64,000 bases of DNA from Deinococcales bacterium (GCA_043778225.1 JAYWGM010000051.1:24861-88860), one strand, 5' to 3'; positions 1 to 64,000 are shown, counted from the stretch's first letter. Numbers and translations: made by a program. Notes: generated by a model not told the origin, from the letters alone.

Positions 1-60
1 AAAGACTTGGGCTTGATAAATCAGGGTCTCGAGTTTTACGGGGTTGGTATAGACATTCAT
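1..60 (-). CDS. 5' end of a gene running off the window edge (MNVYTNPVKLETLIYQAQVF...)
   Basis: ATG at 60 on the minus strand preceded by AAGGAG; frame is open to the window edge. Confidence 0.6.
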   Translation of the reverse strand, partial: MNVYTNPVKLETLIYQAQVF

Positions 61-190
61 GGAATTCACTCCTTTGGACTTCTCTTCTTCACTAAAGTGT
101 AAAAGAAACTTGGCTAAATGTCAAGTGTGCTTGTCAAAAAGTCAAAGAAGCACGACACAAAATTTGGGGAAGCACAGGACTTGCGGGGGC

Positions 191-219
191 TTGTCAGAAC
201 CCCTAACTTTATGTATACT
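191..219 (+). promoter_or_regulatory. sigma70-type promoter of the tRNA gene
   Basis: TTGTCA-17 nt-TATACT upstream of the tRNA. Confidence 0.6.
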
Positions 220-252
220 CCTCGCCGCCAGAGATGGTTTATCCCAAAGGTT

Positions 253-329
253 CGGGGACTAGCGCAGTCTGGTAGCGCATTTGGTTTGGGACCAAAGGGT
301 CGGGGGTTCAAATCCCTCGTCCCCGACCA
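253..329 (+). tRNA. tRNA-Pro (anticodon TGG)
   Basis: 77 nt cloverleaf: acceptor CGGGGAC/GTCCCCG, anticodon stem TTTGG/CCAAA with loop TT-TGG-GA, GGTTCAAATCC T-arm, encoded CCA end. Confidence 0.97.
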
Positions 330-330
330 C

Positions 331-369
331 AAAAAAGAAACCTGCTTAACGGCAGGTTTTTTTCTTTTG
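331..369 (+). terminator. intrinsic terminator after the tRNA
   Basis: AAACCTGC-ttaacg-GCAGGTTT hairpin followed by a T-run. Confidence 0.8.
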
Positions 370-416
370 AATTCTTGACTACCGCCGATTTTTTAGCTCA
401 AGTGTTAGAGTAGAGC

Positions 417-1562
417 GTGAATCCTTCACTGACCCCCTTAGTTACTGTTGCCACCTATGCAGTCATGATTGCCATTGGGGCAATGAATGCCAGTTACGGC
501 TCGGTGCTACCGTTTCTCGAGCGCCAATTTGTGGTCACCAGTGCCGAAATCGGTTTTTTAAGCACCGCCCAAACGATTGGTGGGGTGCTTGGAAATTTAA
601 GCACTGCCTTTCTCGAGAAGCGTTTTACAGCTGGGCAACAAATGTTTGGTGGTGGAGCAGGGTTTGCTTTTGGGGCAGTCTTTTTTGCCTTGGCAATGAC
701 TTTTCAACTTGGTTTTTTAGTGGCATTGCTGGCGCTTTTTATCATGGGTTTAGGGTTGGGTTTGTTCCAAGTTAATTTTGCCAATATCTTCTCGAGGGGC
801 TTTGGAGCGCGTTCGGGTGCGGTGATGTCGGTCATGAGTACCGCTTTTGCAGTGGGTAGTGTGGCTGGTCCACTATTGGCGGTACGACTTGGTGGGGCAT
901 ATGCGTGGTTGCCAGTGGCTTTTGGAGTCCTGACTTTGGGTTGTGCGCTCCTGATGCGACCAGCCAAAAATTCTGAACCCGCCACTGCCGAGGCTCGAGG
1001 CGGAATTAACCTCGACAGTTGGTTATTTGCGATTATGATTGCCTTGTACGTTGTGGCAGAACAAGGTGCGGGTTTCTGGGGTGTGACCCATTTGGTTTCG
1101 ATTGGCTGGAAACCCGAAGCCGCCGCCGTGGTTTTCTCGAGCTTTTGGCTGATGCTGTTGGTTGGGCGTTTGGTTGGTGCGGCAGTCGCCACAAAATTCT
1201 CGAGCGAACAAGTGGTTATTTTTGGTTTGCTTGGTTCTAGCTTGGCTTTTTTGCTCACCAATGTGGCTGGTTTGGCTGCTCCAGCCTATTTGTTAGCTGG
1301 AATTTTATTTGCGCCAGTTTTTCCTTTGGGCTTAACGTGGTTAGCCAAAGGCAATCCCTCGAGTCTGGCAACCACCCAGTACCTAATTGCTGGCAGTGTC
1401 GGGGCAGCGATTGGAACGCCGCTTGTGGGCGGCTTAAAAACAATCTTTGGTGATGTTGCCATTCCGATTGCCTTAACCGTGGCTTGTGGGTTGTCTTTGG
1501 CGGTGGCGCTGGTCTTGCGGGTACGGCAAACTCGTGGGCTATCCAGTACACTTAAAATATGA
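417..1562 (+). CDS. MFS transporter
   Basis: 381 aa with about 12 hydrophobic segments in MFS arrangement. Confidence 0.85.
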   Translation: MNPSLTPLVTVATYAVMIAIGAMNASYGSVLPFLERQFVVTSAEIGFLSTAQTIGGVLGNLSTAFLEKRFTAGQQMFGGGAGFAFGAVFFALAMTFQLGFLVALLALFIMGLGLGLFQVNFANIFSRGFGARSGAVMSVMSTAFAVGSVAGPLLAVRLGGAYAWLPVAFGVLTLGCALLMRPAKNSEPATAEARGGINLDSWLFAIMIALYVVAEQGAGFWGVTHLVSIGWKPEAAAVVFSSFWLMLLVGRLVGAAVATKFSSEQVVIFGLLGSSLAFLLTNVAGLAAPAYLLAGILFAPVFPLGLTWLAKGNPSSLATTQYLIAGSVGAAIGTPLVGGLKTIFGDVAIPIALTVACGLSLAVALVLRVRQTRGLSSTLKI

Positions 1563-2308
1563 AGCGATTTATTGAGTTTTCTGAAATTCCCGAGCAAGCA
1601 GTGCTGCTCGATGCTCGAGCCAAAGCCGATTACTTGGCTGGGCATATGCCAATGGCACGCCATGCCGAATTTCTCGAGAAATTTATGATTCGTAACCCCG
1701 AACAACTCGAATTTTTTAACCTGACGCTCGAGGCTTGGATTCGAGGCTTGGGCTTGACTGGCACGGAGCAAATCGTGCTGTACGATGCCGGGCGCGACAC
1801 CCGAGCCTCAAGAGCAGCATGGGCGCTCGAGTATGCTGGATTTAGCGTACAAGTGCTGCGCCAAGGGATAGAAGGCAAGCTCGAGACGATAATCCCCAAA
1901 TTAAAGCCCAGTCAATTTGTGCTTTTGCCCAACCGAGCTTTGTTGGCAACTGCCGAGGATGTGCTAAGCGGCAAGGCACTGGTCTTGGATGCTCGAGACA
2001 ACCTCGAGTTTGCAGGGCAAAAAATCCCGCCGGGGGCAACTCGAGGTGGTCATATTCCCAAGGCACTACATCTGGATTGGCAAAAACTGGCTGACCAAGA
2101 TGGGATTTTGGCTGGCAACCAAATTGATGCGGTTCTCGAGTCAATCCCCAAGAACCGCGAAATTATTGTTCATTGTCAATCTGGGGCGCGTTCGAGTGTG
2201 CTTTTTTTGGCGCTTCGTGAACGTGGGTATACGGTCAGTAATTATCTTGGCAGCATGAACGAATGGCTCAACGACCCAAGTTTACCGGTCGATCATTTTG
2301 GCGCATAG
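1559..2308 (+). CDS. tandem-domain rhodanese / sulfurtransferase
   Basis: LLDAR..DYLAGH, GHIPKA and catalytic HCQSGARS motifs. Confidence 0.9.
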   Translation: MKRFIEFSEIPEQAVLLDARAKADYLAGHMPMARHAEFLEKFMIRNPEQLEFFNLTLEAWIRGLGLTGTEQIVLYDAGRDTRASRAAWALEYAGFSVQVLRQGIEGKLETIIPKLKPSQFVLLPNRALLATAEDVLSGKALVLDARDNLEFAGQKIPPGATRGGHIPKALHLDWQKLADQDGILAGNQIDAVLESIPKNREIIVHCQSGARSSVLFLALRERGYTVSNYLGSMNEWLNDPSLPVDHFGA

Positions 2309-3561
2309 CCATTGTTGGCGATCAAATCGGCATCAATTATTTTGGCGGCTTTGCTGAGTACAAACTGCGGATTTGTGCCACTCGAAATCGCCACCACCGC
2401 GTCCGAAAAGGCTTTGGTAATAACTGGGTAAGCGGGTGTGGCTGGACGCTCGAGTGAAACGCCACTTGCAAGCTGCTGGACATACAAGCCCAATTCGCCT
2501 TTTGGTCCATAGTTTTTGGATTTGGCAATGCTGCTTTTACGGCTTGGGACTGTGCCACTTAAATCGCTCATGCTTAAAACGCTTGGCGAACTAACCAAAT
2601 AATTTAAGACCTTAGCGGCAGCATCTGGCGTTGGGCAACTGCTCGAGATGCCAAAATTCCAACTGCCACTGGCAGTCACGGCTTTTTTGCCAAAGCGCGG
2701 CATTGGAATCAAGACCAAATCGCTTTTCAGGGCTTTTTTATAATCCACATATGCCCAGCTTCCAACATACGAAAGGGCGGCTCTGCCTTTGATAAAATCT
2801 TGGTCAGATTTGGTATTGACATTGACGTACCTCAGCATCTTTTGAAAATAGGTCATGCCAGCCACAGCCGATGCACCATCTAAAGTGCCAGTGGCGGTTT
2901 TATAGGTGCTGCGATTGATTAAGTCGCCACCAAACGACTGCATAATTGGCGCAAAACCATAGGTAAACCATTCGCCCTTTCCATAGTTAAATTTCATATC
3001 GAGCGGATACTGACGACCACGTTTTTTAAGATGCTCGAGAATCGCCATAAATTTATTGCCACTCCAAGCTGTCTCGAGTGAATTGGGGATGCCAATGCCC
3101 GCAAAACGCAAAACCCGACGGTTGCCCCAAAGCGCTAAGCCACTTTCAAATTGTCCAAGGCTGTAGAGTTGCTTATTGTACGTACCTTGATTGATGATGC
3201 TCGGTAAAAAGTCGGCTTTATCTTCAGCACTGATGTACTTATCGATTGGAATCAGCTTATTGGTGTAGACATAACTGTACAAATTTGGTCCATCGAAATC
3301 TAAGACACAGGGCAACGAATCGCCAAGCGCGGCGGCTTCGACTTGTTCGTTGTAGCCACCTTGAGGCAAACCGACCAAATCAATTTGAATTTCTTGATTG
3401 GTGTCGTTAAATTTTTTAACCAAGGCATTAAAGGCTTTTCCTTCGGCGCTGGTATCGCGGCTCGAGTGAACCCAGAGCGAAACCACGACCGGACTGGCGT
3501 TTTGGGCAATCACAACTGCACCAAAAGCCGTGGCTAGACCAAGTAAAACAAACTTTTTCAT
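2293..3561 (-). CDS. sugar ABC transporter substrate-binding protein (no permeases nearby)
   Basis: signal peptide; LPCVLDFDGP, FIKGRAAL and GSWNFGIS segments typical of family-1 SBPs. Confidence 0.85.
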   Translation of the reverse strand: MKKFVLLGLATAFGAVVIAQNASPVVVSLWVHSSRDTSAEGKAFNALVKKFNDTNQEIQIDLVGLPQGGYNEQVEAAALGDSLPCVLDFDGPNLYSYVYTNKLIPIDKYISAEDKADFLPSIINQGTYNKQLYSLGQFESGLALWGNRRVLRFAGIGIPNSLETAWSGNKFMAILEHLKKRGRQYPLDMKFNYGKGEWFTYGFAPIMQSFGGDLINRSTYKTATGTLDGASAVAGMTYFQKMLRYVNVNTKSDQDFIKGRAALSYVGSWAYVDYKKALKSDLVLIPMPRFGKKAVTASGSWNFGISSSCPTPDAAAKVLNYLVSSPSVLSMSDLSGTVPSRKSSIAKSKNYGPKGELGLYVQQLASGVSLERPATPAYPVITKAFSDAVVAISSGTNPQFVLSKAAKIIDADLIANNGYAPK

Positions 3562-3688
3562 GAAGACTCCTTAATCTTTTGAGAGATGCGAACAGAATAC
3601 TCGAGAAAAAGCAAAGCCAGTGTGCAAAAAGCACATCAAGTGCAAAATTTGATACCAACAACACCAAAAATCATGGATAATACTTTTT

Positions 3689-6600
3689 ATGACACCTCAA
3701 CTTCAGTTGCGCTTATTTGGCACAGGTGAAGTGCGGCTTGATGGCTCGGTTCTCGAGGTCGGATACCGTAAAACGCTGGCACTCTTGGCATTCTTGGCGC
3801 TCGAGGGCGAAACAGCCCGCTCTAGCCTAACCACCTTGTTTTGGTCAGACAACACCGAAGAAGCGGCACGGCGCAATCTGCGACGTGAATTGTACCGATT
3901 GCGCGAGGCTGGACTGCGCGACTACCTCGAGGCGAGCAGCGATAACTTGCGCTTGGTTGGCAGCACCGATGTCGCCCAGTTCGAGGCTTTGATTGGCGAG
4001 GGTCGGCTTGAACCAGCCATTTTGTTGTACCAAAACGAATTATTGGCGGGTTTGCGGCTCGAGAATGCCCCAGAATTTGAAACATGGCTCGAGCTGCGGC
4101 GCGATGGTTTAGCCGCAATGCTCCGTAAAGCCCAACTTGAGCAAGCCGAACACCTTGAGACCCGAGGCGACTGGCATGGAGCGCTTGGGCTTCACCAGAA
4201 GGTTCTCAAATCGGACCAATTACAAGAACGTCAGCACCACGAAGTCATGCGCCTGCACTATTTGCTGGGTCAACGCGAAGCTGCCCTATCGCAATTTGAG
4301 CAGTGTAAACAAATGCTGCACAGCGAACTTGGACTCGAGCCATTGCCCGCGACACTGCACTTAGCCCAGCAGATTCGGTCAGCCCAAAGCCTGACTGCCA
4401 GTGTTGCAATACAGCTGGTGGCAACCCAACAACTGAATGTACCGCTCATTGGGCGTGAAGCGGCACTCAAAGCCCTCGCCTCGAGCAGTACGCCCCTGAC
4501 CTTGGTGCTGAGCCAAGCGGGTGGTGGTAAAACTTTTTTACTCGAGAAATTTGCACCACACGCCCTGCGAATTTGTTTTCGGGCGGTCTCGAGCCAGACT
4601 CCGTTGTATGCGATTGCCGAAACCATCCGCCAAGCCCTCAATAACCCCGATTTCCAAGCCCGCTTTGAATTGCTTGAACCGATTTGGCAACACGAAGCTG
4701 CTCGGCTTGTACCAGAACTTGCCGTTGGCAGTAGCCAAGCACAAGAGCGCAGTTTGTTGCTCGAGGGATTGGCACGGGTGCTTGAATGTCTAACCGACCA
4801 AAGCCTGATTTTTGAAGATATTCACTGGGCAGACAACAGCAGCCTAGAACTGATGGTGCATTTGTTGCGCCGCAGCACCCGAGAAAGTAAGCAACAACGC
4901 TTGATTGCCACAGCCCGACCCGATGAAATCAGTGCCGAAACCCAAGGGCTGCTCGAGTTGCTGGCTGAAGATGGTTTAAGCACCAGTATTGGTTTATTGC
5001 CACTGTCCGAAGTCCACGTCAGCCAACTGCTGCACAGCCTTGGCGGAAATAGCAGCCCAGAATTCTCGAGCCAACTCTGGAGCATCACGGCTGGCAATCC
5101 ATTTTTTATACTCGAGACAATCCGCTTATTATTTGAACAAAATAAATTTGGCGTACTGGGGCAGCCGATTCCAATCCCGCCCAGTGTGCTTAGTGCTGTG
5201 CTGCAACGTATAGATAGACTTGGCTCGGCAACCAGACGCTTACTTGAAACCGCCGCTCAGACCGAAGATGGCTTTATGCTCGAGGAAATCCAACCTGCCA
5301 CGGCGCTCAATCAATGGGAAGGCTTAGACGGACTCGAAGAAGCTGTCAGCGCCCAAATTCTGATACGCCTCGAGACTGGATTTGGTTTTGCCCACGACTT
5401 GGTGCGCCAAGCCTTACAAACCACCCTCAGCCCAGAACGAAAGCGCCTGATTCACCATAAACTGGCGGCTTCACTCGAGCAGCAAAAAGCCAACCCAGTT
5501 AGAATTGCCTCGCACCTCGAGCAGGCAGGCAAGGCACTGGCAGCCGTGCCGTGGCGCATGAAGGCAGCCGAACAGGCTACTCGAGTCTATGCCCATAAAT
5601 TGGCGCTTGAGCAGTACGACCAAGCACTCGAGAACGGCGCTCCAAATGAACTGGCACTCGAGATTTTAGAAACCAAATTAAGCATCTGGGAAATGCTCGG
5701 TCAAACCATTCCTTGGCAAACAGACCTTGAACGTTTGGCATTGCTCGTCACCAAAATCGGGACTGTAACCGCCCAAAGCCAATTGCATTTGGCTCGAGTC
5801 AGACTGGCGTTGCAGCAACGAGAATTTGAAACGGCAATTCGGGTTGCAACACTGGTGATAAATGCTCGAGTAACAAACGAAATGACCGCTCAGGCTCAGG
5901 CACTGATCGGAACGGCTTTGGTGCAACAAAGTCGTCTCGAGGCAGCCGAAAATCATTTAACTCAAGCCCTTGACTTACTGCCAGAAACCCATATTTTACG
6001 CAGTAAGGTACTGAACCAACTTTTTCAAGTCGCATTTGATGCAGGCAACACCGAACAAGCCGAACGGCATTTAGCCTCTGCTTTGTACTTAAATCAAACC
6101 ATGCGGAACCTGCCAGATGAACTTAGTACCCTCGGCAACCAAGGCAAAATGGCACTGAACAAAGGCGATAATGCAGCCGCAGTCCGCATTTTTGAAACAG
6201 CTTTAGAAAAAGTAAAACCAATCAACAATCCAACCCTAGAACGCTCACTAACCATGGGACTGGCTACCGCTTACTCGAGAATGCACCGCACCAATGAAGC
6301 CTTAGAATTACTGGCAAAGGCATTAGAATTAGCGGAATTGACCGAGGCTGTGGCAGCACAAGGTGGTATTTATCACACCATTGGCGCAGTCCACCGACGC
6401 TTAACCCAATTTGGAAAAGCAGTCCAGCATTACCAACTTGCACTCGAGTTGGCAGACCAAGTGCAACAGCACCCTGCACGAATTTTTCGTAGATTAACCT
6501 TAGCCGATTTATACTTGGATTTAGGTCATTACAATCAGGCACTGCCATTACTTATAGAAACACAAAGCATCATCAAAAAAACAGGGGTATGCACCGAAGC

Positions 6601-7084
6601 CATTTGGTGTCAGGTTTTACTTGGCAAGCAACAACGATTAGCAAAGCAAATTAAAGCCTCACTCATCACCCTCGAGATGCCCGAACCAAGCAACCCACTT
6701 GACCGCATTATTTGGCTGACCGAACTGGCATTAACCCAATTAGCCGCCAAAAAATACACAAGGGTTTTAGAACTTCTAAAAGGCGAAGATGCACCACCAA
6801 ACACCATGCTGCAATTACTTGATATTCGTTTACAAGCCTTAATCGCCCTAAAAAAACCATTGGCAGAAGAACTGTGCCAAATCACAACGCTCGAGTCAGA
6901 ATTAACACCATGGTTTTTACTGCAATACCATCAGGCATTAGCCCGAACGCACACGCACACCCAAGAAACCAAATTAGCAAAGCAGCACCAAGCCTTGGCT
7001 CGAGAACAAACACAAGTCATGGCAGATTCGCTAACTTATTACCCAGATTTGAAAAAAAGTTTCCTCGAGTTTCATCAAACCTGA
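3689..7084 (+). CDS. SARP-family regulator: wHTH-BTAD-AAA ATPase-TPR (STAND type)
   Basis: LRLFG..LALLAFLAL..ARRNLRRELYRLR wHTH; BTAD; variant Walker A SQAGGGKT; FEDIHWAD; TAGNPFFI; C-terminal TPR repeats. Confidence 0.9.
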   Translation: MTPQLQLRLFGTGEVRLDGSVLEVGYRKTLALLAFLALEGETARSSLTTLFWSDNTEEAARRNLRRELYRLREAGLRDYLEASSDNLRLVGSTDVAQFEALIGEGRLEPAILLYQNELLAGLRLENAPEFETWLELRRDGLAAMLRKAQLEQAEHLETRGDWHGALGLHQKVLKSDQLQERQHHEVMRLHYLLGQREAALSQFEQCKQMLHSELGLEPLPATLHLAQQIRSAQSLTASVAIQLVATQQLNVPLIGREAALKALASSSTPLTLVLSQAGGGKTFLLEKFAPHALRICFRAVSSQTPLYAIAETIRQALNNPDFQARFELLEPIWQHEAARLVPELAVGSSQAQERSLLLEGLARVLECLTDQSLIFEDIHWADNSSLELMVHLLRRSTRESKQQRLIATARPDEISAETQGLLELLAEDGLSTSIGLLPLSEVHVSQLLHSLGGNSSPEFSSQLWSITAGNPFFILETIRLLFEQNKFGVLGQPIPIPPSVLSAVLQRIDRLGSATRRLLETAAQTEDGFMLEEIQPATALNQWEGLDGLEEAVSAQILIRLETGFGFAHDLVRQALQTTLSPERKRLIHHKLAASLEQQKANPVRIASHLEQAGKALAAVPWRMKAAEQATRVYAHKLALEQYDQALENGAPNELALEILETKLSIWEMLGQTIPWQTDLERLALLVTKIGTVTAQSQLHLARVRLALQQREFETAIRVATLVINARVTNEMTAQAQALIGTALVQQSRLEAAENHLTQALDLLPETHILRSKVLNQLFQVAFDAGNTEQAERHLASALYLNQTMRNLPDELSTLGNQGKMALNKGDNAAAVRIFETALEKVKPINNPTLERSLTMGLATAYSRMHRTNEALELLAKALELAELTEAVAAQGGIYHTIGAVHRRLTQFGKAVQHYQLALELADQVQQHPARIFRRLTLADLYLDLGHYNQALPLLIETQSIIKKTGVCTEAIWCQVLLGKQQRLAKQIKASLITLEMPEPSNPLDRIIWLTELALTQLAAKKYTRVLELLKGEDAPPNTMLQLLDIRLQALIALKKPLAEELCQITTLESELTPWFLLQYHQALARTHTHTQETKLAKQHQALAREQTQVMADSLTYYPDLKKSFLEFHQT

Positions 7085-7485
7085 TTTTCAAATGGATTCA
7101 AAACGGGGATGCTAAAAGGTGCAAAATCAGTCACATTTCGTGTCACAACAATTAAATTATGGACAATGGCGGTAGCAGCAATCATCGCATCTTCGTATAA
7201 CTCGTCGGATTTATGGTGCATCAACCTTGCCCAGCACCTAAATTCTGCACCTGCCATTGGAATAACATTATAAGCATTTGAAATTAACTCGAGCCATGCC
7301 TGTATCTCCTCGGCTTTAAGTCGGTCTTTGTCTCGGGTGATTTCAATTCCAGCTTGAATTTCGGCTAAAGTCACAGCCGAAAGAAAAAGTCGGGCATCGT
7401 CAATTGGTTTTATCCACGCCAGTACCGCGCCATGTGGTTTTGGTTTACGAAGCTCGGAAACAACATTTGTGTCTAGTAAAAACAT
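7075..7485 (-). CDS. vapC: VapC PIN-domain toxin
   Basis: FLLDTNVVSE ... DAMIAATA ... VTRNVTDF. Confidence 0.92.
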   Translation of the reverse strand: MFLLDTNVVSELRKPKPHGAVLAWIKPIDDARLFLSAVTLAEIQAGIEITRDKDRLKAEEIQAWLELISNAYNVIPMAGAEFRCWARLMHHKSDELYEDAMIAATAIVHNLIVVTRNVTDFAPFSIPVLNPFENQV

Positions 7486-7766
7486 TATTGAACCACTTCG
7501 ATTTTCCGCCTTTTAGCATTTCCACGACTTGGAATTAAAAAATCGGTTCTACCTTTATCAGATAATAAAAGTTCTTTGAGTGTAGGTTGTGCCACCGATT
7601 TTAACCTTCGCCACTCAGCCATTGGCACAAGTACCGCCGTTTCCAAACCGCGTTTTGTAACAATTTGCGGACCATTTGTTATGCACTCCTCGAGTAATTC
7701 ACTAAATTTTGCCTTGGCATCTTGCACTGCCCAAGTTTGCAATTTTGGTTTGTTCAGACTAGTCAT
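7485..7766 (-). CDS. Phd/YefM-family antitoxin
   Basis: WAVQDAKAKFSELL..GPQIVTKRG..AVLV motif; overlaps the vapC start. Confidence 0.9.
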   Translation of the reverse strand: MTSLNKPKLQTWAVQDAKAKFSELLEECITNGPQIVTKRGLETAVLVPMAEWRRLKSVAQPTLKELLLSDKGRTDFLIPSRGNAKRRKIEVVQ

Positions 7767-7774
7767 ATGACTAG
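7759..7774. promoter_or_regulatory. palindromic operator of the Phd-VapC operon
   Basis: perfect 16-bp palindrome CTAGTCATATGACTAG over the antitoxin start codon. Confidence 0.65.
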
Positions 7775-7866
7775 CTTATACCAATTTAAGCAAAATACTC
7801 AAATTCAGGCTTAAAGCCCACAACTCGAGCCTAAGAAATACGTGCTTAACAGCCTGACCTATTTTT

Positions 7867-7900
7867 CGCAACGCTCTCGCAACGCCTCGTTTTGTAAGGT
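7867..7900 (+). promoter_or_regulatory. SARP-type activator site plus -10 box
   Basis: CGCAACGC-tct-CGCAACGC (11-bp period), 9 nt, TAAGGT. Confidence 0.6.
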
Positions 7901-7944
7901 GTGCCTTGGAAAAGTTCAAATTCAGGGTTACTCGAGGAGAAATT

Positions 7945-10900
7945 ATGAAAAACGTTGTTCCTAAAGTTATGACCAGCATAGCAATTCTGGTGTTTGGATT
8001 ATTAGCCTGTACCAATCCACCAGCACCACCACCAGCCAATCAAATTCCAGTGGCGGCGTTTACTGCGGCTGCGCCAACGGTAAAAGCAGGGGATGCGCTG
8101 CTGTTCACCAGTTCTTCGAGTGACCCTGATGGCGATGTTCTGACCCAATCTTGGGACTTTGGCGATGATACTCGCGGCGGCGGACCCAGTATCGCTCATG
8201 TTTTTCCAAGTGCAGGGGATTTCACGGTCAAACTTCTGGTTGCTGATGGCAAAGGCGGCTCGAGTAGTACCACACAAAGTATTACGGTAACGGCAGGAGC
8301 GCCTTTGGGGGCAGATGTGACCGTGATTGGCACGATTACCGATTCAGCAGGCGTGGCATTGGCTGGGGTCAGTGTCAAACGTGGCTCGAGTATACTTGGA
8401 ACAACCGATGCCAACGGTAGTGCCACGATAGCCATTCCCACTGGTGCTTCGCAGACGTTACTGCTCTCAAAAGATGGTTATGTGGATCAAGTTCTGGCAC
8501 TCGAGTTTCCAGTCAGCAACGACCCAAGTAACGGCACTTTTAATGCGGTGCTGCTAACCGCAGGCACAGTTCAAACCGTCAATGCCAGCACAGGCGGAAT
8601 GCTTAAAGCTGAGGATAACGCCATGCTGCAATTACCTGCGGCTGGTCTCGAGACGGCAAACGGCGCACCTGTCACGGGTGATGTTCAGGTCAGTATCACA
8701 CCGCTTGACATCAGCAACCCAGACCGAGCGCGGGCGTTCCCCGGGCGGCTCGAGGCGGTCACAACCACGGGCGAGGATGTAGGCATTGTTTCACTGGGTA
8801 TGACCGATTTTACACTGACCCAGAATGGTCAGGAAGTGAACTTGAAACCCGGCTCGAGTGCCAAAGTGCATATTCCGCTCTATGCCAATGTCAATTTGGA
8901 TGGCAGCCCAATTAACCTTGGTGACACCATGCCACTTTGGTCAATGAGCGAAAAAACAGGCGAATGGGTGCAAGAAGGTCTGGGCGTAGTGGTGGACACG
9001 GGCAATGGTTCTCGAGCGCTCGAGGCAACCGTGACGCATTTTTCGATTTGGAACGGTGATAAAGTGTTTGACGATGCCCGACCCAAGCCCAAGTGCAAAA
9101 CTCCAAATGGAGTTGTGGTCACCAATCGGTTCACCAAATGCTACTGGTACTTAAAAATCAAAGACCTTGAGGAAAACACTGAATTTGGCAATAGCCAGAT
9201 TCGACCCCAAAATGTTCCCATTTCTCGCCAGCCTGCTTGGGCTGAAGCTGGTGTCACCGACTTTGACGTTGCACCGCCGCAGCCGTTTATTGTTCCTGCC
9301 AACGAAAAAATGGACGTTTCTGTATGCGCTGAGGTGGATGGCAAAAGGTATTGCGCGAGTACCGTTAGAACCTTTGCCAGCAACAGCAACGATGACCTCG
9401 ACATCGTGATGCTGCCGATAGAAACTCAACCCGTCACATTGCCTTTTGATGCCTCCAAGAGCATTTCAGATGGCATCATCAGACGGTATGAACTTGTCAC
9501 CACCAGCGCCCCCAACCTGTTGTCGGTGCGGCTTGAGCCGACTGGTAATGCAAATGTCAAGGTTACGATTTATAACACAGTGAACACAGCAATCGCTGTC
9601 AAATCTCAGACGGGCAACACCCCACTTGACCTGACGGCACTTTTGCCAACAGCAGGCAAATACTTTGTTGATGTCACTCCAAGCGATACTTCGCAAGGCA
9701 ATGTCCGAACCATCATTCAAACTGTTGGTGTCGAAGCGGTCACTTTGCCGTTTGATGCGGTGCGGAATGTCGCCAAAACCCAGCGTCTCGAGTTTAACGC
9801 GCTCAGTTCTGAAATCGTGACCATCAACTTAGATCGCACCCAAGGCTCTACCTTGAGTGCCACGGCGCGGTTATTTGATGGCAACGGCACGGCACTGACC
9901 ACTGGCACAGTCAATACCACAGCGCTCACACTCGAGAAACCACTGTTGATTTCAGGCAAGCACATCCTCGAGATTGCACCAACTGGTGGCTCGAGTGGCG
10001 ATGCACGGGTCAGAATCAGTACCCGACCCAATACAGGTGCAACTTGGAAACCGTTTTATCAAGTGGCGGATACGGACATCTTGCAAAGCACCCTGACCAA
10101 GCCGTGTTTTGCTTCGGCAAGCAATGCCACAGGGCGTACTTTGATGGCATGGATGGAAATTAAGCTAAACCAAAGTACCTTGAGGGTCAGTCAGTACGAC
10201 CCTGTTGCCAATTCATTCAATGCAGCCACCACGCTGGCAACCAACAATAGCAGTCCATACCGTTGTCAAATCGCTGTCTCGAGCAATGGCGATGCGATGA
10301 TTGTTTGGTGGCTCAGGGCTGGCACAAACACCAAAGATATTTTCTGGGCGCGGCGGGCAGTTGGCTCAAGTGCATGGTCTACGCCTGCGATTTTGGCAAC
10401 TGCCAGTACAAACTATTTGTTGAACCGCCCTTCGGAATTACAATTGGATGCCAATGGCAATGCCAGTCTGGTCTGGCTCGAGCAGCACGCGCAAGGCACA
10501 AGCTCGCAACTCAAGACCTCGAGGTACAACCCAGCCACGGACACTTGGACGACATCGGTGTTGGTTGCACCTGTGCCTGAGACAAAACTGAGCATTCCAA
10601 GTCTTTCCAGCGATACCGCAGGCAACCAGATGGTGCTGTACCGAACCGCCAATCAAGGGGCGAACTCGGCGTACCCAAGTGACGGGGTGTACGTGCAGAA
10701 GTACGATTTAGCAAGCAGCACTTGGCTTGCCCCAACGTTGGTCAAAGCCACCCCAGCACCATTCGAGAATCAAGTCACCAGCGACCAAATCACACCGATG
10801 GTCTTACGGATTGGCGCAGGTGGTCATGCCATTGCAATTTGGCAAGAACAGATTCAAGGTCTCGACAAATATGGCAGTGCCAAAATGAACCTAAGCACAG

Positions 10901-11349
10901 GTGTTTGGACAACCTTACCGAACATCTCTGCAAATGGTGTTCCAGCCCTCGGCATCAGTGCAGCAGGTGTTGCTACCACAACGGTTTACAGCAACCGAAG
11001 CAGTTTGGCTGGTCAAGGGCAATACCAAGCCAGAACGATTGGCGCATTAGACGCGGCTTGGAGTGCGCCAACGGTGCTACTGCAAAACGATGGCGGTGGT
11101 AACGACATCAAACTTGCAATGAACCCAAGCGGTGATGCCGCTACCGTATTTTGGACTGGACTTGGCTTTCAATTCGCCTCGCGTTCCTCGAGCGGCAACA
11201 CATGGGCAGCCACCAGCAAAATCAGCGAATCAAACAGTGCTTCAACCGTCAGCCTAGACAACAACGGGCAAGCCTTGATGGTACGCACAGTCAAGCAAAC
11301 AGCACCTGATGTGTCCATCCTCGAGTATCAACGTATCAGTGTTCGCTGA
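7945..11349 (+). CDS. large PKD-domain surface lipoprotein (paralogue 1)
   Basis: GAGGAG RBS; lipobox LLAC; PKD domain (WDFGD); carboxypeptidase-regulatory-like domain; THFSIWN motif; repeated beta-rich domains. Confidence 0.85.
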   Translation: MKNVVPKVMTSIAILVFGLLACTNPPAPPPANQIPVAAFTAAAPTVKAGDALLFTSSSSDPDGDVLTQSWDFGDDTRGGGPSIAHVFPSAGDFTVKLLVADGKGGSSSTTQSITVTAGAPLGADVTVIGTITDSAGVALAGVSVKRGSSILGTTDANGSATIAIPTGASQTLLLSKDGYVDQVLALEFPVSNDPSNGTFNAVLLTAGTVQTVNASTGGMLKAEDNAMLQLPAAGLETANGAPVTGDVQVSITPLDISNPDRARAFPGRLEAVTTTGEDVGIVSLGMTDFTLTQNGQEVNLKPGSSAKVHIPLYANVNLDGSPINLGDTMPLWSMSEKTGEWVQEGLGVVVDTGNGSRALEATVTHFSIWNGDKVFDDARPKPKCKTPNGVVVTNRFTKCYWYLKIKDLEENTEFGNSQIRPQNVPISRQPAWAEAGVTDFDVAPPQPFIVPANEKMDVSVCAEVDGKRYCASTVRTFASNSNDDLDIVMLPIETQPVTLPFDASKSISDGIIRRYELVTTSAPNLLSVRLEPTGNANVKVTIYNTVNTAIAVKSQTGNTPLDLTALLPTAGKYFVDVTPSDTSQGNVRTIIQTVGVEAVTLPFDAVRNVAKTQRLEFNALSSEIVTINLDRTQGSTLSATARLFDGNGTALTTGTVNTTALTLEKPLLISGKHILEIAPTGGSSGDARVRISTRPNTGATWKPFYQVADTDILQSTLTKPCFASASNATGRTLMAWMEIKLNQSTLRVSQYDPVANSFNAATTLATNNSSPYRCQIAVSSNGDAMIVWWLRAGTNTKDIFWARRAVGSSAWSTPAILATASTNYLLNRPSELQLDANGNASLVWLEQHAQGTSSQLKTSRYNPATDTWTTSVLVAPVPETKLSIPSLSSDTAGNQMVLYRTANQGANSAYPSDGVYVQKYDLASSTWLAPTLVKATPAPFENQVTSDQITPMVLRIGAGGHAIAIWQEQIQGLDKYGSAKMNLSTGVWTTLPNISANGVPALGISAAGVATTTVYSNRSSLAGQGQYQARTIGALDAAWSAPTVLLQNDGGGNDIKLAMNPSGDAATVFWTGLGFQFASRSSSGNTWAATSKISESNSASTVSLDNNGQALMVRTVKQTAPDVSILEYQRISVR

Positions 11350-11360
11350 CTTCAATTCTC

Positions 11361-11393
11361 TTGAGGCTCGCGCCTGAAAAACTCGAGCCTCAA
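11361..11393. repeat. CTCGAG-based REP-like hairpin
   Basis: TTGAGGCTCG...CGAGCCTCAA inverted repeat; near copy at 15033-15061. Confidence 0.6.
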
Positions 11394-11445
11394 AGCCTGA
11401 TTCGCAATTTCGAGTTTAACGTGTTTGACAACATAACCCATTTTT

Positions 11446-11479
11446 CGCAACGCTGCCGCAACGCCTCTTTTTGTACGGT
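11446..11479 (+). promoter_or_regulatory. SARP-type activator site plus -10 box (duplicate of 7867-7900)
   Basis: CGCAACGC-tgc-CGCAACGC, 9 nt, TACGGT. Confidence 0.6.
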
Positions 11480-11520
11480 ATGCCTTAGAAAGTTCAAATT
11501 CAAGGAAACTCGAGGAGAAA

Positions 11521-14500
11521 ATGATGAAAAACGTTGTTCCAAAAGTCGTGACTGCCACAGCAATTCTGGTGTTTGGGTTGTTGGCGTGTACCAATCCACC
11601 ACCGCCGCCAGTAGCCAATAAAAATCCTGTAGCGGCGTTCACATCGGCTGCACCTACGATTAAAGCAGGGGACGCACTGCTGTTCACCAGTTCCTCGAGT
11701 GACCCTGATGGTGATGTTCTGACGCAATCTTGGGATTTTGGCGATTCTACCCGTGGCGGAGGCTCGAGTATCGCCCATGTCTACCCGAGTGCTGGGAGTT
11801 TTACCGTGAAGCTGACTGTGGGTGATGGCAAAGGCGGCTCGAGCAGTACAACCCAGAGCATTACCGTAACGGCTGGCGAACCTCTTGGCGCACCGCTCGA
11901 GGTCAGTGGTGAGATAACAGATACAAGCGGTTTACCACTGGCTGGTGTAGCCGTAAAACTAGGCTCGAGTACGCTAGGCACTTCGGATGCCAACGGAAAA
12001 GTCATGGTCAGTATTCCAACCGGACCTTCACAAACCCTAATGCTTTTTAAGGAAGGTTACACCGACCAAGTTGCAGCCCTTGAGTTTCCAATTGGCTCGA
12101 GAAGTAGCAATGCGTTCTTTAAGATGTCCATGCTGACCCAAGCACCTTCTCAGCCACTCAGTGCCACCACAGGCGGTGCAATAACTGCTAAGGACAATGC
12201 CAAACTCGAGATTCCAGCCAATGGACTCGAGACCCAAAATGGTACTCCAGTCACAGGAAATGTGCAGGTTAGCATTACACCGCTTGATGTCAGCAACTTG
12301 GCGGTACTAGCCGCCATGCCCGGACGACTCGAGGGCATGCAAACCGATGGCTCGAGTGCTGGGATTGTTTCGCTGGGCATGACCGATTTTTCTTTAAGCC
12401 AGAACGGTCAGGATTTGAACCTTAAACCCGGCTCGAGTGCCAAAGTACGAATTCCGTTGTATGCCGATACCGACGAAAGCGGCAAGGTACTGGTGCTGGG
12501 CGATACCATACCGCTTTGGTCTATGAGTGAAACCACGGGTGAATGGGTGCAAGAAGGCATTGGAACAGTGGTGGATGCTGGGAATGGCATCAAGGCACTC
12601 GAGGCGACAGTCACGCATTTTAGTTTATGGAATGCCGACCATATTTACGATGAGAATTTACAAAATCCCAGACCCAATCCGCCTTTGCCACCATTACCTG
12701 TGGTCAAGCCTAAATGCAAAATACCCCCCGAGATAGAAGCCCAGTTGGATACAGATGCTAAGAAAGCCGTATTTTGCTTATTTCTATCAGAAGCAGTGGA
12801 CATATTTGGTACTGATGGACCGAATCCAAATGGTGCATTGCGTCCACAAGCAACCACGCCACGCTTACCAGCTTGGTCAGCAAGGGCGACTCTGCCACTT
12901 GCAGGCGGTACAGACTTTGGGCTTGTACCTCCAAACAGAAAAATTAGGTACACCGCTTGTGTTTTTGTGATTGGCAAAGAGTTATGCGGTAGTGAAGTCA
13001 AAACATTACAACGCGGTACAACCACCGCATTCGATATTCTGATGCTACCCATTCAAGAAGAAACTGTAACCGTCCCGCTAGACATTACGCGCAGTCTGAC
13101 AAGTGCAAAAAGACGATTTACGTTTAATGTCACCATTCCAACTCAACTATTCTTTAGTCTCGAGCCGAGTGCTGGTTCGACCTTAAACGCCACAGTGGAT
13201 TTATTACAAGGAAATGACAAAGTTGTCTCAGGTAACATTGCATCAACCACTTTAACTTTTAATGCAGAGGTCGTAGCTGGCAAGTACACACTCGAGGTAG
13301 CGCCTTTGGCTGGGGCAACAGGTAATTTGCGAATTCAGATTCAACCAATTGTCAATGAAAGTATAACCTTACCGTTTGATTCGACCCGTGGTGTTACAAA
13401 AACCCAAAGATTTGAATTTGATTCTGCCACCAGCCCAAATGGTATTTCGGTCTTACTCGAGCGCGGTGCGGGTTCTGGCTTTACTGGCACAACTTCACTG
13501 TTTAATCCAACTGGCACGGTCATGGCTTCAGGTGCAATTGGTGCAACTGCGCTGAGTTTTGATGTGCAATTAAGCGCTACGGGTAAGCATATTCTCGAGG
13601 TTAAACCCGCGATTGGCTCGAGCGGTGATGTGCGAATCAAAATTGTCAGAAAAGACATTGCCAATACGATTGCTTTTGATACGGATTTAGATGTGCCTCA
13701 AGTTGCCAATAAGGTAGACATTTATAGCTTTAATGCCACTCAAGGGCAGCAAGTCAGCCTCGGTTTTGCATGGTCTCAAGGGGCTGGTTTTAGCAGCGAT
13801 TACCCTGGTTTACGCAAGCTCAATGCTGCAAACGGAATTGCTCCTAACAATGGTATTTACACTTTGCAAACGGCTGGTGTGTATCAAATTACAATCAAAA
13901 ACTTTGCAAACGCCACAGGAACATATCGGTTGCGTTTGAACACCGTTCAAAATTTAACTACCCTAAATACGCTTGACCCGCTAACCGAAATTACAACCTC
14001 GCTGAATCTGGGCGAAGTCAGGCGCTATGTTTTCAACCCACCACTGACTTTAGGCGAAGTTGTTGCGCTGCGCTTGGAAACCGCTTCGATTAACGCCCCA
14101 ACCAGTGCCTATTTTCGTGGATTTCCACAGTCTGGATTGGTGGGTAACAATCCAGTGTCCATAGAAGCTGGCAAAGCTCCACAAAGTAAATTGAGCGAAT
14201 TCACCTTTATCCCAATCAGCACCGATACTTACTGGTTGTATCTGGATGGAAACGGTTCTCAAAACTTCCCCGTAATCGGACAAATCGGTGGGCAGTTCAC
14301 ACTGGGTATTTTCAGACCATCAGCCCAAGCCTTGGCATTGGACTCGAGTGCATCGGGCAGCATCAACCCAAATACTTTGCTAACACATCGCGTCAATGTT
14401 TCTGTGGCTGGTTCGTACTTGTTGCGGGCAGTCATCGCGGCTCAAAACACGGTCACGGCAGACATCTGGAATTCGGATGCGCCAAGAATCGTGGGCAATC

Positions 14501-15021
14501 AGTACCTCGTGAACAAAGGGGAATTTGGCAGCCCGCTCAATTTCAGTGGCGCAGAGATAAAAGGCGGCTTAAAAGTTGGCAATCACACGATCACGATTCA
14601 CAACAAACGGATTGACAATAACAACCCAATCAACACACCAACCAATTACAACGTTTCGCTCGTCACGCTCGAGAATCCAACCGATTTAGCCATTGGTGCG
14701 CCCGCCGCGAATGGTCTGATAGATGTGGCTGGTGAACGCGATTACTACCGCTTTAACGCCACTGTTGGACAGGCATTCACGATTACCGCCACCAGTCCAG
14801 CCTTCACTGGCACAATCCGCATTCACAAACTCAGTGCCACCAAGGATTTTACGACCTTCGAGACCTTCAATATTCTTGGTGGTAATCCAGTCAAGGCACT
14901 CGGTACGCATACCTTCACCATTCCCAATGTGAGTTACGGCGGAACTGGCACGTACATCATCGAAATAGATGCGACTGCCGCTCAAACAGGCGCATACAGC
15001 GTGGCGCTGACCTCGCCGTAA
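11521..15021 (+). CDS. large PKD-domain surface lipoprotein (paralogue 2) with PPC-like C-terminal domains
   Basis: N-terminal about 370 aa closely paralogous to 7945-11349; THFSLWN motif; DIYSFNATQGQ and DYYRFNATVGQ PPC-like repeats. Confidence 0.85.
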   Translation: MMKNVVPKVVTATAILVFGLLACTNPPPPPVANKNPVAAFTSAAPTIKAGDALLFTSSSSDPDGDVLTQSWDFGDSTRGGGSSIAHVYPSAGSFTVKLTVGDGKGGSSSTTQSITVTAGEPLGAPLEVSGEITDTSGLPLAGVAVKLGSSTLGTSDANGKVMVSIPTGPSQTLMLFKEGYTDQVAALEFPIGSRSSNAFFKMSMLTQAPSQPLSATTGGAITAKDNAKLEIPANGLETQNGTPVTGNVQVSITPLDVSNLAVLAAMPGRLEGMQTDGSSAGIVSLGMTDFSLSQNGQDLNLKPGSSAKVRIPLYADTDESGKVLVLGDTIPLWSMSETTGEWVQEGIGTVVDAGNGIKALEATVTHFSLWNADHIYDENLQNPRPNPPLPPLPVVKPKCKIPPEIEAQLDTDAKKAVFCLFLSEAVDIFGTDGPNPNGALRPQATTPRLPAWSARATLPLAGGTDFGLVPPNRKIRYTACVFVIGKELCGSEVKTLQRGTTTAFDILMLPIQEETVTVPLDITRSLTSAKRRFTFNVTIPTQLFFSLEPSAGSTLNATVDLLQGNDKVVSGNIASTTLTFNAEVVAGKYTLEVAPLAGATGNLRIQIQPIVNESITLPFDSTRGVTKTQRFEFDSATSPNGISVLLERGAGSGFTGTTSLFNPTGTVMASGAIGATALSFDVQLSATGKHILEVKPAIGSSGDVRIKIVRKDIANTIAFDTDLDVPQVANKVDIYSFNATQGQQVSLGFAWSQGAGFSSDYPGLRKLNAANGIAPNNGIYTLQTAGVYQITIKNFANATGTYRLRLNTVQNLTTLNTLDPLTEITTSLNLGEVRRYVFNPPLTLGEVVALRLETASINAPTSAYFRGFPQSGLVGNNPVSIEAGKAPQSKLSEFTFIPISTDTYWLYLDGNGSQNFPVIGQIGGQFTLGIFRPSAQALALDSSASGSINPNTLLTHRVNVSVAGSYLLRAVIAAQNTVTADIWNSDAPRIVGNQYLVNKGEFGSPLNFSGAEIKGGLKVGNHTITIHNKRIDNNNPINTPTNYNVSLVTLENPTDLAIGAPAANGLIDVAGERDYYRFNATVGQAFTITATSPAFTGTIRIHKLSATKDFTTFETFNILGGNPVKALGTHTFTIPNVSYGGTGTYIIEIDATAAQTGAYSVALTSP

Positions 15022-15032
15022 GCAATTTACTC

Positions 15033-15061
15033 GAGGCTCGAGGATTGAAAACTCGAGCCTC
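15033..15061. repeat. CTCGAG-based REP-like hairpin
   Basis: GAGGCTCGAG-9 nt-CTCGAGCCTC perfect inverted repeat. Confidence 0.6.
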
Positions 15062-15076
15062 ACTTTAGGAGAACCC

Positions 15077-16507
15077 ATGAAACGATACGCGATTCTTTTT
15101 GGCATTGTTGCCCTTGCTGCTTGCACCCCACGACCAACCTCGAACATCACTGCCATCACCGTGACCGCTTCGCAAGTTGCACTGCGCGGCGGTAACTCGA
15201 GCCAATTGCAAGCCAATGTGTTTGGTGATGGTGCATTTGACCCAACCATCACTTGGATGCTCGAGCCAAGCGGCTTTGGGACGCTCTCGAGTGGTGCTGG
15301 GAATAGTGTTTTGTACACCGCTCCAACCAATAGCACTGGGCGAGTGGTGCGAATTACTGCCAGAAGCGTTGAAGCTGATAAGCGGCAACAGACCGTGTTT
15401 CTAAGTGTCAATCCAAGACAAGCCAGTCTTGCGGCTGGTGGCGCACATTCGCTTGCCCTAAAAAGCGATGGAACAGTGCTTTCATGGGGTTGGGATGGCG
15501 ATGGTCAACTCGGCGATAACCAAGCCCTCGAGCCAAAAGCCACACCCGTCAATGTCAATCCAGCCACTGGCATTGTAGCTATTGCAGCCGGTGGGAATCA
15601 TTCGCTTGCCTTGAAATCTGATGGGACGGTTTTGGCTTGGGGCAGAGACAATGCTGGTCAACTGGGTAATGATCTGGCACTCGAGGATAAACCCAAACCC
15701 GTTTCGGTCAGTGGTCTGACTGGTATCATTGCTATTTCGGCTGGGTATGCACATTCTTTAGCCTTGAAATCCAATGGCACAGTCTACGCTTGGGGTGATG
15801 ATGCCGACGGTCAACTGGGCGATGACCCTGTGTTACTCGAGCAACCTCTGCCCGTTTTGGTCAGTGGAGTCAATACCATTGTGGCAATTGCGGCGGGTGG
15901 CTCGCATTCCTTAGCCTTAAAGTCCGATGGCACTGTGCTGGCTTGGGGCAACGATGCCAATGGGCAACTTGGCAACGATGCGGCTTTTGCCAATAAGCGC
16001 ACTGCCGAAGCTGTCAGTGGTGCGACGGGTATTGTTGCGGTGTCCGCAGGAAATTCGTATTCGTTTGCAATAAAGTCCGATGGGTCTTTACTGGCGTGGG
16101 GCGATGACGAAAATGGTCAACTTGGCGATGGTGTTGTCAGTACCAATCAACCCACACCAGTAGCTGTGCCAGCCGCCAGTTTTATTGTGGCGGCTCAAGC
16201 TGGACGCGCCCATTCGCTTGCCTTAAAATCTGATGGCACGATGCTGGCATGGGGCAGTGATACCAATGGACAACTCGGTGATGACGCAGCACTGGTTTCT
16301 CGAGCCATCCCCAAAGCTGTTGCACTGGCTGAAGGTGTTGTGGCGATTGCTGTGGGTAATCGGCATTCTTTGGCGCTGAAACAGAATGGCACATTGCTGT
16401 CTTGGGGGGCTGACATCAACGGCGAACTTGGCGACGACATCGCACTCGAGAATAAACCTCTGCCTGTTTCGGTGCTGCTCGGGGCAAACATCATTCGTCT
16501 ACCTTAG
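15077..16507 (+). CDS. RCC1/BLIP-II beta-propeller lipoprotein with N-terminal Ig-like domain
   Basis: lipobox LAAC; seven repeats of AAGxxHSLALKSDGTVxxWG..GQLG. Confidence 0.92.
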   Translation: MKRYAILFGIVALAACTPRPTSNITAITVTASQVALRGGNSSQLQANVFGDGAFDPTITWMLEPSGFGTLSSGAGNSVLYTAPTNSTGRVVRITARSVEADKRQQTVFLSVNPRQASLAAGGAHSLALKSDGTVLSWGWDGDGQLGDNQALEPKATPVNVNPATGIVAIAAGGNHSLALKSDGTVLAWGRDNAGQLGNDLALEDKPKPVSVSGLTGIIAISAGYAHSLALKSNGTVYAWGDDADGQLGDDPVLLEQPLPVLVSGVNTIVAIAAGGSHSLALKSDGTVLAWGNDANGQLGNDAAFANKRTAEAVSGATGIVAVSAGNSYSFAIKSDGSLLAWGDDENGQLGDGVVSTNQPTPVAVPAASFIVAAQAGRAHSLALKSDGTMLAWGSDTNGQLGDDAALVSRAIPKAVALAEGVVAIAVGNRHSLALKQNGTLLSWGADINGELGDDIALENKPLPVSVLLGANIIRLP

Positions 16508-16582
16508 CGCTTTTGCTCGAGTTTTCATGACAGCCAATTCCTAAGGACACCTAGGCTGCCAATTCTCGAGTAGATTGCAGAG

Positions 16583-16939
16583 GTGTACAAATTCAAAGGC
16601 TGGCAATGGGGACTGATTATTGGTGGTCTGATGCTGTACTTTGTTTTTATCACTTTTCAGGTTTACGGCAATTTCTATCTGGGCTATCCACCCTACACCC
16701 CAGCTTTTTTAAGCCACACCAAACGCCCACTCGAGCGCACTTTTGAACTGGCAAAACCAAGCAGTTTGCGGGTCTGGGGAACATTGCAGCAGGGGCGTAT
16801 CAGCTTAAAAATAAATAAAATAACCAAGCGCGAATGGGTGGACGACTTTGACCTGCGCCTGACTTTAGCGGCTGGTACACAAAATCTGCGGATTGAAATG
16901 CAGGAAGCCACAGGGGTCTTAAACTATACCCTCGAGTAA
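16583..16939 (+). CDS. hypothetical membrane-anchored protein
   Basis: one N-terminal TM helix; TAGATT -10 box 6 nt before GTG. Confidence 0.7.
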   Translation: MYKFKGWQWGLIIGGLMLYFVFITFQVYGNFYLGYPPYTPAFLSHTKRPLERTFELAKPSSLRVWGTLQQGRISLKINKITKREWVDDFDLRLTLAAGTQNLRIEMQEATGVLNYTLE

Positions 16940-16955
16940 AAGGTAGACTGCCCTC

Positions 16956-17696
16956 ATGACCATCAGCGCAGTTGTCCTCGGTGGAGGACACCCCAACGAC
17001 CCACTGGCACAACAAGCCAATGTTTCTGTTAAGGGCTTAATCCCGATTGCAGGGCAAGTCATGGCGGCGTATGTCCTCAAAGCCCTGCGGGCGGGTGGTG
17101 TGACCAAAATTATTTATGTCGGCGCAGTCAGTGCCGAACTCGAGCCACTGATTGACCTTCACATTGCCGCCAAAGGCACGATGCTTGAGAATCTACAAGC
17201 TGGACTCGAGCCGCTTCAACTCGAGCCTCGGGTGCTGATTTCGACCGCCGATATTCCCTTGTTAAGCCAAGCTGCGGTCAAAGATATTCTGGCTCGAGAC
17301 CCCAAAATTGGTTTGGTCTATCCTGTGGTCTCTAAAATAGCTGCCGAACGCGATTTTGCTGGCGGCAAGCGCACCTATGCTCGCTTGCTTGAGGGAACAT
17401 TTACGGGCGGTAATCTTTTTTTACTCGAGCCAAGTTTGATTGCGGCTTTTTTGCCGCGCCTCGAATACATTCTTAAAAACCGTAAAAACGTGATTGCCTT
17501 GGCTGGAATGTTTGGGCTTGGCGCACTTTTTAAGCTGGCTATTGGGCGTTTAAGTATTACCGAACTCGAGCAGACCGTCTCGAGAATTTTAGGTGTTCCC
17601 GCCAAGGCACTGATTACCGATTTTGCCGAAATTGGCTTTGATGTTGATAAGCCCGCCGATTTAGCGATTGTTCTCGAGCATCTGGGGAGGCGCTAA
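16956..17696 (+). CDS. MobA-like NTP transferase
   Basis: AVVLGGG ... KGLIPIAG, TADIPLL and C-terminal FDVDKPADL motifs. Confidence 0.85.
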   Translation: MTISAVVLGGGHPNDPLAQQANVSVKGLIPIAGQVMAAYVLKALRAGGVTKIIYVGAVSAELEPLIDLHIAAKGTMLENLQAGLEPLQLEPRVLISTADIPLLSQAAVKDILARDPKIGLVYPVVSKIAAERDFAGGKRTYARLLEGTFTGGNLFLLEPSLIAAFLPRLEYILKNRKNVIALAGMFGLGALFKLAIGRLSITELEQTVSRILGVPAKALITDFAEIGFDVDKPADLAIVLEHLGRR

Positions 17697-17751
17697 AGCC
17701 GCTTGCCCACAAAAGTACACAAAACGGTGCTTATTGTGGCAAAATGGTTTT

Positions 17752-18576
17752 ATGAATCTAGCAGCCTTTATGGGTGAGTTCAAAGCCGAAGCCTATGACC
17801 ACCTTGAAAAGTTGGATCAAGGTTTGTTGCAACTCGAGCGTGACCCCAGCAACCACCAACTGATTCGTGGCTTATTTTTAAGTATGCACACGATTAAGGG
17901 TGGCGCAAGTATGCTCGAGCTTAAAGCCTTAAAGCACCTGACCCACGCCTTTGAGGATGTACTGGCGCGACTTCGTGACCAAGGCGAAGCCTGTGACTCG
18001 AGTACCGCCACGCTGCTTTTGCGGGCTTTGGACATGGTGCGAGAAATTATTGACACCGACCCCAATATGGCAACCATGCCGCCTGCCGTTGAGGACATGA
18101 CCGCTAAACTGCGGACTCGCGCCAGTGGAGTAATTGTGACGCTCGAGCCAAGCAGTTCGTTAAGTGGTCTCAAGGTTTCGTTGGTCGATGCTCCTGTACC
18201 AGCCGAGGTGGCAGCCCTGACCAAATCAAATCTGGCGTTGCTGCTTGAGCCTTCCGAAACCGCCCGCACGGTCATGACCCAACAACTCCAAGAAGCCGGC
18301 TGGACAGTTCAGGGCTTTAGCCACCTCGAGGAATTTCAAGCCAAAGTTTCGATGGCTGGTTTATTGGTTGTGCCACTCGAGCCAAGCGGTGGGATAGATG
18401 GTCTGGCATTGGCTCGAGACTGGCTGGCATTTGGCACAAAAACCCCGATTTTAATTACCGCCCTCGAACTCAGCAGCGCCCAAGAAGCCGATGTAAAAAC
18501 CCTTGGGGTACAGTATCTGCCAAAACCAAGTTGGCGCGAGACCCACTTAACCGACTTGGCGAGGAGCTTAGCGTGA
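17752..18576 (+). CDS. CheA-like Hpt domain fused to a degenerate receiver domain
   Basis: F..EA.DHL ... LFLSMHTIKGGA Hpt motif; C-terminal REC fold with Pro at the expected phospho-Asp position. Confidence 0.8.
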   Translation: MNLAAFMGEFKAEAYDHLEKLDQGLLQLERDPSNHQLIRGLFLSMHTIKGGASMLELKALKHLTHAFEDVLARLRDQGEACDSSTATLLLRALDMVREIIDTDPNMATMPPAVEDMTAKLRTRASGVIVTLEPSSSLSGLKVSLVDAPVPAEVAALTKSNLALLLEPSETARTVMTQQLQEAGWTVQGFSHLEEFQAKVSMAGLLVVPLEPSGGIDGLALARDWLAFGTKTPILITALELSSAQEADVKTLGVQYLPKPSWRETHLTDLARSLA

Positions 18577-19538
18577 TTGAAGAGCGACGAATCCTGATTA
18601 TCGAAGACAGTTTGCTGATGCGTAATCTGCTGGTTGGCTTACTCGATGGGGCTGGTTATGGCGATATTCGGGCGGTTGGAACACTCGAGCAGGGTCTGCG
18701 CTTACTTGGTTTACGCAGCGAACCGGGCGAACATTTTAATTTAATTTTGATGGATAAATTACTGCCCGATGGTGACGGCATTGACGGAATCCGAGAAATC
18801 CGCCAAGTGCCACACCTGACCGAAAAACCAATTATTGTCGTGACGGGTTTTGACGACCGCGAAACGTTGCGTGAAGCCTTTGACGCTGGTGCAAGCGACT
18901 TTATCAATAAGTCCTTTGATGAAACCGAATTGTTGGCTCGAGTCCGCAGTGCCTTGCGTTTGGATGCTGCCATCGAAGCTGCCAAAGAACGCGAAGCTGA
19001 TTTGCGCCGTTTAACCCGTGAACTCGAGAAACTGTCGTATACCGATGGTCTGACCAAAGTCACCAACCGCCGTGGTTTTGACGCGGCGCTCGAGCGGGCT
19101 TGGAATGAGAGTTTGGAGCGCCGTAAGCCTTTAAGTGTCGTGATGCTCGATGTTGACCATTTTAAGAAGTACAACGATTCGCTTGGACACCAGCAGGGCG
19201 ATGAATGCCTCAAAGCCGTGGCTCAGGCACTCGAGCAGCAAGTTGATGCCAGTGGCGAAGCCCATATGTTGGCTCGTTATGGCGGTGAAGAATTTGCCGC
19301 GATTTTACGGTGCAATGCCAGCACGGCGCAGTATATTGCCGAAAAACTGCGCTCGAGTATCCAAGAATTAGAATTGGTACATCCCAATTCGACGGTCGGC
19401 AGTTTTGTCAGCATCAGCGTTGGGCTAACGACGTTAATTCCCGACGAACACAACAACGCCGCCAACTTAATTGCCACTGCCGATTCAGCCTTGTATCAAG
19501 CCAAGAACACTGGGCGCAATCGTGTGGTGGTGAAATAA
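18573..19538 (+). CDS. REC-GGDEF diguanylate cyclase (PleD/WspR-like)
   Basis: ILIIEDS ... LILMDKLLPDGDG receiver; DGLT..NRR, DVDHFKKYND, RYGGEEF, GRNRV. Confidence 0.92.
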   Translation: MIEERRILIIEDSLLMRNLLVGLLDGAGYGDIRAVGTLEQGLRLLGLRSEPGEHFNLILMDKLLPDGDGIDGIREIRQVPHLTEKPIIVVTGFDDRETLREAFDAGASDFINKSFDETELLARVRSALRLDAAIEAAKEREADLRRLTRELEKLSYTDGLTKVTNRRGFDAALERAWNESLERRKPLSVVMLDVDHFKKYNDSLGHQQGDECLKAVAQALEQQVDASGEAHMLARYGGEEFAAILRCNASTAQYIAEKLRSSIQELELVHPNSTVGSFVSISVGLTTLIPDEHNNAANLIATADSALYQAKNTGRNRVVVK

Positions 19539-19563
19539 CTGCTCAAAAGCGTTAGCATAAGCC

Positions 19564-19857
19564 ATGTTCTCTTTTTTCAAAAAACGCCAAACCACGCCCC
19601 AATTCTTAAAATTCGATGGGCAGAATGCTTATCGGGTGCGTGTCCGTACCGCCAAACGCGGCGAGATTGTCGAGATTCGCTTTACCCGCAGTGGCGACAT
19701 CTCGAGTGATGCGGGCGGTTATTATGTGCGTAAGGGCGTGGTCGGACCGACCAGTTTTGACCGTGCGACCCTCGAGATTCGTTTTAGCAGTGGCTACAGT
19801 AAACCAGTTATCACCATAGATGGCGGCGAAGCTGTACCAGTAGACCAGTGGGAATAA
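19564..19857 (+). CDS. hypothetical protein
   Basis: 97 aa ORF; TAGCAT -10 box directly upstream. Confidence 0.7.
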   Translation: MFSFFKKRQTTPQFLKFDGQNAYRVRVRTAKRGEIVEIRFTRSGDISSDAGGYYVRKGVVGPTSFDRATLEIRFSSGYSKPVITIDGGEAVPVDQWE

Positions 19858-19961
19858 GTCTCGAGCCGATGGCGGGTCTCGTGTCACCCTCGATGGCGGG
19901 TCTCGTGTCACCCCCGATGGCGGGTCTCGTGTCACCCCCGATGGCGAGTCTCGAGCCGATG
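19857..19961 (+). repeat. 3 x 24-bp tandem repeat bracketed by a duplicated AGTCTCGAGCCGATG
   Basis: unit CGATGGCGGGTCTCGTGTCACCC(C/T); in frame with rnhB (MAGLVSPP/S). Confidence 0.9.
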
Positions 19962-20582
19962 TGGAGTTTAGAAAGCCAGCACTGGGCAAATGGTTTCTGG
20001 TTAGTGGCTGGCATAGATGAAGCCGGACGTGGCGCATTGGCAGGACCGTTGGCGGTGGCAGCCGTAATCCTGCCGCCAGACCTAAAACCACGGGCATACC
20101 GAGATTCTAAAAAGCTCTCGAGCCAGCAACGACAAAAGTTAGCGTTCGAGATAAAGTGCGAAGCCTTGGCTTGGGCAGTCGAATTTGCAACGGCTGCCGA
20201 AATAGACCAGTACAATGTGCTACAAGCCACGCACCGTGCTGCCGCTCGAGCCATCAGCCAACTTAGCCCTAGCCCCGATGCTTTAATTACCGACTACTTA
20301 AAACTGCAAACCGATTTACCACTCTTTGCACCAGCCAGAGCCGACTCGAGCAGCTACAGTGTGGCGGCTGCCAGTATCTTAGCCAAGACGGCTCGAGATG
20401 AATACATGACTAGGCTGCACCAACAAAACCCAGAATATGGTTTTGCCCAGCACAAAGGTTATGGCTCGAGTCAGCACCTTTTAGCCCTCGAGCAGTGTGG
20501 CGTGACTGAACAACACCGAACAACCTTTGCGCCTGTGGCACTGCTTTTTGGTGGCTTATTTACAGCACCTCGAGAAACCTAG
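19959..20582 (+). CDS. rnhB: ribonuclease HII (start may lie upstream in the repeat, e.g. 19869)
   Basis: AGIDEAGRGALAGP, DSKKLS, VAAASILAK and HKGYG motifs. Confidence 0.95.
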   Translation: MWSLESQHWANGFWLVAGIDEAGRGALAGPLAVAAVILPPDLKPRAYRDSKKLSSQQRQKLAFEIKCEALAWAVEFATAAEIDQYNVLQATHRAAARAISQLSPSPDALITDYLKLQTDLPLFAPARADSSSYSVAAASILAKTARDEYMTRLHQQNPEYGFAQHKGYGSSQHLLALEQCGVTEQHRTTFAPVALLFGGLFTAPRET

Positions 20583-21105
20583 GTGGCACAACATCGGCTA
20601 ACCAAACACCATTGTCTGAGCAATAAAATTTGTGTCCAGTGCGGTGCATCTCGAGCGCCCGAACTTTTAGAATCACAGCTTTTCCATGCCGACTGCCGAC
20701 TTTATGGGCGGTTTGGGTCTCGGCAGACAAATGCACATGATGGCGCTGCATTCGTTCTAAACCAGACTCGAGAATGGCTGTCAGTGCTTGGGCGGTTGTG
20801 CCATGAAACAGAATCTCTGGTGGCTCGAGCGGCGTTAAACCAAGTTCGACTGGCACACTATGCCCTTGACTGGCACGAATGTTTTCTTTGGTTTGGTCAA
20901 AGGCAAAGCGTTGTTTATCATTTTTTTGTACCACCTCTTCGAGTTCGGCTCGAGTAAGCGTAAAACCTTTACGATTAAGGGCTGAAAGAAGGCTATCTAC
21001 GGCAACCCAACCACTGACCGAAAGCGCTAACCCAAGGCGTTCTGGCTTGTGACGCAGGGCTTTAGACATGGTTTTGCTGATTTGTATGAGACGTTGGTTT
21101 TCCAT
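20560..21105 (-). CDS. kptA: RNA 2'-phosphotransferase (Tpt1/KptA family)
   Basis: LRHKPE, NDKQRF, IRASQGHS, LFHGT, RHHVHLS and NGVWL motifs. Confidence 0.93.
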   Translation of the reverse strand: MENQRLIQISKTMSKALRHKPERLGLALSVSGWVAVDSLLSALNRKGFTLTRAELEEVVQKNDKQRFAFDQTKENIRASQGHSVPVELGLTPLEPPEILFHGTTAQALTAILESGLERMQRHHVHLSAETQTAHKVGSRHGKAVILKVRALEMHRTGHKFYCSDNGVWLADVVPPRFLEVL

Positions 21106-21192
21106 AAGTCTATTCTGAGGCTTCTCGAGTCAAAAGTATTGTGCATCATGGCTTAGGTTTATCTAAGTGCGATAGACAATCGGGGTCAGATT

Positions 21193-24075
21193 TCAAAGTC
21201 CGACTTCCAAGCCTCGTTTTTGGGCAATCAGCACGGCTTCTTGGTACTCAGCTTGAGCCATCGGGTCGGGCGATTGCTGGTTTTTGACCAGTGGTAAAAG
21301 CTGCTCAAGTTGGCTTTGTGAACCATATTTTAAGATTGCAATGGTTGCCCTGATTTGGGCAAATGGCACTTGGGTTTGCAGCGCCGCTTCTAAGCCATGC
21401 TGTATGGCTTTTTCTATTTTCTCGTGGCGCTCGAGACGGTGGTACAATTCGCACAAACGTCCCCATGCCAAAGTGCGGCTGGTGATGTCGCCGTTGAGGG
21501 CATTATCCTCGTACTGCTGAACAGCTTCTTGGTCGCGCCCCAAGCGCATCAGGGTAGCTGCATAGCCATTTCGCAAATACTGGGTGTTAGAAAATTGTCC
21601 GTAAGACAGTGCTTCTTCGGCAATCTGGATCGCTTCTAGGTTGCGGTTGGCGTAATTAAGCGCCCACATCATTTGAATACAGACACTCACTTGGGCATAG
21701 CGAGCGGAGGTGCGTCTTGCCATATCCAAGGCTTGGAAATGCAGTTCTAGGGCTTTTTCATAATGCTCGGTATCGTCGTAAATCGCCGCTAAACTCGAGA
21801 GAATAACAGCTAAATCGCCGCTTTCGCCGTATTGAGCTAAGCGCAAACGGGCTTTTTCGAGCAGCGCTATGGCTTCTGGGTAACGCTGCTGGGCTTCAAA
21901 AATATCAAAAGCGATTTCTTCAAAGTGGCTTTGGGTGTACTCAAATTGCTCGAGTAGCGGTAAAGCATTTTGGATACACTGGGCAGCGTTTTGTAAATCG
22001 CCTTTGGCATAATGCCACTCGGCTTGAATTCGCCATGCCATCGCTCGGTCGCGCACTGAACCAAGCAGCAATTGCTCGGACAGCGCCAAAGCAGCTTGGT
22101 ACTGATGCAATTGCAAATGACACAAGGCACTTTGCGCCACTGCCTCGAGTAATTGTGGTGCTATTTCTAAAACCCGATTCAACACATTGAGCGCTTCTTG
22201 TGGCAAACCAAGCCGTTGCAATTCCAGACTTTCCTCGAGCAGCAAGGGCAGGGCTTTTTTGGCTTGTCTGGCTTGTAGATAATGCTCGGCTCGAGCCAAG
22301 CGCGGCAGGCTTGGTAAACCACCCGCCCGTTCGTGCCAATTGCTACGACGCACTGCCGACAGGCTACGGTAAACACTCTGACGCAGTAAATCGTGAATCA
22401 ACTGCCCATCGCGGGTCATGGCAGCAAATTCAAGTTCCTCGAGTGCATCGAGCAAGGCTGATTGAGTCATGCCAGTCAGGACAATCAACTGGTCGTGGTC
22501 AATCTGTTTTAAGACACTGGCTGCGCCAAGCAGGCGCTGCGTGGTTTTTGATAAACGCAGCACTCGGGCAAGAATTAGTTCTTCGATGCGACCAGGAACA
22601 ATAAATTCGCTGTAATCGAGGGTCAGGTTGTCGAGCGCACTTTTCCAGTTATTTTCGGCAACCCGCAATGCACCACGCAAAAATAAATCGCGGATAATCT
22701 CGAGCATAAAAAATGGATTTCCAGCCGTATGACGAAATAAAAATTCGCTAAAAACAGGATATGAGCTTTCTGTGCCAATCAGACTCGAAAGCAGCAAGGT
22801 AGCCTCGGCTAAGGAAAACGGCAAAAGTAAAATTCGTTGGGCTTGCCACGCGGTCAGGCAGGACTCGAGTTGGGCTGAGGTTTCGTGTTGGCGCAGACTT
22901 GCTAGGCAGCGTATTTTGGCTCGAGCCACAAAAAAAGTCAGGAATTCAAGGGTTGCAGGGTCGCTCCATTGTAAATCATCGAATAGCACTGGGCTTGACT
23001 CGAGTTCTAAAAGACGAGCAAAAGCCTCGAATAAACGCATTTTACCGCTTTGTGGGTCTATGTTGGCGGCATGGCTCGAGAATCTTGGTACAACTCGTCC
23101 GATGTCCTCGCTATAAACCCCAAGTGAGTTAGCGTTTTCGGGGGTGTAGGCAGCCTCCGCCCAAGCGATTAAAGGCGCATAGCTCAGACCTTCTAAGCCC
23201 TCAATACAGCGCAAAACCCGAGCATCGGCAAAAACCTCGAGCAGTAAGCGGGTTTTACCAACGCCTGGCTCACCCATGACCACCAGCAATTTGGCGTGGC
23301 TTTGCTGGATTTGTTGCACTTGGCTGGCTCGAGCCACCAAACGCGGTGGGTGTGCAACCAAGGCTGGGATGCTTGGCGCAGTCGGTAGTGTGTCGGGCAA
23401 GCGGGCTGCCAAAATCATTTGATACAGTTCTTGAGTGGCTGCTTTGGGAGCTTGGGCAAACTCTGCTTGTAATACATCCTCAAATTTTCGATATGCCAAA
23501 AGTGGTAGCTCGCGTTCACCAGACAGATAGGCAGCTTGTAAATAGAACTGCAAAATGGTTTCATCAAATTCGTCGTGCTGCCATAAACGCCACAATAACT
23601 GGGCAGCGCTGCTGGCTTTTTTTTGCTGCATCAGCCCTTGGCTTTGCGCCAACATGGCTTCGCGCCATGCCCCCTCGAGTCGGTTGCGCTCGAGCGTTAA
23701 CCACTCGTCAAAAACAAAACCTTCGATACTGGCGTTGGGTAAAAGTGGGGCTTGGTATAACTCAAGTGCCACGCCCCAATCGGTTCTGCCGAGTGCATTT
23801 TGAAAGGCTTGGACATCGGTTGGAACACAAAAACGCAGACGTTGTGGTTCGACCTCGAGTGCCTCTGCCCACGGTAAGGCTTTGGCACGGTTCAAAAGTA
23901 ACCGTAAATAATGCCGTGCCACAGGTTCGGGACTGTCTGGACGCAACAGCCTTGCGACCTGAAGACGTGAGACCCAAGTTTGTTGCAACGCCAAATAACA
24001 CAAGAGCAAAACAGGTTTAGTCAGCCCTTGTTCGTGTCCAAAAAATTGTGGTACGTGGCTCAATAGAGAAAGCAC
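21193..24075 (-). CDS. SARP-family regulator: wHTH-BTAD-AAA ATPase-TPR (STAND type)
   Basis: LLLCYLAL..SR..VARLL wHTH; Walker A GEPGVGKT; DDLQWSD; TAGNPFF; TPR repeats. Confidence 0.9.
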   Translation of the reverse strand: MLSLLSHVPQFFGHEQGLTKPVLLLCYLALQQTWVSRLQVARLLRPDSPEPVARHYLRLLLNRAKALPWAEALEVEPQRLRFCVPTDVQAFQNALGRTDWGVALELYQAPLLPNASIEGFVFDEWLTLERNRLEGAWREAMLAQSQGLMQQKKASSAAQLLWRLWQHDEFDETILQFYLQAAYLSGERELPLLAYRKFEDVLQAEFAQAPKAATQELYQMILAARLPDTLPTAPSIPALVAHPPRLVARASQVQQIQQSHAKLLVVMGEPGVGKTRLLLEVFADARVLRCIEGLEGLSYAPLIAWAEAAYTPENANSLGVYSEDIGRVVPRFSSHAANIDPQSGKMRLFEAFARLLELESSPVLFDDLQWSDPATLEFLTFFVARAKIRCLASLRQHETSAQLESCLTAWQAQRILLLPFSLAEATLLLSSLIGTESSYPVFSEFLFRHTAGNPFFMLEIIRDLFLRGALRVAENNWKSALDNLTLDYSEFIVPGRIEELILARVLRLSKTTQRLLGAASVLKQIDHDQLIVLTGMTQSALLDALEELEFAAMTRDGQLIHDLLRQSVYRSLSAVRRSNWHERAGGLPSLPRLARAEHYLQARQAKKALPLLLEESLELQRLGLPQEALNVLNRVLEIAPQLLEAVAQSALCHLQLHQYQAALALSEQLLLGSVRDRAMAWRIQAEWHYAKGDLQNAAQCIQNALPLLEQFEYTQSHFEEIAFDIFEAQQRYPEAIALLEKARLRLAQYGESGDLAVILSSLAAIYDDTEHYEKALELHFQALDMARRTSARYAQVSVCIQMMWALNYANRNLEAIQIAEEALSYGQFSNTQYLRNGYAATLMRLGRDQEAVQQYEDNALNGDITSRTLAWGRLCELYHRLERHEKIEKAIQHGLEAALQTQVPFAQIRATIAILKYGSQSQLEQLLPLVKNQQSPDPMAQAEYQEAVLIAQKRGLEVGL

Positions 24076-24102
24076 AAATCTGATTATTGCTGCTTTGGCA
24101 AT

Positions 24103-24288
24103 TTAACGCAAACCCGATTTGTTTTTGCGTTGCTTGAGGTGTTCTTGGGCTTGCTCGAGCGAATCAAACTCGAGTTGCTGCCCAGACAGTAAATCCAGCA
24201 AGCAGACGTGTTCGCCACTGGCATTTGGCTCAAGCCTGAGTAGGTAACTCGAGCTTTGCAGCTTTTTGGATTTTTTGGTTAGGGTCAT
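24103..24288 (-). CDS. small hypothetical protein directly upstream of the BTAD regulator
   Basis: SYLLRL...LLDLLSGQQLEFDSLEQ; start chosen at the ATG 5 nt after a putative -10 box. Confidence 0.65.
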   Translation of the reverse strand: MTLTKKSKKLQSSSYLLRLEPNASGEHVCLLDLLSGQQLEFDSLEQAQEHLKQRKNKSGLR

Positions 24289-24293
24289 GGGGT

Positions 24294-24328
24294 AGTTTCT
24301 CATAGCAAGCGTCTCAGGTGCGTCTCAG
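24294..24328 (-). promoter_or_regulatory. SARP-type activator site plus -10-like box
   Basis: minus strand CTGAGACGC-ac-CTGAGACGC (11-bp period), 9 nt, GAAACT. Confidence 0.5.
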
Positions 24329-24371
24329 CTAAAAAGTCATCACTCATCCGACTCGAGGTAGACTAGCCCCA

Positions 24372-25433
24372 ATGAGTTTACGAGTGACCCCAATAACCAA
24401 TCCCCTCGAGTGGGATGCTCTTGTCCAAAGTTTTACCTTTCACAGCGCCCTCCAAGGCTGGGGCTTTGGCGAAGCGCGGCGCGTGACGGCTTGGACTCCG
24501 CACCGCCTAAAACTCGAGCGGGATGGCGTGGTTTTTGCGGCTGCCCAAGTGCTGCGGCGCTCACAATACGGACTTGGTTATTTATATTGCCCAAGGGGAC
24601 CTGCCCTAAACAGTCTCGAGGATTTACAAGATGTGGCAGCAGCCTTAAAGTCGTGGGCAAAAATAACCGATGTCAGCCTAAAAATCGAGCCATGCGTACC
24701 GATTCCATCGGTTGGCGACCCAAGCATCATGCCCAAACAGATTGGCGTTTGGAGTCTAGCCGAAACCATCCAGCCTGCCCACACGGTTTTAATCAGTCTC
24801 GAGGAAACCGAAGAAACCCGCCTTGCAGCCATGCACCAAATGGCAAAACGCAACACCAAACAAAGCCTAAAAGAAGGTGTGACCGCCGAACCGGACGACG
24901 ATTTTGAAGCCTTCTGGGAATTGTTTAGCGAAACCAACACGCGCTCGAAATTATTACAACGCTCAAAAGCCTATTACCAAGCGATGTTGCTCGAGTGCGC
25001 TAAGTACGGTGGTGAAGCCAGAATCATCAATGCTCGCTGGAATGGCAAGGCATTGGCAACTTGTTTTGTGATTGGGCTGGGCAATGAATTGTGCTACTTG
25101 TATGGCGGCAGCATCCGAGCCGAACGTGAAGAAGGGCAGCGCGACCCAAAAGCCCCCAACGGCGCGTACTGGGGCATGATACGGTTTGGTCTCTCGAGAA
25201 AATATAAGACTTTGGATTTGTACGGCATTCCTAAGCGGATTGACGAAAGCACAAGCGAAAAAATCAGCAATGGAGTCTATGAATTTAAGATGCGGCTTGG
25301 TGGGCAAATGGCATATTTTCCAGCTTATGAAATTGCGCTTAATCCACTCTCGAGTGCGGTCAATACTGCCTTGCGCTGGCGGCGCAAAGCCATGAATCGT
25401 AAAGCTCGAGGCACAGATGATGATGTCCTATAA
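24372..25433 (+). CDS. FemAB/FemX-family peptidoglycan bridge aminoacyltransferase
   Basis: LQGWGFGE, YCPRGP, LKIEP, YLYGGS, DLYGI and GVYEFKMRLGG motifs. Confidence 0.9.
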   Translation: MSLRVTPITNPLEWDALVQSFTFHSALQGWGFGEARRVTAWTPHRLKLERDGVVFAAAQVLRRSQYGLGYLYCPRGPALNSLEDLQDVAAALKSWAKITDVSLKIEPCVPIPSVGDPSIMPKQIGVWSLAETIQPAHTVLISLEETEETRLAAMHQMAKRNTKQSLKEGVTAEPDDDFEAFWELFSETNTRSKLLQRSKAYYQAMLLECAKYGGEARIINARWNGKALATCFVIGLGNELCYLYGGSIRAEREEGQRDPKAPNGAYWGMIRFGLSRKYKTLDLYGIPKRIDESTSEKISNGVYEFKMRLGGQMAYFPAYEIALNPLSSAVNTALRWRRKAMNRKARGTDDDVL

Positions 25434-25442
25434 TCGAAACTT

Positions 25443-25514
25443 GAGAAGTGGCTGGACACACAAAGTACCTTGGCAAATGAAATGGGCGTACAACAAAGCC
25501 TGATTTCTAAAGTG
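25443..25514 (+). pseudogene. fragment of an XRE-type HTH gene
   Basis: start-less frame reading TQSTLANEMGVQQSLISKV, an HTH_3-like helix pair. Confidence 0.4.
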
Positions 25515-25799
25515 AATTACAAAATTATTTTTAAGTCATTAAGCCAAAGCAGGCTGCTCGAGCCTCAAACGTAAGGTAGCAATTCTAAGTAATCCAAATG
25601 CAATCAGTACAGAAGTTGTACAAGTAAACCTTGAGCTTCAAAAGATTTGACCGCTAAATGATGTTTGTCTGTTGCGTCTCTTTTTGTAACTCGAGGAGAC
25701 CATGATTTTATTGTGGCATAAAAGCAGGTCTATGCAAAGGCTCGAGATGAAGCAAGCTGCTCGAGTGCTAAAACCAAAAAAGTCGAGTACAATCTAATC

Positions 25800-26030
25800 A
25801 TGACATTAACCCTTGAGAATCCGGAACTAGAAGCTCGATTGCTCGAGGAAGCCATAAAACGTGGTTTGAAACCTGAGGAAATAGCTCTTGAAACACTACA
25901 AAATTCATTCGTACCAATCTTGCATCATGATGCTGATTTTCTCATTGGTATTTGGAACGAAACCGAATACCAAGATTTTTTATTGCACACCAAACAATTT
26001 GAGCAATTAGATGCGGTTCATGAACGATGA
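25800..26030 (+). CDS. putative VapB-type antitoxin
   Basis: 76 aa; RHH-like N-terminus; ATGA overlap with a PIN gene. Confidence 0.75.
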   Translation: MTLTLENPELEARLLEEAIKRGLKPEEIALETLQNSFVPILHHDADFLIGIWNETEYQDFLLHTKQFEQLDAVHER

Positions 26031-26446
26031 ACACTCGAGTCATTTTTGATACCAATGCGTACAGCAATTTATTCCGAGGTCAACCCGATTGTATCGAAAT
26101 CCTGCGCCTATCACCAAGAATCGCTGTGCCTGTTATAGTCATGGCAGAACTACTCAGTGGTTTCCAAAACGGTAATCGGTACGCTCAAAACCTTGCCAAA
26201 CTCGAGGAATTCTTAGCTTTACCTCGAGTAGAACTAATTTTCCCTAACCAAGAAACAGCTTTTATTTACTCGAGCATCAATGTAGCACTTGGGCAAGCAG
26301 GGCAGATAATACCAACCAACGACCTTTGGATAGCAGCAATGGCTGTTCAGCATCAGAATCCACTTTTTACTTTTGACACGCATTTCTCGAGGGTAGAAGG
26401 ATTACGATTTGGTTTAAGTGCAACGGAAATTGGTTTAAGGAAGTAA
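26027..26446 (+). CDS. vapC: VapC PIN-domain toxin
   Basis: IFDTNAYS ... IPTNDLWIAA ... TFDTHF. Confidence 0.92.
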   Translation: MNTRVIFDTNAYSNLFRGQPDCIEILRLSPRIAVPVIVMAELLSGFQNGNRYAQNLAKLEEFLALPRVELIFPNQETAFIYSSINVALGQAGQIIPTNDLWIAAMAVQHQNPLFTFDTHFSRVEGLRFGLSATEIGLRK

Positions 26447-26492
26447 AGCAGATTTTTTCTTCACTTGAGCGCAAGCAAATCATAAAAACAAA

Positions 26493-26891
26493 TCAAGCGC
26501 TAAGTAGCTTCAAACCCTCCACGCCCAGAAAATCGTTTTTATCAGCCGTCAACAATGGTATGCCTGAACTCAACGCAGTGGCTGCAATCCACGCATCTGC
26601 TCCTGCTATTGGGTAGCCGTTGCGTTTGGCACTGATGTTCACTTCTACCCAAGCTTGAGTGACGGTTTCATCATGTGGTAAGAACCCAAATCGTGATTCT
26701 ATCCAACGTTCTAACTTGGCTTGATTGGACTTTGACCAGTACGCTGACCATACAAGTAATTCGGCTCGAGTTTGAAATGAAATAATTTTGCGGCGATTCT
26801 CGAGGACGATACGAAATGGTTCACTTTGTGGTGTTTGACGAAATAAATAACTGACAACGTTGGTGTCTACAATTGCCGTTTGTGGGGTCAC
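26493..26891 (-). CDS. vapC: VapC PIN-domain toxin
   Basis: IVDTNVVSY ... ADAWIAATA ... LLTADKNDF. Confidence 0.9.
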   Translation of the reverse strand: MTPQTAIVDTNVVSYLFRQTPQSEPFRIVLENRRKIISFQTRAELLVWSAYWSKSNQAKLERWIESRFGFLPHDETVTQAWVEVNISAKRNGYPIAGADAWIAATALSSGIPLLTADKNDFLGVEGLKLLSA

Positions 26892-27148
26892 ATTGCATCC
26901 TTTGGAATATCAAATTCAGGAGCGTCAGGGTCTGTTCCTTCTAAAAACTCTTCCCAAGTTGTGATTGGTGCGTTCAGAATTGCGTTTCGAGTGGCTTCAT
27001 CAAGGTGCGCGTATTGGGCTACTTCTAAGGCTCGCTCGAGTTCGGCTTGTGATGGTTGCTCGAGACTTAAAAGCAGTGCTTTTGCCAATTCTCCACGTTC
27101 AGTAAGTGGTAATTGCAGTGCAGCGTTTTTCATTTCAATAAGGCTCAT
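26888..27148 (-). CDS. putative antitoxin (addiction-module component)
   Basis: ALQLPLTERGELAKALLLSL motif; acidic C-terminus; overlaps the PIN gene. Confidence 0.75.
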   Translation of the reverse strand: MSLIEMKNAALQLPLTERGELAKALLLSLEQPSQAELERALEVAQYAHLDEATRNAILNAPITTWEEFLEGTDPDAPEFDIPKDAM

Positions 27149-27220
27149 GCTTATATTGTGTCACAAAATTTGTTTTTTGCAAATACAAACGGCAGTCTAT
27201 TGCTCGAGAAAACCGTACAG

Positions 27221-27236
27221 TCGGTCATCTGACTGA
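27221..27236. promoter_or_regulatory. 7-2-7 inverted repeat, candidate NarL-family response regulator site
   Basis: TCGGTCA-tc-TGACTGA; second copy at 29639-29654 in the opposite orientation. Confidence 0.55.
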
Positions 27237-27272
27237 CCCCGCGTTCATATCAAGCAGTTAGAATCAGCCACA

Positions 27273-28742
27273 ATGAAAGCCCCCATGCTGGCTCTGATTT
27301 CTGTGTTGCTATTTGTTGCTATTGTCATTCTTGATTTATTAACCCCACAGCGTCTTGTTGCGGCAATTTTACTAAATATCCCAATTGCCCTGTCTGGCTT
27401 GGTACTTAAACGCCGTTTTACTTTTGCTTTGGTGCTGATTGCCGTGGCAATGGATGCCATAGCTGGGCTGATTAACGCCTCCTCAGAAGGTGGTTTTGAT
27501 TCGGTTAGTATCCTAAACCGTGTTTTGCTGGCAATTTCTTTTATTCTGGTGGGCTTTATGACGGTGCAACTGACCTCATTCTCGAGTCGGCTCGAGAAGG
27601 CGCGGCTCGAGGAAGCCCGTTTGCGGCGTGAACGTGACCGTGAACGAATTGCCGCGATTGGACAAGAACCTTCACTCGAGGCTGCCCTGCATAAAGCTGC
27701 CGAGGTGCTGGCGCAGTGTTTTGAGGCTCGAGGGGTGCTGCTCTCCAGTGCTGGTATGAGTCAGTTCAGTCCGCCTCGAACGGCTTTTCCGGCGACCCAA
27801 AGCGCTTGGAGCATCGGCAGTGCTATTCCTTCGCGGCTGCTTGGTGCGCCACCCAGCCAAACAATAGCTTGCCCAGCGCCCAGCGAGTTTGGCTTAAATG
27901 CCAATCATGCCTTGATTGCAGGTTTTGAATGGGCGGGTCATGCGCCAATGCTGTTGGCGTTGCTCGAGCCACAGAGCCAAACTGAGTCGTTGCAGTCGTT
28001 ATTGCCAACCCTGCGGGATGCGTTAGAACGTGCCGAACTGAGCCAGCGTTTGGAGCGCAACCGCACCGAACTCGAGCGCCGCGCCGAAGTCATCCGCGAT
28101 TTGGTCTATGCTTTTAGCCATGATCTCCGCACGCCTTTGGTTGCCAATGGGATGAATATGCGTCTGGCACTCGAAGGTGCGTTTGGCGAATTACCCGAAG
28201 CCTATTTGCGGACGTTGCACAATGGTATCGAAGCCAACGAGGATTTACTGACCCTTGCCGATTCGTTGTTGGTGTTGGCAAAACTCGAGTCCGAACAAAT
28301 TCAAAGTACGCCCCAAGCCGTCAATCTCGAGAATGCGGCGCGGTCAAGTGCAGCGCGGTTGCCGCAAAGTCAATTTATTTGGCAAGTCAGCGGCGAAACA
28401 GACGTGCTTGGGAATCCTGCCGATTTGCGCCGAGTGATTCAGAATTTACTCGAGAATGCAGCCAAGTATAGCCCAGCCAACAGCCAAATCGAAATTAAAC
28501 TCGAGCCACACGAAAATGCAGTTCGGCTTGAAATTTCAGACCGAGGACAAGGCGTGCCTGTCGAACTCGAGCCACGTTTATTTGGACGTTTCTCGAGTGG
28601 TAAAGCTGGTGGTGGGACTGGACTGGGCTTATATTTGTCTAAGCGGATTTCTGAAAGCCATGGCGGACGGATTGGCTATCATCCTAGGGTTGGCGGCGGC
28701 AGTGTTTTCTGGCTCGAGTTACCCAAAGCTGGTGTGGCATGA
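27273..28742 (+). CDS. membrane sensor histidine kinase
   Basis: N-terminal TM bundle; H-box FSHDLRTPL; NLLENAAKYS, DRGQG and GGTGLGL motifs. Confidence 0.93.
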   Translation: MKAPMLALISVLLFVAIVILDLLTPQRLVAAILLNIPIALSGLVLKRRFTFALVLIAVAMDAIAGLINASSEGGFDSVSILNRVLLAISFILVGFMTVQLTSFSSRLEKARLEEARLRRERDRERIAAIGQEPSLEAALHKAAEVLAQCFEARGVLLSSAGMSQFSPPRTAFPATQSAWSIGSAIPSRLLGAPPSQTIACPAPSEFGLNANHALIAGFEWAGHAPMLLALLEPQSQTESLQSLLPTLRDALERAELSQRLERNRTELERRAEVIRDLVYAFSHDLRTPLVANGMNMRLALEGAFGELPEAYLRTLHNGIEANEDLLTLADSLLVLAKLESEQIQSTPQAVNLENAARSSAARLPQSQFIWQVSGETDVLGNPADLRRVIQNLLENAAKYSPANSQIEIKLEPHENAVRLEISDRGQGVPVELEPRLFGRFSSGKAGGGTGLGLYLSKRISESHGGRIGYHPRVGGGSVFWLELPKAGVA

Positions 28743-28789
28743 CATTCAAGGCTGGTGTGGCATGACATTCAAAGCTGGTGTGGCATGAC
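28724..28789 (+). repeat. about 3 x 23-bp tandem repeat across the HK/RR ATGA junction
   Basis: unit CAA(A/G)GCTGGTGTGGCATGACATT. Confidence 0.9.
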
Positions 28790-29411
28790 CTACACAGTCT
28801 TTTTGGTTGAAGATCATGCGTTTACCCGCGATGGTCTGCGAGTGGCACTGCAACGCGACCCAAATCTACAAGTGGTTGGCGAAGCCCGAAGCGGCGAAGA
28901 AGCCCTCGAGCAGTACCCTAACTTTAAGGCGGATGTGGTTGTGATGGACATTGGCTTACCGGGCATAGATGGCATCGAAGCCACCAAACGCTTAAAAACC
29001 CTCTATCCAAACCTCAAAGTCGTGATGCTGACCGTCCATCAACTCGACCAAGAAGTGCTGGCAGCCTTGGCAAGCGGTGCAAATGCCTACTGCCTAAAAA
29101 GTACCGACCCTTCGAGTTTACGCCTAGCGGTGCAAGCTGTGGCGATGGGTGGCGCGTATCTTGACCCACAAATCGCCCATGTGGTTTTAAACCGCATTAC
29201 GCCAATCAATCAAGACAGTGCAGTGCTATCGCCTCGAGAACTCGAGGTGCTGCGTCTAATTGCCGATGGACTAGGCAACAAAGACATTGCGCTGCGGCTC
29301 GAGATTAGTTTAAGTACCGTCAAAACCCATGTCGAAGAAATTCTAGTGCGTTTGAGTGTTTCTGACCGTACCCAAGCCGCCGTTAAAGCCCTACGGCGCG
29401 GGATGATTTAG
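28785..29411 (+). CDS. NarL/LuxR-family response regulator
   Basis: VFLVEDH, VVVMDIGLPGIDG; LSPRELEVL..GLGNKDIA..STVKTH HTH. Confidence 0.95.
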   Translation: MTYTVFLVEDHAFTRDGLRVALQRDPNLQVVGEARSGEEALEQYPNFKADVVVMDIGLPGIDGIEATKRLKTLYPNLKVVMLTVHQLDQEVLAALASGANAYCLKSTDPSSLRLAVQAVAMGGAYLDPQIAHVVLNRITPINQDSAVLSPRELEVLRLIADGLGNKDIALRLEISLSTVKTHVEEILVRLSVSDRTQAAVKALRRGMI

Positions 29412-29581
29412 CCACGCAGCAAAGAAAATACCATTGCTGCCACAAATATCCCAACCAAGCTACTGATAAACCATTCGGTCAAGTTTGGTTTCTGATTGAC
29501 TTCGCGGCGCAGACCAGCCAAAAAACCTCGAGTGGCAAGAATTCCAAAGCTGGCAGCACCAATCACCAAAAACATATTCAT
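29408..29581 (-). CDS. 57-aa two-TM small membrane protein (absent from the ORF track)
   Basis: MNMFLVIGAASFGILATRGFLAGLRREVNQKPNLTEWFISSLVGIFVAAMVFSLLRG; preceded by the 7-2-7 motif. Confidence 0.6.
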   Translation of the reverse strand: MNMFLVIGAASFGILATRGFLAGLRREVNQKPNLTEWFISSLVGIFVAAMVFSLLRG

Positions 29582-29638
29582 GACCAAATTCTATTTTTTA
29601 CTGGTCAAACGCACCATCGGTCACTCGAGCGGGGAGGG

Positions 29639-29654
29639 TCAGTCAACTGACCGA
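29639..29654. promoter_or_regulatory. 7-2-7 inverted repeat, second copy
   Basis: TCAGTCA-ac-TGACCGA; extra half-site TCGGTCA at 29617. Confidence 0.55.
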
Positions 29655-29659
29655 GGTCT

Positions 29660-30715
29660 TCAATCATCGGCAATAATGTACACATCTATCCCCGTGCTGC
29701 GCCGCAGGATTTCCAAAACCACCGAGCCAGAGATAATTTCCTTAAACCTCGAGCGGTGCGATTCGCCAATAATAACTTGGGTGGCGTGTTCGGCTTTTAG
29801 GTATGCCACCAGACTCGAGGCGGTGTCTGTGCCGTCTAGAACTGTCCAAGTTGCCTTGAATTCTCGAGCCAGATGCTCGAGTTCGTTCAAAACATCAAAT
29901 TCTGGTTGCTTATAAGCACGGTTTTTAATATGCACCACCAATAAATCGCCTTTTAAGCGTTGCACCACCCGAGCGCCACGGCGAATCAGCCGAGCATCGT
30001 GCTGTTCGGCGCGGACTGCCACCACAATTCGTTCTTTTACGCCGCGTCCAAGGATTTCGGCTGGATTAATCGGTTCTTCTTCGACCACATCGGCAGTGCG
30101 ACGCAGTGCCAATTCGCGCAGCACCGCCAGATTCTCGACCGTAAAAAAACTGGTCAGGGCTTGGTCTATTTTTTCTTTGGCATAGATTTTTCCAGCCCCG
30201 AGGCGGTCACGCAGCGCCTCGGGTGAAATATCGACAATCACCACTTCGTCTGCCTCGAGTACCACTTGGTCTGGGACTCGTTCGCGTACCCGAACACTGG
30301 TTAAGCGTGCGACTTCATCGTTGAGGCTTTCAAGATGCTGGATATTGAGGGTGCTGATGACGTTAATCCCAGCTTCTAAAATTTCTTCGACATCCAAGTA
30401 ACGCTTGGGGTGCTTAGAAGTTGGCACATTGCTGTGTGCTAGTTCATCCACCATCACCCATTCGGGGCGGCGCTCGAGAATACCAGCCACGTCGAGTTCG
30501 GTTAGGGTTGTGCCTTTGTAGAGAATCTCGAGCCGAGGAAAAATCGGTAGGTCTTGGGCGGCGGCTACGGTATCTTTACGTTTATGGGTCTCGAGTAAAC
30601 CAATAATTGCATCCAGCCCATCGGTGCGTAAATCGCGGATTTCATGTAATGCCCGCACGGTTTTCCCGACACCAGCCGCCATGCCCAAATAAATTTTGTG
30701 TCTACCGCGAATCAT
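29660..30715 (-). CDS. kdpD: stand-alone KdpD N-terminal region (KdpD + USP domains, no TM or kinase part)
   Basis: RGRHKIYLGMAAGVGKT, VDELAHSN, STLNIQHLESLND, LRELALR; C-terminal USP domain. Confidence 0.88.
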   Translation of the reverse strand: MIRGRHKIYLGMAAGVGKTVRALHEIRDLRTDGLDAIIGLLETHKRKDTVAAAQDLPIFPRLEILYKGTTLTELDVAGILERRPEWVMVDELAHSNVPTSKHPKRYLDVEEILEAGINVISTLNIQHLESLNDEVARLTSVRVRERVPDQVVLEADEVVIVDISPEALRDRLGAGKIYAKEKIDQALTSFFTVENLAVLRELALRRTADVVEEEPINPAEILGRGVKERIVVAVRAEQHDARLIRRGARVVQRLKGDLLVVHIKNRAYKQPEFDVLNELEHLAREFKATWTVLDGTDTASSLVAYLKAEHATQVIIGESHRSRFKEIISGSVVLEILRRSTGIDVYIIADD

Positions 30716-31400
30716 GAAGAATCTCGAGTAGTACCGCAGGCTCATCGCCAATAATGCCGTCCACGCCCATTTCGAGTAGCTTAGCCGCAATTTCTGGGTC
30801 GTTGACCGTCCAAGTATTGACTTTCCAACCGCGGGCATGGGCATTTTTGACCAGTTCTGGTGTGACTTGGCTAAAATGCGGATGAATCGCATTGACCCCC
30901 AAAAACGGCGCTAAGTAACCATGATCCAGCCACCAATTTTTCTGAGAATTATAAAAAAGCAGCCCAGTCTCGAGTCCGGGGGCAAAACGTTTAATACGCC
31001 ATAACGAAACTGGATTAAAACTCGAAATAATAATTTGATTGCCCAGTCCACTGCGTTCGACCAAGGTTGCCACGCCATGTTCGCGTCTGTCAGTAGCAAG
31101 CGTCTCGAGTTTAATTTCGATATTGACAAACGCACCTGTGGTTTTAGCCCACGCCAACACTTGCTCGAGTTTTGGGACAGCATAGCCATCAGGTAGGCGC
31201 AACTCGGCAAAATCCAGTGCCGCAATGGTGCGCCCATCGGGCAAATGGAAATCGTGATGGACAACCAAAACGCCGTCCCGAGTGCGTTGTATATCGAGTT
31301 CGATACCACCTAAACCAGCTTCTAGGGCAGCTTCAAAAGCTGGCATGGTGTTCTCGAGATGCACCCGATTTGCGCCGCGATGACCGAGTAAAAGTGTCAC
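30702..31400 (-). CDS. glycerophosphodiester phosphodiesterase
   Basis: GHRGA..ENT, IELDIQ..DG..VVHHD, NIEIK, ISSF, WTVND motifs. Confidence 0.93.
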   Translation of the reverse strand: MTLLLGHRGANRVHLENTMPAFEAALEAGLGGIELDIQRTRDGVLVVHHDFHLPDGRTIAALDFAELRLPDGYAVPKLEQVLAWAKTTGAFVNIEIKLETLATDRREHGVATLVERSGLGNQIIISSFNPVSLWRIKRFAPGLETGLLFYNSQKNWWLDHGYLAPFLGVNAIHPHFSQVTPELVKNAHARGWKVNTWTVNDPEIAAKLLEMGVDGIIGDEPAVLLEILHDSR

Positions 31401-31483
31401 ACTAGATTCTAACCCATGCTTAGGGGCTATACTATGGCTATGTACACTCGTAATTTGTATAAAAATCGTATGGGGAGTCCATC

Positions 31484-32665
31484 ATGATTGACCAAGATTT
31501 ACGCGAAGCTGGCATCCAACCCGAAGACATCGAAACTAGGCTCGAGGGGCAAGGTGGAAAAGTTTTAATCATCACCAGCCGAGAATTGGTCTACTACGAC
31601 AATTCACGACTACAACGCGGCAGGCTGCGTGAAATCGTCAATGTGAAGACCGCTAAAACAGGCGAATTAACCGTTAAATCGCCTACCGAAACCCTGATAG
31701 ATGGCAGTATTAAGGGCTTTGACTTAGCCGAACTCAAATTCTTTTTTGAAACTGTCAAGGGCGCGATTGCTCGAGCCAAAGCCAGTGCGACCGGCACAGA
31801 TTTTCCAGCCCCCAAAGCCGCTATCCCAGAACCTATTACTGCCCCTCCAGCCCTTGCTTCAATGTGGGATGAAACACCAGCCCCAGCCCCGTCATGGGAT
31901 GCTGCCCCACCACCATCTTGGGATACTGTGCCTCCAGCCCCATCGTGGGACACCACGCCGCCCACGCCCCCCAACACTTGGATGCCAGAAAAACAGACTT
32001 TTGAGGTTGGACCCGATGTCGTGGCGCACAATCCACAAAAAGATTCTTGGGCAGACTTGGATTCCGAACTCAATCCAGCCAAATCGGGCAGTCTGCCGGG
32101 TTTACTCAATGCCTCGGCAATGATTCCAGCCCCTAGCCCTGTCTTCCCAAGCAAAGCCCCCATAGACCCGTTTGCCGACCTTGCCCGCAATGCGCGTCCC
32201 AACAGTGGCGATGACTGGGGCAACTCGAGCAGTCCACCAATCAACCTCAAACCTGATGCCAAGCCAGACATCGGCGCGACAGGTGTGATGGTTGCCTCGA
32301 GTGCCAGTGGTGAATGGGGCGGCGAAATTATGGATGCCAGCACCGCCTTGGATGCCAAAACTCCTAAGTCTGGTAAAGGTCAAACCATGCGCTTAGGCGA
32401 CAACACGGCAGCAATCGAAGGGATTGCCCGTTGGCTAAGGATTCTATCGATTGTGTTTTTGATTGTTGGTGCAATTTTACCAGCTTCAATTTTAATCGAA
32501 GCTGATTTTTCACCCAGTCTCAATCAATTGGCTCTGATTATTGTCTCGTTCTTTGGTGGCTTATTATTGCCACTGATTGGCTGGGGCGTATCCGAACTCT
32601 TGGTCAGTTGGGCAAAAGCCGCCAGCGACTTGCGTTCGATTCGTAAAGCCACGCTTGGGCATTAA
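31484..32665 (+). CDS. hypothetical membrane protein with a Pro-rich linker (PSWD repeats) and two C-terminal TMs
   Basis: GGGGAG RBS; 393 aa; SMWD/PSWD repeated four times. Confidence 0.8.
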   Translation: MIDQDLREAGIQPEDIETRLEGQGGKVLIITSRELVYYDNSRLQRGRLREIVNVKTAKTGELTVKSPTETLIDGSIKGFDLAELKFFFETVKGAIARAKASATGTDFPAPKAAIPEPITAPPALASMWDETPAPAPSWDAAPPPSWDTVPPAPSWDTTPPTPPNTWMPEKQTFEVGPDVVAHNPQKDSWADLDSELNPAKSGSLPGLLNASAMIPAPSPVFPSKAPIDPFADLARNARPNSGDDWGNSSSPPINLKPDAKPDIGATGVMVASSASGEWGGEIMDASTALDAKTPKSGKGQTMRLGDNTAAIEGIARWLRILSIVFLIVGAILPASILIEADFSPSLNQLALIIVSFFGGLLLPLIGWGVSELLVSWAKAASDLRSIRKATLGH

Positions 32666-32699
32666 AAAAGGAGCATCATCACGATGCTCCAACTTTTTT
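32664..32699. terminator. bidirectional terminator
   Basis: A-run, GGAGCATC-atcac-GATGCTCC, T-run. Confidence 0.7.
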
Positions 32700-32784
32700 C
32701 TGGCTTGGCTTGGTCTTGGTTAAACTCCAAGCGCTTTTGCTGTCCTCGCAACGATAAGTCTCGAGGACAACACGGGTTTCGGGT

Positions 32785-32907
32785 TTAGTGGCAACAATAG
32801 TTGTTCGTAAAGTCTTTGTCATGGTGTCGGTGGCGATCAGAGACGCGGAGCGCAGCGCGGATGAGAACGAAAGAATGATGTTTGATGGTCGGTTCTCTAT
32901 TGGTCAT
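32785..32907 (-). CDS. 40-aa His/Cys-rich small peptide
   Basis: TAAGGAG RBS then MTNREPTIKHHSFVLIRAALRVSDRHRHHDKDFTNNYCCH. Confidence 0.5.
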   Translation of the reverse strand: MTNREPTIKHHSFVLIRAALRVSDRHRHHDKDFTNNYCCH

Positions 32908-32927
32908 GACAAGCTCCTTATGATCAT

Positions 32928-32987
32928 AAAAAACCTCGGCGGGTAAGCCGAGGTCATCTTTTAAGTAAAAACTTAGATGGGTTCGGC
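32928..32987 (-). promoter_or_regulatory. overlapping antiterminator/terminator (attenuator)
   Basis: terminator ACCTCGGC-ttaccc-GCCGAGGT plus T-run; alternative stem GCCGA/CATC/TAAGT pairing with ACTTA/GATG/TCGGC shares the terminator 5' arm. Confidence 0.6.
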
Positions 32988-33068
32988 AAAAACAAAATCG
33001 GCGGACAGGCGAAAACCTCGAGCCTCGAGTGCGCTGGGTTGGATAAATAAATTGTTGACCATCTGCAT
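32973..33068 (-). CDS. 31-aa putative leader peptide
   Basis: AAAGGAG RBS 5 nt before ATG; MQMVNNLFIQPSALEARGFRLSADFVFAEPI; ends inside the antiterminator. Confidence 0.55.
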   Translation of the reverse strand: MQMVNNLFIQPSALEARGFRLSADFVFAEPI

Positions 33069-33229
33069 TCACGCTCCTTTTGGATTTTCTGCGCCAAAGG
33101 CAGATTTGAGTACGCCAAGTGTACTAAGCCAAGTGCATTTGTGCAAGCTACGCCAAAGGGCTTAGAGGACGGTTAAAAGGGGAAAAGGTTAGAAGGTAAA
33201 ACCAATTTGACCTTTTAATCCTAAATCTT

Positions 33230-34168
33230 TTAGTATCCTTTTGCTCGGTCAATCAGATTCTCGAGGGGCTTACCCGCCATAAAGTTCTGAGCGTTGCGGC
33301 GCAGTAGGCTTTCGGCTTTGCGGTAAAAATTGGGTCCTCCACCAGCAATATGTGGCGTTAAAATCAGATTCTCGAGTTTCCAAAGTGGGGAGTCTTCGGG
33401 CAGAGGTTCGGTTTGGGTCACATCCAGAGCCGCACCGCTCAGATGTCCAGACTCGAGGGCAGTCAGCAAATCGGTTTCGATAATCGCACTACCGCGCCCG
33501 ACGTTGACCAGCCATGCACCTTTTTTGAATTGGGCTAGGCGCTGGCTCGAGATAAAACCGTGGGTCTCGGGGGTGTCGGGCAGCACCAAAATAACCGCAT
33601 CAAAATTGGGCAGAATGTGGTCTATGTTCTCGAGTGCATGAATGGTGTAGGCTTGGTGCTGACGACCCGAACGGGTTACACCTTCTACGTCACAACCAAA
33701 AGGCACAAGGCGTTTGGCAATCTCGAGTCCGATGCTGCCAAACCCAACAATTAAAATTTTTGCACCCTCGAGCGTTAAAAAATCCTTACCCGTCAAGGCG
33801 TGCTGATACGCGCCTCTGTCCCATTTGGCATGGTGTTGGGCATCGCGGAAATGATGCAGACGGCGCACCCCAGCTAGTAACAAACTGACCGCCAATTCGG
33901 CGGTTGGGGCATCGTGCAGACCCTTGCCATTAGAAATCAGGATGTCTGCTCGGGGTGATAAATTCAGCACATGATCTACACCCGCCGAGAGGGTCTGAAG
34001 GTACTTTAGATTTGGCATTTGCAATAATGGCGCAAGCCTTTGCTTACCCCAAACAACCAGCGCATCGGTATTAAAAGCACTCAGATCATCTCGAGAACCA
34101 AAACGAACCACTTCAAGCGGAAAATTCTCGAGTGATAGCGGCACAGAATCTGGAATCAGAATTTGCAT
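33230..34168 (-). CDS. D-isomer-specific 2-hydroxyacid dehydrogenase
   Basis: SAGVDH, IVGFGSIG, LVNVGRG, ALDV..EPLP, TPHIAG motifs. Confidence 0.92.
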   Translation of the reverse strand: MQILIPDSVPLSLENFPLEVVRFGSRDDLSAFNTDALVVWGKQRLAPLLQMPNLKYLQTLSAGVDHVLNLSPRADILISNGKGLHDAPTAELAVSLLLAGVRRLHHFRDAQHHAKWDRGAYQHALTGKDFLTLEGAKILIVGFGSIGLEIAKRLVPFGCDVEGVTRSGRQHQAYTIHALENIDHILPNFDAVILVLPDTPETHGFISSQRLAQFKKGAWLVNVGRGSAIIETDLLTALESGHLSGAALDVTQTEPLPEDSPLWKLENLILTPHIAGGGPNFYRKAESLLRRNAQNFMAGKPLENLIDRAKGY

Positions 34169-34195
34169 CTGACAATTGTATGCGTATACTCGAGC

Positions 34196-35065
34196 ATGAT
34201 GCAAAAGTTTTTGGCAACAATCCTGCTGGTTTTTTTAAGTCACTCGAGTGACAGCGCCTCGAGTCCAGTGCTGCTGGCGGTTGGCGACATTGCCACTTGT
34301 GGTAACGCTGGCGCGAGCATCACGGCTGGAATTATCAAAAAGCAACTCGAGTCACACCCCAATGCTAAACTGGCAATTCTGGGCGATATAGCTTATGAGC
34401 GCGGCACAGATGCCGAATTTAAGTGCTTTGACGCGGCGTATGGAGAATTTAAGAACATTTCCTATCCGTCGCCCGGCAACCACGAGTATTACACCCCCAA
34501 CGCGCTTGGGTATTACTCGTATTATGGTACTCGAGCCGGCGACCCAAAACGTGGCTACTACACTTATAAAATTGGCGCATGGCGGATTTTTGCCCTGAAC
34601 AGCAATTGCGCCCCAATTGGCGGCTGTGACGCAAAAAGCCCTCAAGTTAAATGGCTACAAGCCACATTGGCACAAAACCCGAGCGACTGCGCCCTTGCCT
34701 ACTGGCATCACCCCAGATTCTCGAGTGGCAGACACGGCAATAGTAGCTTTATGCAGGACATCTGGGCAGTGCTGGCAAAAGCCAAAGTGGATGTCGTGCT
34801 GTACGCTCATGACCACACCTACGAGCGCTTTGTACCGCTTGATATGAACGGTAAACCAGACCCCAAAGGGACTCGAGCTTTTGTGATTGGCACAGGCGGA
34901 CGCAGCCTTTATCCGTTCTCTAATCCCAATAAAAACAGTGCAGTTAAGCAAAATACCGACCTTGGAATTGGTAAATTTACCCTCGAGCCAAACGGTTACA
35001 GTTGGGAATTTCTGAGTGCTTTGCCAAATGGATTTACCGATAAAGGCAGTGCCAAGTGCAATTAA
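34196..35065 (+). CDS. secreted metallophosphoesterase (calcineurin-like)
   Basis: signal peptide; AVGDIA, LGDIAY, PGNHEY, WHHP, HDHTYER motifs. Confidence 0.9.
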   Translation: MMQKFLATILLVFLSHSSDSASSPVLLAVGDIATCGNAGASITAGIIKKQLESHPNAKLAILGDIAYERGTDAEFKCFDAAYGEFKNISYPSPGNHEYYTPNALGYYSYYGTRAGDPKRGYYTYKIGAWRIFALNSNCAPIGGCDAKSPQVKWLQATLAQNPSDCALAYWHHPRFSSGRHGNSSFMQDIWAVLAKAKVDVVLYAHDHTYERFVPLDMNGKPDPKGTRAFVIGTGGRSLYPFSNPNKNSAVKQNTDLGIGKFTLEPNGYSWEFLSALPNGFTDKGSAKCN

Positions 35066-35487
35066 AGCCGTAAATTATGATGGTCTGCCATTAAACAACG
35101 ACTCTGCACGACTTCGATTCCCGCCTTGAGCAACTTGGCGCTAAATTCTGGGTTGTGAATGCCAAGCTGTAACCAGACCAGTTTTGGCAATGGCTGCATC
35201 GCTAGAATATCCGATAAATGTTGCTCGAGAAATTCGGCACGCCTAAACATATCGACAATCTCTATCGGTTCTTGTAGTTCGGCTAAGGTGGCTTTGACTG
35301 GCTGATTAAACATTGTTGTCCCAACCAAGGACGCATTGACTGGCAAAATTTTGTAGCCAGACTCAAGCATATACTGCGCCACATAATGGGCTGGTTTTTC
35401 GGGATTGGCACTGACCCCAAGCACGGCAATGGTTTTAGCCGATTCAAGCACCTCCCGAACCTCGGACAAGCCAATTCGTTCAAGCAT
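35062..35487 (-). CDS. CoA-binding protein (YccU-like)
   Basis: TIAVLGVSANPEKPA, PVN, VDMFRR, VWLQLGI motifs. Confidence 0.9.
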   Translation of the reverse strand: MLERIGLSEVREVLESAKTIAVLGVSANPEKPAHYVAQYMLESGYKILPVNASLVGTTMFNQPVKATLAELQEPIEIVDMFRRAEFLEQHLSDILAMQPLPKLVWLQLGIHNPEFSAKLLKAGIEVVQSRCLMADHHNLRL

Positions 35488-36010
35488 TGGGCATCACCTT
35501 TGGTTTTTTTGGTCCTCGAGTTCCGATGTAAACACCAAGCGCCAAAACAACCAAAGCGGCAATTCCCCAAATCGGACTGGCATCGCCGCCAGCTTTACCC
35601 TCGGTGACAGAAAAACGCAAAGGCTGTGTCTGACTCGAGCCAACTGGCACGAGCTTAGCATCCTCGGGCTGCAGCACATCTAAGTCGAGTGCCGAAGTCC
35701 ATGTCCGATTGGCTTGGTACATCCGCACCGTTACAATATGGGCATAAGGTAACTCGAGTGGCAACTGAGCCACATAGTCTGTCCCTTCACGGCGCATCGC
35801 ATATTCGCCCATCACCCGACCGCCTCGGGTGATGTTCAGCGTTACGGTTTGCAAATCGGTCATTCCGGGCGAGACCCGAAACTCGAGTTTCTGTCCTTGT
35901 AGCACCGTCAAGCCACGCTCGAGATTGGTGGCTGGAGAAATTTTTAGGCTGGCTTCTTGTGCCAAAGCGGTGGTAGAAAAAAACGCCAAGATGATCAATA
36001 GTATTTTCAT
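35480..36010 (-). CDS. exported protein with a C-terminal membrane anchor
   Basis: signal peptide (ALA); C-terminal TM followed by a basic tail. Confidence 0.75.
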   Translation of the reverse strand: MKILLIILAFFSTTALAQEASLKISPATNLERGLTVLQGQKLEFRVSPGMTDLQTVTLNITRGGRVMGEYAMRREGTDYVAQLPLELPYAHIVTVRMYQANRTWTSALDLDVLQPEDAKLVPVGSSQTQPLRFSVTEGKAGGDASPIWGIAALVVLALGVYIGTRGPKKPKVMPNA

Positions 36011-36030
36011 GTTTTACTCCAGAATCTAGG

Positions 36031-38421
36031 TCACTCTGCATCGTCGGTAGGGATAACCGCCGCCACAATTTCGGTTTCGTCGGTCAGTACGGCTTTGACC
36101 TCGAGCCGACCAACTTCACGCACCCGATGTGCAAACAGCTTATTCAACAAACCATAATTCGGATGTCCCGCAAGGCTCGAGACCACCTTTTTTGGCGCGA
36201 TAGGCTCAAGGTCGCCAAAATCCATCTCGAGCGCTGCAAGTGGTGGCGCATCGGGTAGCGTTTCTAAATCAAAAGTCTCGAGCGACCCAAGCCCGTCAGG
36301 TGCATCTTTAGGGTCAAGAAGCGACCCAAGCGACCCAAGCCCGTGAGGTGCATCTTTAGGGTCAAGAAGCGACCCAAGCCCGTGAGGTGCATCTTTAAGG
36401 TCAAGAAGCGACCCAAGCCCGTGAGGTGCATCTTTAAGGTCAAGAATGTCTGTGGTCAAGACTGCTACTGACTCCAACTCAAAAGACGACCCATACTCTG
36501 TGGGCAATGGCGCATCATCATCAAAGGGAGGTATATCTTCATAGACCGAAGGCTCGTCAACTGGCTCGAGAAACACCATCGGTTCTGGCTCGAGAGGCGC
36601 TACTTTTTCTGGCTCGAGAGCTGCCACAAATTCGGCTGGGCTAAATAAGCCAGCTTTGGCTTGGCTACTACCAAGTGCATCAAAAGCCAAATCTGAAGCG
36701 ACTTGAGACGCAGACTGACTGATTGGCTCGAGCAGTAGAAGCTCGAGAAGTAATTTTGCTGGTGGAGCTTGGATTTGACTTGACGCGGGTTCTGGCTGTA
36801 CAGGCAATGGTAAAGCCTCGAGAACCGCCGCCACAACTCGCGCCGCAGGTTGCGAGGTCGTTGGGTTATGAAGGGCTCTTGAATTTTTTTTTGTGCCGTC
36901 TGGCATCACCAATTCAAGTGCCACACCATGCCCAAGCACTTGCTGGGTTAAGGCTGCTAATTCCTCGAGCTTAGAAGCCACTTGCTCGGCGTGCCATTTG
37001 TTCTTGGGGTTGCTGTACTCAATCACCAAAGTATCGGCGCTCAGATGCCCAACCGCTTCTTTGAGAATCGCCCTAAGCCGCAAATCGGCTTTGAGAATCA
37101 CGTCTGCCCAGCCTTTAGAGCCTAAAGGCGCAACTGCCTTTGGCGCTTCTGGGGCGGCTCGAGGCGGAGCGGATGGTGCGGTTTCAAACGGCGGCTCATC
37201 CGATTCCAAAACAGGCACAACCGGACGGCGCGGCGCTCGAGCCGTCGGGTCAAATTCTGGCACAGGGCGCTGCCCACTGGCTTTTAAGCCCTCGTCTACC
37301 ACTTTTTGGAATGCCCCACGGACTTGCTTCTCGAGGTTTGCCACCCGAGATTCAAGGGCGGGCGAAACCGTGCCTGTTTCTGTTGCCGTTTCTGGCGCAA
37401 GCATGGCTTTGGTAAACGCCATTTCTAAAGCCATTAAATCCGAAGCCCGAGCAAAACGCCCGTCTTCTTCGTCAAGCGCCCGAATCAGGCGCAGCAAATG
37501 CACTTCGCCAAAAGTTTCGGCAACATTTTTAGACAAGCCAAGCTGGGCGTGTAACTGGTCACGCAAGGCAATTTTGACCCGTTCGGTGATGGTGCGTGGC
37601 GCAAAACCATCCGAATAAAAGGCAGTTAAATTCTGCATTAGGCGCTTGGTGTCGCCTCGAGCCAAGGACATCGCTAAGGCTTCTACACGGTCTTGAGGCG
37701 GTAAACCCAGCGCTCCTTCGACCATCTCGAGCGTTAAATTAGGTTCGCCCGAAGCCAGCAGCCGCTCGAGTAAACTTTCGCCGTCGCGCATTGCCCCATC
37801 GGCGGCTCGAGCAATTAAGTTTAAGGCTTGCGGCGAAGGATTGACCCCTTCCGCCATAGCGGTTTTTAAGAGTTTGCCTGCAATTTCATCCGCCGATAAA
37901 CGCCGAAAACGGTAATGCTGGCAACGACTAAGAATCGTGGCGGGTAAGCGCTCTGGTTCGGTCGTGGCAAGCACAAAAACCGCATGGCTCGGTGGTTCTT
38001 CAAGGGTTTTTAAGAGTGCATTAAAAGCACTTTTACTCATCATGTGGGCTTCATCGAGGATATAGACTTTTTTATCGCCACGCATCGGTTGTAGGGCTAC
38101 TTTTTCGCGCAAGTCTCGGACATCATCAACGCTGTTGTTGCTGGCGGCATCAATCTCGAGAACATCGGGATGTCTGCCAGCAATCACGCTTTTGCACGAG
38201 TCGCACGTGCCGCATGGTTTGACCCCCAGCGTTTCGCAATTGACGGTCATGGCAATCAGCCGCGCCGTGGTGGTTTTGCCTACGCCGCGTGGACCGCTAA
38301 ACAGATAGGCATGACCAATTCGCCCGCGTTCCAAGGCTGGTCGCAGCACATCTTTAACGTGTTCTTGCCCAACGACTTCATCCCAGTGGATTGGTCTCGA
38401 GCGTTGATAAATCGCGGTCAT
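36031..38421 (-). CDS. dnaX: DNA polymerase III subunit tau/gamma
   Basis: VVGQEHV, HAYLFSGPRGVGKTT, Cys4 Zn site, EIDAASN, DEAHM, SRC motif; A9 run at 36884-36892. Confidence 0.97.
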   Translation of the reverse strand: MTAIYQRSRPIHWDEVVGQEHVKDVLRPALERGRIGHAYLFSGPRGVGKTTTARLIAMTVNCETLGVKPCGTCDSCKSVIAGRHPDVLEIDAASNNSVDDVRDLREKVALQPMRGDKKVYILDEAHMMSKSAFNALLKTLEEPPSHAVFVLATTEPERLPATILSRCQHYRFRRLSADEIAGKLLKTAMAEGVNPSPQALNLIARAADGAMRDGESLLERLLASGEPNLTLEMVEGALGLPPQDRVEALAMSLARGDTKRLMQNLTAFYSDGFAPRTITERVKIALRDQLHAQLGLSKNVAETFGEVHLLRLIRALDEEDGRFARASDLMALEMAFTKAMLAPETATETGTVSPALESRVANLEKQVRGAFQKVVDEGLKASGQRPVPEFDPTARAPRRPVVPVLESDEPPFETAPSAPPRAAPEAPKAVAPLGSKGWADVILKADLRLRAILKEAVGHLSADTLVIEYSNPKNKWHAEQVASKLEELAALTQQVLGHGVALELVMPDGTKKNSRALHNPTTSQPAARVVAAVLEALPLPVQPEPASSQIQAPPAKLLLELLLLEPISQSASQVASDLAFDALGSSQAKAGLFSPAEFVAALEPEKVAPLEPEPMVFLEPVDEPSVYEDIPPFDDDAPLPTEYGSSFELESVAVLTTDILDLKDAPHGLGSLLDLKDAPHGLGSLLDPKDAPHGLGSLGSLLDPKDAPDGLGSLETFDLETLPDAPPLAALEMDFGDLEPIAPKKVVSSLAGHPNYGLLNKLFAHRVREVGRLEVKAVLTDETEIVAAVIPTDDAE
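36281..36445. repeat. 4 x 39-bp tandem repeat inside dnaX (LD[L/P]KDAP[H/D]GLGSL)
   Basis: unit AGCGACCCAAGCCCGT(C/G)AGGTGCATCTTTA(G/A)GGTCAAGA; solo copy at 57084-57121. Confidence 0.92.
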
Positions 38422-38484
38422 GGTTTCATCCTATCTTTTCCTCATGAAACAGGTAATTTGTCTTTCTGGGTACTTGATTTTGGC

Positions 38485-38577
38485 TTGACAAATTCAAGTT
38501 TGGGTGTATCATCTGGCTAGAGAGGGCTGTGCATATAAAAGCCGCCCACCCGCCACTTATTAAGGTGGCGGTTTTTT
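38485..38577 (+). ncRNA. putative short transcript of about 60 nt with promoter and terminator, antisense to the 3' end of the RelA/SpoT gene
   Basis: TTGACA-16 nt-TATCAT, then CCGCCAC-loop-GTGGCGG-T6; no ORF in between. Confidence 0.35.
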
Positions 38578-39594
38578 ATTTTCTAACCACCGATTGAGTG
38601 CAGTAATTTGATACTCCTGTAAAAGTGGTCTATAGATGCTTTGATTCGCAAGGTAAAAGATGTGCCGTAAAAAAGTAAAAGCATTAAAATTCAAGTTGTT
38701 TTCTGATTGGAATTGCAGTACCATCGCAAAGTTTGTTTCATAGAACACAATCAAATCAGCAAGACTAAGCTCAGTATTTGTGGTTCTTAACTCATTGAAA
38801 AATCTTTCGATGGCTTTGATTTTAAAGTGTACATCGGGGAATTTATTCCATAAAAATCCTGTGAGAGCAACAGTATCTAAACTTAGGGTAGATGATTTTT
38901 GATTGATAATATCATCGAATATTATTTTCTCGGCTGCTTGCAAAAAAACAGTATTTTCGTTTTTTATGGTCATAAATTCTCTATCTGCCAGTTCAAAGAG
39001 TGCAGATAGAACATTGATTTTTCGTTTTAGTACGAGGGGGATTTCTTTTTTGTACTTTATTTTATGGTCTACAACGCTCCAAGAGTCTTGAATGATTGTT
39101 CTGATCTGAATTTCAAATTTTATGTCTGGGAATTGCCTATAGTAAGACCTTCCCAAGTAATCTGGACTCAATTTCATATCCATGTGCAAAGCCTGATACC
39201 CAAAAGTATTCTCGGTGGCTTGGATTTGTTTGATTTTATCGGTCTCTTCAAGCATTTGAAATTCGCCAATAAGAGCTTCTTTTATCGAATCTATTTGGTT
39301 TATATAAATACAGACAATTCTAAAACCGACCAAATCTGAAATAGAATCTTGGATTGTATACACTTGGCTATTTTCTTCATATAAATTTTTGTATTTTCGG
39401 ATAAATTTTTCAAGGCACTCATTTCTATCTTTGATTCGTCCTGAAACCATAAATCCATCGGATTCAGGTAAGTCTTTCACCAAGTCTTGCAGTGCAGTCA
39501 CCATTCTCTCCCTGAAACCCAATAATTTTGTTAAATTGGCATCATAAAATTCTATAAAAATTTGTTTCTCGAGTTCAAAATTCAAAGAAGCCAT
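38560..39594 (-). CDS. RelA/SpoT-domain small alarmone synthetase-like protein with a C-terminal extension
   Basis: GRIKD..EK, DLVGFRIV, GYQALH, EIQIRT...DHKIKYK motifs; markedly AT-rich. Confidence 0.88.
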   Translation of the reverse strand: MASLNFELEKQIFIEFYDANLTKLLGFRERMVTALQDLVKDLPESDGFMVSGRIKDRNECLEKFIRKYKNLYEENSQVYTIQDSISDLVGFRIVCIYINQIDSIKEALIGEFQMLEETDKIKQIQATENTFGYQALHMDMKLSPDYLGRSYYRQFPDIKFEIQIRTIIQDSWSVVDHKIKYKKEIPLVLKRKINVLSALFELADREFMTIKNENTVFLQAAEKIIFDDIINQKSSTLSLDTVALTGFLWNKFPDVHFKIKAIERFFNELRTTNTELSLADLIVFYETNFAMVLQFQSENNLNFNAFTFLRHIFYLANQSIYRPLLQEYQITALNRWLENKKPPP

Positions 39595-39693
39595 GCTGCA
39601 AATCCCCTTTATCTACAAACTTGAAAGCAAAACCCGAGTACGTAATACCTTAAATTATGGCACAGTTTAGGTTTTTACACTAGACTGAACAGC

Positions 39694-39906
39694 ATGAAGT
39701 GGCTCGAGGTTGTGACCACAATCGCATTGGATGTGATTGAACGACTGCATCGTTTGCACATTTGGGTTTTATTCCCAACCTTAGGGGTTTTGCTCGGAGC
39801 AATGATTGGTGTTGTGGTTTTCTCGAGAACCCAAAGCATGATGCTTGGTGCGTTTGCGGGGTTGCTGGCTGGGATTCGGGTCGCACAGTGGTACTTAAAA
39901 CGGTAA
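39694..39906 (+). CDS. small two-TM membrane protein
   Basis: 70 aa hydrophobic ORF; TAGACT -10 box upstream. Confidence 0.65.
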   Translation: MKWLEVVTTIALDVIERLHRLHIWVLFPTLGVLLGAMIGVVVFSRTQSMMLGAFAGLLAGIRVAQWYLKR

Positions 39907-40000
39907 ACTCGAGGGCTACGGAGTCGGTTTCTCGAGCAGATAAAAAGAAGGTAAATGGTTTAGTGTATCGGCTTGGGTGATATTTGGCATCAGCCATTTG

Positions 40001-40047
40001 CAGTAGCTGCTAGTTTAGCTCGAGAAATTTGGTTTCTCGAGCTACTG
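40001..40047. repeat. CTCGAG-based hairpin between convergent genes
   Basis: AGCTCGAGAAA-tttgg-TTTCTCGAGCT; alternative outer pairing CAGTAGCT/AGCTACTG. Confidence 0.55.
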
Positions 40048-40066
40048 GTTATCAATATTTTTAATG

Positions 40067-43000
40067 CTATCCAACCAATTGGCGCAACAAAATTGGGTCT
40101 TGAATCTCTGAATCCTTGGCGAGCATCAGCACCTTGGCTATCACTTCGGCGGTGCGTGGGTCAGAATCGGCAAAGGGCAAGAAAATCCTTCCTCGCGCCT
40201 GATTTGGCACAGCCACCAAGCAAATCGCCCCACCCGGTTGTTGATGCACCACGGCACTGCCTAAATGAACACTGTAGCGCCCAATGCTGCCTTCGATGAG
40301 TGCCACAGATTTCTCGAGTTTGACATTACTAATTTTCAGTAACCGTAGGGTCTCGAGCAACAAGGCTGACCGCATTTCGGTGGTGCTTTGCGAGGCTTCT
40401 GGGTCTACGCCGCCAACGTGTGCCACGGAGACCACAAGGTCAAGGTCACGCATGATTTCAGAGTACAGGCGCTTGGGGATAGTCTGTAGGTCAAGTGCTT
40501 CGTATTCGTTGCGCTTGGTGAAACGAATTGTGTCCAAGGCTGGTGCTTCAACTTCGGCGGGTGTTGTCCAACCTTGTTTACTCGAGATGTGCGCCGTAAT
40601 CCCTTCGGCAAAGAAAGTTCGGCTGGCATCGCCTTCGTAAGCATTGACCACCCAGCCCCTCGAGCCGAGCAGCGCCGCACTTTGGCGTTGGTTGACCTGA
40701 TGCCCTGCATAGCGACTGGACTGGGTTTGCTCGAGTTCGGCTGGTGTTAGCAGGTACAGTTCTCTAAAAATTTGCTTAAATGGCTGCTGGCGTTTGGCGC
40801 TAAAAAATGCAGCTTGGAATTCGCTCCATTTTCCAGACTCGAGTAAATCTACTGGGTGCGCGAGGCGCAAACTCGAGCTGATAATCTCGAGTAATTCGCC
40901 AACTGGGCTGACCAAGTTTTTACCATCGCCAGATAAAAAACCCATTTGCGTTTGGTCTATAAAGACCAGTTGCTCGAGCATTGGTTTGACCATTGGGTGC
41001 TTGGTTAAATCTCGCAGTTCTTTGGCGCTAAATTGGTCGCCGTGAATCATGGCACGCTCTAAGGAAACTCGCATTCGACTGGCTTGTACCTCGAGTTCTT
41101 TGCGTCTGGCGCGAATTTCAATCACGGCTTGGTCTTTTTTGAGGTTGGCTGGAATATCTTTTAAGATTTTGCCTGCTTTTTGTACCTCGAGCTTTGGTTC
41201 GCCTTCTGGGGAAACCGATAAAATCAGTTCAACATCGCCTTTTACAAGTTTGACCGCCCCTTTACTCAGGTCTGCCACAGCTTTAAGTTCCATTGCCCAC
41301 TCAAGCCGCATGGGGTCTGGGTAGCCGGCGGTGCGTGCCAGATTCTCGAGTCCGATTCGTGCTGCAAGGCGTTCAGATTCTTTGCGTTGCGAACCAAATT
41401 GTTTACTTTCTTTCAAAAAGGTTTGTATGACCTCATAACGCTTGAGAAGCGGTATATCTTTACTCTTGGGCAGTGGCAGCAAACCGAGGGCGCGAAGGCT
41501 GTCTTGGTGGCGTTTGCTGGTAATCCGCGTGACCACTTGGGTTTCGACCAGTTTCCCGAGCATCGCATCGGCAAATTGCTTGGCTCTGGCATGACCTGTA
41601 CCACTGGTGATGTATTTGGCGGAATCATAAAGTTGAGTCCAGCGTGCAGTGCCAAGGTCTTTGTAAACTTGGTGAAACCACGCCACATCGACTGCGCCAT
41701 CAATTAAGTCTTGGGTGGTCAGTGGGGTCAGTTGCGCCATCTCGAGCCGCCAGCCTTCTTCCTCAGAACTGTAGCCAGTGTCTTTGGTATGGGCGCGTAG
41801 CCAGTACATCCCTTCGGACAAGCCTTTCCAGCCAATCGTCTGCGCTACAAATTGCGTCCATTGCGGCGCAAATAACCCAAGCTCGAGCAAGCGCTGTTCG
41901 GGAATTCCAGCTTTTTTGATTGCTTTAGAAAATTCTGCCTGTGTGTCGGTTTTACTGGGGTAAACGGCTTTCAGGAGGTTGGAAAAAACCACCAAACGCG
42001 GTGCTTCATCCCCATAATAATAACCGCCCCCACGCGAAATGTTGTCTTGACTAAGCACGCTTAAAATTTGTACCAAATACCCTAAGCCACTTAAAAACCG
42101 AATGCTCGAGGCAGCCCCCGTAGCAGGAGTTGGCAAGTCGCCACGCGCCAATTCGATTTCCAGAACCCGATTGGCACATTGTTCCAAAAGCGGTTGGAGT
42201 TGCGGATAAGTCTTGACCAATGCTGTCGGTTCTTTTTGCAGATGCTGGGTAAAACCATGGTTGCACGCCACGGTTTTTTCGGGGCGCAAGTGTTCTGGTC
42301 CAATCAGGGCTTCCATCACATCGGTTTGGTTGGCAACCCCCGCAAGCCACGCTGCCATCAGGTTATCAAGATTGATTGTGCGTTTATGACTCCACCAAAG
42401 CCGCAAGCCCAGACCATGCTCGAGTTGCCAAGAACGGGTTTTTTGAGCAGCACTCAAGGTTTGGCTGCTGGTATTTAGGCGCACAATCACAGGGTTTTGG
42501 CGCTTAAAAGTTTCATAGGCTTTGTTGCCCTCAAGGGCTTTTTCGTCTGGCAGCAATTCGTTTTTTTGAACAAAGGTGGCAAACGTCTGCTCGAGTATCG
42601 GAAGACTCTGCGCCAATTGGTCTTCGAGGACATCCAAGGCAAAATCGTGTTGGTTGGCGGGCGGATAGAGTTCGTTCAGCCAGCCCAAAATTTTGACCAA
42701 ACTGGTTTCTAGGGCTGCATCGGTTTCCTTGGGTTTTTTTGGTTTGAGTTTGGTAAAATAGGTTTTTTTGACTTCTGTATTGGCATAAAAGGCATCGTCG
42801 GGGTCTATCTCGAGTTCATAATTAAATTCTTCATCCACATAAAATTCGTCTTCATCCACTTGGGGGTTAAACATAAACGGACGAATTGCCATGGCACGCA
42901 AAAGCTCGAGACCATCCATATCTTGCTCTTTGGCGCTTCGATTCAAAAACCAGTTTGTCCAGAGTTCGGACAACGGAAATTTTTGCCATTGCTCGAGAAT

Positions 43001-44929
43001 CGTGGTTTCTTGATTTGGACGCGGCGGGCGCAAATACGCATTTTCAAAGGGCTTTTGTTCGATTTCGTCGCTCCAATTCCAGTTATCCACCACGGTTAAG
43101 CGCTGCGACCAGACCAATTTCTCGAGCGAAGTCAGCAGCGCCAAGGCGGCTGGCGTGACCAATTCGATATTTTTGCGTTCAAAGCCAAAAGCTGGGGTGC
43201 GTAACTTAGGGTTAAACAAACCAAAACCATCCAAGGGGCTTGGTGCATTCTGCTCGAGCCGCTGCCATTCGAGCGCCTGTTCAATTTCTGCCCCCGCCTT
43301 TTTTTGTTCTGGTGTTTTGGTGGCTTTTAAGCGTGTCGCGCTGGCACTGGCAAATTCGGCGGGTTGGGCTAAAATAAGCTCAATTGTGCTTTGTCGCACC
43401 GAAGCAGTTTTACGGCTTAACTGTTTCTCGAGCGGCACAAATTCGGCTTCCTCGAGCCTCACTTGACTGCTTTGCATCACCTCAAAGGCTTTCTCACGCA
43501 AGTAGTTATCTTTGTGGGTCAGTGCCTCGACAACAATACCTCTGGTTTCTGCTGCCCACGGTGTTTTCTTGGTCAGGGCTTCGATCAGTTGGCGAAGTGT
43601 CCAAGGCTCGAGTAAATGCTTGTAGGGCAAAATCAGCGCGATTTGTGTTTCATCCAGTAAATGATACATTTCGGCTGCAATTTGGCTTGGCTCGAGGGTC
43701 ATATCTGGCAGCCAACTTTCGGGGGCAGCCAATTTGATTGGATTTGGAAAGCGTCTTAAAAAATCTTCCAGCAAACCAAAACTGGCTTCTCGAGCCGCTA
43801 AACTATCGGTTGACATGGTTGCCATCTGATGGGCTTTGAGTGCCACCAAATCATCGGGGTCGGTGATCATTGTCTGAAGGTTGGCTGCATCTAAAATTGC
43901 CAAACCATGCAATGCTAAAAATCGGTATTTAGCATCTGGGTGCTTTAACCACGGCAGCGCCAAACTTTGGGCTGTCTCGAGATTCACAAAAGCCAAACAG
44001 TAGAGCGCCAAGTACAAATCCTGTAAAGTGGGTGTGGCTTTAAGGTCTTGTGCCACAGCGTGGTTTGTTTCTTGGTTCTCGAGCCGAGCGATAAAATCTT
44101 TTAAGCTGTTCTCGAGAACTTTCGGGGTTGGCTCGGGCGGTACAAGCGGCAGGAAACCTTGCGCCCATTGGACACTCGAGGAAAAACGCAGTAAATCATG
44201 CTCGAGAATAACGCCCAGCATTCGTTTTAAGGCGGTTGGGTGGGCGCTGCCAATTTGATTAAAAATACTTTGGCGCAGACCTTCTTGGCGTTGGGCTGCC
44301 AACAAGGTTTTTTCGATGATTTCCCAGCCCTCGGTTTGGTTGGCGCGGAGCAATGACTCCACGACGGTATCGCCCATGATTGCCACAGGATGCTCGTTTT
44401 TCGCGGCTGCCAGCATGATGTTAAAGACGGCTGGGTTGCCCAAGTCAATATCGGCAACAAATAAATGGGTCAGGTTATGTCCAAAAGACCAATTATACGC
44501 CGCGTACTCAGCAAACCACTCGAGCGGCTGGTCGTAATTTTTGGTTTGTTCAAGCCACTGCTGACTTGTATCAATTTGCGCTTGCAACGTCCTACTTGTA
44601 TGACTCTGAAAACCATTTGAATGACTTTCTGGGGCTGACAAAGCAGCTTTGGCAACCTGACTAAAACGCGGAAACCAGACCTCGAGAACAGCCGCAAAAT
44701 CTTTTTCGGAGATGCCATAAAAAACCTGATGCGCCGTTTCGTAAAATTGATTGCGTTTTTCCCAATCGCTAAATTGAAGGTCTTTACCGTGGCTATCTAA
44801 CATCAAAAAATCTAAGGTTTTGGTGGCTAAGTTTTTGGGCAATGTTGCAATCCGTTGAGCCAGCAACACATCGGGATTTTTGACTTGAGCCGCCTCGAGA
44901 ATCTTTTGAGCCTCTTCGCGTTTTAACAT
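40067..44929 (-). CDS. DUF4132/DUF5724-type giant helical-repeat protein
   Basis: about 1620 aa; LLAAQRQEGLRQSI, FGSQRKESE, RLAHPVDL, QPFKQIFRELY, SEIMRDLDLVVSVAH motifs. Confidence 0.85.
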   Translation of the reverse strand: MLKREEAQKILEAAQVKNPDVLLAQRIATLPKNLATKTLDFLMLDSHGKDLQFSDWEKRNQFYETAHQVFYGISEKDFAAVLEVWFPRFSQVAKAALSAPESHSNGFQSHTSRTLQAQIDTSQQWLEQTKNYDQPLEWFAEYAAYNWSFGHNLTHLFVADIDLGNPAVFNIMLAAAKNEHPVAIMGDTVVESLLRANQTEGWEIIEKTLLAAQRQEGLRQSIFNQIGSAHPTALKRMLGVILEHDLLRFSSSVQWAQGFLPLVPPEPTPKVLENSLKDFIARLENQETNHAVAQDLKATPTLQDLYLALYCLAFVNLETAQSLALPWLKHPDAKYRFLALHGLAILDAANLQTMITDPDDLVALKAHQMATMSTDSLAAREASFGLLEDFLRRFPNPIKLAAPESWLPDMTLEPSQIAAEMYHLLDETQIALILPYKHLLEPWTLRQLIEALTKKTPWAAETRGIVVEALTHKDNYLREKAFEVMQSSQVRLEEAEFVPLEKQLSRKTASVRQSTIELILAQPAEFASASATRLKATKTPEQKKAGAEIEQALEWQRLEQNAPSPLDGFGLFNPKLRTPAFGFERKNIELVTPAALALLTSLEKLVWSQRLTVVDNWNWSDEIEQKPFENAYLRPPRPNQETTILEQWQKFPLSELWTNWFLNRSAKEQDMDGLELLRAMAIRPFMFNPQVDEDEFYVDEEFNYELEIDPDDAFYANTEVKKTYFTKLKPKKPKETDAALETSLVKILGWLNELYPPANQHDFALDVLEDQLAQSLPILEQTFATFVQKNELLPDEKALEGNKAYETFKRQNPVIVRLNTSSQTLSAAQKTRSWQLEHGLGLRLWWSHKRTINLDNLMAAWLAGVANQTDVMEALIGPEHLRPEKTVACNHGFTQHLQKEPTALVKTYPQLQPLLEQCANRVLEIELARGDLPTPATGAASSIRFLSGLGYLVQILSVLSQDNISRGGGYYYGDEAPRLVVFSNLLKAVYPSKTDTQAEFSKAIKKAGIPEQRLLELGLFAPQWTQFVAQTIGWKGLSEGMYWLRAHTKDTGYSSEEEGWRLEMAQLTPLTTQDLIDGAVDVAWFHQVYKDLGTARWTQLYDSAKYITSGTGHARAKQFADAMLGKLVETQVVTRITSKRHQDSLRALGLLPLPKSKDIPLLKRYEVIQTFLKESKQFGSQRKESERLAARIGLENLARTAGYPDPMRLEWAMELKAVADLSKGAVKLVKGDVELILSVSPEGEPKLEVQKAGKILKDIPANLKKDQAVIEIRARRKELEVQASRMRVSLERAMIHGDQFSAKELRDLTKHPMVKPMLEQLVFIDQTQMGFLSGDGKNLVSPVGELLEIISSSLRLAHPVDLLESGKWSEFQAAFFSAKRQQPFKQIFRELYLLTPAELEQTQSSRYAGHQVNQRQSAALLGSRGWVVNAYEGDASRTFFAEGITAHISSKQGWTTPAEVEAPALDTIRFTKRNEYEALDLQTIPKRLYSEIMRDLDLVVSVAHVGGVDPEASQSTTEMRSALLLETLRLLKISNVKLEKSVALIEGSIGRYSVHLGSAVVHQQPGGAICLVAVPNQARGRIFLPFADSDPRTAEVIAKVLMLAKDSEIQDPILLRQLVG

Positions 44930-44930
44930 T

Positions 44931-45377
44931 TTAGCCTCCTGCCAGCGCCACAAGACGCAGGAACATCAGTTCTTGGTGTAGCTCGAGGTTGACTGTATCG
45001 GTTAAGCGCTCGATTTGATTGTCCCCATAAAAGGCATAGTACAGACCATCTTCAAAGGCTTGAATCGCGCTTTCTATGGCTTGGTCGGTATTCACATTTT
45101 GCTTAAATTCTTGTCCACCCAGACTAATTTTGCCGCTTTCGGCTGCCTCGAGCAACTGGTTTTGGGTTAAAACCCTTAAAAGCTGATTATCGGTTTGGCG
45201 TTGCCTGAATGCCTCAACCTCGAGCATCACAATTCGCTCCAGCAATTGCTGCAAAGTCGGCTGGCTCGAGAAATTCCCGAGCTTATAATCTCGGCTGGTC
45301 AGGGCTTTTTTGCGTCCAAGCTGCTTGACCGAGAGCGTTAAGTTAAATGTTGTGCCAACAGATAAGTCCATGCTCAT
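44931..45377 (-). CDS. hypothetical protein; predicted ubiquitin-like beta-grasp with a helical insert and C-terminal GG
   Basis: ends ...ELMFLRLVALAGG; stop is 1 nt from the DUF4132 gene start. Confidence 0.7.
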   Translation of the reverse strand: MSMDLSVGTTFNLTLSVKQLGRKKALTSRDYKLGNFSSQPTLQQLLERIVMLEVEAFRQRQTDNQLLRVLTQNQLLEAAESGKISLGGQEFKQNVNTDQAIESAIQAFEDGLYYAFYGDNQIERLTDTVNLELHQELMFLRLVALAGG

Positions 45378-45574
45378 AGTCTAGGTATCCACGATGAGTG
45401 TGGGCTGTTTGTAAACAAAAAGGCAGTACCGAATCTTCATGGCTGACCTCGAGTCAATCAAGATGGGGGTGAAATGGCGATTAGCGGAGGGTGGAGATGT
45501 GGGTTGGCTCGAAGATTATGTTTACAACTAAATAATATCAAGTAATTTATAAAATGTCAAACTTATTTCTCGAC

Positions 45575-45619
45575 TTGACAAGTCTATTTTGTTATGCTAA
45601 TTTTGGGTTATCGATAACC
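45575..45619 (+). promoter_or_regulatory. sigma70 promoter and LacI-type operator
   Basis: TTGACA-17 nt-TAATTT with TG extension; perfect palindrome GGTTATCGATAACC at 45606-45619. Confidence 0.7.
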
Positions 45620-45685
45620 TAAACAAAAGCAAAGCACTGCTCTAAACGTCTGATCGTCTGAGTTATCGCATATACTGGTTAAATT

Positions 45686-46750
45686 ATGTCAAATGCCACC
45701 ATCACCCTTGCCGATGTCGCCCGCCTTGCTGGGGTCTCTAAAATTACGGTTTCAAAAACCTTAAATAACACCGGTCGTATCTCGGAAGGGACTCGAGAAC
45801 GGGTCTTAAAAGCCGTGGCAGATTTGGGTTATGTGGTCAACAGTGCCGCCCGCAGTTTGCGCGGTGGTAAAACGGGGGTCTTGGGGATGGTTGTTCCCGA
45901 GTTGGTCAGTCCATATTTTGCCGAAGTGGCTCGAGCCGCCGCCGATGAAGCCAGTCAGTGTGGTTTTGACCTTGGTGTTTTTACAACTTCGCGTGATGTG
46001 ACTCGAGAACGCGCCCGCATTGGCACATTGCTCGGTGGTTTAGCCGATGGTTTATTGGTGGTTGTGCCTAGTGGCAACGAGAAGTTTTTGCTATCGCTCG
46101 AACGCAGCCGCGCTCCAGTGGTCTTGATTAACCATTTTGGGGCGCAGACCCATTTACCGATGGTTCGAGCCGACAGCTATTTGGGCGCAAAAGCTGCAAT
46201 CGAACATTTACTTTCTTTAGGGCATCAACGGATTGGCTTTGTGACGGGCGCGGTTGGCTCGAGCCAAGCAGTCGAGCGTTTACGCAGTTACCGCGAGGTT
46301 TTAGCGGCTCGAGGTTTACTGGACGAAAGCCTGATTCGTCCGGGTAATTTTACCCAGCGTGGCGGTTTTGATGCGGCTCGAGAATTATTGGCATTGGCGC
46401 TACCACCAACCGCAATTTTTGCCGCCAGCGATGTGACTGCTTTTGGCGTGATTGATGCCATCAAAGATAAAGGCTTGCGTGTTCCCGATGATATTTCAGT
46501 GGTTGGCTTTGACGATATTCCGGCTGCCAGTCAGGTGCATCCAGCTTTGACCACGGTGCGCCATCCTGTCCAAGCCATGGCACAAGCCGCTATGCAGCTG
46601 ATGCTCGATGCTTTTGCCAATAAGCCTGTGCGTGACACCGTAATCGAATTTCCCAGCGAATTGGTTATTCGTGAGTCGACCAAAGCCCTCGAGATTCGTG
46701 ACTCGACCAAAGCCCTCGAGATTCGTGAATCGACCAAAGCTATTTTGTAA
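45686..46750 (+). CDS. LacI-family transcriptional regulator
   Basis: [38 protein letters not shown]. Confidence 0.95.
46667..46740 (+). repeat. about 3 x 27-bp in-frame repeat at the LacI C-terminus (IR[E/D]STKALE)
   Basis: unit ATTCGTGAxTCGACCAAAGCCCTCGAG. Confidence 0.9.
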
Positions 46751-46840
46751 TTCACTGCACTCGAGCTAAATACTGCCTCATTGTACAGGCTGATTCGTCG
46801 CGTCCTGATAGCAAAAACACTTTCTTTAGAGGGGTCTGTT

Positions 46841-47794
46841 ATGAATGCAAATTCACGGGTTGTACTTCGTTCTGGTCTGCGGGTCAAAAATACGCCTTGG
46901 CAGACTCGAGTCTGGCGAGCGCGAATGCTTTATTTGATGCTCGTTCCGGGTTTATTGTTTTTTGTGCTTTTTCGCTATTTACCACTTCTCAACGCACAAA
47001 TTGCCTTTAAGGATTTCCAGCCGACCTTAGGGGTTTGGGGTAGCCCATGGATTGGCTTTCAGCACTTTTTGGATTTTTTTAATTCCTATTATTTCTCGCA
47101 ACTCATGACCAACACGCTAATTATCAGCATCCTTAAATTGGTCATCGGTATTCCACCCGCCATTATTCTGGCAATTGCAATTCATGAAAGCAGTTTTCGT
47201 TCACTTGGTAAAATGGTGCAAACCGCTACCTATTTACCGCATTTTTTATCGTGGGTGATTGTCTTTGGTGTTTTATTAGCAATGCTTAGTCCAAGTGAAG
47301 GGTTAATCAATAAAGGCATTGTTGGTGCGGGGGCTGAGCCAATTTCTTTTTTAACCGACCCCAATTATTTTCGCTGGGTGGTGGTTTTCTCGGACATTTG
47401 GAAAGAAACAGGTTGGAGTGCCATTTTGTACTTAGCGGCTTTAATTGGTATCAGCCCAGACCTTTACGAAGCGGCAGCCATAGATGGCGCAACCCGCTGG
47501 CAGCGAATCCGTTTTATTTCCTTACCGAGTTTATTGGATGTGATTGTCTTGGTCACGCTGTTGCGCCTTGGGCATATTTTAGATGCTGGTTTTGGACAGG
47601 TTTTTATTCTTTATTCTTTACCAGTGTACAGCGTTGCCGACATTATAGATACTTGGGTTTACCGTCAGGGAATTCAGAATTTTGAATTTGGTTTAGCCAC
47701 GGCAGTTGGCTTATTCAAAGGGTTGATTGGCTTAATGATGATTGTCACCGCCAATAAAATTGCCCAGCGCTTTGGCGACCGTGGTTTGTACTGA
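46841..47794 (+). CDS. carbohydrate ABC transporter permease (LplB-like)
   Basis: SPWIGFQHF, YLPHFLSWV, LYEAAAIDGA EAA loop. Confidence 0.93.
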   Translation: MNANSRVVLRSGLRVKNTPWQTRVWRARMLYLMLVPGLLFFVLFRYLPLLNAQIAFKDFQPTLGVWGSPWIGFQHFLDFFNSYYFSQLMTNTLIISILKLVIGIPPAIILAIAIHESSFRSLGKMVQTATYLPHFLSWVIVFGVLLAMLSPSEGLINKGIVGAGAEPISFLTDPNYFRWVVVFSDIWKETGWSAILYLAALIGISPDLYEAAAIDGATRWQRIRFISLPSLLDVIVLVTLLRLGHILDAGFGQVFILYSLPVYSVADIIDTWVYRQGIQNFEFGLATAVGLFKGLIGLMMIVTANKIAQRFGDRGLY

Positions 47795-47877
47795 CCACGC
47801 TACAGGCAAGGTACTGACCACGCTACAGGCAATGTACTGACCACGCTACAGGCAAGGTACTGACCACGCTACAGGCA
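47788..47877 (+). repeat. about 4 x 23-bp tandem repeat starting at the permease stop
   Basis: unit GTACTGACCACGCTACAGGCAA(G/T). Confidence 0.9.
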
Positions 47878-47899
47878 GGCTCGAGAAAGGAAAATTGAT

Positions 47900-48772
47900 A
47901 TGCTGAAATTACCCAAAATAAATCGTGCTGACCGACCCATGGAAATCTGGCTGGCTGTCTTTTTGACCGTAACTTTGCTGGTCACAATCGTGCCGTTGTG
48001 GTACGTTTTGATGATTTCTTTGACTCCGCTTGGCTCGAGTCCTAAATTATTGGCTGCCCCTTGGGAATGGTCTTTTCGAGCCTACCAAGAACTGCTGAAC
48101 CAACCCGCTTTGGTTCGGGCGGCGCTCAATAGTCTGATTTTAACGGTTGGTGGTGTGCTGGTGAGCCTCAGCACGACTGTTTTAACGGCTTATCCGTTGT
48201 CGCGCAAAGATTTACCTGGACGTGGTTTTTTTGTCGCCATGATTTTATTTACTTTTTTGTTTAACGCTGGTTTAATTCCAACCTATTTGGTGACTCGAGA
48301 CTTTGGTTTACTCAATACCTACTGGGCGATTTTACTCAATGGTGCGGTCAGTGTTTACAACCTTTTTGTGATGAAAAGTTTTTTCCAAAACTTACCCGAG
48401 AGTCTCGAGGAAGCTGCAAAAATAGATGGGGCAACCGATATGCAGATTTTATGGCATATTGTTTTGCCGCTGTCCCGTCCGATTTTATTAACGATTGGGT
48501 TATTTTATGCGGTCATGAATTGGAATGGGTTTTTTGAACCAATTCTGTACTTGTCAGACCGCAACATAATGCCTTTACCTGTGGCATTGCGCGATATTTT
48601 AATGGGCTTGAACAGTGCCGAATACGTTGAGTCAACTGCCAACCAAGTGGCTTCTTCCGAAGCCCTGAAAATGGCAGCAGTGGTGCTGACAACCATTCCA
48701 ATGCTGGCAGTTTACCCTTGGGTACAACGTTACTTTACAAAAGGTGTGTTACTTGGTGGTGTCAAGGAATAA
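47900..48772 (+). CDS. carbohydrate ABC transporter permease (LplC/YtcP-like)
   Basis: AYPLSR, GLIPTYL, LEEAAKIDGA, YPWVQRYFTKG motifs. Confidence 0.93.
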   Translation: MLKLPKINRADRPMEIWLAVFLTVTLLVTIVPLWYVLMISLTPLGSSPKLLAAPWEWSFRAYQELLNQPALVRAALNSLILTVGGVLVSLSTTVLTAYPLSRKDLPGRGFFVAMILFTFLFNAGLIPTYLVTRDFGLLNTYWAILLNGAVSVYNLFVMKSFFQNLPESLEEAAKIDGATDMQILWHIVLPLSRPILLTIGLFYAVMNWNGFFEPILYLSDRNIMPLPVALRDILMGLNSAEYVESTANQVASSEALKMAAVVLTTIPMLAVYPWVQRYFTKGVLLGGVKE

Positions 48773-48783
48773 AAGGAGTTTTT

Positions 48784-50337
48784 ATGAAGAAATGGCAAGT
48801 GATTTTTGGAATCATCGCAACAGCCGCCGCAGTCTCGAGTTTAGCGCAGCTTGGTTCAGCCCAAACGGGTACGACCGACCTGAGTTTAGCGCTGAACATT
48901 GCCAATCCCGAATCGCCCATTCCAGCCGCCAACTGGGACACATGGACAGTCATTAAGGATAAACTCGGCATCAACATTAAATTTACCTCTTTGCCAGCCG
49001 CCGCCGATGGCGACACCAAACTTGGGGCTTTAGCCGCCGCCAACGACCTGCCCGATTTATTTGAAGTTCGCAACCCAAATTTATTTGATCGTTTGGTTCA
49101 ACAAGGTCAACTTGCACCAGTCTCGAGCCTGACCGCCCTGATGCCGCGCCGCAATGCAATGCGCTATTCGGATCGCAAACGCAATGCCCTAGCCACGGTC
49201 AATGGGGTGATGTATGGTTTTCAAGAACCCGCTTCGCTCAGTCGTCAGTATGCGATTAGCATTCGTCAAGATTGGCTTGATAAACTTGGGCTAAAAGCAC
49301 CGACCACGCTCGACGAATTCTATGAAGTTGCCAAAGCCTTTACCGAACGCGACCCTGATGGAAACGGTAAAAAAGACACCTATGGCTATGGTGGTGTGAT
49401 TGATTATGACACCGCCGGTGTACTGCCCGGACTTGGCTTGGGCAACCATTTCCAATGGATTTATGGCGCATATGGTGTGGCTGGAACTTGGAATTACAAA
49501 ACCAAAAACTTTAATGCCAACCTCAAAGACCCCAATTATCGTAAAGCCACCGAATACATTGCTAAACTGGTGGCTGCCAAATTGATTGACCCAGACTGGG
49601 CAACCATGAAACGTGCCGACCTTCGTACCCGTTGGCAACAAGGGCGTTATGGGATGTTCTATGAAAGTGTTGGCGGTCTACAAACGGGTATTCGCAATTT
49701 TGATGGCAACAACAAAAAAGGTGAATTGGTCTTTATCGCTCCACCCAAAGGACCAAGTGGCAAGGCTATACCGGGCATTTATGCCAACGCTGGCTGGTTA
49801 TTTGTGGTCTCGAAAAAAGCCTTGGATGCAGGCAAAGGACCCGCCATTGCTAAGTTCCTCGAGTGGGCAAATTACAACGACGGGTATTACTTACTTGGTT
49901 TTGGCAAACGCGGTATTCATTACAACCTGATAGATGGTGTGCCTGTCGCCAACCAAGCTGTTGCGGCTGCCGAGCGTGGCATGGTTACCCAACTCAAATG
50001 GTTAGCCTTAAATTCCAATCCGAGCGAACTCAAAGGACGGTATGCCACTTTTGTGCCTGCCGAAAAGCAGACTTCCTATAATTTCTATCAAATGCTGCTC
50101 GATGCCCAAAACAATGGTTGGGTAGACCGGACGGGCGATATTGCGGTGCGGGCTGCCCCAAACCAAGCCGATATTGAACGTTATGTTGCCGAGAATATGG
50201 TGCAATTTGCGCTTGGTCAACGCCCTATTTCGGATGCCACATGGGAGCAATTCTTAAATGGCTTAAACGGCTTAAATTTTGAGCAGTTCGAGAACAACGC
50301 CGAGAAAGTCCTCCGAACTGGCGGATTCTTGCGCTAG
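48784..50337 (+). CDS. oligosaccharide ABC substrate-binding protein (LplA-like)
   Basis: AAGGAG RBS; signal peptide; IRQDWLDKLGLKAPTTLDEF..DPDGNGKKDT. Confidence 0.92.
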   Translation: MKKWQVIFGIIATAAAVSSLAQLGSAQTGTTDLSLALNIANPESPIPAANWDTWTVIKDKLGINIKFTSLPAAADGDTKLGALAAANDLPDLFEVRNPNLFDRLVQQGQLAPVSSLTALMPRRNAMRYSDRKRNALATVNGVMYGFQEPASLSRQYAISIRQDWLDKLGLKAPTTLDEFYEVAKAFTERDPDGNGKKDTYGYGGVIDYDTAGVLPGLGLGNHFQWIYGAYGVAGTWNYKTKNFNANLKDPNYRKATEYIAKLVAAKLIDPDWATMKRADLRTRWQQGRYGMFYESVGGLQTGIRNFDGNNKKGELVFIAPPKGPSGKAIPGIYANAGWLFVVSKKALDAGKGPAIAKFLEWANYNDGYYLLGFGKRGIHYNLIDGVPVANQAVAAAERGMVTQLKWLALNSNPSELKGRYATFVPAEKQTSYNFYQMLLDAQNNGWVDRTGDIAVRAAPNQADIERYVAENMVQFALGQRPISDATWEQFLNGLNGLNFEQFENNAEKVLRTGGFLR

Positions 50338-50370
50338 AAGCTCGAGCCTTAGGTCAAGGAGTTTTTATTC

Positions 50371-51168
50371 ATGTCAAGCCATTTTCATTCGATTTCAAAA
50401 GCTACAGGGTATCAGCCACTCGAGCAGCATTCGTGCCAGTTATTGGGTTTTGCAAAATTGAATCTCGAGGCGGGTCAAGTTTTTTCGGGTCTTAGCCAAG
50501 AGCGCGAAATCCTGTTGGTGGCTTTGGCAGGTCGTGCCAAAGTGACCGTCAATGGTCTTGAATTTTCCAAAGTTGGTGGGCGAGCCAATGTTTTTGCTGG
50601 CTTACCGCACAGTGTTTATATTCCATGCGGCAGCAGTTTTACGGTCGAGGCACTGAGTAAATTTGAAGCCGCCTTACCCAGTGCGCCAAGCAACCTCGAG
50701 ACAGCACCTTATGAAATTAAGCCCGAACAAGTCAATACTGGGCAGTGGGGGGCGCTTAATTACTCCCGCAAATTCCGTGAAATTTTGGTACAACCCACCC
50801 TGGCAGCGCGTTTAATTGTTGGCGAGACAATCACCCCAAGTGGCAACTGGAGTACCTATCCCGCCCATAAGCACGAAGTCAATGCTGGCGGCGAAGTTTT
50901 CCACGAAGAAATGTATTACTTTCGGGTTTCTGCGCCAGAAGGTTGGGGTTTTACCCGCCATTACAGCCCTGAGCATGGTTATGACGATACCTATATTGTC
51001 AAAGATGATTCGCTGCTTTCGATTCCACACGGCTACCACACCTATGCTGCCGCACCCGGTTATAATTCTTATTATTTGTGGTTTTTGGCTGGCGAGGCTC
51101 GAGTTCAAGGTGTTAAATTAGATGCTGACCATGCGTGGATTCAAAAGTCTGTGGGAACATTGGTATGA
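50371..51168 (+). CDS. KduI/IolB-family isomerase, IolB-like sequence
   Basis: GNWSTYPAHKH, EEMYYF and IPHGYH motifs. Confidence 0.85.
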   Translation: MSSHFHSISKATGYQPLEQHSCQLLGFAKLNLEAGQVFSGLSQEREILLVALAGRAKVTVNGLEFSKVGGRANVFAGLPHSVYIPCGSSFTVEALSKFEAALPSAPSNLETAPYEIKPEQVNTGQWGALNYSRKFREILVQPTLAARLIVGETITPSGNWSTYPAHKHEVNAGGEVFHEEMYYFRVSAPEGWGFTRHYSPEHGYDDTYIVKDDSLLSIPHGYHTYAAAPGYNSYYLWFLAGEARVQGVKLDADHAWIQKSVGTLV

Positions 51169-51929
51169 TTGATTTATTTTCTTTGGCAGGTAAAACCGCA
51201 CTGGTGACTGGTGGCGCGGTCGGTATCGGACAAGGCATAGCCGTGGCGTTAGCCCAAAGTGGAGCGAATGTGGCAATCACCACCTTGGGGCATGATGCCA
51301 CCGAGACCCAAAAATTGGTGCTGGCATCAGGTGTCAAATTTGCCAGCTTTCAACGCAACCTAGCCGAATTAGACAGCCAAGGTATCAGCGCTTTACTCGA
51401 GCAAATCGAAAGCGAACTTGGCAATCTGGATATTCTGGTCAATAACGCTGGGATTATTGTCCGCGCCAATGCCGAAGAATTTTCAGACGAAGACTGGAAT
51501 GCAGTGCTTGAACTAAATCTGAACAGCGTTTGGCGTTTATCTCGAGCCGCAGGGCAAAAAATGTTGGCTCGAGGCACTGGCAAAATTATTTCGGTGGCAA
51601 GTTTGTTGGCGTTTCAGGGTGGTATCCGTGTCCCAGCCTATACCGCCAGCAAGCACGCGATTGCGGGTCTGACCAAGGCGCTTGCCAACGAATGGGCAAA
51701 CCGTGGTGTGACGGTCAATGCGATTGCTCCAGGTTATATAGAAACCAACAACACCCAAGCCCTGCGCGATGACCCTGTGCGTGCCAAAAGTATTCTCGAG
51801 CGTATTCCGGCTGGGCGTTGGGGGACACCCGCCGATTTGGGTGGAGCGGCGGTTTTTTTGGCTTCATCGGCTGCTGATTATGTCAATGGTCATGTGCTGG
51901 TGGTGGATGGTGGTTGGCTTGCCCGCTAA
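51165..51929 (+). CDS. kduD: 2-dehydro-3-deoxy-D-gluconate 5-dehydrogenase
   Basis: SDR; FQGGIRVPAYTASK, NAIAPGY..TNNT.ALR, VDGGWLAR. Confidence 0.93.
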   Translation: MIDLFSLAGKTALVTGGAVGIGQGIAVALAQSGANVAITTLGHDATETQKLVLASGVKFASFQRNLAELDSQGISALLEQIESELGNLDILVNNAGIIVRANAEEFSDEDWNAVLELNLNSVWRLSRAAGQKMLARGTGKIISVASLLAFQGGIRVPAYTASKHAIAGLTKALANEWANRGVTVNAIAPGYIETNNTQALRDDPVRAKSILERIPAGRWGTPADLGGAAVFLASSAADYVNGHVLVVDGGWLAR

Positions 51930-52563
51930 AATTTTAGCCCAAATAAAAGCTGCTCAAGTGGTCGGGGTCTTGCGGGCGGATTCGCTCGAGTCGGCTGTCC
52001 AAGCCACCTTAGCCGCCGTGGCTGGTGGTCTACGAATAATTGAACTGACCTTCACGACCCCCAATGTGACCCAAGCCTTGGAGGTGCTGTCAAGCCAATT
52101 GCCAGCCGATGTTTTACTCGGGGCTGGGACAGTCTTAAACCTCGAGCAAGCCAAAGCCGCCCTCAAAGCTGGAGCGCACTTTTTGGTCAGCCCATATTTA
52201 TCTAAAGAAGTCCTAGCGTTTTCACTCGAGCAACAGGTGTTGTACCTACCGGGGGTGGTGACCCCAACCGAGATGATGCAAGCCCACCAACTTGGAGCAA
52301 CTGCCCTAAAATTATTTCCTGCTGAATCGAGCGGCGGTGTAGCCTACCTTAAAGACATCCTTGCTCCCCTGCCGCACTTGCAAATCATGGTCACGGGTGG
52401 GATTCAACCGAGCCAAACCCAAGCCTATCTCGAGGCTGGGGCGGTGGCAGTTGGCTTAGGCAGTAATTTTTTCCCAAAAGCCGCCATGGCGACGCAAGAC
52501 TGGCAAGCGGTTCAAAGCGCTACCCAAGCTGCACTTGTGCAGTGTGGAGTTCATCATGCCTGA
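51907..52563 (+). CDS. eda: KDPG/KHG aldolase (start uncertain)
   Basis: IELTFTTP, GAGTVL, FLVSP, PG..TPTE, KLFPA, TGGI motifs. Confidence 0.9.
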   Translation: MVVGLPAKILAQIKAAQVVGVLRADSLESAVQATLAAVAGGLRIIELTFTTPNVTQALEVLSSQLPADVLLGAGTVLNLEQAKAALKAGAHFLVSPYLSKEVLAFSLEQQVLYLPGVVTPTEMMQAHQLGATALKLFPAESSGGVAYLKDILAPLPHLQIMVTGGIQPSQTQAYLEAGAVAVGLGSNFFPKAAMATQDWQAVQSATQAALVQCGVHHA

Positions 52564-52638
52564 AATCATTGAGGTGTGTGATGCCTGAAATCATTGAGGT
52601 GTGTGATGCCTGAAGTCATTGAGGTGTGTGATGCCTGA
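52556..52638 (+). repeat. 3 x 25-bp tandem repeat across the eda/kdgK junction
   Basis: unit ATGCCTGAA(A/G)TCATTGAGGTGTGTG; each unit carries a start, a stop and an SD. Confidence 0.9.
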
Positions 52639-53542
52639 CTTGATTGGGCTTGGTGAAGCCATGGTCGAAATCTATGCCGAACAACCACTTGGCAGGGCTA
52701 CACAATTGCAAAAATCGTTTGGCGGCGATGTCCTTAATGCGCTGGTAATGGCACAACGCTTAGGCACAAGCACGGGTTTTTATACTCGAGTTGGCAACGA
52801 CCCTTTTGGGTCTGGGTTACTCGAGTTCTGCCAAAACGAAGGACTGGACACCAGTCAAGCCAAATTGGTCAGTGGCGAAAATGGGGTCTATTTCATCAGT
52901 CTGCAAGCCAATGGCGAACGGGAATTTACCTATCGGCGCAAAGGCAGTGCTGCCAGTCAATACAGTCTTGCCGACCTTGACCCGAATAGTTTTCGCGGCA
53001 GCAAAATGTTGCTGATTTCTGGAATCAGCCAAGCGATTTCAGCCAGCAGCCAAGCGGCTGTTTTTCGGGCAGCCCAAATCGCCAAAGAACATGGTTTAGA
53101 AGTTGCTTTTGACCCCAATTATCGGCTTACACTCTGGGAATCTCGAGGTGGGGTGGCATCGGCTCAATCAGCCTACCAAGAACTCGAGCCACTGATTGAT
53201 GTGCTTTTGCCTAGTTATCCAGCCGACTTGGCTGTTTTAGGACTCGAGCCAAACCGACCAGAAAAAGCCTTAGACCAACTCCAAGCTAAAATTGTGGCGC
53301 TCAAATGCGGCGAGGATGGCGCATGGCTTAGCACCCAGAATATCCAGCAGCACATCCCTGCCATAAAAGCCGTGGTGCGTGATACCACAGGGGCTGGCGA
53401 TGCTTGGAATGGGGCATTTTTACACGGTGTCTTGCAAAGTCAAACCTTGCTTGAATCGGCTCGAGAAGCCAACCGAATAGCCGCCATAAAATTAGGGCAT
53501 CGTGGAGCAATTCCCAATCGCGCTGTCTTTAGCACAACCTGA
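52631..53542 (+). CDS. kdgK: 2-keto-3-deoxygluconate kinase (PfkB family)
   Basis: GEAMVE, FGGDVLN, FDPNYR..LW, DTTGAGD; pathway context. Confidence 0.88.
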   Translation: MPDLIGLGEAMVEIYAEQPLGRATQLQKSFGGDVLNALVMAQRLGTSTGFYTRVGNDPFGSGLLEFCQNEGLDTSQAKLVSGENGVYFISLQANGEREFTYRRKGSAASQYSLADLDPNSFRGSKMLLISGISQAISASSQAAVFRAAQIAKEHGLEVAFDPNYRLTLWESRGGVASAQSAYQELEPLIDVLLPSYPADLAVLGLEPNRPEKALDQLQAKIVALKCGEDGAWLSTQNIQQHIPAIKAVVRDTTGAGDAWNGAFLHGVLQSQTLLESAREANRIAAIKLGHRGAIPNRAVFSTT

Positions 53543-53563
53543 GAAATAAAAAAAAGGAGTTTC

Positions 53564-53905
53564 ATGAAACTTGGTGGTGATTGGGAATACGCAGGAGACG
53601 GCATGGATCGTCGTCTTGTTGAATTGGGTCAAGAAATTATGGCGGTGGCGGTGCGTTTTGAACAAGGCGCGATTGGCGCACTGCACCAGCATCCACATGA
53701 GCAATTAATCGTGGTCAAGGCTGGCAAGTTTAAGTTCAGTCTTGGCGCAGAAGAACGTATAGTACAAACGGGCGATACATTGTATATCGCTGGAGATACG
53801 CCACATGGCACGGTGGCACTCGAGGCTGGAGAACTGCTCGATATTTTTACGCCTTTGCGTTTAGATATGCTCGAGTCAGAAAAGATTTTGGTCGGGAGTC
53901 GTTAA
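53564..53905 (+). CDS. cupin protein (KdgF-like)
   Basis: GALHQHPHEQ ... PHG ... LLDIFTP.R; pectin operon context. Confidence 0.8.
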   Translation: MKLGGDWEYAGDGMDRRLVELGQEIMAVAVRFEQGAIGALHQHPHEQLIVVKAGKFKFSLGAEERIVQTGDTLYIAGDTPHGTVALEAGELLDIFTPLRLDMLESEKILVGSR

Positions 53906-55047
53906 TGCGAGTCTTTGAGGATGCCAAAACCAAACGTCAGATTACCCAACTGACCGATGTTGGCAACAATGTCCATATGTATTTTACCGAGAATTCTTTT
54001 GATTGGCAAAAGCCAGAAATTATTTTTCGTTCAGACCGGGCTGCGCCCCCCAAAGCCCCCCATGAAAATCCGCACTACAACATCTTTAAGCTCAATTTTT
54101 TAACGGGCGAACTGACCCAACTGACCGATGAACCCGAAGCGGTTGGGAGTGTCACCAAAACCCCAGATGGCAGTTTAATTGCTTATTTGGTCGGTCAAAA
54201 AGTCAAGTTACTCGAGACCAGCACAGGTAAAATCAGGACGCTTTACGAAGGCGAAAACTTTAATTTGAATTCGCCTTCAATCAGTCCAAATCGACAGTAC
54301 ATTGGTTTTGCCCGCAACGAAAAAGTGGCGGTCGCAAATACTGGGGTTAATTATTCTGGTTTTGAGGAGAATTTTCATCTGGTTAAAGATGGCAGAATTA
54401 CCGTGGCGCAGATAGACGGCAGTGGTTTTTTTGATTCCTACACCGATACCCACTGGGTTGGACATTTTCAGTTTAGCCCCGACGACTCGAGTATTGCCAT
54501 GTTTTGCCACGAAGGACCGTGGAACTTGGTTGGGCAACGGATTTGGATTTTAGATTTTATAGACCGACACGCCAGACCATGTTATCGGCAAATAGAAAGC
54601 GATGCGATTGGTCACGAATTCTGGACTCGAGACGGACTGATTTTTTTTGATAATCGCGGTCATGGTCATGACGGTACAATCACCTCAGACCGCACCCAAG
54701 CCGTGGCAACTCATGTCGCTGTCAATCAAAATCCCTTCAAGCCCTATGTTGGCTTGGTTGACCGCCACAACAACCTGATTCGTCGGCTCGAGATGCCTTT
54801 TTATTGCAATCATTACCATGCAAACCCCGACAGCACTCAGTTAATTGGCGATGACTTAGACGAAATTGTGCGAATTGACATCTCTTCCGAGACCGCTTCA
54901 CTCGAGGTGCTGTGCCAACACGGAACGTCTTGGCACACCCAAGCCAGCCATTGTCACCCGACTTGGAGTTGGGACGGTCAACATATGCTCTACGCTTCGG
55001 ATGCTGGTGGAAAAGTCAATTTGTACCTAATGGAACTCGAGTCTTAA
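53905..55047 (+). CDS. ogl: oligogalacturonate lyase-family beta-propeller
   Basis: HMYF, GHFQFSP, FCHEGPW..V.QRIW, GHEFW, HCHPTWS motifs. Confidence 0.85.
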   Translation: MRVFEDAKTKRQITQLTDVGNNVHMYFTENSFDWQKPEIIFRSDRAAPPKAPHENPHYNIFKLNFLTGELTQLTDEPEAVGSVTKTPDGSLIAYLVGQKVKLLETSTGKIRTLYEGENFNLNSPSISPNRQYIGFARNEKVAVANTGVNYSGFEENFHLVKDGRITVAQIDGSGFFDSYTDTHWVGHFQFSPDDSSIAMFCHEGPWNLVGQRIWILDFIDRHARPCYRQIESDAIGHEFWTRDGLIFFDNRGHGHDGTITSDRTQAVATHVAVNQNPFKPYVGLVDRHNNLIRRLEMPFYCNHYHANPDSTQLIGDDLDEIVRIDISSETASLEVLCQHGTSWHTQASHCHPTWSWDGQHMLYASDAGGKVNLYLMELES

Positions 55048-55068
55048 CCTGTGGTATCTATAAAAGTC

Positions 55069-55671
55069 ATGACTGCACTCGAGGTGCTGACCCAAAGTTT
55101 TATTCTCGGACTTGGTATTGCCATGCCCGTCGGACCAATAGGCGTATTGGTGATTCGTCGTAGCCTGACCGAAGGACGCAAATACGGTATCGCTTCGGGA
55201 CTCGGTGCAGCCACTGCCGACGGGTTGTACGGCTTAATTGCTACACTGGGTTTGGGCTTAATTGCCAGTTTACTGACAGGAATCCAATTTTATACGCGCT
55301 TAATTGGTGGGGTATTTTTGCTCTATCTTGCTTGGCAAATTTATAACAGTCAACCGCCCGAAAAAGCCACCCAAGCCAAAAGTGCCTCGAGTTTAATTGG
55401 TGCGTATGTTAGTACCTTGCTGCTTACTTTTTCTAATCCAGCCACGATTCTCTATTTCTTTGGGGTGGTCTCGAGCCTCAAAATAGTTGGGCATGGCTGG
55501 GCAGTGGTGCTTGGCTTCTTTCTTGGCAGTGCGCTCTGGTGGATTGCCCTCAGCGGTGTTGCCAGCAGCCTAGGCTCGAGCATGGACAACAGGGTATTGC
55601 GGCTGGTCAATGTGGTCTCGAGCTTGGTGATTGTAGCCTTTGCGGTTTATGCGTTTATTGGATTGTTCTAA
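55069..55671 (+). CDS. LysE-family exporter
   Basis: GIAMPVGP, GLGAATAD, LLTFSNP motifs. Confidence 0.9.
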   Translation: MTALEVLTQSFILGLGIAMPVGPIGVLVIRRSLTEGRKYGIASGLGAATADGLYGLIATLGLGLIASLLTGIQFYTRLIGGVFLLYLAWQIYNSQPPEKATQAKSASSLIGAYVSTLLLTFSNPATILYFFGVVSSLKIVGHGWAVVLGFFLGSALWWIALSGVASSLGSSMDNRVLRLVNVVSSLVIVAFAVYAFIGLF

Positions 55672-55816
55672 GCTCGAGTTCAGCCAGCCTCTGAAAGCTC
55701 GAGTTCAGCCAGCCTCTGAAAGCTCGAGTTCAGTTAGCCTCTGAAAGCTCGAGTTCAGTTAGCCTCTGAAAGCTCGAGTTCAGTTAGCCTCTGAAAGCTC
55801 GAGTTCAGCCAGCCTC
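55670..55816 (+). repeat. about 6 x 25-bp tandem repeat, one CTCGAG per unit, no spacers
   Basis: unit AAGCTCGAGTTCAG(CC/TT)AGCCTCTGA; variant order CC,CC,TT,TT,TT,CC. Confidence 0.93.
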
Positions 55817-55950
55817 GTCTAAAGCAGAGGTGGCTCTGTGTGTCAAATCACGCCGTAAAAAGCATATTCGTGTCATGATTTTGTCTGCCGATGAGTCAAA
55901 TCGTAAACCAGACTCAAGTAAAATTCAGAAAGAACATGGAGAATAAGATT

Positions 55951-56232
55951 ATGATTCAACCCAACCAAGGCGAACTCGAGCAAACCTTTGCGCTGCTTGG
56001 TAGCAGCGAGCAGATGGTTTTGCGCTTACGCAGTGGTCTGGTAGACGGGCATCGGCACAGTCTGCGTGAAGTCAGTACCTTTTTGGGGACAACCCGCGCC
56101 GCCGCCCGTAGCCTCGAGTGGCAAGGTTGGCAAAAGCTCCAAGCCCATGCCCAAAATAACGAGGTGGCTTCGGAGAGTGTCAATTATATTCTCGAGCGTT
56201 GTCGGGTTCGTAAGCCACGAATCGGCAACTAA
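55951..56232 (+). CDS. stand-alone sigma70 region-4-like protein
   Basis: EQMVLRLRSGLVDGHRHSLREVSTFLGTTR resembles SigA region 4; GGAG RBS upstream; could start at 55891 or 55936. Confidence 0.7.
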   Translation: MIQPNQGELEQTFALLGSSEQMVLRLRSGLVDGHRHSLREVSTFLGTTRAAARSLEWQGWQKLQAHAQNNEVASESVNYILERCRVRKPRIGN

Positions 56233-56260
56233 CCATCTCACCTATGCGATACTACTGGCT

Positions 56261-57100
56261 GTGAAACTCAGTGTCATCATCCCAACCCATAACCGCATGG
56301 TTTTGCTCGAGCAATTATTAAATTCACTCGAGGTTCAGACTTATAGCGATTTTGAAGTGGTCGTGGCAGTTGACGAAAGCACCGATGGCACTTTAACGAT
56401 GCTCGAGGCAATCAAGCGCCGCAGCCAGATGAAACTCGAGTTCTTGGTCTTACAACAAGGTGGTCAGGCAAAAGCCCGCAACGCTGCAATCGAGGTAGCA
56501 ACGGGTGAAATCCTCGTTTTTGCCGACGATGACCTGACCTTTGCTCCTGATGTTCTGGCGCGTCATGCAGCTTTTCATCAGGTTTTCAAAAATTCGATTG
56601 CGATTGGCGCAGTCCAATACCCAAGTGGAAAAACCGATTTTCCAAACAATCCAAGTTGGCTCAATTTTACTGGTATGAACACCAGTTTGCCCAGACAAGC
56701 TGCCATTGAGCAAGCTGGTTTTGACCAAACGTTTTTGGGCTATGGTGGCGAAGACCTCGAGTTTGCTTTGCGACTCGAGCAAGCTGGGTTAAAAATTCGG
56801 CGTTTACCAGATACCTTGGCAATTCATGCGGGTGAACAAATTCGCAACCCCGAAAAGGCTTATTCGGCTGGTTATCAAGCCGTTAAAATTACCAAAAAAC
56901 ATGGGAACGTTGTGGCGATGCAGCTTGGCGTTCACCCGAGTTTGCTTTTGGCAAAACGACTTTTACTAAACCCAATTGGCGATGTGGTACTCAAATCCTT
57001 ATCTGATTACGCTTTTGAACGTGCCTACTTGGATGGCGCTCGAGCCGCTTGGAAAGAGGATGAAAAGGTTAAAAGGTTAAAAGGCGACCCAGCCCGTTAG
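56261..57100 (+). CDS. glycosyltransferase family 2
   Basis: LSVIIPTHNR, VDESTDGT, ARNAAI, FADDD, YGGEDLE motifs. Confidence 0.92.
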   Translation: MKLSVIIPTHNRMVLLEQLLNSLEVQTYSDFEVVVAVDESTDGTLTMLEAIKRRSQMKLEFLVLQQGGQAKARNAAIEVATGEILVFADDDLTFAPDVLARHAAFHQVFKNSIAIGAVQYPSGKTDFPNNPSWLNFTGMNTSLPRQAAIEQAGFDQTFLGYGGEDLEFALRLEQAGLKIRRLPDTLAIHAGEQIRNPEKAYSAGYQAVKITKKHGNVVAMQLGVHPSLLLAKRLLLNPIGDVVLKSLSDYAFERAYLDGARAAWKEDEKVKRLKGDPAR

Positions 57101-57133
57101 GTGCATTTTTCGGGTCAAGAAGGTTAAAAGGTT
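57063..57133. repeat. solo copy of the dnaX 39-bp element within an AAAAGGTT octamer array
   Basis: 57084-57121 matches the dnaX unit with 3 mismatches and 1 gap; flanked by AAAAGGTT repeats. Confidence 0.8.
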
Positions 57134-57177
57134 TTCTCCTTCTTCTAAGCTCCCCACCCACTCTGTTAGACTCTGCC

Positions 57178-58203
57178 ATGTCTGTTTCTTTATTCGCTCG
57201 TGCCATCTCAAATCAGCCGCTCAGCCTCGAGATGTCCGAATCTTTGATGGGTTTAATCATGGATGGCGAACTTTCGGCAATTAAAACCTCGGCGGTTTTA
57301 GCTGCCCTGCGGGTGCGCGGCGAGACGATTGCTGAAGTGGCAGGGTTTGCCAAAGCGATGCGCTCGAGGGCGGTGCGTGTGCCGGTCGCGGCTGGAATAC
57401 TGGTGGACACCTGCGGTACGGGCGGCACAGGAACACAAACTTTTAACATTTCGACCGCCAGTGCTTTTGTGGTTGCGGCGGCTGGTTTGCGGGTCGCAAA
57501 ACATGGCAACCGCACAGCCGGACGGCAATCGGGTAGTGCTGATGTTCTCGAGGCACTCGGCTTAAAGCTCGAGTTAAGCCCAGAGCGGGTTGCCCAAGCC
57601 ATAGAAGAAATCGGGATTGGTTTTTTATTTGCCCGTTCGCATCATCCAGCCATGCGCCACACGGTTGCAGTTCGTGCCGAGCTTGGTCTTCGCACGGTCT
57701 TTAATGTGCTAGGTCCGCTGACCAATCCGGCTGGAGCAACCCACCAATTGCTGGGGGTTGCTGATAAAAGTTTGGTGCGGCTGATGGCAAATGTGCTGCA
57801 AGAACTGGGTATTCAAGGCGCGATGGTGGTGCATGGGCAAGCCCCTGATGGCAGCCGTTATGATGATGTCTCGGTGGCTGGCACAACCCACGTTGCCCAA
57901 GTGCGCGGCTCAAGCATCCGAGAGTACGACCTCGAGCCAGCCGATATGGGACTCGAGGTTCATTCAAGCACTGCTTTACTTGGCGCAGATGCCCAAACCA
58001 ATGCCGCCATTGTCAAAGCCGTTCTCGGTGGGCGTGGCACAATCGCGCAGCGTCAGGCGGTGGCTGCCAATACAGGAGCGGCGCTCTATATTGCCGATGC
58101 CAGTAACAGTCTCGAGCAGGGGGTACAACGGGCTTTGGAAATTCTCGCCAGTGGTGCTGCACTCGAGAAACTTGAGGCATTGGCGAAATTTACGCAGGGC
58201 TGA
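57178..58203 (+). CDS. trpD: anthranilate phosphoribosyltransferase
   Basis: DTCGTGG, FNIST, AKHGNR, GSADVLEALG, HPAMR, GPLTNPA motifs. Confidence 0.97.
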   Translation: MSVSLFARAISNQPLSLEMSESLMGLIMDGELSAIKTSAVLAALRVRGETIAEVAGFAKAMRSRAVRVPVAAGILVDTCGTGGTGTQTFNISTASAFVVAAAGLRVAKHGNRTAGRQSGSADVLEALGLKLELSPERVAQAIEEIGIGFLFARSHHPAMRHTVAVRAELGLRTVFNVLGPLTNPAGATHQLLGVADKSLVRLMANVLQELGIQGAMVVHGQAPDGSRYDDVSVAGTTHVAQVRGSSIREYDLEPADMGLEVHSSTALLGADAQTNAAIVKAVLGGRGTIAQRQAVAANTGAALYIADASNSLEQGVQRALEILASGAALEKLEALAKFTQG

Positions 58204-58206
58204 GAT

Positions 58207-58758
58207 TTACTGTTTCCATGCAAACTCGAGCGTAAATTCACCCGCTTTAACATCTGCCACACCGCTCACACCGACAAAAACATTGTATGGGTTGCCCATC
58301 GAAACCAGTGGAGCAGGTAAAGGGCGGGTGTGGTCTTGGGTTTTGTCTTTTTTCGGGCGGTCCCAAGTGTGTTCGGCTTCGCAAGTGACAGCGCTTTGAA
58401 CGACTGGCGGTTGCCGAAAATTGTTGGTGGCGATGCTGTAGGCATAAATGCTGGTTTTTTGATTGGTGTCTTTGGGAATCAGTTTAATTCGCAATTCGCC
58501 TCTGGTTGGAATGCGGGTTGCAAAAAATACATGGTTTCCCCGAAAATTGGCATTTTGGGTGGCTGGAAAGCACGCCATGCTGCTGGTGGATGCCCAACGC
58601 AAATCCTCCATCGGCTTGCCATCCTCAAATTTACCTGTCACCGAAACGGTTTTATTGGCTTCAAGGGTCACCAATTTTACATCCTGAGTCCAAGTGGTGG
58701 CGCTCTGGGCGCAGACCAAACTCGAGAAAGCGACGGCTGCAAAAATAAGTTTTTTCAT
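58207..58758 (-). CDS. secreted hypothetical protein
   Basis: GGAGG RBS; signal peptide; beta-rich with a Cys pair. Confidence 0.8.
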   Translation of the reverse strand: MKKLIFAAVAFSSLVCAQSATTWTQDVKLVTLEANKTVSVTGKFEDGKPMEDLRWASTSSMACFPATQNANFRGNHVFFATRIPTRGELRIKLIPKDTNQKTSIYAYSIATNNFRQPPVVQSAVTCEAEHTWDRPKKDKTQDHTRPLPAPLVSMGNPYNVFVGVSGVADVKAGEFTLEFAWKQ

Positions 58759-58781
58759 AATATCCTCCTAGTGGATGGCTA

Positions 58782-58814
58782 AGTCTAGCGATTGTGGCGT
58801 GATACCAGCGTGAT
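58782..58814 (-). promoter_or_regulatory. SARP-type activator site plus -10 box
   Basis: minus strand ATCACGC-tggt-ATCACGC, 9 nt, TAGACT. Confidence 0.6.
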
Positions 58815-58818
58815 CTGC

Positions 58819-59418
58819 TTAGGGGCTATTTTTATTGTCCAGCACATTTTTTACCAACTCGAGACGCTGTTCTACTTTGCCATTTGAAAAGGTCTGGATT
58901 CTTAAAGGAATTGAGAAATTGGGGTCAATCACAAATTCAGAAGTCAAAACTCGTTGCCCTTGGTTGTTTGGGGCTTCAACTTGGACCACAAAACCTTTGC
59001 GCCCAGCCACCTCGAGTGTGCCGATGACCGATAGCTTAATTTGGGCGATCGAATCTGCTTTGACCCCAACTCGAAACTCAAGGCTCGAGAATGCCATAAA
59101 GATAAATTCGTTGGTCAAGAATGACTGGGTTAAAAGCGTATGAAAAGAACCTGTTGGTTCGGGTTGTCCATCCGACTCTTGGCGCAGGGCAGCCGTTAGG
59201 GCGAGCGCAGGAGCGCCATACCAAGTTTTGCGCTGGCTCGAGGTGAGATTGACGGTTGCCAAAAAAGATTGTTTGGCACTGGGTTGATAACGGTACTCGA
59301 GTGTCAGATTTTGACGGTACTCAAGCGCCCGCCAAGTTGGGTTGGTCTGAGCGACCACCAACCCAAAAGCAAACAAGCTCAGCATTAGGGTAAAACGAAA
59401 CTGAATATGTCTATTCAT
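58819..59418 (-). CDS. secreted hypothetical protein
   Basis: signal peptide; 199 aa. Confidence 0.7.
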   Translation of the reverse strand: MNRHIQFRFTLMLSLFAFGLVVAQTNPTWRALEYRQNLTLEYRYQPSAKQSFLATVNLTSSQRKTWYGAPALALTAALRQESDGQPEPTGSFHTLLTQSFLTNEFIFMAFSSLEFRVGVKADSIAQIKLSVIGTLEVAGRKGFVVQVEAPNNQGQRVLTSEFVIDPNFSIPLRIQTFSNGKVEQRLELVKNVLDNKNSP

Positions 59419-59430
59419 CGAGGTTTTTCC

Positions 59431-60924
59431 TTATGGTACAAACTTGATTGCCACAGCCGTGGTATTGACACCGCCAACCACAACGATATTGCCTTGGTTA
59501 TCCTCGCGCCCAGCTTCGAGTGTGGGGCTGCCTAAAATGGTATTGACTCGCCCAAGACCAGCCGTGCCATAAGTGGGGTCGAGCAGACCCGCCGAACTGA
59601 GTCGGGCGGCATAAAATGTGCCATTACCCGCCACTGTACCAACTGCCAAATAGCGGTCACTCGAGTCACGAAAAATTCGGTCTACAGTGGCTTCAAAACC
59701 AAGGGCGGCTGCCTCAAAACCATCGCTCGAGAAGGAAGTGTCTGCCAGACCCAAGGCGGTAAACTGAGCGCTGGCAAGATGGCTAAAAAGGGTCGTGTTG
59801 GTGTGTGCGCCACCGACAACCCGAACCGATTGTCCAACCGCAAAAATCTGAGCAACACTGCTTTGGCTAAAGGCACTGTTGGTGTCCAGAAAGTCAAATT
59901 TGCGAATCCCAGTGCTGTTAAAAGCCACATCCAATACCCCAGCTAAACTGAGTTTGGCAATCACCGCATCGCGGTTGTTACCGAGTAAACTTTCGCCAAC
60001 CAAGTACATTGCGTTGCTGCGAACCAATAACCCATTGACAGTATCGTTGCCACCAAAATTAACACTCTGCATCCCATCTGTGTCAAAAGCGGTGTCCAAA
60101 GCACCACTCGCTAGAAAACGCATCAATCCAACATCGGTGTTACTCAAGTTTGCCCCGATATAAATTTGGGTTTTATCATCCGAAAAACGGGCGGCATTGA
60201 TGTTGCTGATTCCCACACCAAATGAGGCACTGCCCGAAGTAAAAGCGGTGTCTCGAGTCCCGTCGGAATTAAAGCGCTCGAGTTTAATGGCGCTGCTTTG
60301 CACCCCAATAATCAGGCTTTTGCCATCATCTTGGAGCAACAAACGGTAGCCTTGAAACCCGGCTGGCAAATCGGCTGTTCCAGCCACACCAAAACTGCTG
60401 TCGGCTGTGCCTGTGCTGCCATAACGAAAAAGTTTATTTTGCGACAACAGCAAAACTTTATCGTCGCTTTGGACTGCCACGCCACGGTACGCCGAAAGAC
60501 TCGAGTTTAGTAACACACCACCCAAAGCAAAACTCGAGACCAAGGTGTTCGGCACGGCAGGCAAGACACGCACTTGACGGGCGTTGAGGCTTTTATTGTT
60601 TACGCCGTCCGAAACTTGCACCGAGAACTCCGCGCCTGTGGTTAAGGCAGCCGTCGTTGTGGCATTAAAACTAAGCACCCCCGTGGCATCGCTCGAGGTG
60701 ATATTGGCAGCGCTGACTCCGCTCGGCAAGCCACTGACACTGGCGGTTAAGGGAATGGTCAGCCCAGCATCGCGGTTGAGGCTGATGGTCAGGCTGGCGC
60801 TCGAGCCTTGACTGAGGTCAAGGCTGCTGCTGGCACTCGGATTAAAGGTTAAGGCAGGTGTTGGGGTGTTGCAAGCCACCACGGCAAAAGTCAAAAGCGC
60901 AGTCACTACCAAATGTTTTTTCAT
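59431..60924 (-). CDS. lipoprotein with an Ig-like domain and delta-60-type beta-propeller repeats
   Basis: lipobox VVAC; repeated G.LD..F...G and VQSDDK/LQDDGK units. Confidence 0.85.
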   Translation of the reverse strand: MKKHLVVTALLTFAVVACNTPTPALTFNPSASSSLDLSQGSSASLTISLNRDAGLTIPLTASVSGLPSGVSAANITSSDATGVLSFNATTTAALTTGAEFSVQVSDGVNNKSLNARQVRVLPAVPNTLVSSFALGGVLLNSSLSAYRGVAVQSDDKVLLLSQNKLFRYGSTGTADSSFGVAGTADLPAGFQGYRLLLQDDGKSLIIGVQSSAIKLERFNSDGTRDTAFTSGSASFGVGISNINAARFSDDKTQIYIGANLSNTDVGLMRFLASGALDTAFDTDGMQSVNFGGNDTVNGLLVRSNAMYLVGESLLGNNRDAVIAKLSLAGVLDVAFNSTGIRKFDFLDTNSAFSQSSVAQIFAVGQSVRVVGGAHTNTTLFSHLASAQFTALGLADTSFSSDGFEAAALGFEATVDRIFRDSSDRYLAVGTVAGNGTFYAARLSSAGLLDPTYGTAGLGRVNTILGSPTLEAGREDNQGNIVVVGGVNTTAVAIKFVP

Positions 60925-60935
60925 GATTGGTTTCC

Positions 60936-61295
60936 TTATTTACGTGTGAGGGTCTCTGAACCACGAAAATCACCCGGTTCACAACGCGCCCACGTTCCCT
61001 CGAGAACCCGACCACGCACTTCGTAGGCGGTCACACCACAATCAAAACCGACCACCAGCACACCGTTTTGCACAAAACCAATCGCACTGGTGAGGGTTGT
61101 ACCAATGCGGTAAATCAGGCGATAGTTACGGTTATTTTCCGAAATCGTGACTGTTCCGGTATAACTGCCCGAACCTGCTGAACCCGGATTGCTGCCACGC
61201 ACCGTGTACTCACCCGCCAAAGAGTTTTGAGAAACACCAACGCTGCAACCAAAAGCCACAAAAGCCACTGCCACTGCTGCCAAAATCTTTTTCAT
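60936..61295 (-). CDS. small lipoprotein
   Basis: AAGGAG RBS; lipobox AFGC; GEYTVRGSNPG..YTGTVTI. Confidence 0.8.
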   Translation of the reverse strand: MKKILAAVAVAFVAFGCSVGVSQNSLAGEYTVRGSNPGSAGSGSYTGTVTISENNRNYRLIYRIGTTLTSAIGFVQNGVLVVGFDCGVTAYEVRGRVLEGTWARCEPGDFRGSETLTRK

Positions 61296-61318
61296 ATATT
61301 CTCCTTAAAACCAAAGGA

Positions 61319-61353
61319 ATCATAGAAAAAGCAGTGTGATGTTGGCGTGACGT
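61319..61353 (-). promoter_or_regulatory. SARP-type activator site plus -10 box
   Basis: minus strand ACGTCACGC-ca-ACATCACAC, 9 nt, TATGAT. Confidence 0.55.
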
Positions 61354-61535
61354 GCTAACCAAAGCAAAAAACGTTTCTGGCACAGATTTTATCTCAGTAA
61401 TTTTTTTGTCTCGAGAGCAATCGCCAGTTCTTTGTTCCTCGTCCCAAGTAAGCCGTACCAAAATATTATTGCCACTCAAAAGAGGTTATCGGCATCGTTC
61501 GAGTGGATTGATGGTTTTGCAGTAAAGTTTGAAGT

Positions 61536-62070
61536 ATGGGGACGATACCAATTGCAGTTTTAACAACACAAGATTTTTGTCTGGAATACCTCCGTTTTGT
61601 CCTTCAAGACGAGACAATCCCATTGACAGTTGATAACCAATGCAAAATCCCAGTCGTTTTTGATGCCAGTAGTGCCACCACACTCTATCTGCTTGAACAC
61701 TTGCCGATTCATCCCAAACGAATTATTCTGACCCAGAATCCATGTCGAGAATACATCGATACTCGATTCTCGAGTACATTTGTCGCGCTATTATCTTGGC
61801 GGCGCAAATTCCCTACGCACTGCCTACCGAAAAAAAGATGCCCAACAAATCCCTGACCCAGAAATACAAGCCGCTCTGGATGCGGCGCAAACCATTCGTG
61901 AAAATGAGGTGCTTATCCGACACGGTTTTGAACCACATCAAAAAGAAGAGGCTCGAGCCACCCTTGAAGCCATTTATGCCGACAGTCCAACTTTTATTCG
62001 GATTATGTACGGTGTTCAAAAAGAACCCATTTTGCCAATAACATACCGTTCTAAAGCCAAAAAAACCTAA
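61536..62070 (+). pseudogene. out-of-frame fusion of a regulator N-terminus (to ..TQNPCREYID) with the 3' part of another gene
   Basis: two overlapping ORFs (61536-61856 and 61780-62070); apparent frame switch near 61760 in a TCGA cluster. Confidence 0.45.
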
Positions 62071-62195
62071 AAAATTACATTTGTCATATCACAAACGTGG
62101 TGTACAAAAATTCACGCCTTGTGCATAATACTCAAAGCTCAAGACCATAAACCCGACTCGAGCTAAGTTATGGGAGAAAATTCGATATGAAAATT

Positions 62196-62289
62196 CAGCA
62201 CAGCACAGCACAGCACAGCACAGCACAGCACAGCACAGCACAGCACAGCACAGCACAGCACAGCACAGCACAGCACAGCACAGCACAGC
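62196..62289 (+). repeat. (CAGCA)18 simple sequence repeat
   Basis: 18 perfect units at 62196-62285 plus CAGC. Confidence 0.97.
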
Positions 62290-62320
62290 GCAAATCTTCT
62301 GGGCAACACGGGCGTGAATC

Positions 62321-62566
62321 ATGTCGGATAAATCACCAGCCTTGACCACCCGAGAACTCGAGACCTTGCACTATCTGGCTCAAGGCTACAGCGACCTCGA
62401 GATTGCCCAAGCCCTTTGCAATCGGCATGTAACAGTCAAGAATTGCCTTGCCACGATTCGACTAAAACTTGGCGCATTTAGCCCAAAGCCCTTAAATAAG
62501 CGCACCAACCTTGCCGAATTTTATAGACTGCACCTTGCAGATAAATTTGGCTCGAGTTTGGAGTAA
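62321..62566 (+). CDS. solo LuxR-type HTH protein, possibly a remnant
   Basis: LTTRELETLHYLAQGYSDLEIA..TVKN.L..I..KLG. Confidence 0.75.
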   Translation: MSDKSPALTTRELETLHYLAQGYSDLEIAQALCNRHVTVKNCLATIRLKLGAFSPKPLNKRTNLAEFYRLHLADKFGSSLE

Positions 62567-62714
62567 TCTTATGACTTGACAGCAATTTTTACGCAGCTAA
62601 AAAACAACTAAAATTAGACAAAAAAGCAACCAAATGCTAGACTGAACACGAGTGAAAATGCTTACATTTTGTATAAGCATTGAACTGAATTCAAAAGTCA
62701 AAGTGAGCTAAATC

Positions 62715-63101
62715 ATGCCAACGATGCTTATCCCCGAACCCCTCATCGCACATATCATTCATGAAGTACAAGAACCAAACACAGGGCGTTTTGATGGCTT
62801 AAAACTAGCCACCGCTTTGGGTTTAACCGTACCTGAAATGGCACGATACTTAATGGTTTCTGATAGTGCCTTGCGTAAAACACCAAATTCGAGCAATTAC
62901 CAAAAGAAATTCATGCAACTCTCGATTATCGCCCAGCGCCTCAAAGGATTGCTTGATAATTCACTCGAGTACACCCGAATTTGGCTTCGCGCTCCGCACC
63001 CAGACCTTGACTACCTCGCACCGATGGATTGTATTTTAGAAGGTGACATCGCCTCTGTTACTGATTTGCTCGAGATGTTCGAGCGAGGACAAACAGCATG
63101 A
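62715..63101 (+). CDS. Xre/MbcA/ParS-type antitoxin
   Basis: N-terminal HTH; C-terminal WLRAPHPDL...PMD motif; ATGA overlap with the RES gene. Confidence 0.85.
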   Translation: MPTMLIPEPLIAHIIHEVQEPNTGRFDGLKLATALGLTVPEMARYLMVSDSALRKTPNSSNYQKKFMQLSIIAQRLKGLLDNSLEYTRIWLRAPHPDLDYLAPMDCILEGDIASVTDLLEMFERGQTA

Positions 63102-63691
63102 ATGCCCAAAAACAATTGGTCAAAGAATTACACAAATTACTGCAAAAAACTGTAGCTCGAGATTATTGTTCGTTTCGCAGTACCAATTTACGATATGTCA
63201 ACAATCCAATCAGTGCCTTGGGAAGTGCCATTGTTGGTGGACGATTCAATCCTAAGAAACTCGAGGCGCTGTACACAAGTTTAGAAATCGAAACGATGAT
63301 TGCCGAAATGCAACACTATGCACACACAGACCCAAGATTAGCGGGACGCTTTCGACCCTCGAGTATTCTAACCCTTGAAAGCACTAACATTCGTGCTTTG
63401 GACTTAACAAACGCTGTCATTCAAACGTTGCTTGGTACAAACCCACAAGAACTCAGTGGCAGCTTTATCCGAATGCAAAACCGTGGTTTTGAAGCACCAA
63501 CACAATTACTGGGACGAATCAACATTGAACAGTGTTTTTTTGATGCCATTATTGCCGAAAGCGCTCGGACAGATAATGGTAAGAATCTGGTTATATTTCC
63601 TGATGTTGCCAGCCAACATGGTTGCACCATCACTTTGTTTGACCCCGAAAATATACTACCAACAATTCAAATTCTACCGACACCAAAATAA
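63098..63691 (+). CDS. RES-domain toxin (MbcT/ParT-like)
   Basis: FR, GGRFNP, ALYTS......AE, ESAR, NLVIF motifs. Confidence 0.88.
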   Translation: MNAQKQLVKELHKLLQKTVARDYCSFRSTNLRYVNNPISALGSAIVGGRFNPKKLEALYTSLEIETMIAEMQHYAHTDPRLAGRFRPSSILTLESTNIRALDLTNAVIQTLLGTNPQELSGSFIRMQNRGFEAPTQLLGRINIEQCFFDAIIAESARTDNGKNLVIFPDVASQHGCTITLFDPENILPTIQILPTPK

Positions 63692-63780
63692 AGTAGGAAA
63701 TGCAGAATTTACCGTGAATACTTTGCATCAAAATCAGGCTCGAGTAAAAAATAAGTTGTGCGGCACAGATTTAACAAAAA

Positions 63781-63828
63781 GTAACATGACCAAAGTAACG
63801 TGACTTTCGTCATATGACCTAAGTAACT
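63781..63828. promoter_or_regulatory. 14-bp-period array of GT(A/C)A..TGAC units, candidate operator
   Basis: GTAACATGACCAAA GTAACGTGACTTTC GTCATATGACCTAA GTAACT. Confidence 0.4.
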
Positions 63829-63900
63829 CAGAGATTTCTAATTCGTGTGTAAAGCTACTGCATTCGGTTACTCAATGCCGAAAAACCAAATTTGGGGGTA

Positions 63901-64000
63901 TAATACCAACTTTAGGTAGATAATACGGAATGTCAAGATTAGGCACACCTCTGACCGCGCACCACACAACTGAAGAACTCGAGAAGCATTACAAGCAGTG
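63901..64000 (+). mobile_element. left end of a probable IS630-family element with the transposase start (ATG 63930), truncated by the window edge
   Basis: TA then ATACCAA-type terminus; ORF MSRLGTPLTAHHTTEELEKHYKQ resembles the IS630 HTH N-terminus (H.s.EELE..Y). Confidence 0.5.

Follow-up and report, generated by a model that had tools for sequence, protein, structure and literature searches.

The hexamer CTCGAG is best explained as a 'self word' shared by an uncultured family of Deinococcales, under a directional force whose target is the DNA word rather than codons or peptides. In a different phylum, it parallels the cyanobacterial HIP1 and DNA uptake sequences, and is so far unexplained. 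The force would create CTCGAG sites, and keep orthologous ones, in all DNA staying within the family gene pool, i.e. in genes in all frames, intergenic spacers, defence genes, CRISPR repeats and viruses, while freshly imported DNA would be without them.

The window, i.e. the whole stretch of 64,000 nt analysed, contains 423 copies of CTCGAG at a mean spacing of 151 bp. The number expected from 100 dinucleotide-preserving shuffles is 8.62 +/- 2.90, and none of the shuffles reached the observed value (maximum 15); the reversed control GAGCTC has zero copies in the same 64,000 nt. Phases 0, 1 and 2 hold 220, 58 and 91 copies, respectively, and 54 are non-coding. A recurrence every 100-200 bp, described in the first-pass annotation together with nine copies between 1559 and 2308 and with occurrences in hairpins and tandem repeats, is borne out by these counts and by the features listed below; exactly nine starts fall within 1559-2308, and 2 of the 11 tandem arrays carry the word.

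1559..2308, plus strand: rhodanese-like ORF, the example of the first-pass annotation, with nine CTCGAG by motif count (starts at 1614, 1673, 1727, 1826, 1880, 1992, 2003, 2040 and 2135)
15030..15042: doublet CTCGAG-N-CTCGAG
17565..17584, plus strand: terminator-like hairpin, its stem made of two CTCGAG with 8 nt between them, followed by a T-run
33017-33029: second doublet
38396..39568: longest stretch without CTCGAG in the window, 1,172 bp, GC 35%
38560-39594, minus strand: RelA/SpoT-domain ORF covered by the CTCGAG-free stretch
46667..46740: 27-bp tandem repeat, 2.7 copies, CTCGAG at the unit end
55670..55816: 25-bp tandem repeat, 5.9 copies, CTCGAG within the unit

The stretch 38396..39568 looks like imported DNA yet to acquire CTCGAG. 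The 7-bp spacing class of the doublets counts 123 cases genome-wide, more than the neighbouring spacings.

CTCGAG ranks first among the hexamers of the 4.03 Mb genome G000, assembled in 107 contigs: 24,877 copies were found, corresponding to 6.17/kb (about 27x), or about one per 160 bases, and 3.7% of all bases fall inside the word. The observed/expected ratios under Markov models of order 0, 1 and 2 are 26.7x, 47.5x and 15.1x, within the range of HIP-type palindromes, taken as at least about 15x genome-wide; at orders 3 and 4 they are 3.6x and 1.16x, values which are circular, because the sub-words of CTCGAG itself dominate them. The bases on either side contribute no more than 0.033 bit of information, which sets the word at exactly 6 bp. 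On this ground, and on that of the ordinary CTCGAG density of the few multi-copy segments, an origin as a piece of a longer repeat or of a mobile element was rejected. A literature search covering sources other than subscription journals retrieved no published report of this hyper-abundance.

The density of the word in G000 is 6.17/kb in coding and 6.15-6.18/kb in non-coding DNA, and the composition-corrected enrichment is 26.2x and 31.7x, respectively. Within coding sequences, the 22,156 copies observed compare to a mean of 2,390 when synonymous codons are shuffled within genes (about 9.3x) and to 994 after codon permutation (22x). Every phase is enriched 8-14x over the synonymous shuffles, with 13,056, 4,468 and 4,632 sites observed in phases 0, 1 and 2 against 1,667, 391 and 332; for phases 1 and 2 the enrichment is 11-14x. 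The excess survives control for codon and dipeptide usage and extends to all frames, contrary to both refuting outcomes named in the first-pass annotation. The alternative by which pressure from codon usage, dipeptide usage or restriction avoidance would produce CTCGAG incidentally, the word itself being under no force, is refuted by the shuffling controls and by the equal non-coding density, and an artefact of codons, dipeptides or Markov structure is ruled out by the Markov controls as well; the probability left to it is practically nil. Codon effects do exist, as 59% of the coding sites are in phase 0 (Leu-Glu), the DnaX loci of high-GC relatives show a 3-11x excess derived from their preference for CTC and GAG codons, and in the outgroup G021 the phases count 380/0/14, i.e. 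380 of 394 sites in phase 0, a plain codon effect. Most other palindromes are strongly avoided in G000, as restriction avoidance would have it, but the avoided palindromes vary from genome to genome, whereas the CTCGAG excess is common to them. A XhoI-type restriction target would itself be avoided, by host and invaders; instead, host DNA, spacers and a virus contig are all enriched in CTCGAG.

Dipeptide usage bears out the first-pass annotation, which had spoken of a proteome being reshaped. Leu-Glu is over-used in G000 (observed/expected 2.32), Ser-Ser less so (1.58), while the control Glu-Leu is at 0.97. Over the same orthologous regions, Leu-Glu reaches 2.1-2.4 in the family and 1.19-1.32 in outgroups, and the force is thus strong enough for about 35-70% more Leu-Glu: CTCGAG has altered the protein sequences of the family. 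Its density is nearly independent of protein conservation, ranging from 6.07 to 7.36/kb across identity quartiles, with a weak preference for poorly conserved genes. Equal coding and non-coding density, enrichment in all phases, silent flanks and this weak dependence on conservation all point to a force acting at the DNA level.

The trait follows the family borders. CTCGAG is found at 4.3-6.8/kb in 19/19 family genomes, most of them incomplete MAGs, and at 0.03-2.9/kb in 22 genomes of four sister families; public runs were covered as assembled contigs only, 99% identical and possibly from the source sample. The DnaX relatives belong to Deinococcales and Thermaceae, in agreement with a non-cyanobacterial origin. 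Site retention was evaluated on 400-kb samples of four genomes, the DnaX loci alone having provided too little aligned sequence. In 220 orthologue pairs (median identity 76%) between G000 and its congener G006, 432/822, 131/279 and 167/317 sites are shared in phases 0, 1 and 2, where independence would give 8.3, 1.1 and 1.2. In amino-acid-identical contexts, CTCGAG is kept in 72-80% of cases in G006 against 31% for other hexamers, and in 25-49% against 17-18% in G013, which belongs to another genus. The retention of orthologous CTCGAG sites therefore greatly exceeds what codon conservation would account for.

Imported low-GC islands are without the word. In G000, 37 gaps of at least 1.2 kb were found, the largest of which, at 31-39% GC, harbour polysaccharide, STAND/KAP defence and restriction-modification genes; CTCGAG-free chromosomal islands reach 5.6 kb. 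Density was used as a residence clock in a qualitative way only. Patchily distributed defence and methyltransferase genes contain 3-7.6 sites/kb, and CTCGAG lies inside the repeat in 9 of 13 CRISPR arrays of other family genomes, which together make a gene-pool signature. The repeat of the G000 array is, within the family, found in G000 only, apart from one variant copy in G002.

Invading DNA also contains CTCGAG, and its abundance in CRISPR spacers and in a virus contig is new here. The 145 spacers of 11 family genomes include 25 copies (5.8/kb), where composition predicts 1.15. In the spacers of G000 the density is 8.15/kb, where host density would yield 7.6 sites and composition 0.29 (P about 9e-13). 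The ten other genomes have 4.82/kb in their spacers, where 0.86 sites would be expected. One virus contig, P23-77-like and matched by a G000 spacer, has 2.8 copies/kb, a 13.6x enrichment extending to all phases. A DNA search of the family with the G000 array detected one credible protospacer, and gave two matches in G016 at 71-74% identity as well. A scan of a viral collection for a three-site CTCGAG pattern returned, among the matches listed, mainly contigs of high GC that have GAGCTC in abundance too.

Our preferred reading, held tentatively and at somewhat less than even confidence, is that of a self-DNA word spread through DNA exchange, as for uptake sequences. Putatively competent cells would prefer CTCGAG-bearing DNA for uptake, processing or recombination, and CTCGAG alleles would therefore spread by recombination; we infer both this tie and the existence of a reader protein. 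In its favour are the traits common to CTCGAG and uptake sequences, detailed below, and the presence of competence genes, ComEC in 18/19 family genomes and DprA in 5/5 tested. The former is equally present in the sister families lacking the trait (22/22 genomes) and, being non-discriminating, counts against exchange. Known uptake sequences are asymmetric, 9-12 bp long and present at about 1/kb; a perfect 6-bp palindrome at 6/kb is unlike them, which is a further point against it. CTCGAG-rich invaders also argue against a drive based on uptake only, which predicts no such richness for lytic viruses, and fit an intracellular force, or mimicry, better. Also in favour, by analogy, is the effect of HIP1, which is reported to make the transformation of PCC 7002 more efficient (Kamoku and Nielsen preprint). 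This effect is methylation-dependent in cyanobacteria, and the lack of a family-wide methyltransferase here weighs in the opposite direction.

A methylation-centred, HIP1-like explanation, in which one or several methyltransferases, possibly non-orthologous but of the same specificity, modify CTCGAG and a methyl-dependent process selects dense sites, is regarded as rather unlikely. Repair strand choice, replication or regulation might be the process involved. Enzymes are plentiful: 5 full C5, 4-6 N4/N6, 8 N6/Eco57I-type and 3 D12 methyltransferases in G000, D12-class enzymes in 5/5 family genomes tested, and orthologues of the two native-looking D12 of the closed genome G013 in 7/19 and 8/19 family genomes. 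Each HIP is described as linked to a cognate methyltransferase (Elhai 2015, PMC4390886), and some genomes from hot-spring communities are reported to have methylated CTCGAG (preprint 10.64898/2026.06.24.734251). None of five Pfam classes, however, C5, N4/N6, N6/Eco57I and D12 included, provided a methyltransferase common to the whole family, a negative result which weakens the explanation only in part because specificity is unreadable from sequence and most family genomes are incomplete MAGs. Searches for C5 enzymes were negative in G010 (91% complete) and G002, and those for N4/N6 enzymes in G013, G014 and G002; the 7 methyltransferase-family genes of G013 have no orthologue-level match in G000 (best identities 24-33%), and neither G000 nor three 94%-complete congeners have the 285-aa D12 type. 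Several methyltransferase genes lie in CTCGAG-free low-GC islets. Single-base differences are evenly split between outer and inner C (79 vs 78), and therefore no m5C hotspot is seen.

Individual candidates were rejected as family-wide causes. Two gamma-class methyltransferases, one on contig C92 (501 aa, TaqI-like catalytic domain) and one on C65 (650 aa, HTH and TaqI_C), occur in just 1/18 and 2/18 other family genomes, respectively. The C92 unit adjoins a CTCGAG-free ORF and looks inserted. Large native-looking methyltransferase-domain proteins on C1 and C8 turned out to be Type ISP/IIG and MmeI-like defence enzymes. Before Pfam genome searches took its place, a regex prefilter for methyltransferase motifs had produced 59 candidates. 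No match to the XhoI-family endonuclease profile PF04555 was found in G000, a profile which matched no reference genome either. Of the interpretation in the first-pass annotation, the highly iterated palindrome outside cyanobacteria and the reshaped proteome hold, while the methyltransferase link, which defines the HIP1 analogy, is without support; the DNA-uptake or chromosome-organisation signal which it also suggested may apply, and leads to our preferred reading.

No methyltransferase is necessary if CTCGAG is the recognition word of a family-specific DNA-binding protein or nuclease, an unlikely explanation in our opinion. The protein might serve nucleoid organisation, or a self/non-self check attacking CTCGAG-poor DNA or leaving it without protection, in which case viruses and plasmids would be selected to mimic the host density. 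Invaders as rich as the host, judging from the spacers, and the enriched virus contig are consistent with it, but mimicry need not be selected, because viruses generally drift towards host oligonucleotide usage. Counts of CTCGAG are also distributed more evenly, with a Fano factor of 0.82 at 250 bp, than those of 8 tetramers of equal abundance, which range from 1.09 to 1.29. This short-range evenness was withdrawn as evidence of a protein footprint, the deficit of close pairs being confined to coding DNA; in non-coding DNA close pairs are enriched, and some form stems. The CTCGAG-free islands, moreover, persist in the chromosome, and searches yielded no candidate or reader protein.

A more specific proposal, judged decidedly improbable, is that density forms a family-wide self-recognition code, read by a protein which is neither a methyltransferase nor AddAB/RecBCD, and that viruses and mobile elements have been forced to copy the density of the host. 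CTCGAG-rich DNA would be taken up, recombined or spared, and CTCGAG-poor DNA disfavoured. If true, this would be a new, methylation-independent discrimination of self from non-self by oligonucleotide density, and HIP1-type palindromes would gain a general, testable function. Chi sites, recognised by RecBCD/AddAB, are similarly over-represented short words which mark self DNA and would protect linear DNA, viral DNA included. They are oriented and enriched few-fold only, whereas CTCGAG is palindromic and enriched 27x. A canonical Chi-type reader was rejected, as its prediction failed: the AddAB/RecB nuclease profile PF12705 (PDDEXK_1) has 0 matches in G000, G020 and the closed G013, against 3 and 2 in the outgroups G019 and G021. 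A Chi-like role is one of the two mechanisms proposed for HIP1 (Kamoku and Nielsen preprint).

The uniformity of the excess over coding and non-coding DNA, CRISPR repeats, defence genes and virus DNA, and its absence from imports, could also result from a purely mutational process, i.e. a context-specific biased mismatch repair or gene conversion, similar to very-short-patch repair, turning near-sites into CTCGAG in resident DNA. The somewhat higher enrichment of non-coding DNA would be expected of a force acting per site and countered by protein constraint. Such a process is nevertheless considered very unlikely. One-base neighbours of CTCGAG are at ordinary levels (0.13-1.42x), and no precursor class is depleted, CTTGAG (1.40x) and CTCAAG (1.42x) included; differences show no position specificity, with C>T equal at both cytosines. 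Very-short-patch repair (Dcm/Vsr) shapes oligonucleotide abundance in E. coli, a comparable repair bias lifting one short word genome-wide, but the enrichment of CTCGAG is far larger, no universal C5 partner exists and Vsr had no match in G000 (the control profile matched 3 of 14 genomes). We know of no repair enzyme producing a 6-bp palindrome without a methyltransferase partner.

Among known systems, HIP1 (GCGATCGC) and the alternate HIPs are, like CTCGAG, short GC-rich palindromes, reported as 15-300x over-represented (Elhai 2015, PMC4390886; Xu, Lawrence and Durand 2018, PMC5861425). HIP1 and CTCGAG both occur in non-coding DNA as well as in every reading frame, are conserved between genomes beyond codon conservation, are scarce in imported islands and are found inside CRISPR repeats (for HIP1, PMC6604393). 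HIP1 differs in phylum, in word, CGATCG being at 0.2x in G000, in length (8 bp vs 6 bp), in its reported density of roughly 1/kb (Elhai 2015, PMC4390886) against about 6/kb, and in the cognate methyltransferase. Its sites are reported to show a 10-90 kb chromosomal periodicity (Xu et al. 2018, PMC5861425), and its function, long unexplained, is now linked to transformation (PMC13756078; Kamoku and Nielsen preprint). With uptake sequences (USS in Pasteurellaceae, DUS in Neisseriaceae; Findlay and Redfield 2009, PMC2817400) CTCGAG shares thousands of copies, an approximate doubling of the encoded peptides, absence from genes without homologues in relatives and a weak bias to poorly conserved genes; it is likewise family-wide, with pairs forming terminator-like stems and competence genes present. 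In the case of CTCGAG, sister families have the same competence genes without the word. The molecular drive known for uptake sequences, and now proposed for HIP1, is the one proposed here.

For about 30 years HIP1 has gone without explanation, and has been viewed as peculiar to cyanobacteria and bound up with orphan methyltransferases. CTCGAG is a second, independent case in another phylum, denser, shorter and apparently without a conserved methyltransferase, and two cases separate general from lineage-specific traits: the DNA-level force, retention, absence from imports, presence in CRISPR repeats and invaders, and competence genes are general, while the methyltransferase pairing looks lineage-specific. 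In metagenomes, CTCGAG flags foreign DNA and ties viruses to hosts of this family; cloning or expression of family genes meets a XhoI site about every 160 bp.

In dinucleotide-preserving shuffles of the window, CTCGAG occurs 8.62 +/- 2.90 times (100 shuffles; maximum 15), against 423 copies in the actual sequence; the 9 copies that the first-pass annotation had counted as starting within 1559-2308 are exact. The assembly to which the window (C51:24861-88860) belongs, called here G000, comprises 4,029,277 bases in 107 contigs (completeness 89.4%, contamination 0.04%, no 16S gene). It contains 24,877 CTCGAG, or 6.17 per kb, which rank first among all hexamers, those ranking next being overlaps of CTCGAG itself. 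Markov observed/expected ratios are 26.7x, 47.5x and 15.1x at orders 0, 1 and 2, and 3.6x and 1.16x at orders 3 and 4, the high orders being circular because 24,877 of the 36,442 TCGA tetramers sit within CTCGAG.

Sites were assigned to reading frames by a crude gene call, in which 3,500 ORFs of at least 100 aa, taken longest first, cover 88.9% of the genome. They fall in phases 0, 1 and 2 in 13,043, 4,450 and 4,615 cases, while 2,769 are extragenic, in agreement with the initial claim that the word is found in all three frames and in intergenic DNA. Density is 6.17/kb in coding and 6.15-6.18/kb in non-coding DNA; since the latter has a GC content of 45%, its enrichment is 31.7x, versus 26.2x in coding DNA. 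The coding sequences contain 22,156 sites, compared to a mean of 2,390 after within-gene shuffling of synonymous codons (5 replicates) and to 994 once codons are permuted, and the excess over the synonymous null persists in each phase (7.8x, 11.4x and 14x for phases 0, 1 and 2). Leu-Glu is found 18,870 times in the proteome versus 8,124 expected (2.32x), and is spelled CTCGAG in 13,056 cases; Ser-Ser reaches 1.58x and the control Glu-Leu 0.97x. Flanking bases carry at most 0.033 bit of information, and one-base variants of the word range from 0.13x to 1.42x. These shuffle, density, flank and dipeptide controls establish that the excess is real, exactly 6 bp long, frame-independent and, as had been proposed, not a peptide effect; the probability that it is a by-product is negligible.

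Gaps between sites in G000 are near-exponential (mean 161, median 117, CV 1.00). In windows of 250 bp, 500 bp and 1 kb the Fano factor of CTCGAG is 0.82, 0.88 and 1.01, versus 1.09-1.29, 1.15-1.46 and 1.29-1.75 for eight equally abundant control tetramers, all of which are less evenly distributed. Evenness as evidence for a footprint was withdrawn, because the shortage of pairs less than about 20 bp apart is limited to coding DNA, non-coding DNA showing instead an excess of pairs at spacings of 10-30 bp. The latter excess is consistent with stems built from two copies of the word. The doublet CTCGAG-N-CTCGAG, with any central base, is found 123 times in G000.

The window carries ordinary chromosomal genes, such as dnaX, trpD, kduD, iolB, two-component systems and sugar ABC permeases. 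Relatives of its DnaX are found first among uncultured Deinococcales MAGs (86-48% identity) and next among Thermaceae, so the host had been rightly described as a non-cyanobacterium. At the DnaX loci of the uncultured group, CTCGAG reaches 4.3-10.2 sites/kb in 20 of 20 cases (GC 47-63%); the density at the locus of a Deinococcaceae MAG is 0.37/kb. Over whole genomes, values of 4.3-6.8/kb were obtained for all 19 members (5 genera) of the uncultured family that includes G000, and of 0.03-2.9/kb for 22 genomes of four sister families, the reversed control GAGCTC being present in 0-568 copies per family genome. Among the sister-family outgroups, the moderate excess of G021 is limited to phase 0 (380/0/14 sites) and is a plain CTC-GAG codon effect; the phase split in G019 is 129/13/48.

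Retention was evaluated by mapping G000 proteins by tblastn onto 400 kb each of four genomes, keeping the best non-overlapping HSPs.

CTCGAG sites of G000 at orthologous positions. For each genome: aligned pairs and median identity; sites shared in phases 0, 1 and 2, with those expected if independent in parenthesis; at identical amino acids, CTCGAG sites kept and other hexamers identical.
G006 (same genus): 220 pairs, 76%; 432/822, 131/279, 167/317 (8.3, 1.1, 1.2); 72-80% kept, other hexamers 31%
G013 (closed genome, other genus): 214 pairs, 64%; 181/815, 37/258, 53/260 (5.4, 0.5, 0.6); 25-49% kept, other hexamers 17-18%
G019 (outgroup): 152 pairs, 46%; 31/555, 3/177, 3/170 (1.5, 0.0, 0.2); 5-26% kept, other hexamers 15%
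G021 (outgroup): 193 pairs, 49%; 100/802, 0/259, 2/228 (4.6, 0.0, 0.0); 0-46% kept, other hexamers 13%

In both family genomes sites are kept more often than other hexamers. Leu-Glu written as CTCGAG is conserved above the average dipeptide within the family (0.69 vs 0.57, 0.52 vs 0.44) and not against the outgroups (0.21 vs 0.27, 0.27 vs 0.29), a pattern which, judged from these alignments, looks like that of a character derived and then retained. Over the same aligned regions the observed/expected ratio of Leu-Glu is 2.2-2.4 in G000, 2.29 in G006 and 2.07 in G013, versus 1.19 in G019 and 1.32 in G021; the suggestion that the word is reshaping the proteome is thus upheld. The density of the word varies little with protein conservation (Spearman -0.09 to -0.21), with 6.66, 7.36, 6.30 and 6.07/kb over quartiles of identity to G021.

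The first-pass annotation had compared the word to HIP1, the highly iterated palindrome of cyanobacteria, and had proposed a methylation- or repair-driven process, or else a signal for DNA uptake or chromosome organisation. G000 is rich in defence genes, and its methyltransferases include 5 full C5, 4-6 N4/N6, 8 N6/Eco57I-type (three of them HsdM) and 3 D12 enzymes. None tracks the trait across the family genomes, mostly MAGs: two gamma-class candidates are found in 1 and 2 of the 18 other genomes; C5 enzymes in 16 of 18, being missed in G010 (91% complete) and G002; N4/N6 enzymes in 15 of 18, being missed in the closed genome G013, G014 and G002; D12 enzymes in 5 of 5 genomes tested, with mutual identities of just 24-55%. 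Seven methyltransferase-family genes of G013 have no orthologue-level match in G000 (best identities 24-33%). Two native-looking D12 genes of G013 have orthologues in 7 (76-81% identity) and 8 (59-71%) of the 19 genomes, and none in G000 and three 94%-complete congeners. Two large native-looking methyltransferase-domain proteins were discarded as a cause, being Type ISP/IIG and MmeI-like enzymes. Neither Vsr nor an XhoI-family endonuclease was found in G000, the control for the latter search also giving no match in any reference genome. Where G000 and G006 differ by one base at CTCGAG (outer C>T 79, inner C>T 78, T>C 36), the differences track synonymous opportunity, and there is therefore no methyl-cytosine hotspot. 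Since sequence does not reveal specificity and the genomes are mainly MAGs, methylation loses weight as the organising cause, but no more than that: a methylation-centred function appears somewhat unlikely. Biased repair is rated as quite improbable. A 2026 preprint (10.64898/2026.06.24.734251) describes CTCGAG methylation in some genomes from hot springs, none of this Deinococcales family.

The word is also found in CRISPR arrays. In G000, an array of 44 repeats (contig C80) has 43 spacers (1,442 nt, GC 49.5%), none matching elsewhere in the genome, which contain 10 CTCGAG (8.15/kb of possible positions); 7.6 are expected at host density and 0.29 from spacer composition (Poisson P ~9e-13). 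Cas1 was detected in 13 of the 19 family genomes, and the arrays adjoining it in 10 other genomes yielded, by a crude parser that left some spacers out, 102 spacers with 15 CTCGAG (4.82/kb) versus 0.86 expected (P ~4e-14). Nine of these 13 arrays carry CTCGAG within the repeat itself, which is 37 nt long (35 nt in one case) and ends with ATTGAAAC or ACTGAAAC. This parallels HIP1, which reportedly occurs inside a Synechocystis CRISPR repeat.

One CTCGAG-bearing spacer of G000 matches, at 94% over 34 nt, contig C690 (6,422 bp) of the congener G001, which encodes VP16-like and VP17-type major capsid proteins, a packaging ATPase, a virion structural protein, an M23 peptidase and a RelE-like toxin. 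VP16 and VP17 are the capsid proteins of Thermus phage P23-77, and by its gene content C690 is a P23-77-like virus or provirus with a double jelly-roll-type VP16/VP17 capsid pair, the MAG that contains it being a Deinococcales genome from a cold habitat. The contig may be integrated in that genome or may come from a virus binned together with it. It contains 18 CTCGAG (2.8/kb, 13.6x; phases 7/4/3 and 4 non-coding) and 0 GAGCTC. Since both spacers and C690 carry the word, CTCGAG is not a restriction target shunned by invaders, and the force acting on it, or the benefit derived from it, reaches the mobile DNA of the family too. An unknown recognition or mimicry system, in favour of which the same spacers and contig speak, is a rather unlikely explanation.

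The excess is tentatively ascribed, at somewhat less than even probability, to a drive linked to DNA exchange. Uptake sequences are described as roughly doubling the peptides that they encode, being missing from imported genes and showing a weak bias to poorly conserved genes (Findlay and Redfield, PMC2817400); CTCGAG behaves likewise in all three respects. HIP1 occurs in all frames, with conservation beyond that of codons (Xu et al., PMC5861425), as does CTCGAG. HIP1 is further reported to raise transformation efficiency, with uptake/processing and Chi-like roles proposed (Kamoku and Nielsen, preprint), and to co-vary with competence machinery (PMC13756078). Of the 19 family genomes, 18 have ComEC (it is missing from one MAG of 79% completeness), and DprA is present in all 5 that were tested; ComEC is likewise found in 22 of 22 sister-family genomes and so does not discriminate. 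No canonical Chi reader is available, as the PDDEXK_1 (AddAB/RecB-type) nuclease domain was not found in G000, in G013 or in G020, a genome outside the family, and is present in G019 and G021, both with adjacent AddA/AddB-sized ORFs. A full-text literature search found no report of CTCGAG hyper-abundance, and the HIP papers searched mention neither CTCGAG nor Deinococcus relatives. Separately, dprA of G000 is followed, some 1.5 kb downstream, by the gene of a 389-aa adenine methyltransferase of the D12 class (contig C89:21497-24825), a pairing not seen in G006 or G013.

CTCGAG-free gaps of at least 1.2 kb number 37 in G000, the largest having a GC content of 31-39%. Among those annotated, one holds a surface-polysaccharide cluster (epimerase, GT2, EpsG, GT1, flippase, DegT, GNAT), others a NACHT/Mrr STAND protein, a KAP NTPase or proteins without known family, and several gaps contain restriction-modification genes. 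Such gaps look like imported DNA, word density being used here as a qualitative guide and not as a measure of residence time. The window features are:
38396-39568: single large CTCGAG-free gap, GC 35%, with a RelA/SpoT-domain gene
38560-39594, minus strand: RelA/SpoT-domain gene (59.6 bits), 35% GC, CTCGAG-free, adjoining dnaX
This gene also matches PDC-S33, a candidate defence family, weakly; it looks imported and of the small alarmone-synthetase type.

Extreme avoidance is seen for most of the other palindromes of 6 bp, with 34 of 64 below 0.1x in G000 and, in samples, 21 in G006, 13 in G013, 17 in G019 and 2 in G021; GGGCCC, GACGTC and AGGCCT have one copy each in the 4 Mb of G000. The avoided sets vary by genome (AAGCTT, at 0.07x in G000, is near 1x in G006 and G013), around a core shared by the family and G019 (GAGCTC, GGATCC, GGCGCC, CCGCGG).

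Large ORFs and repeats of the window are:
7906-11349, 11521-15021, 21193-24075, 40067-44953: four very large ORFs (960-1,628 aa)
19866-19953, 28724-28789, 47788-47877, 52556-52638, 55670-55816: five short tandem arrays
36281-36446: tandem repeat of 39/48 bp in about 3 copies, within the dnaX ORF (36031-38421, minus strand)
62196-62289: perfect (CAGCA) microsatellite, 18.8 copies
The four ORFs match no NCBIfam family at E <= 1e-10. The five arrays repeat with a period of 23-25 bp, in 2.9-5.9 copies that are 95-98% identical; their units are unrelated, and most of the arrays are located at gene boundaries. As the repeat within dnaX falls inside its ORF, the clamp-loader subunit has a repeated peptide in its C-terminal half.
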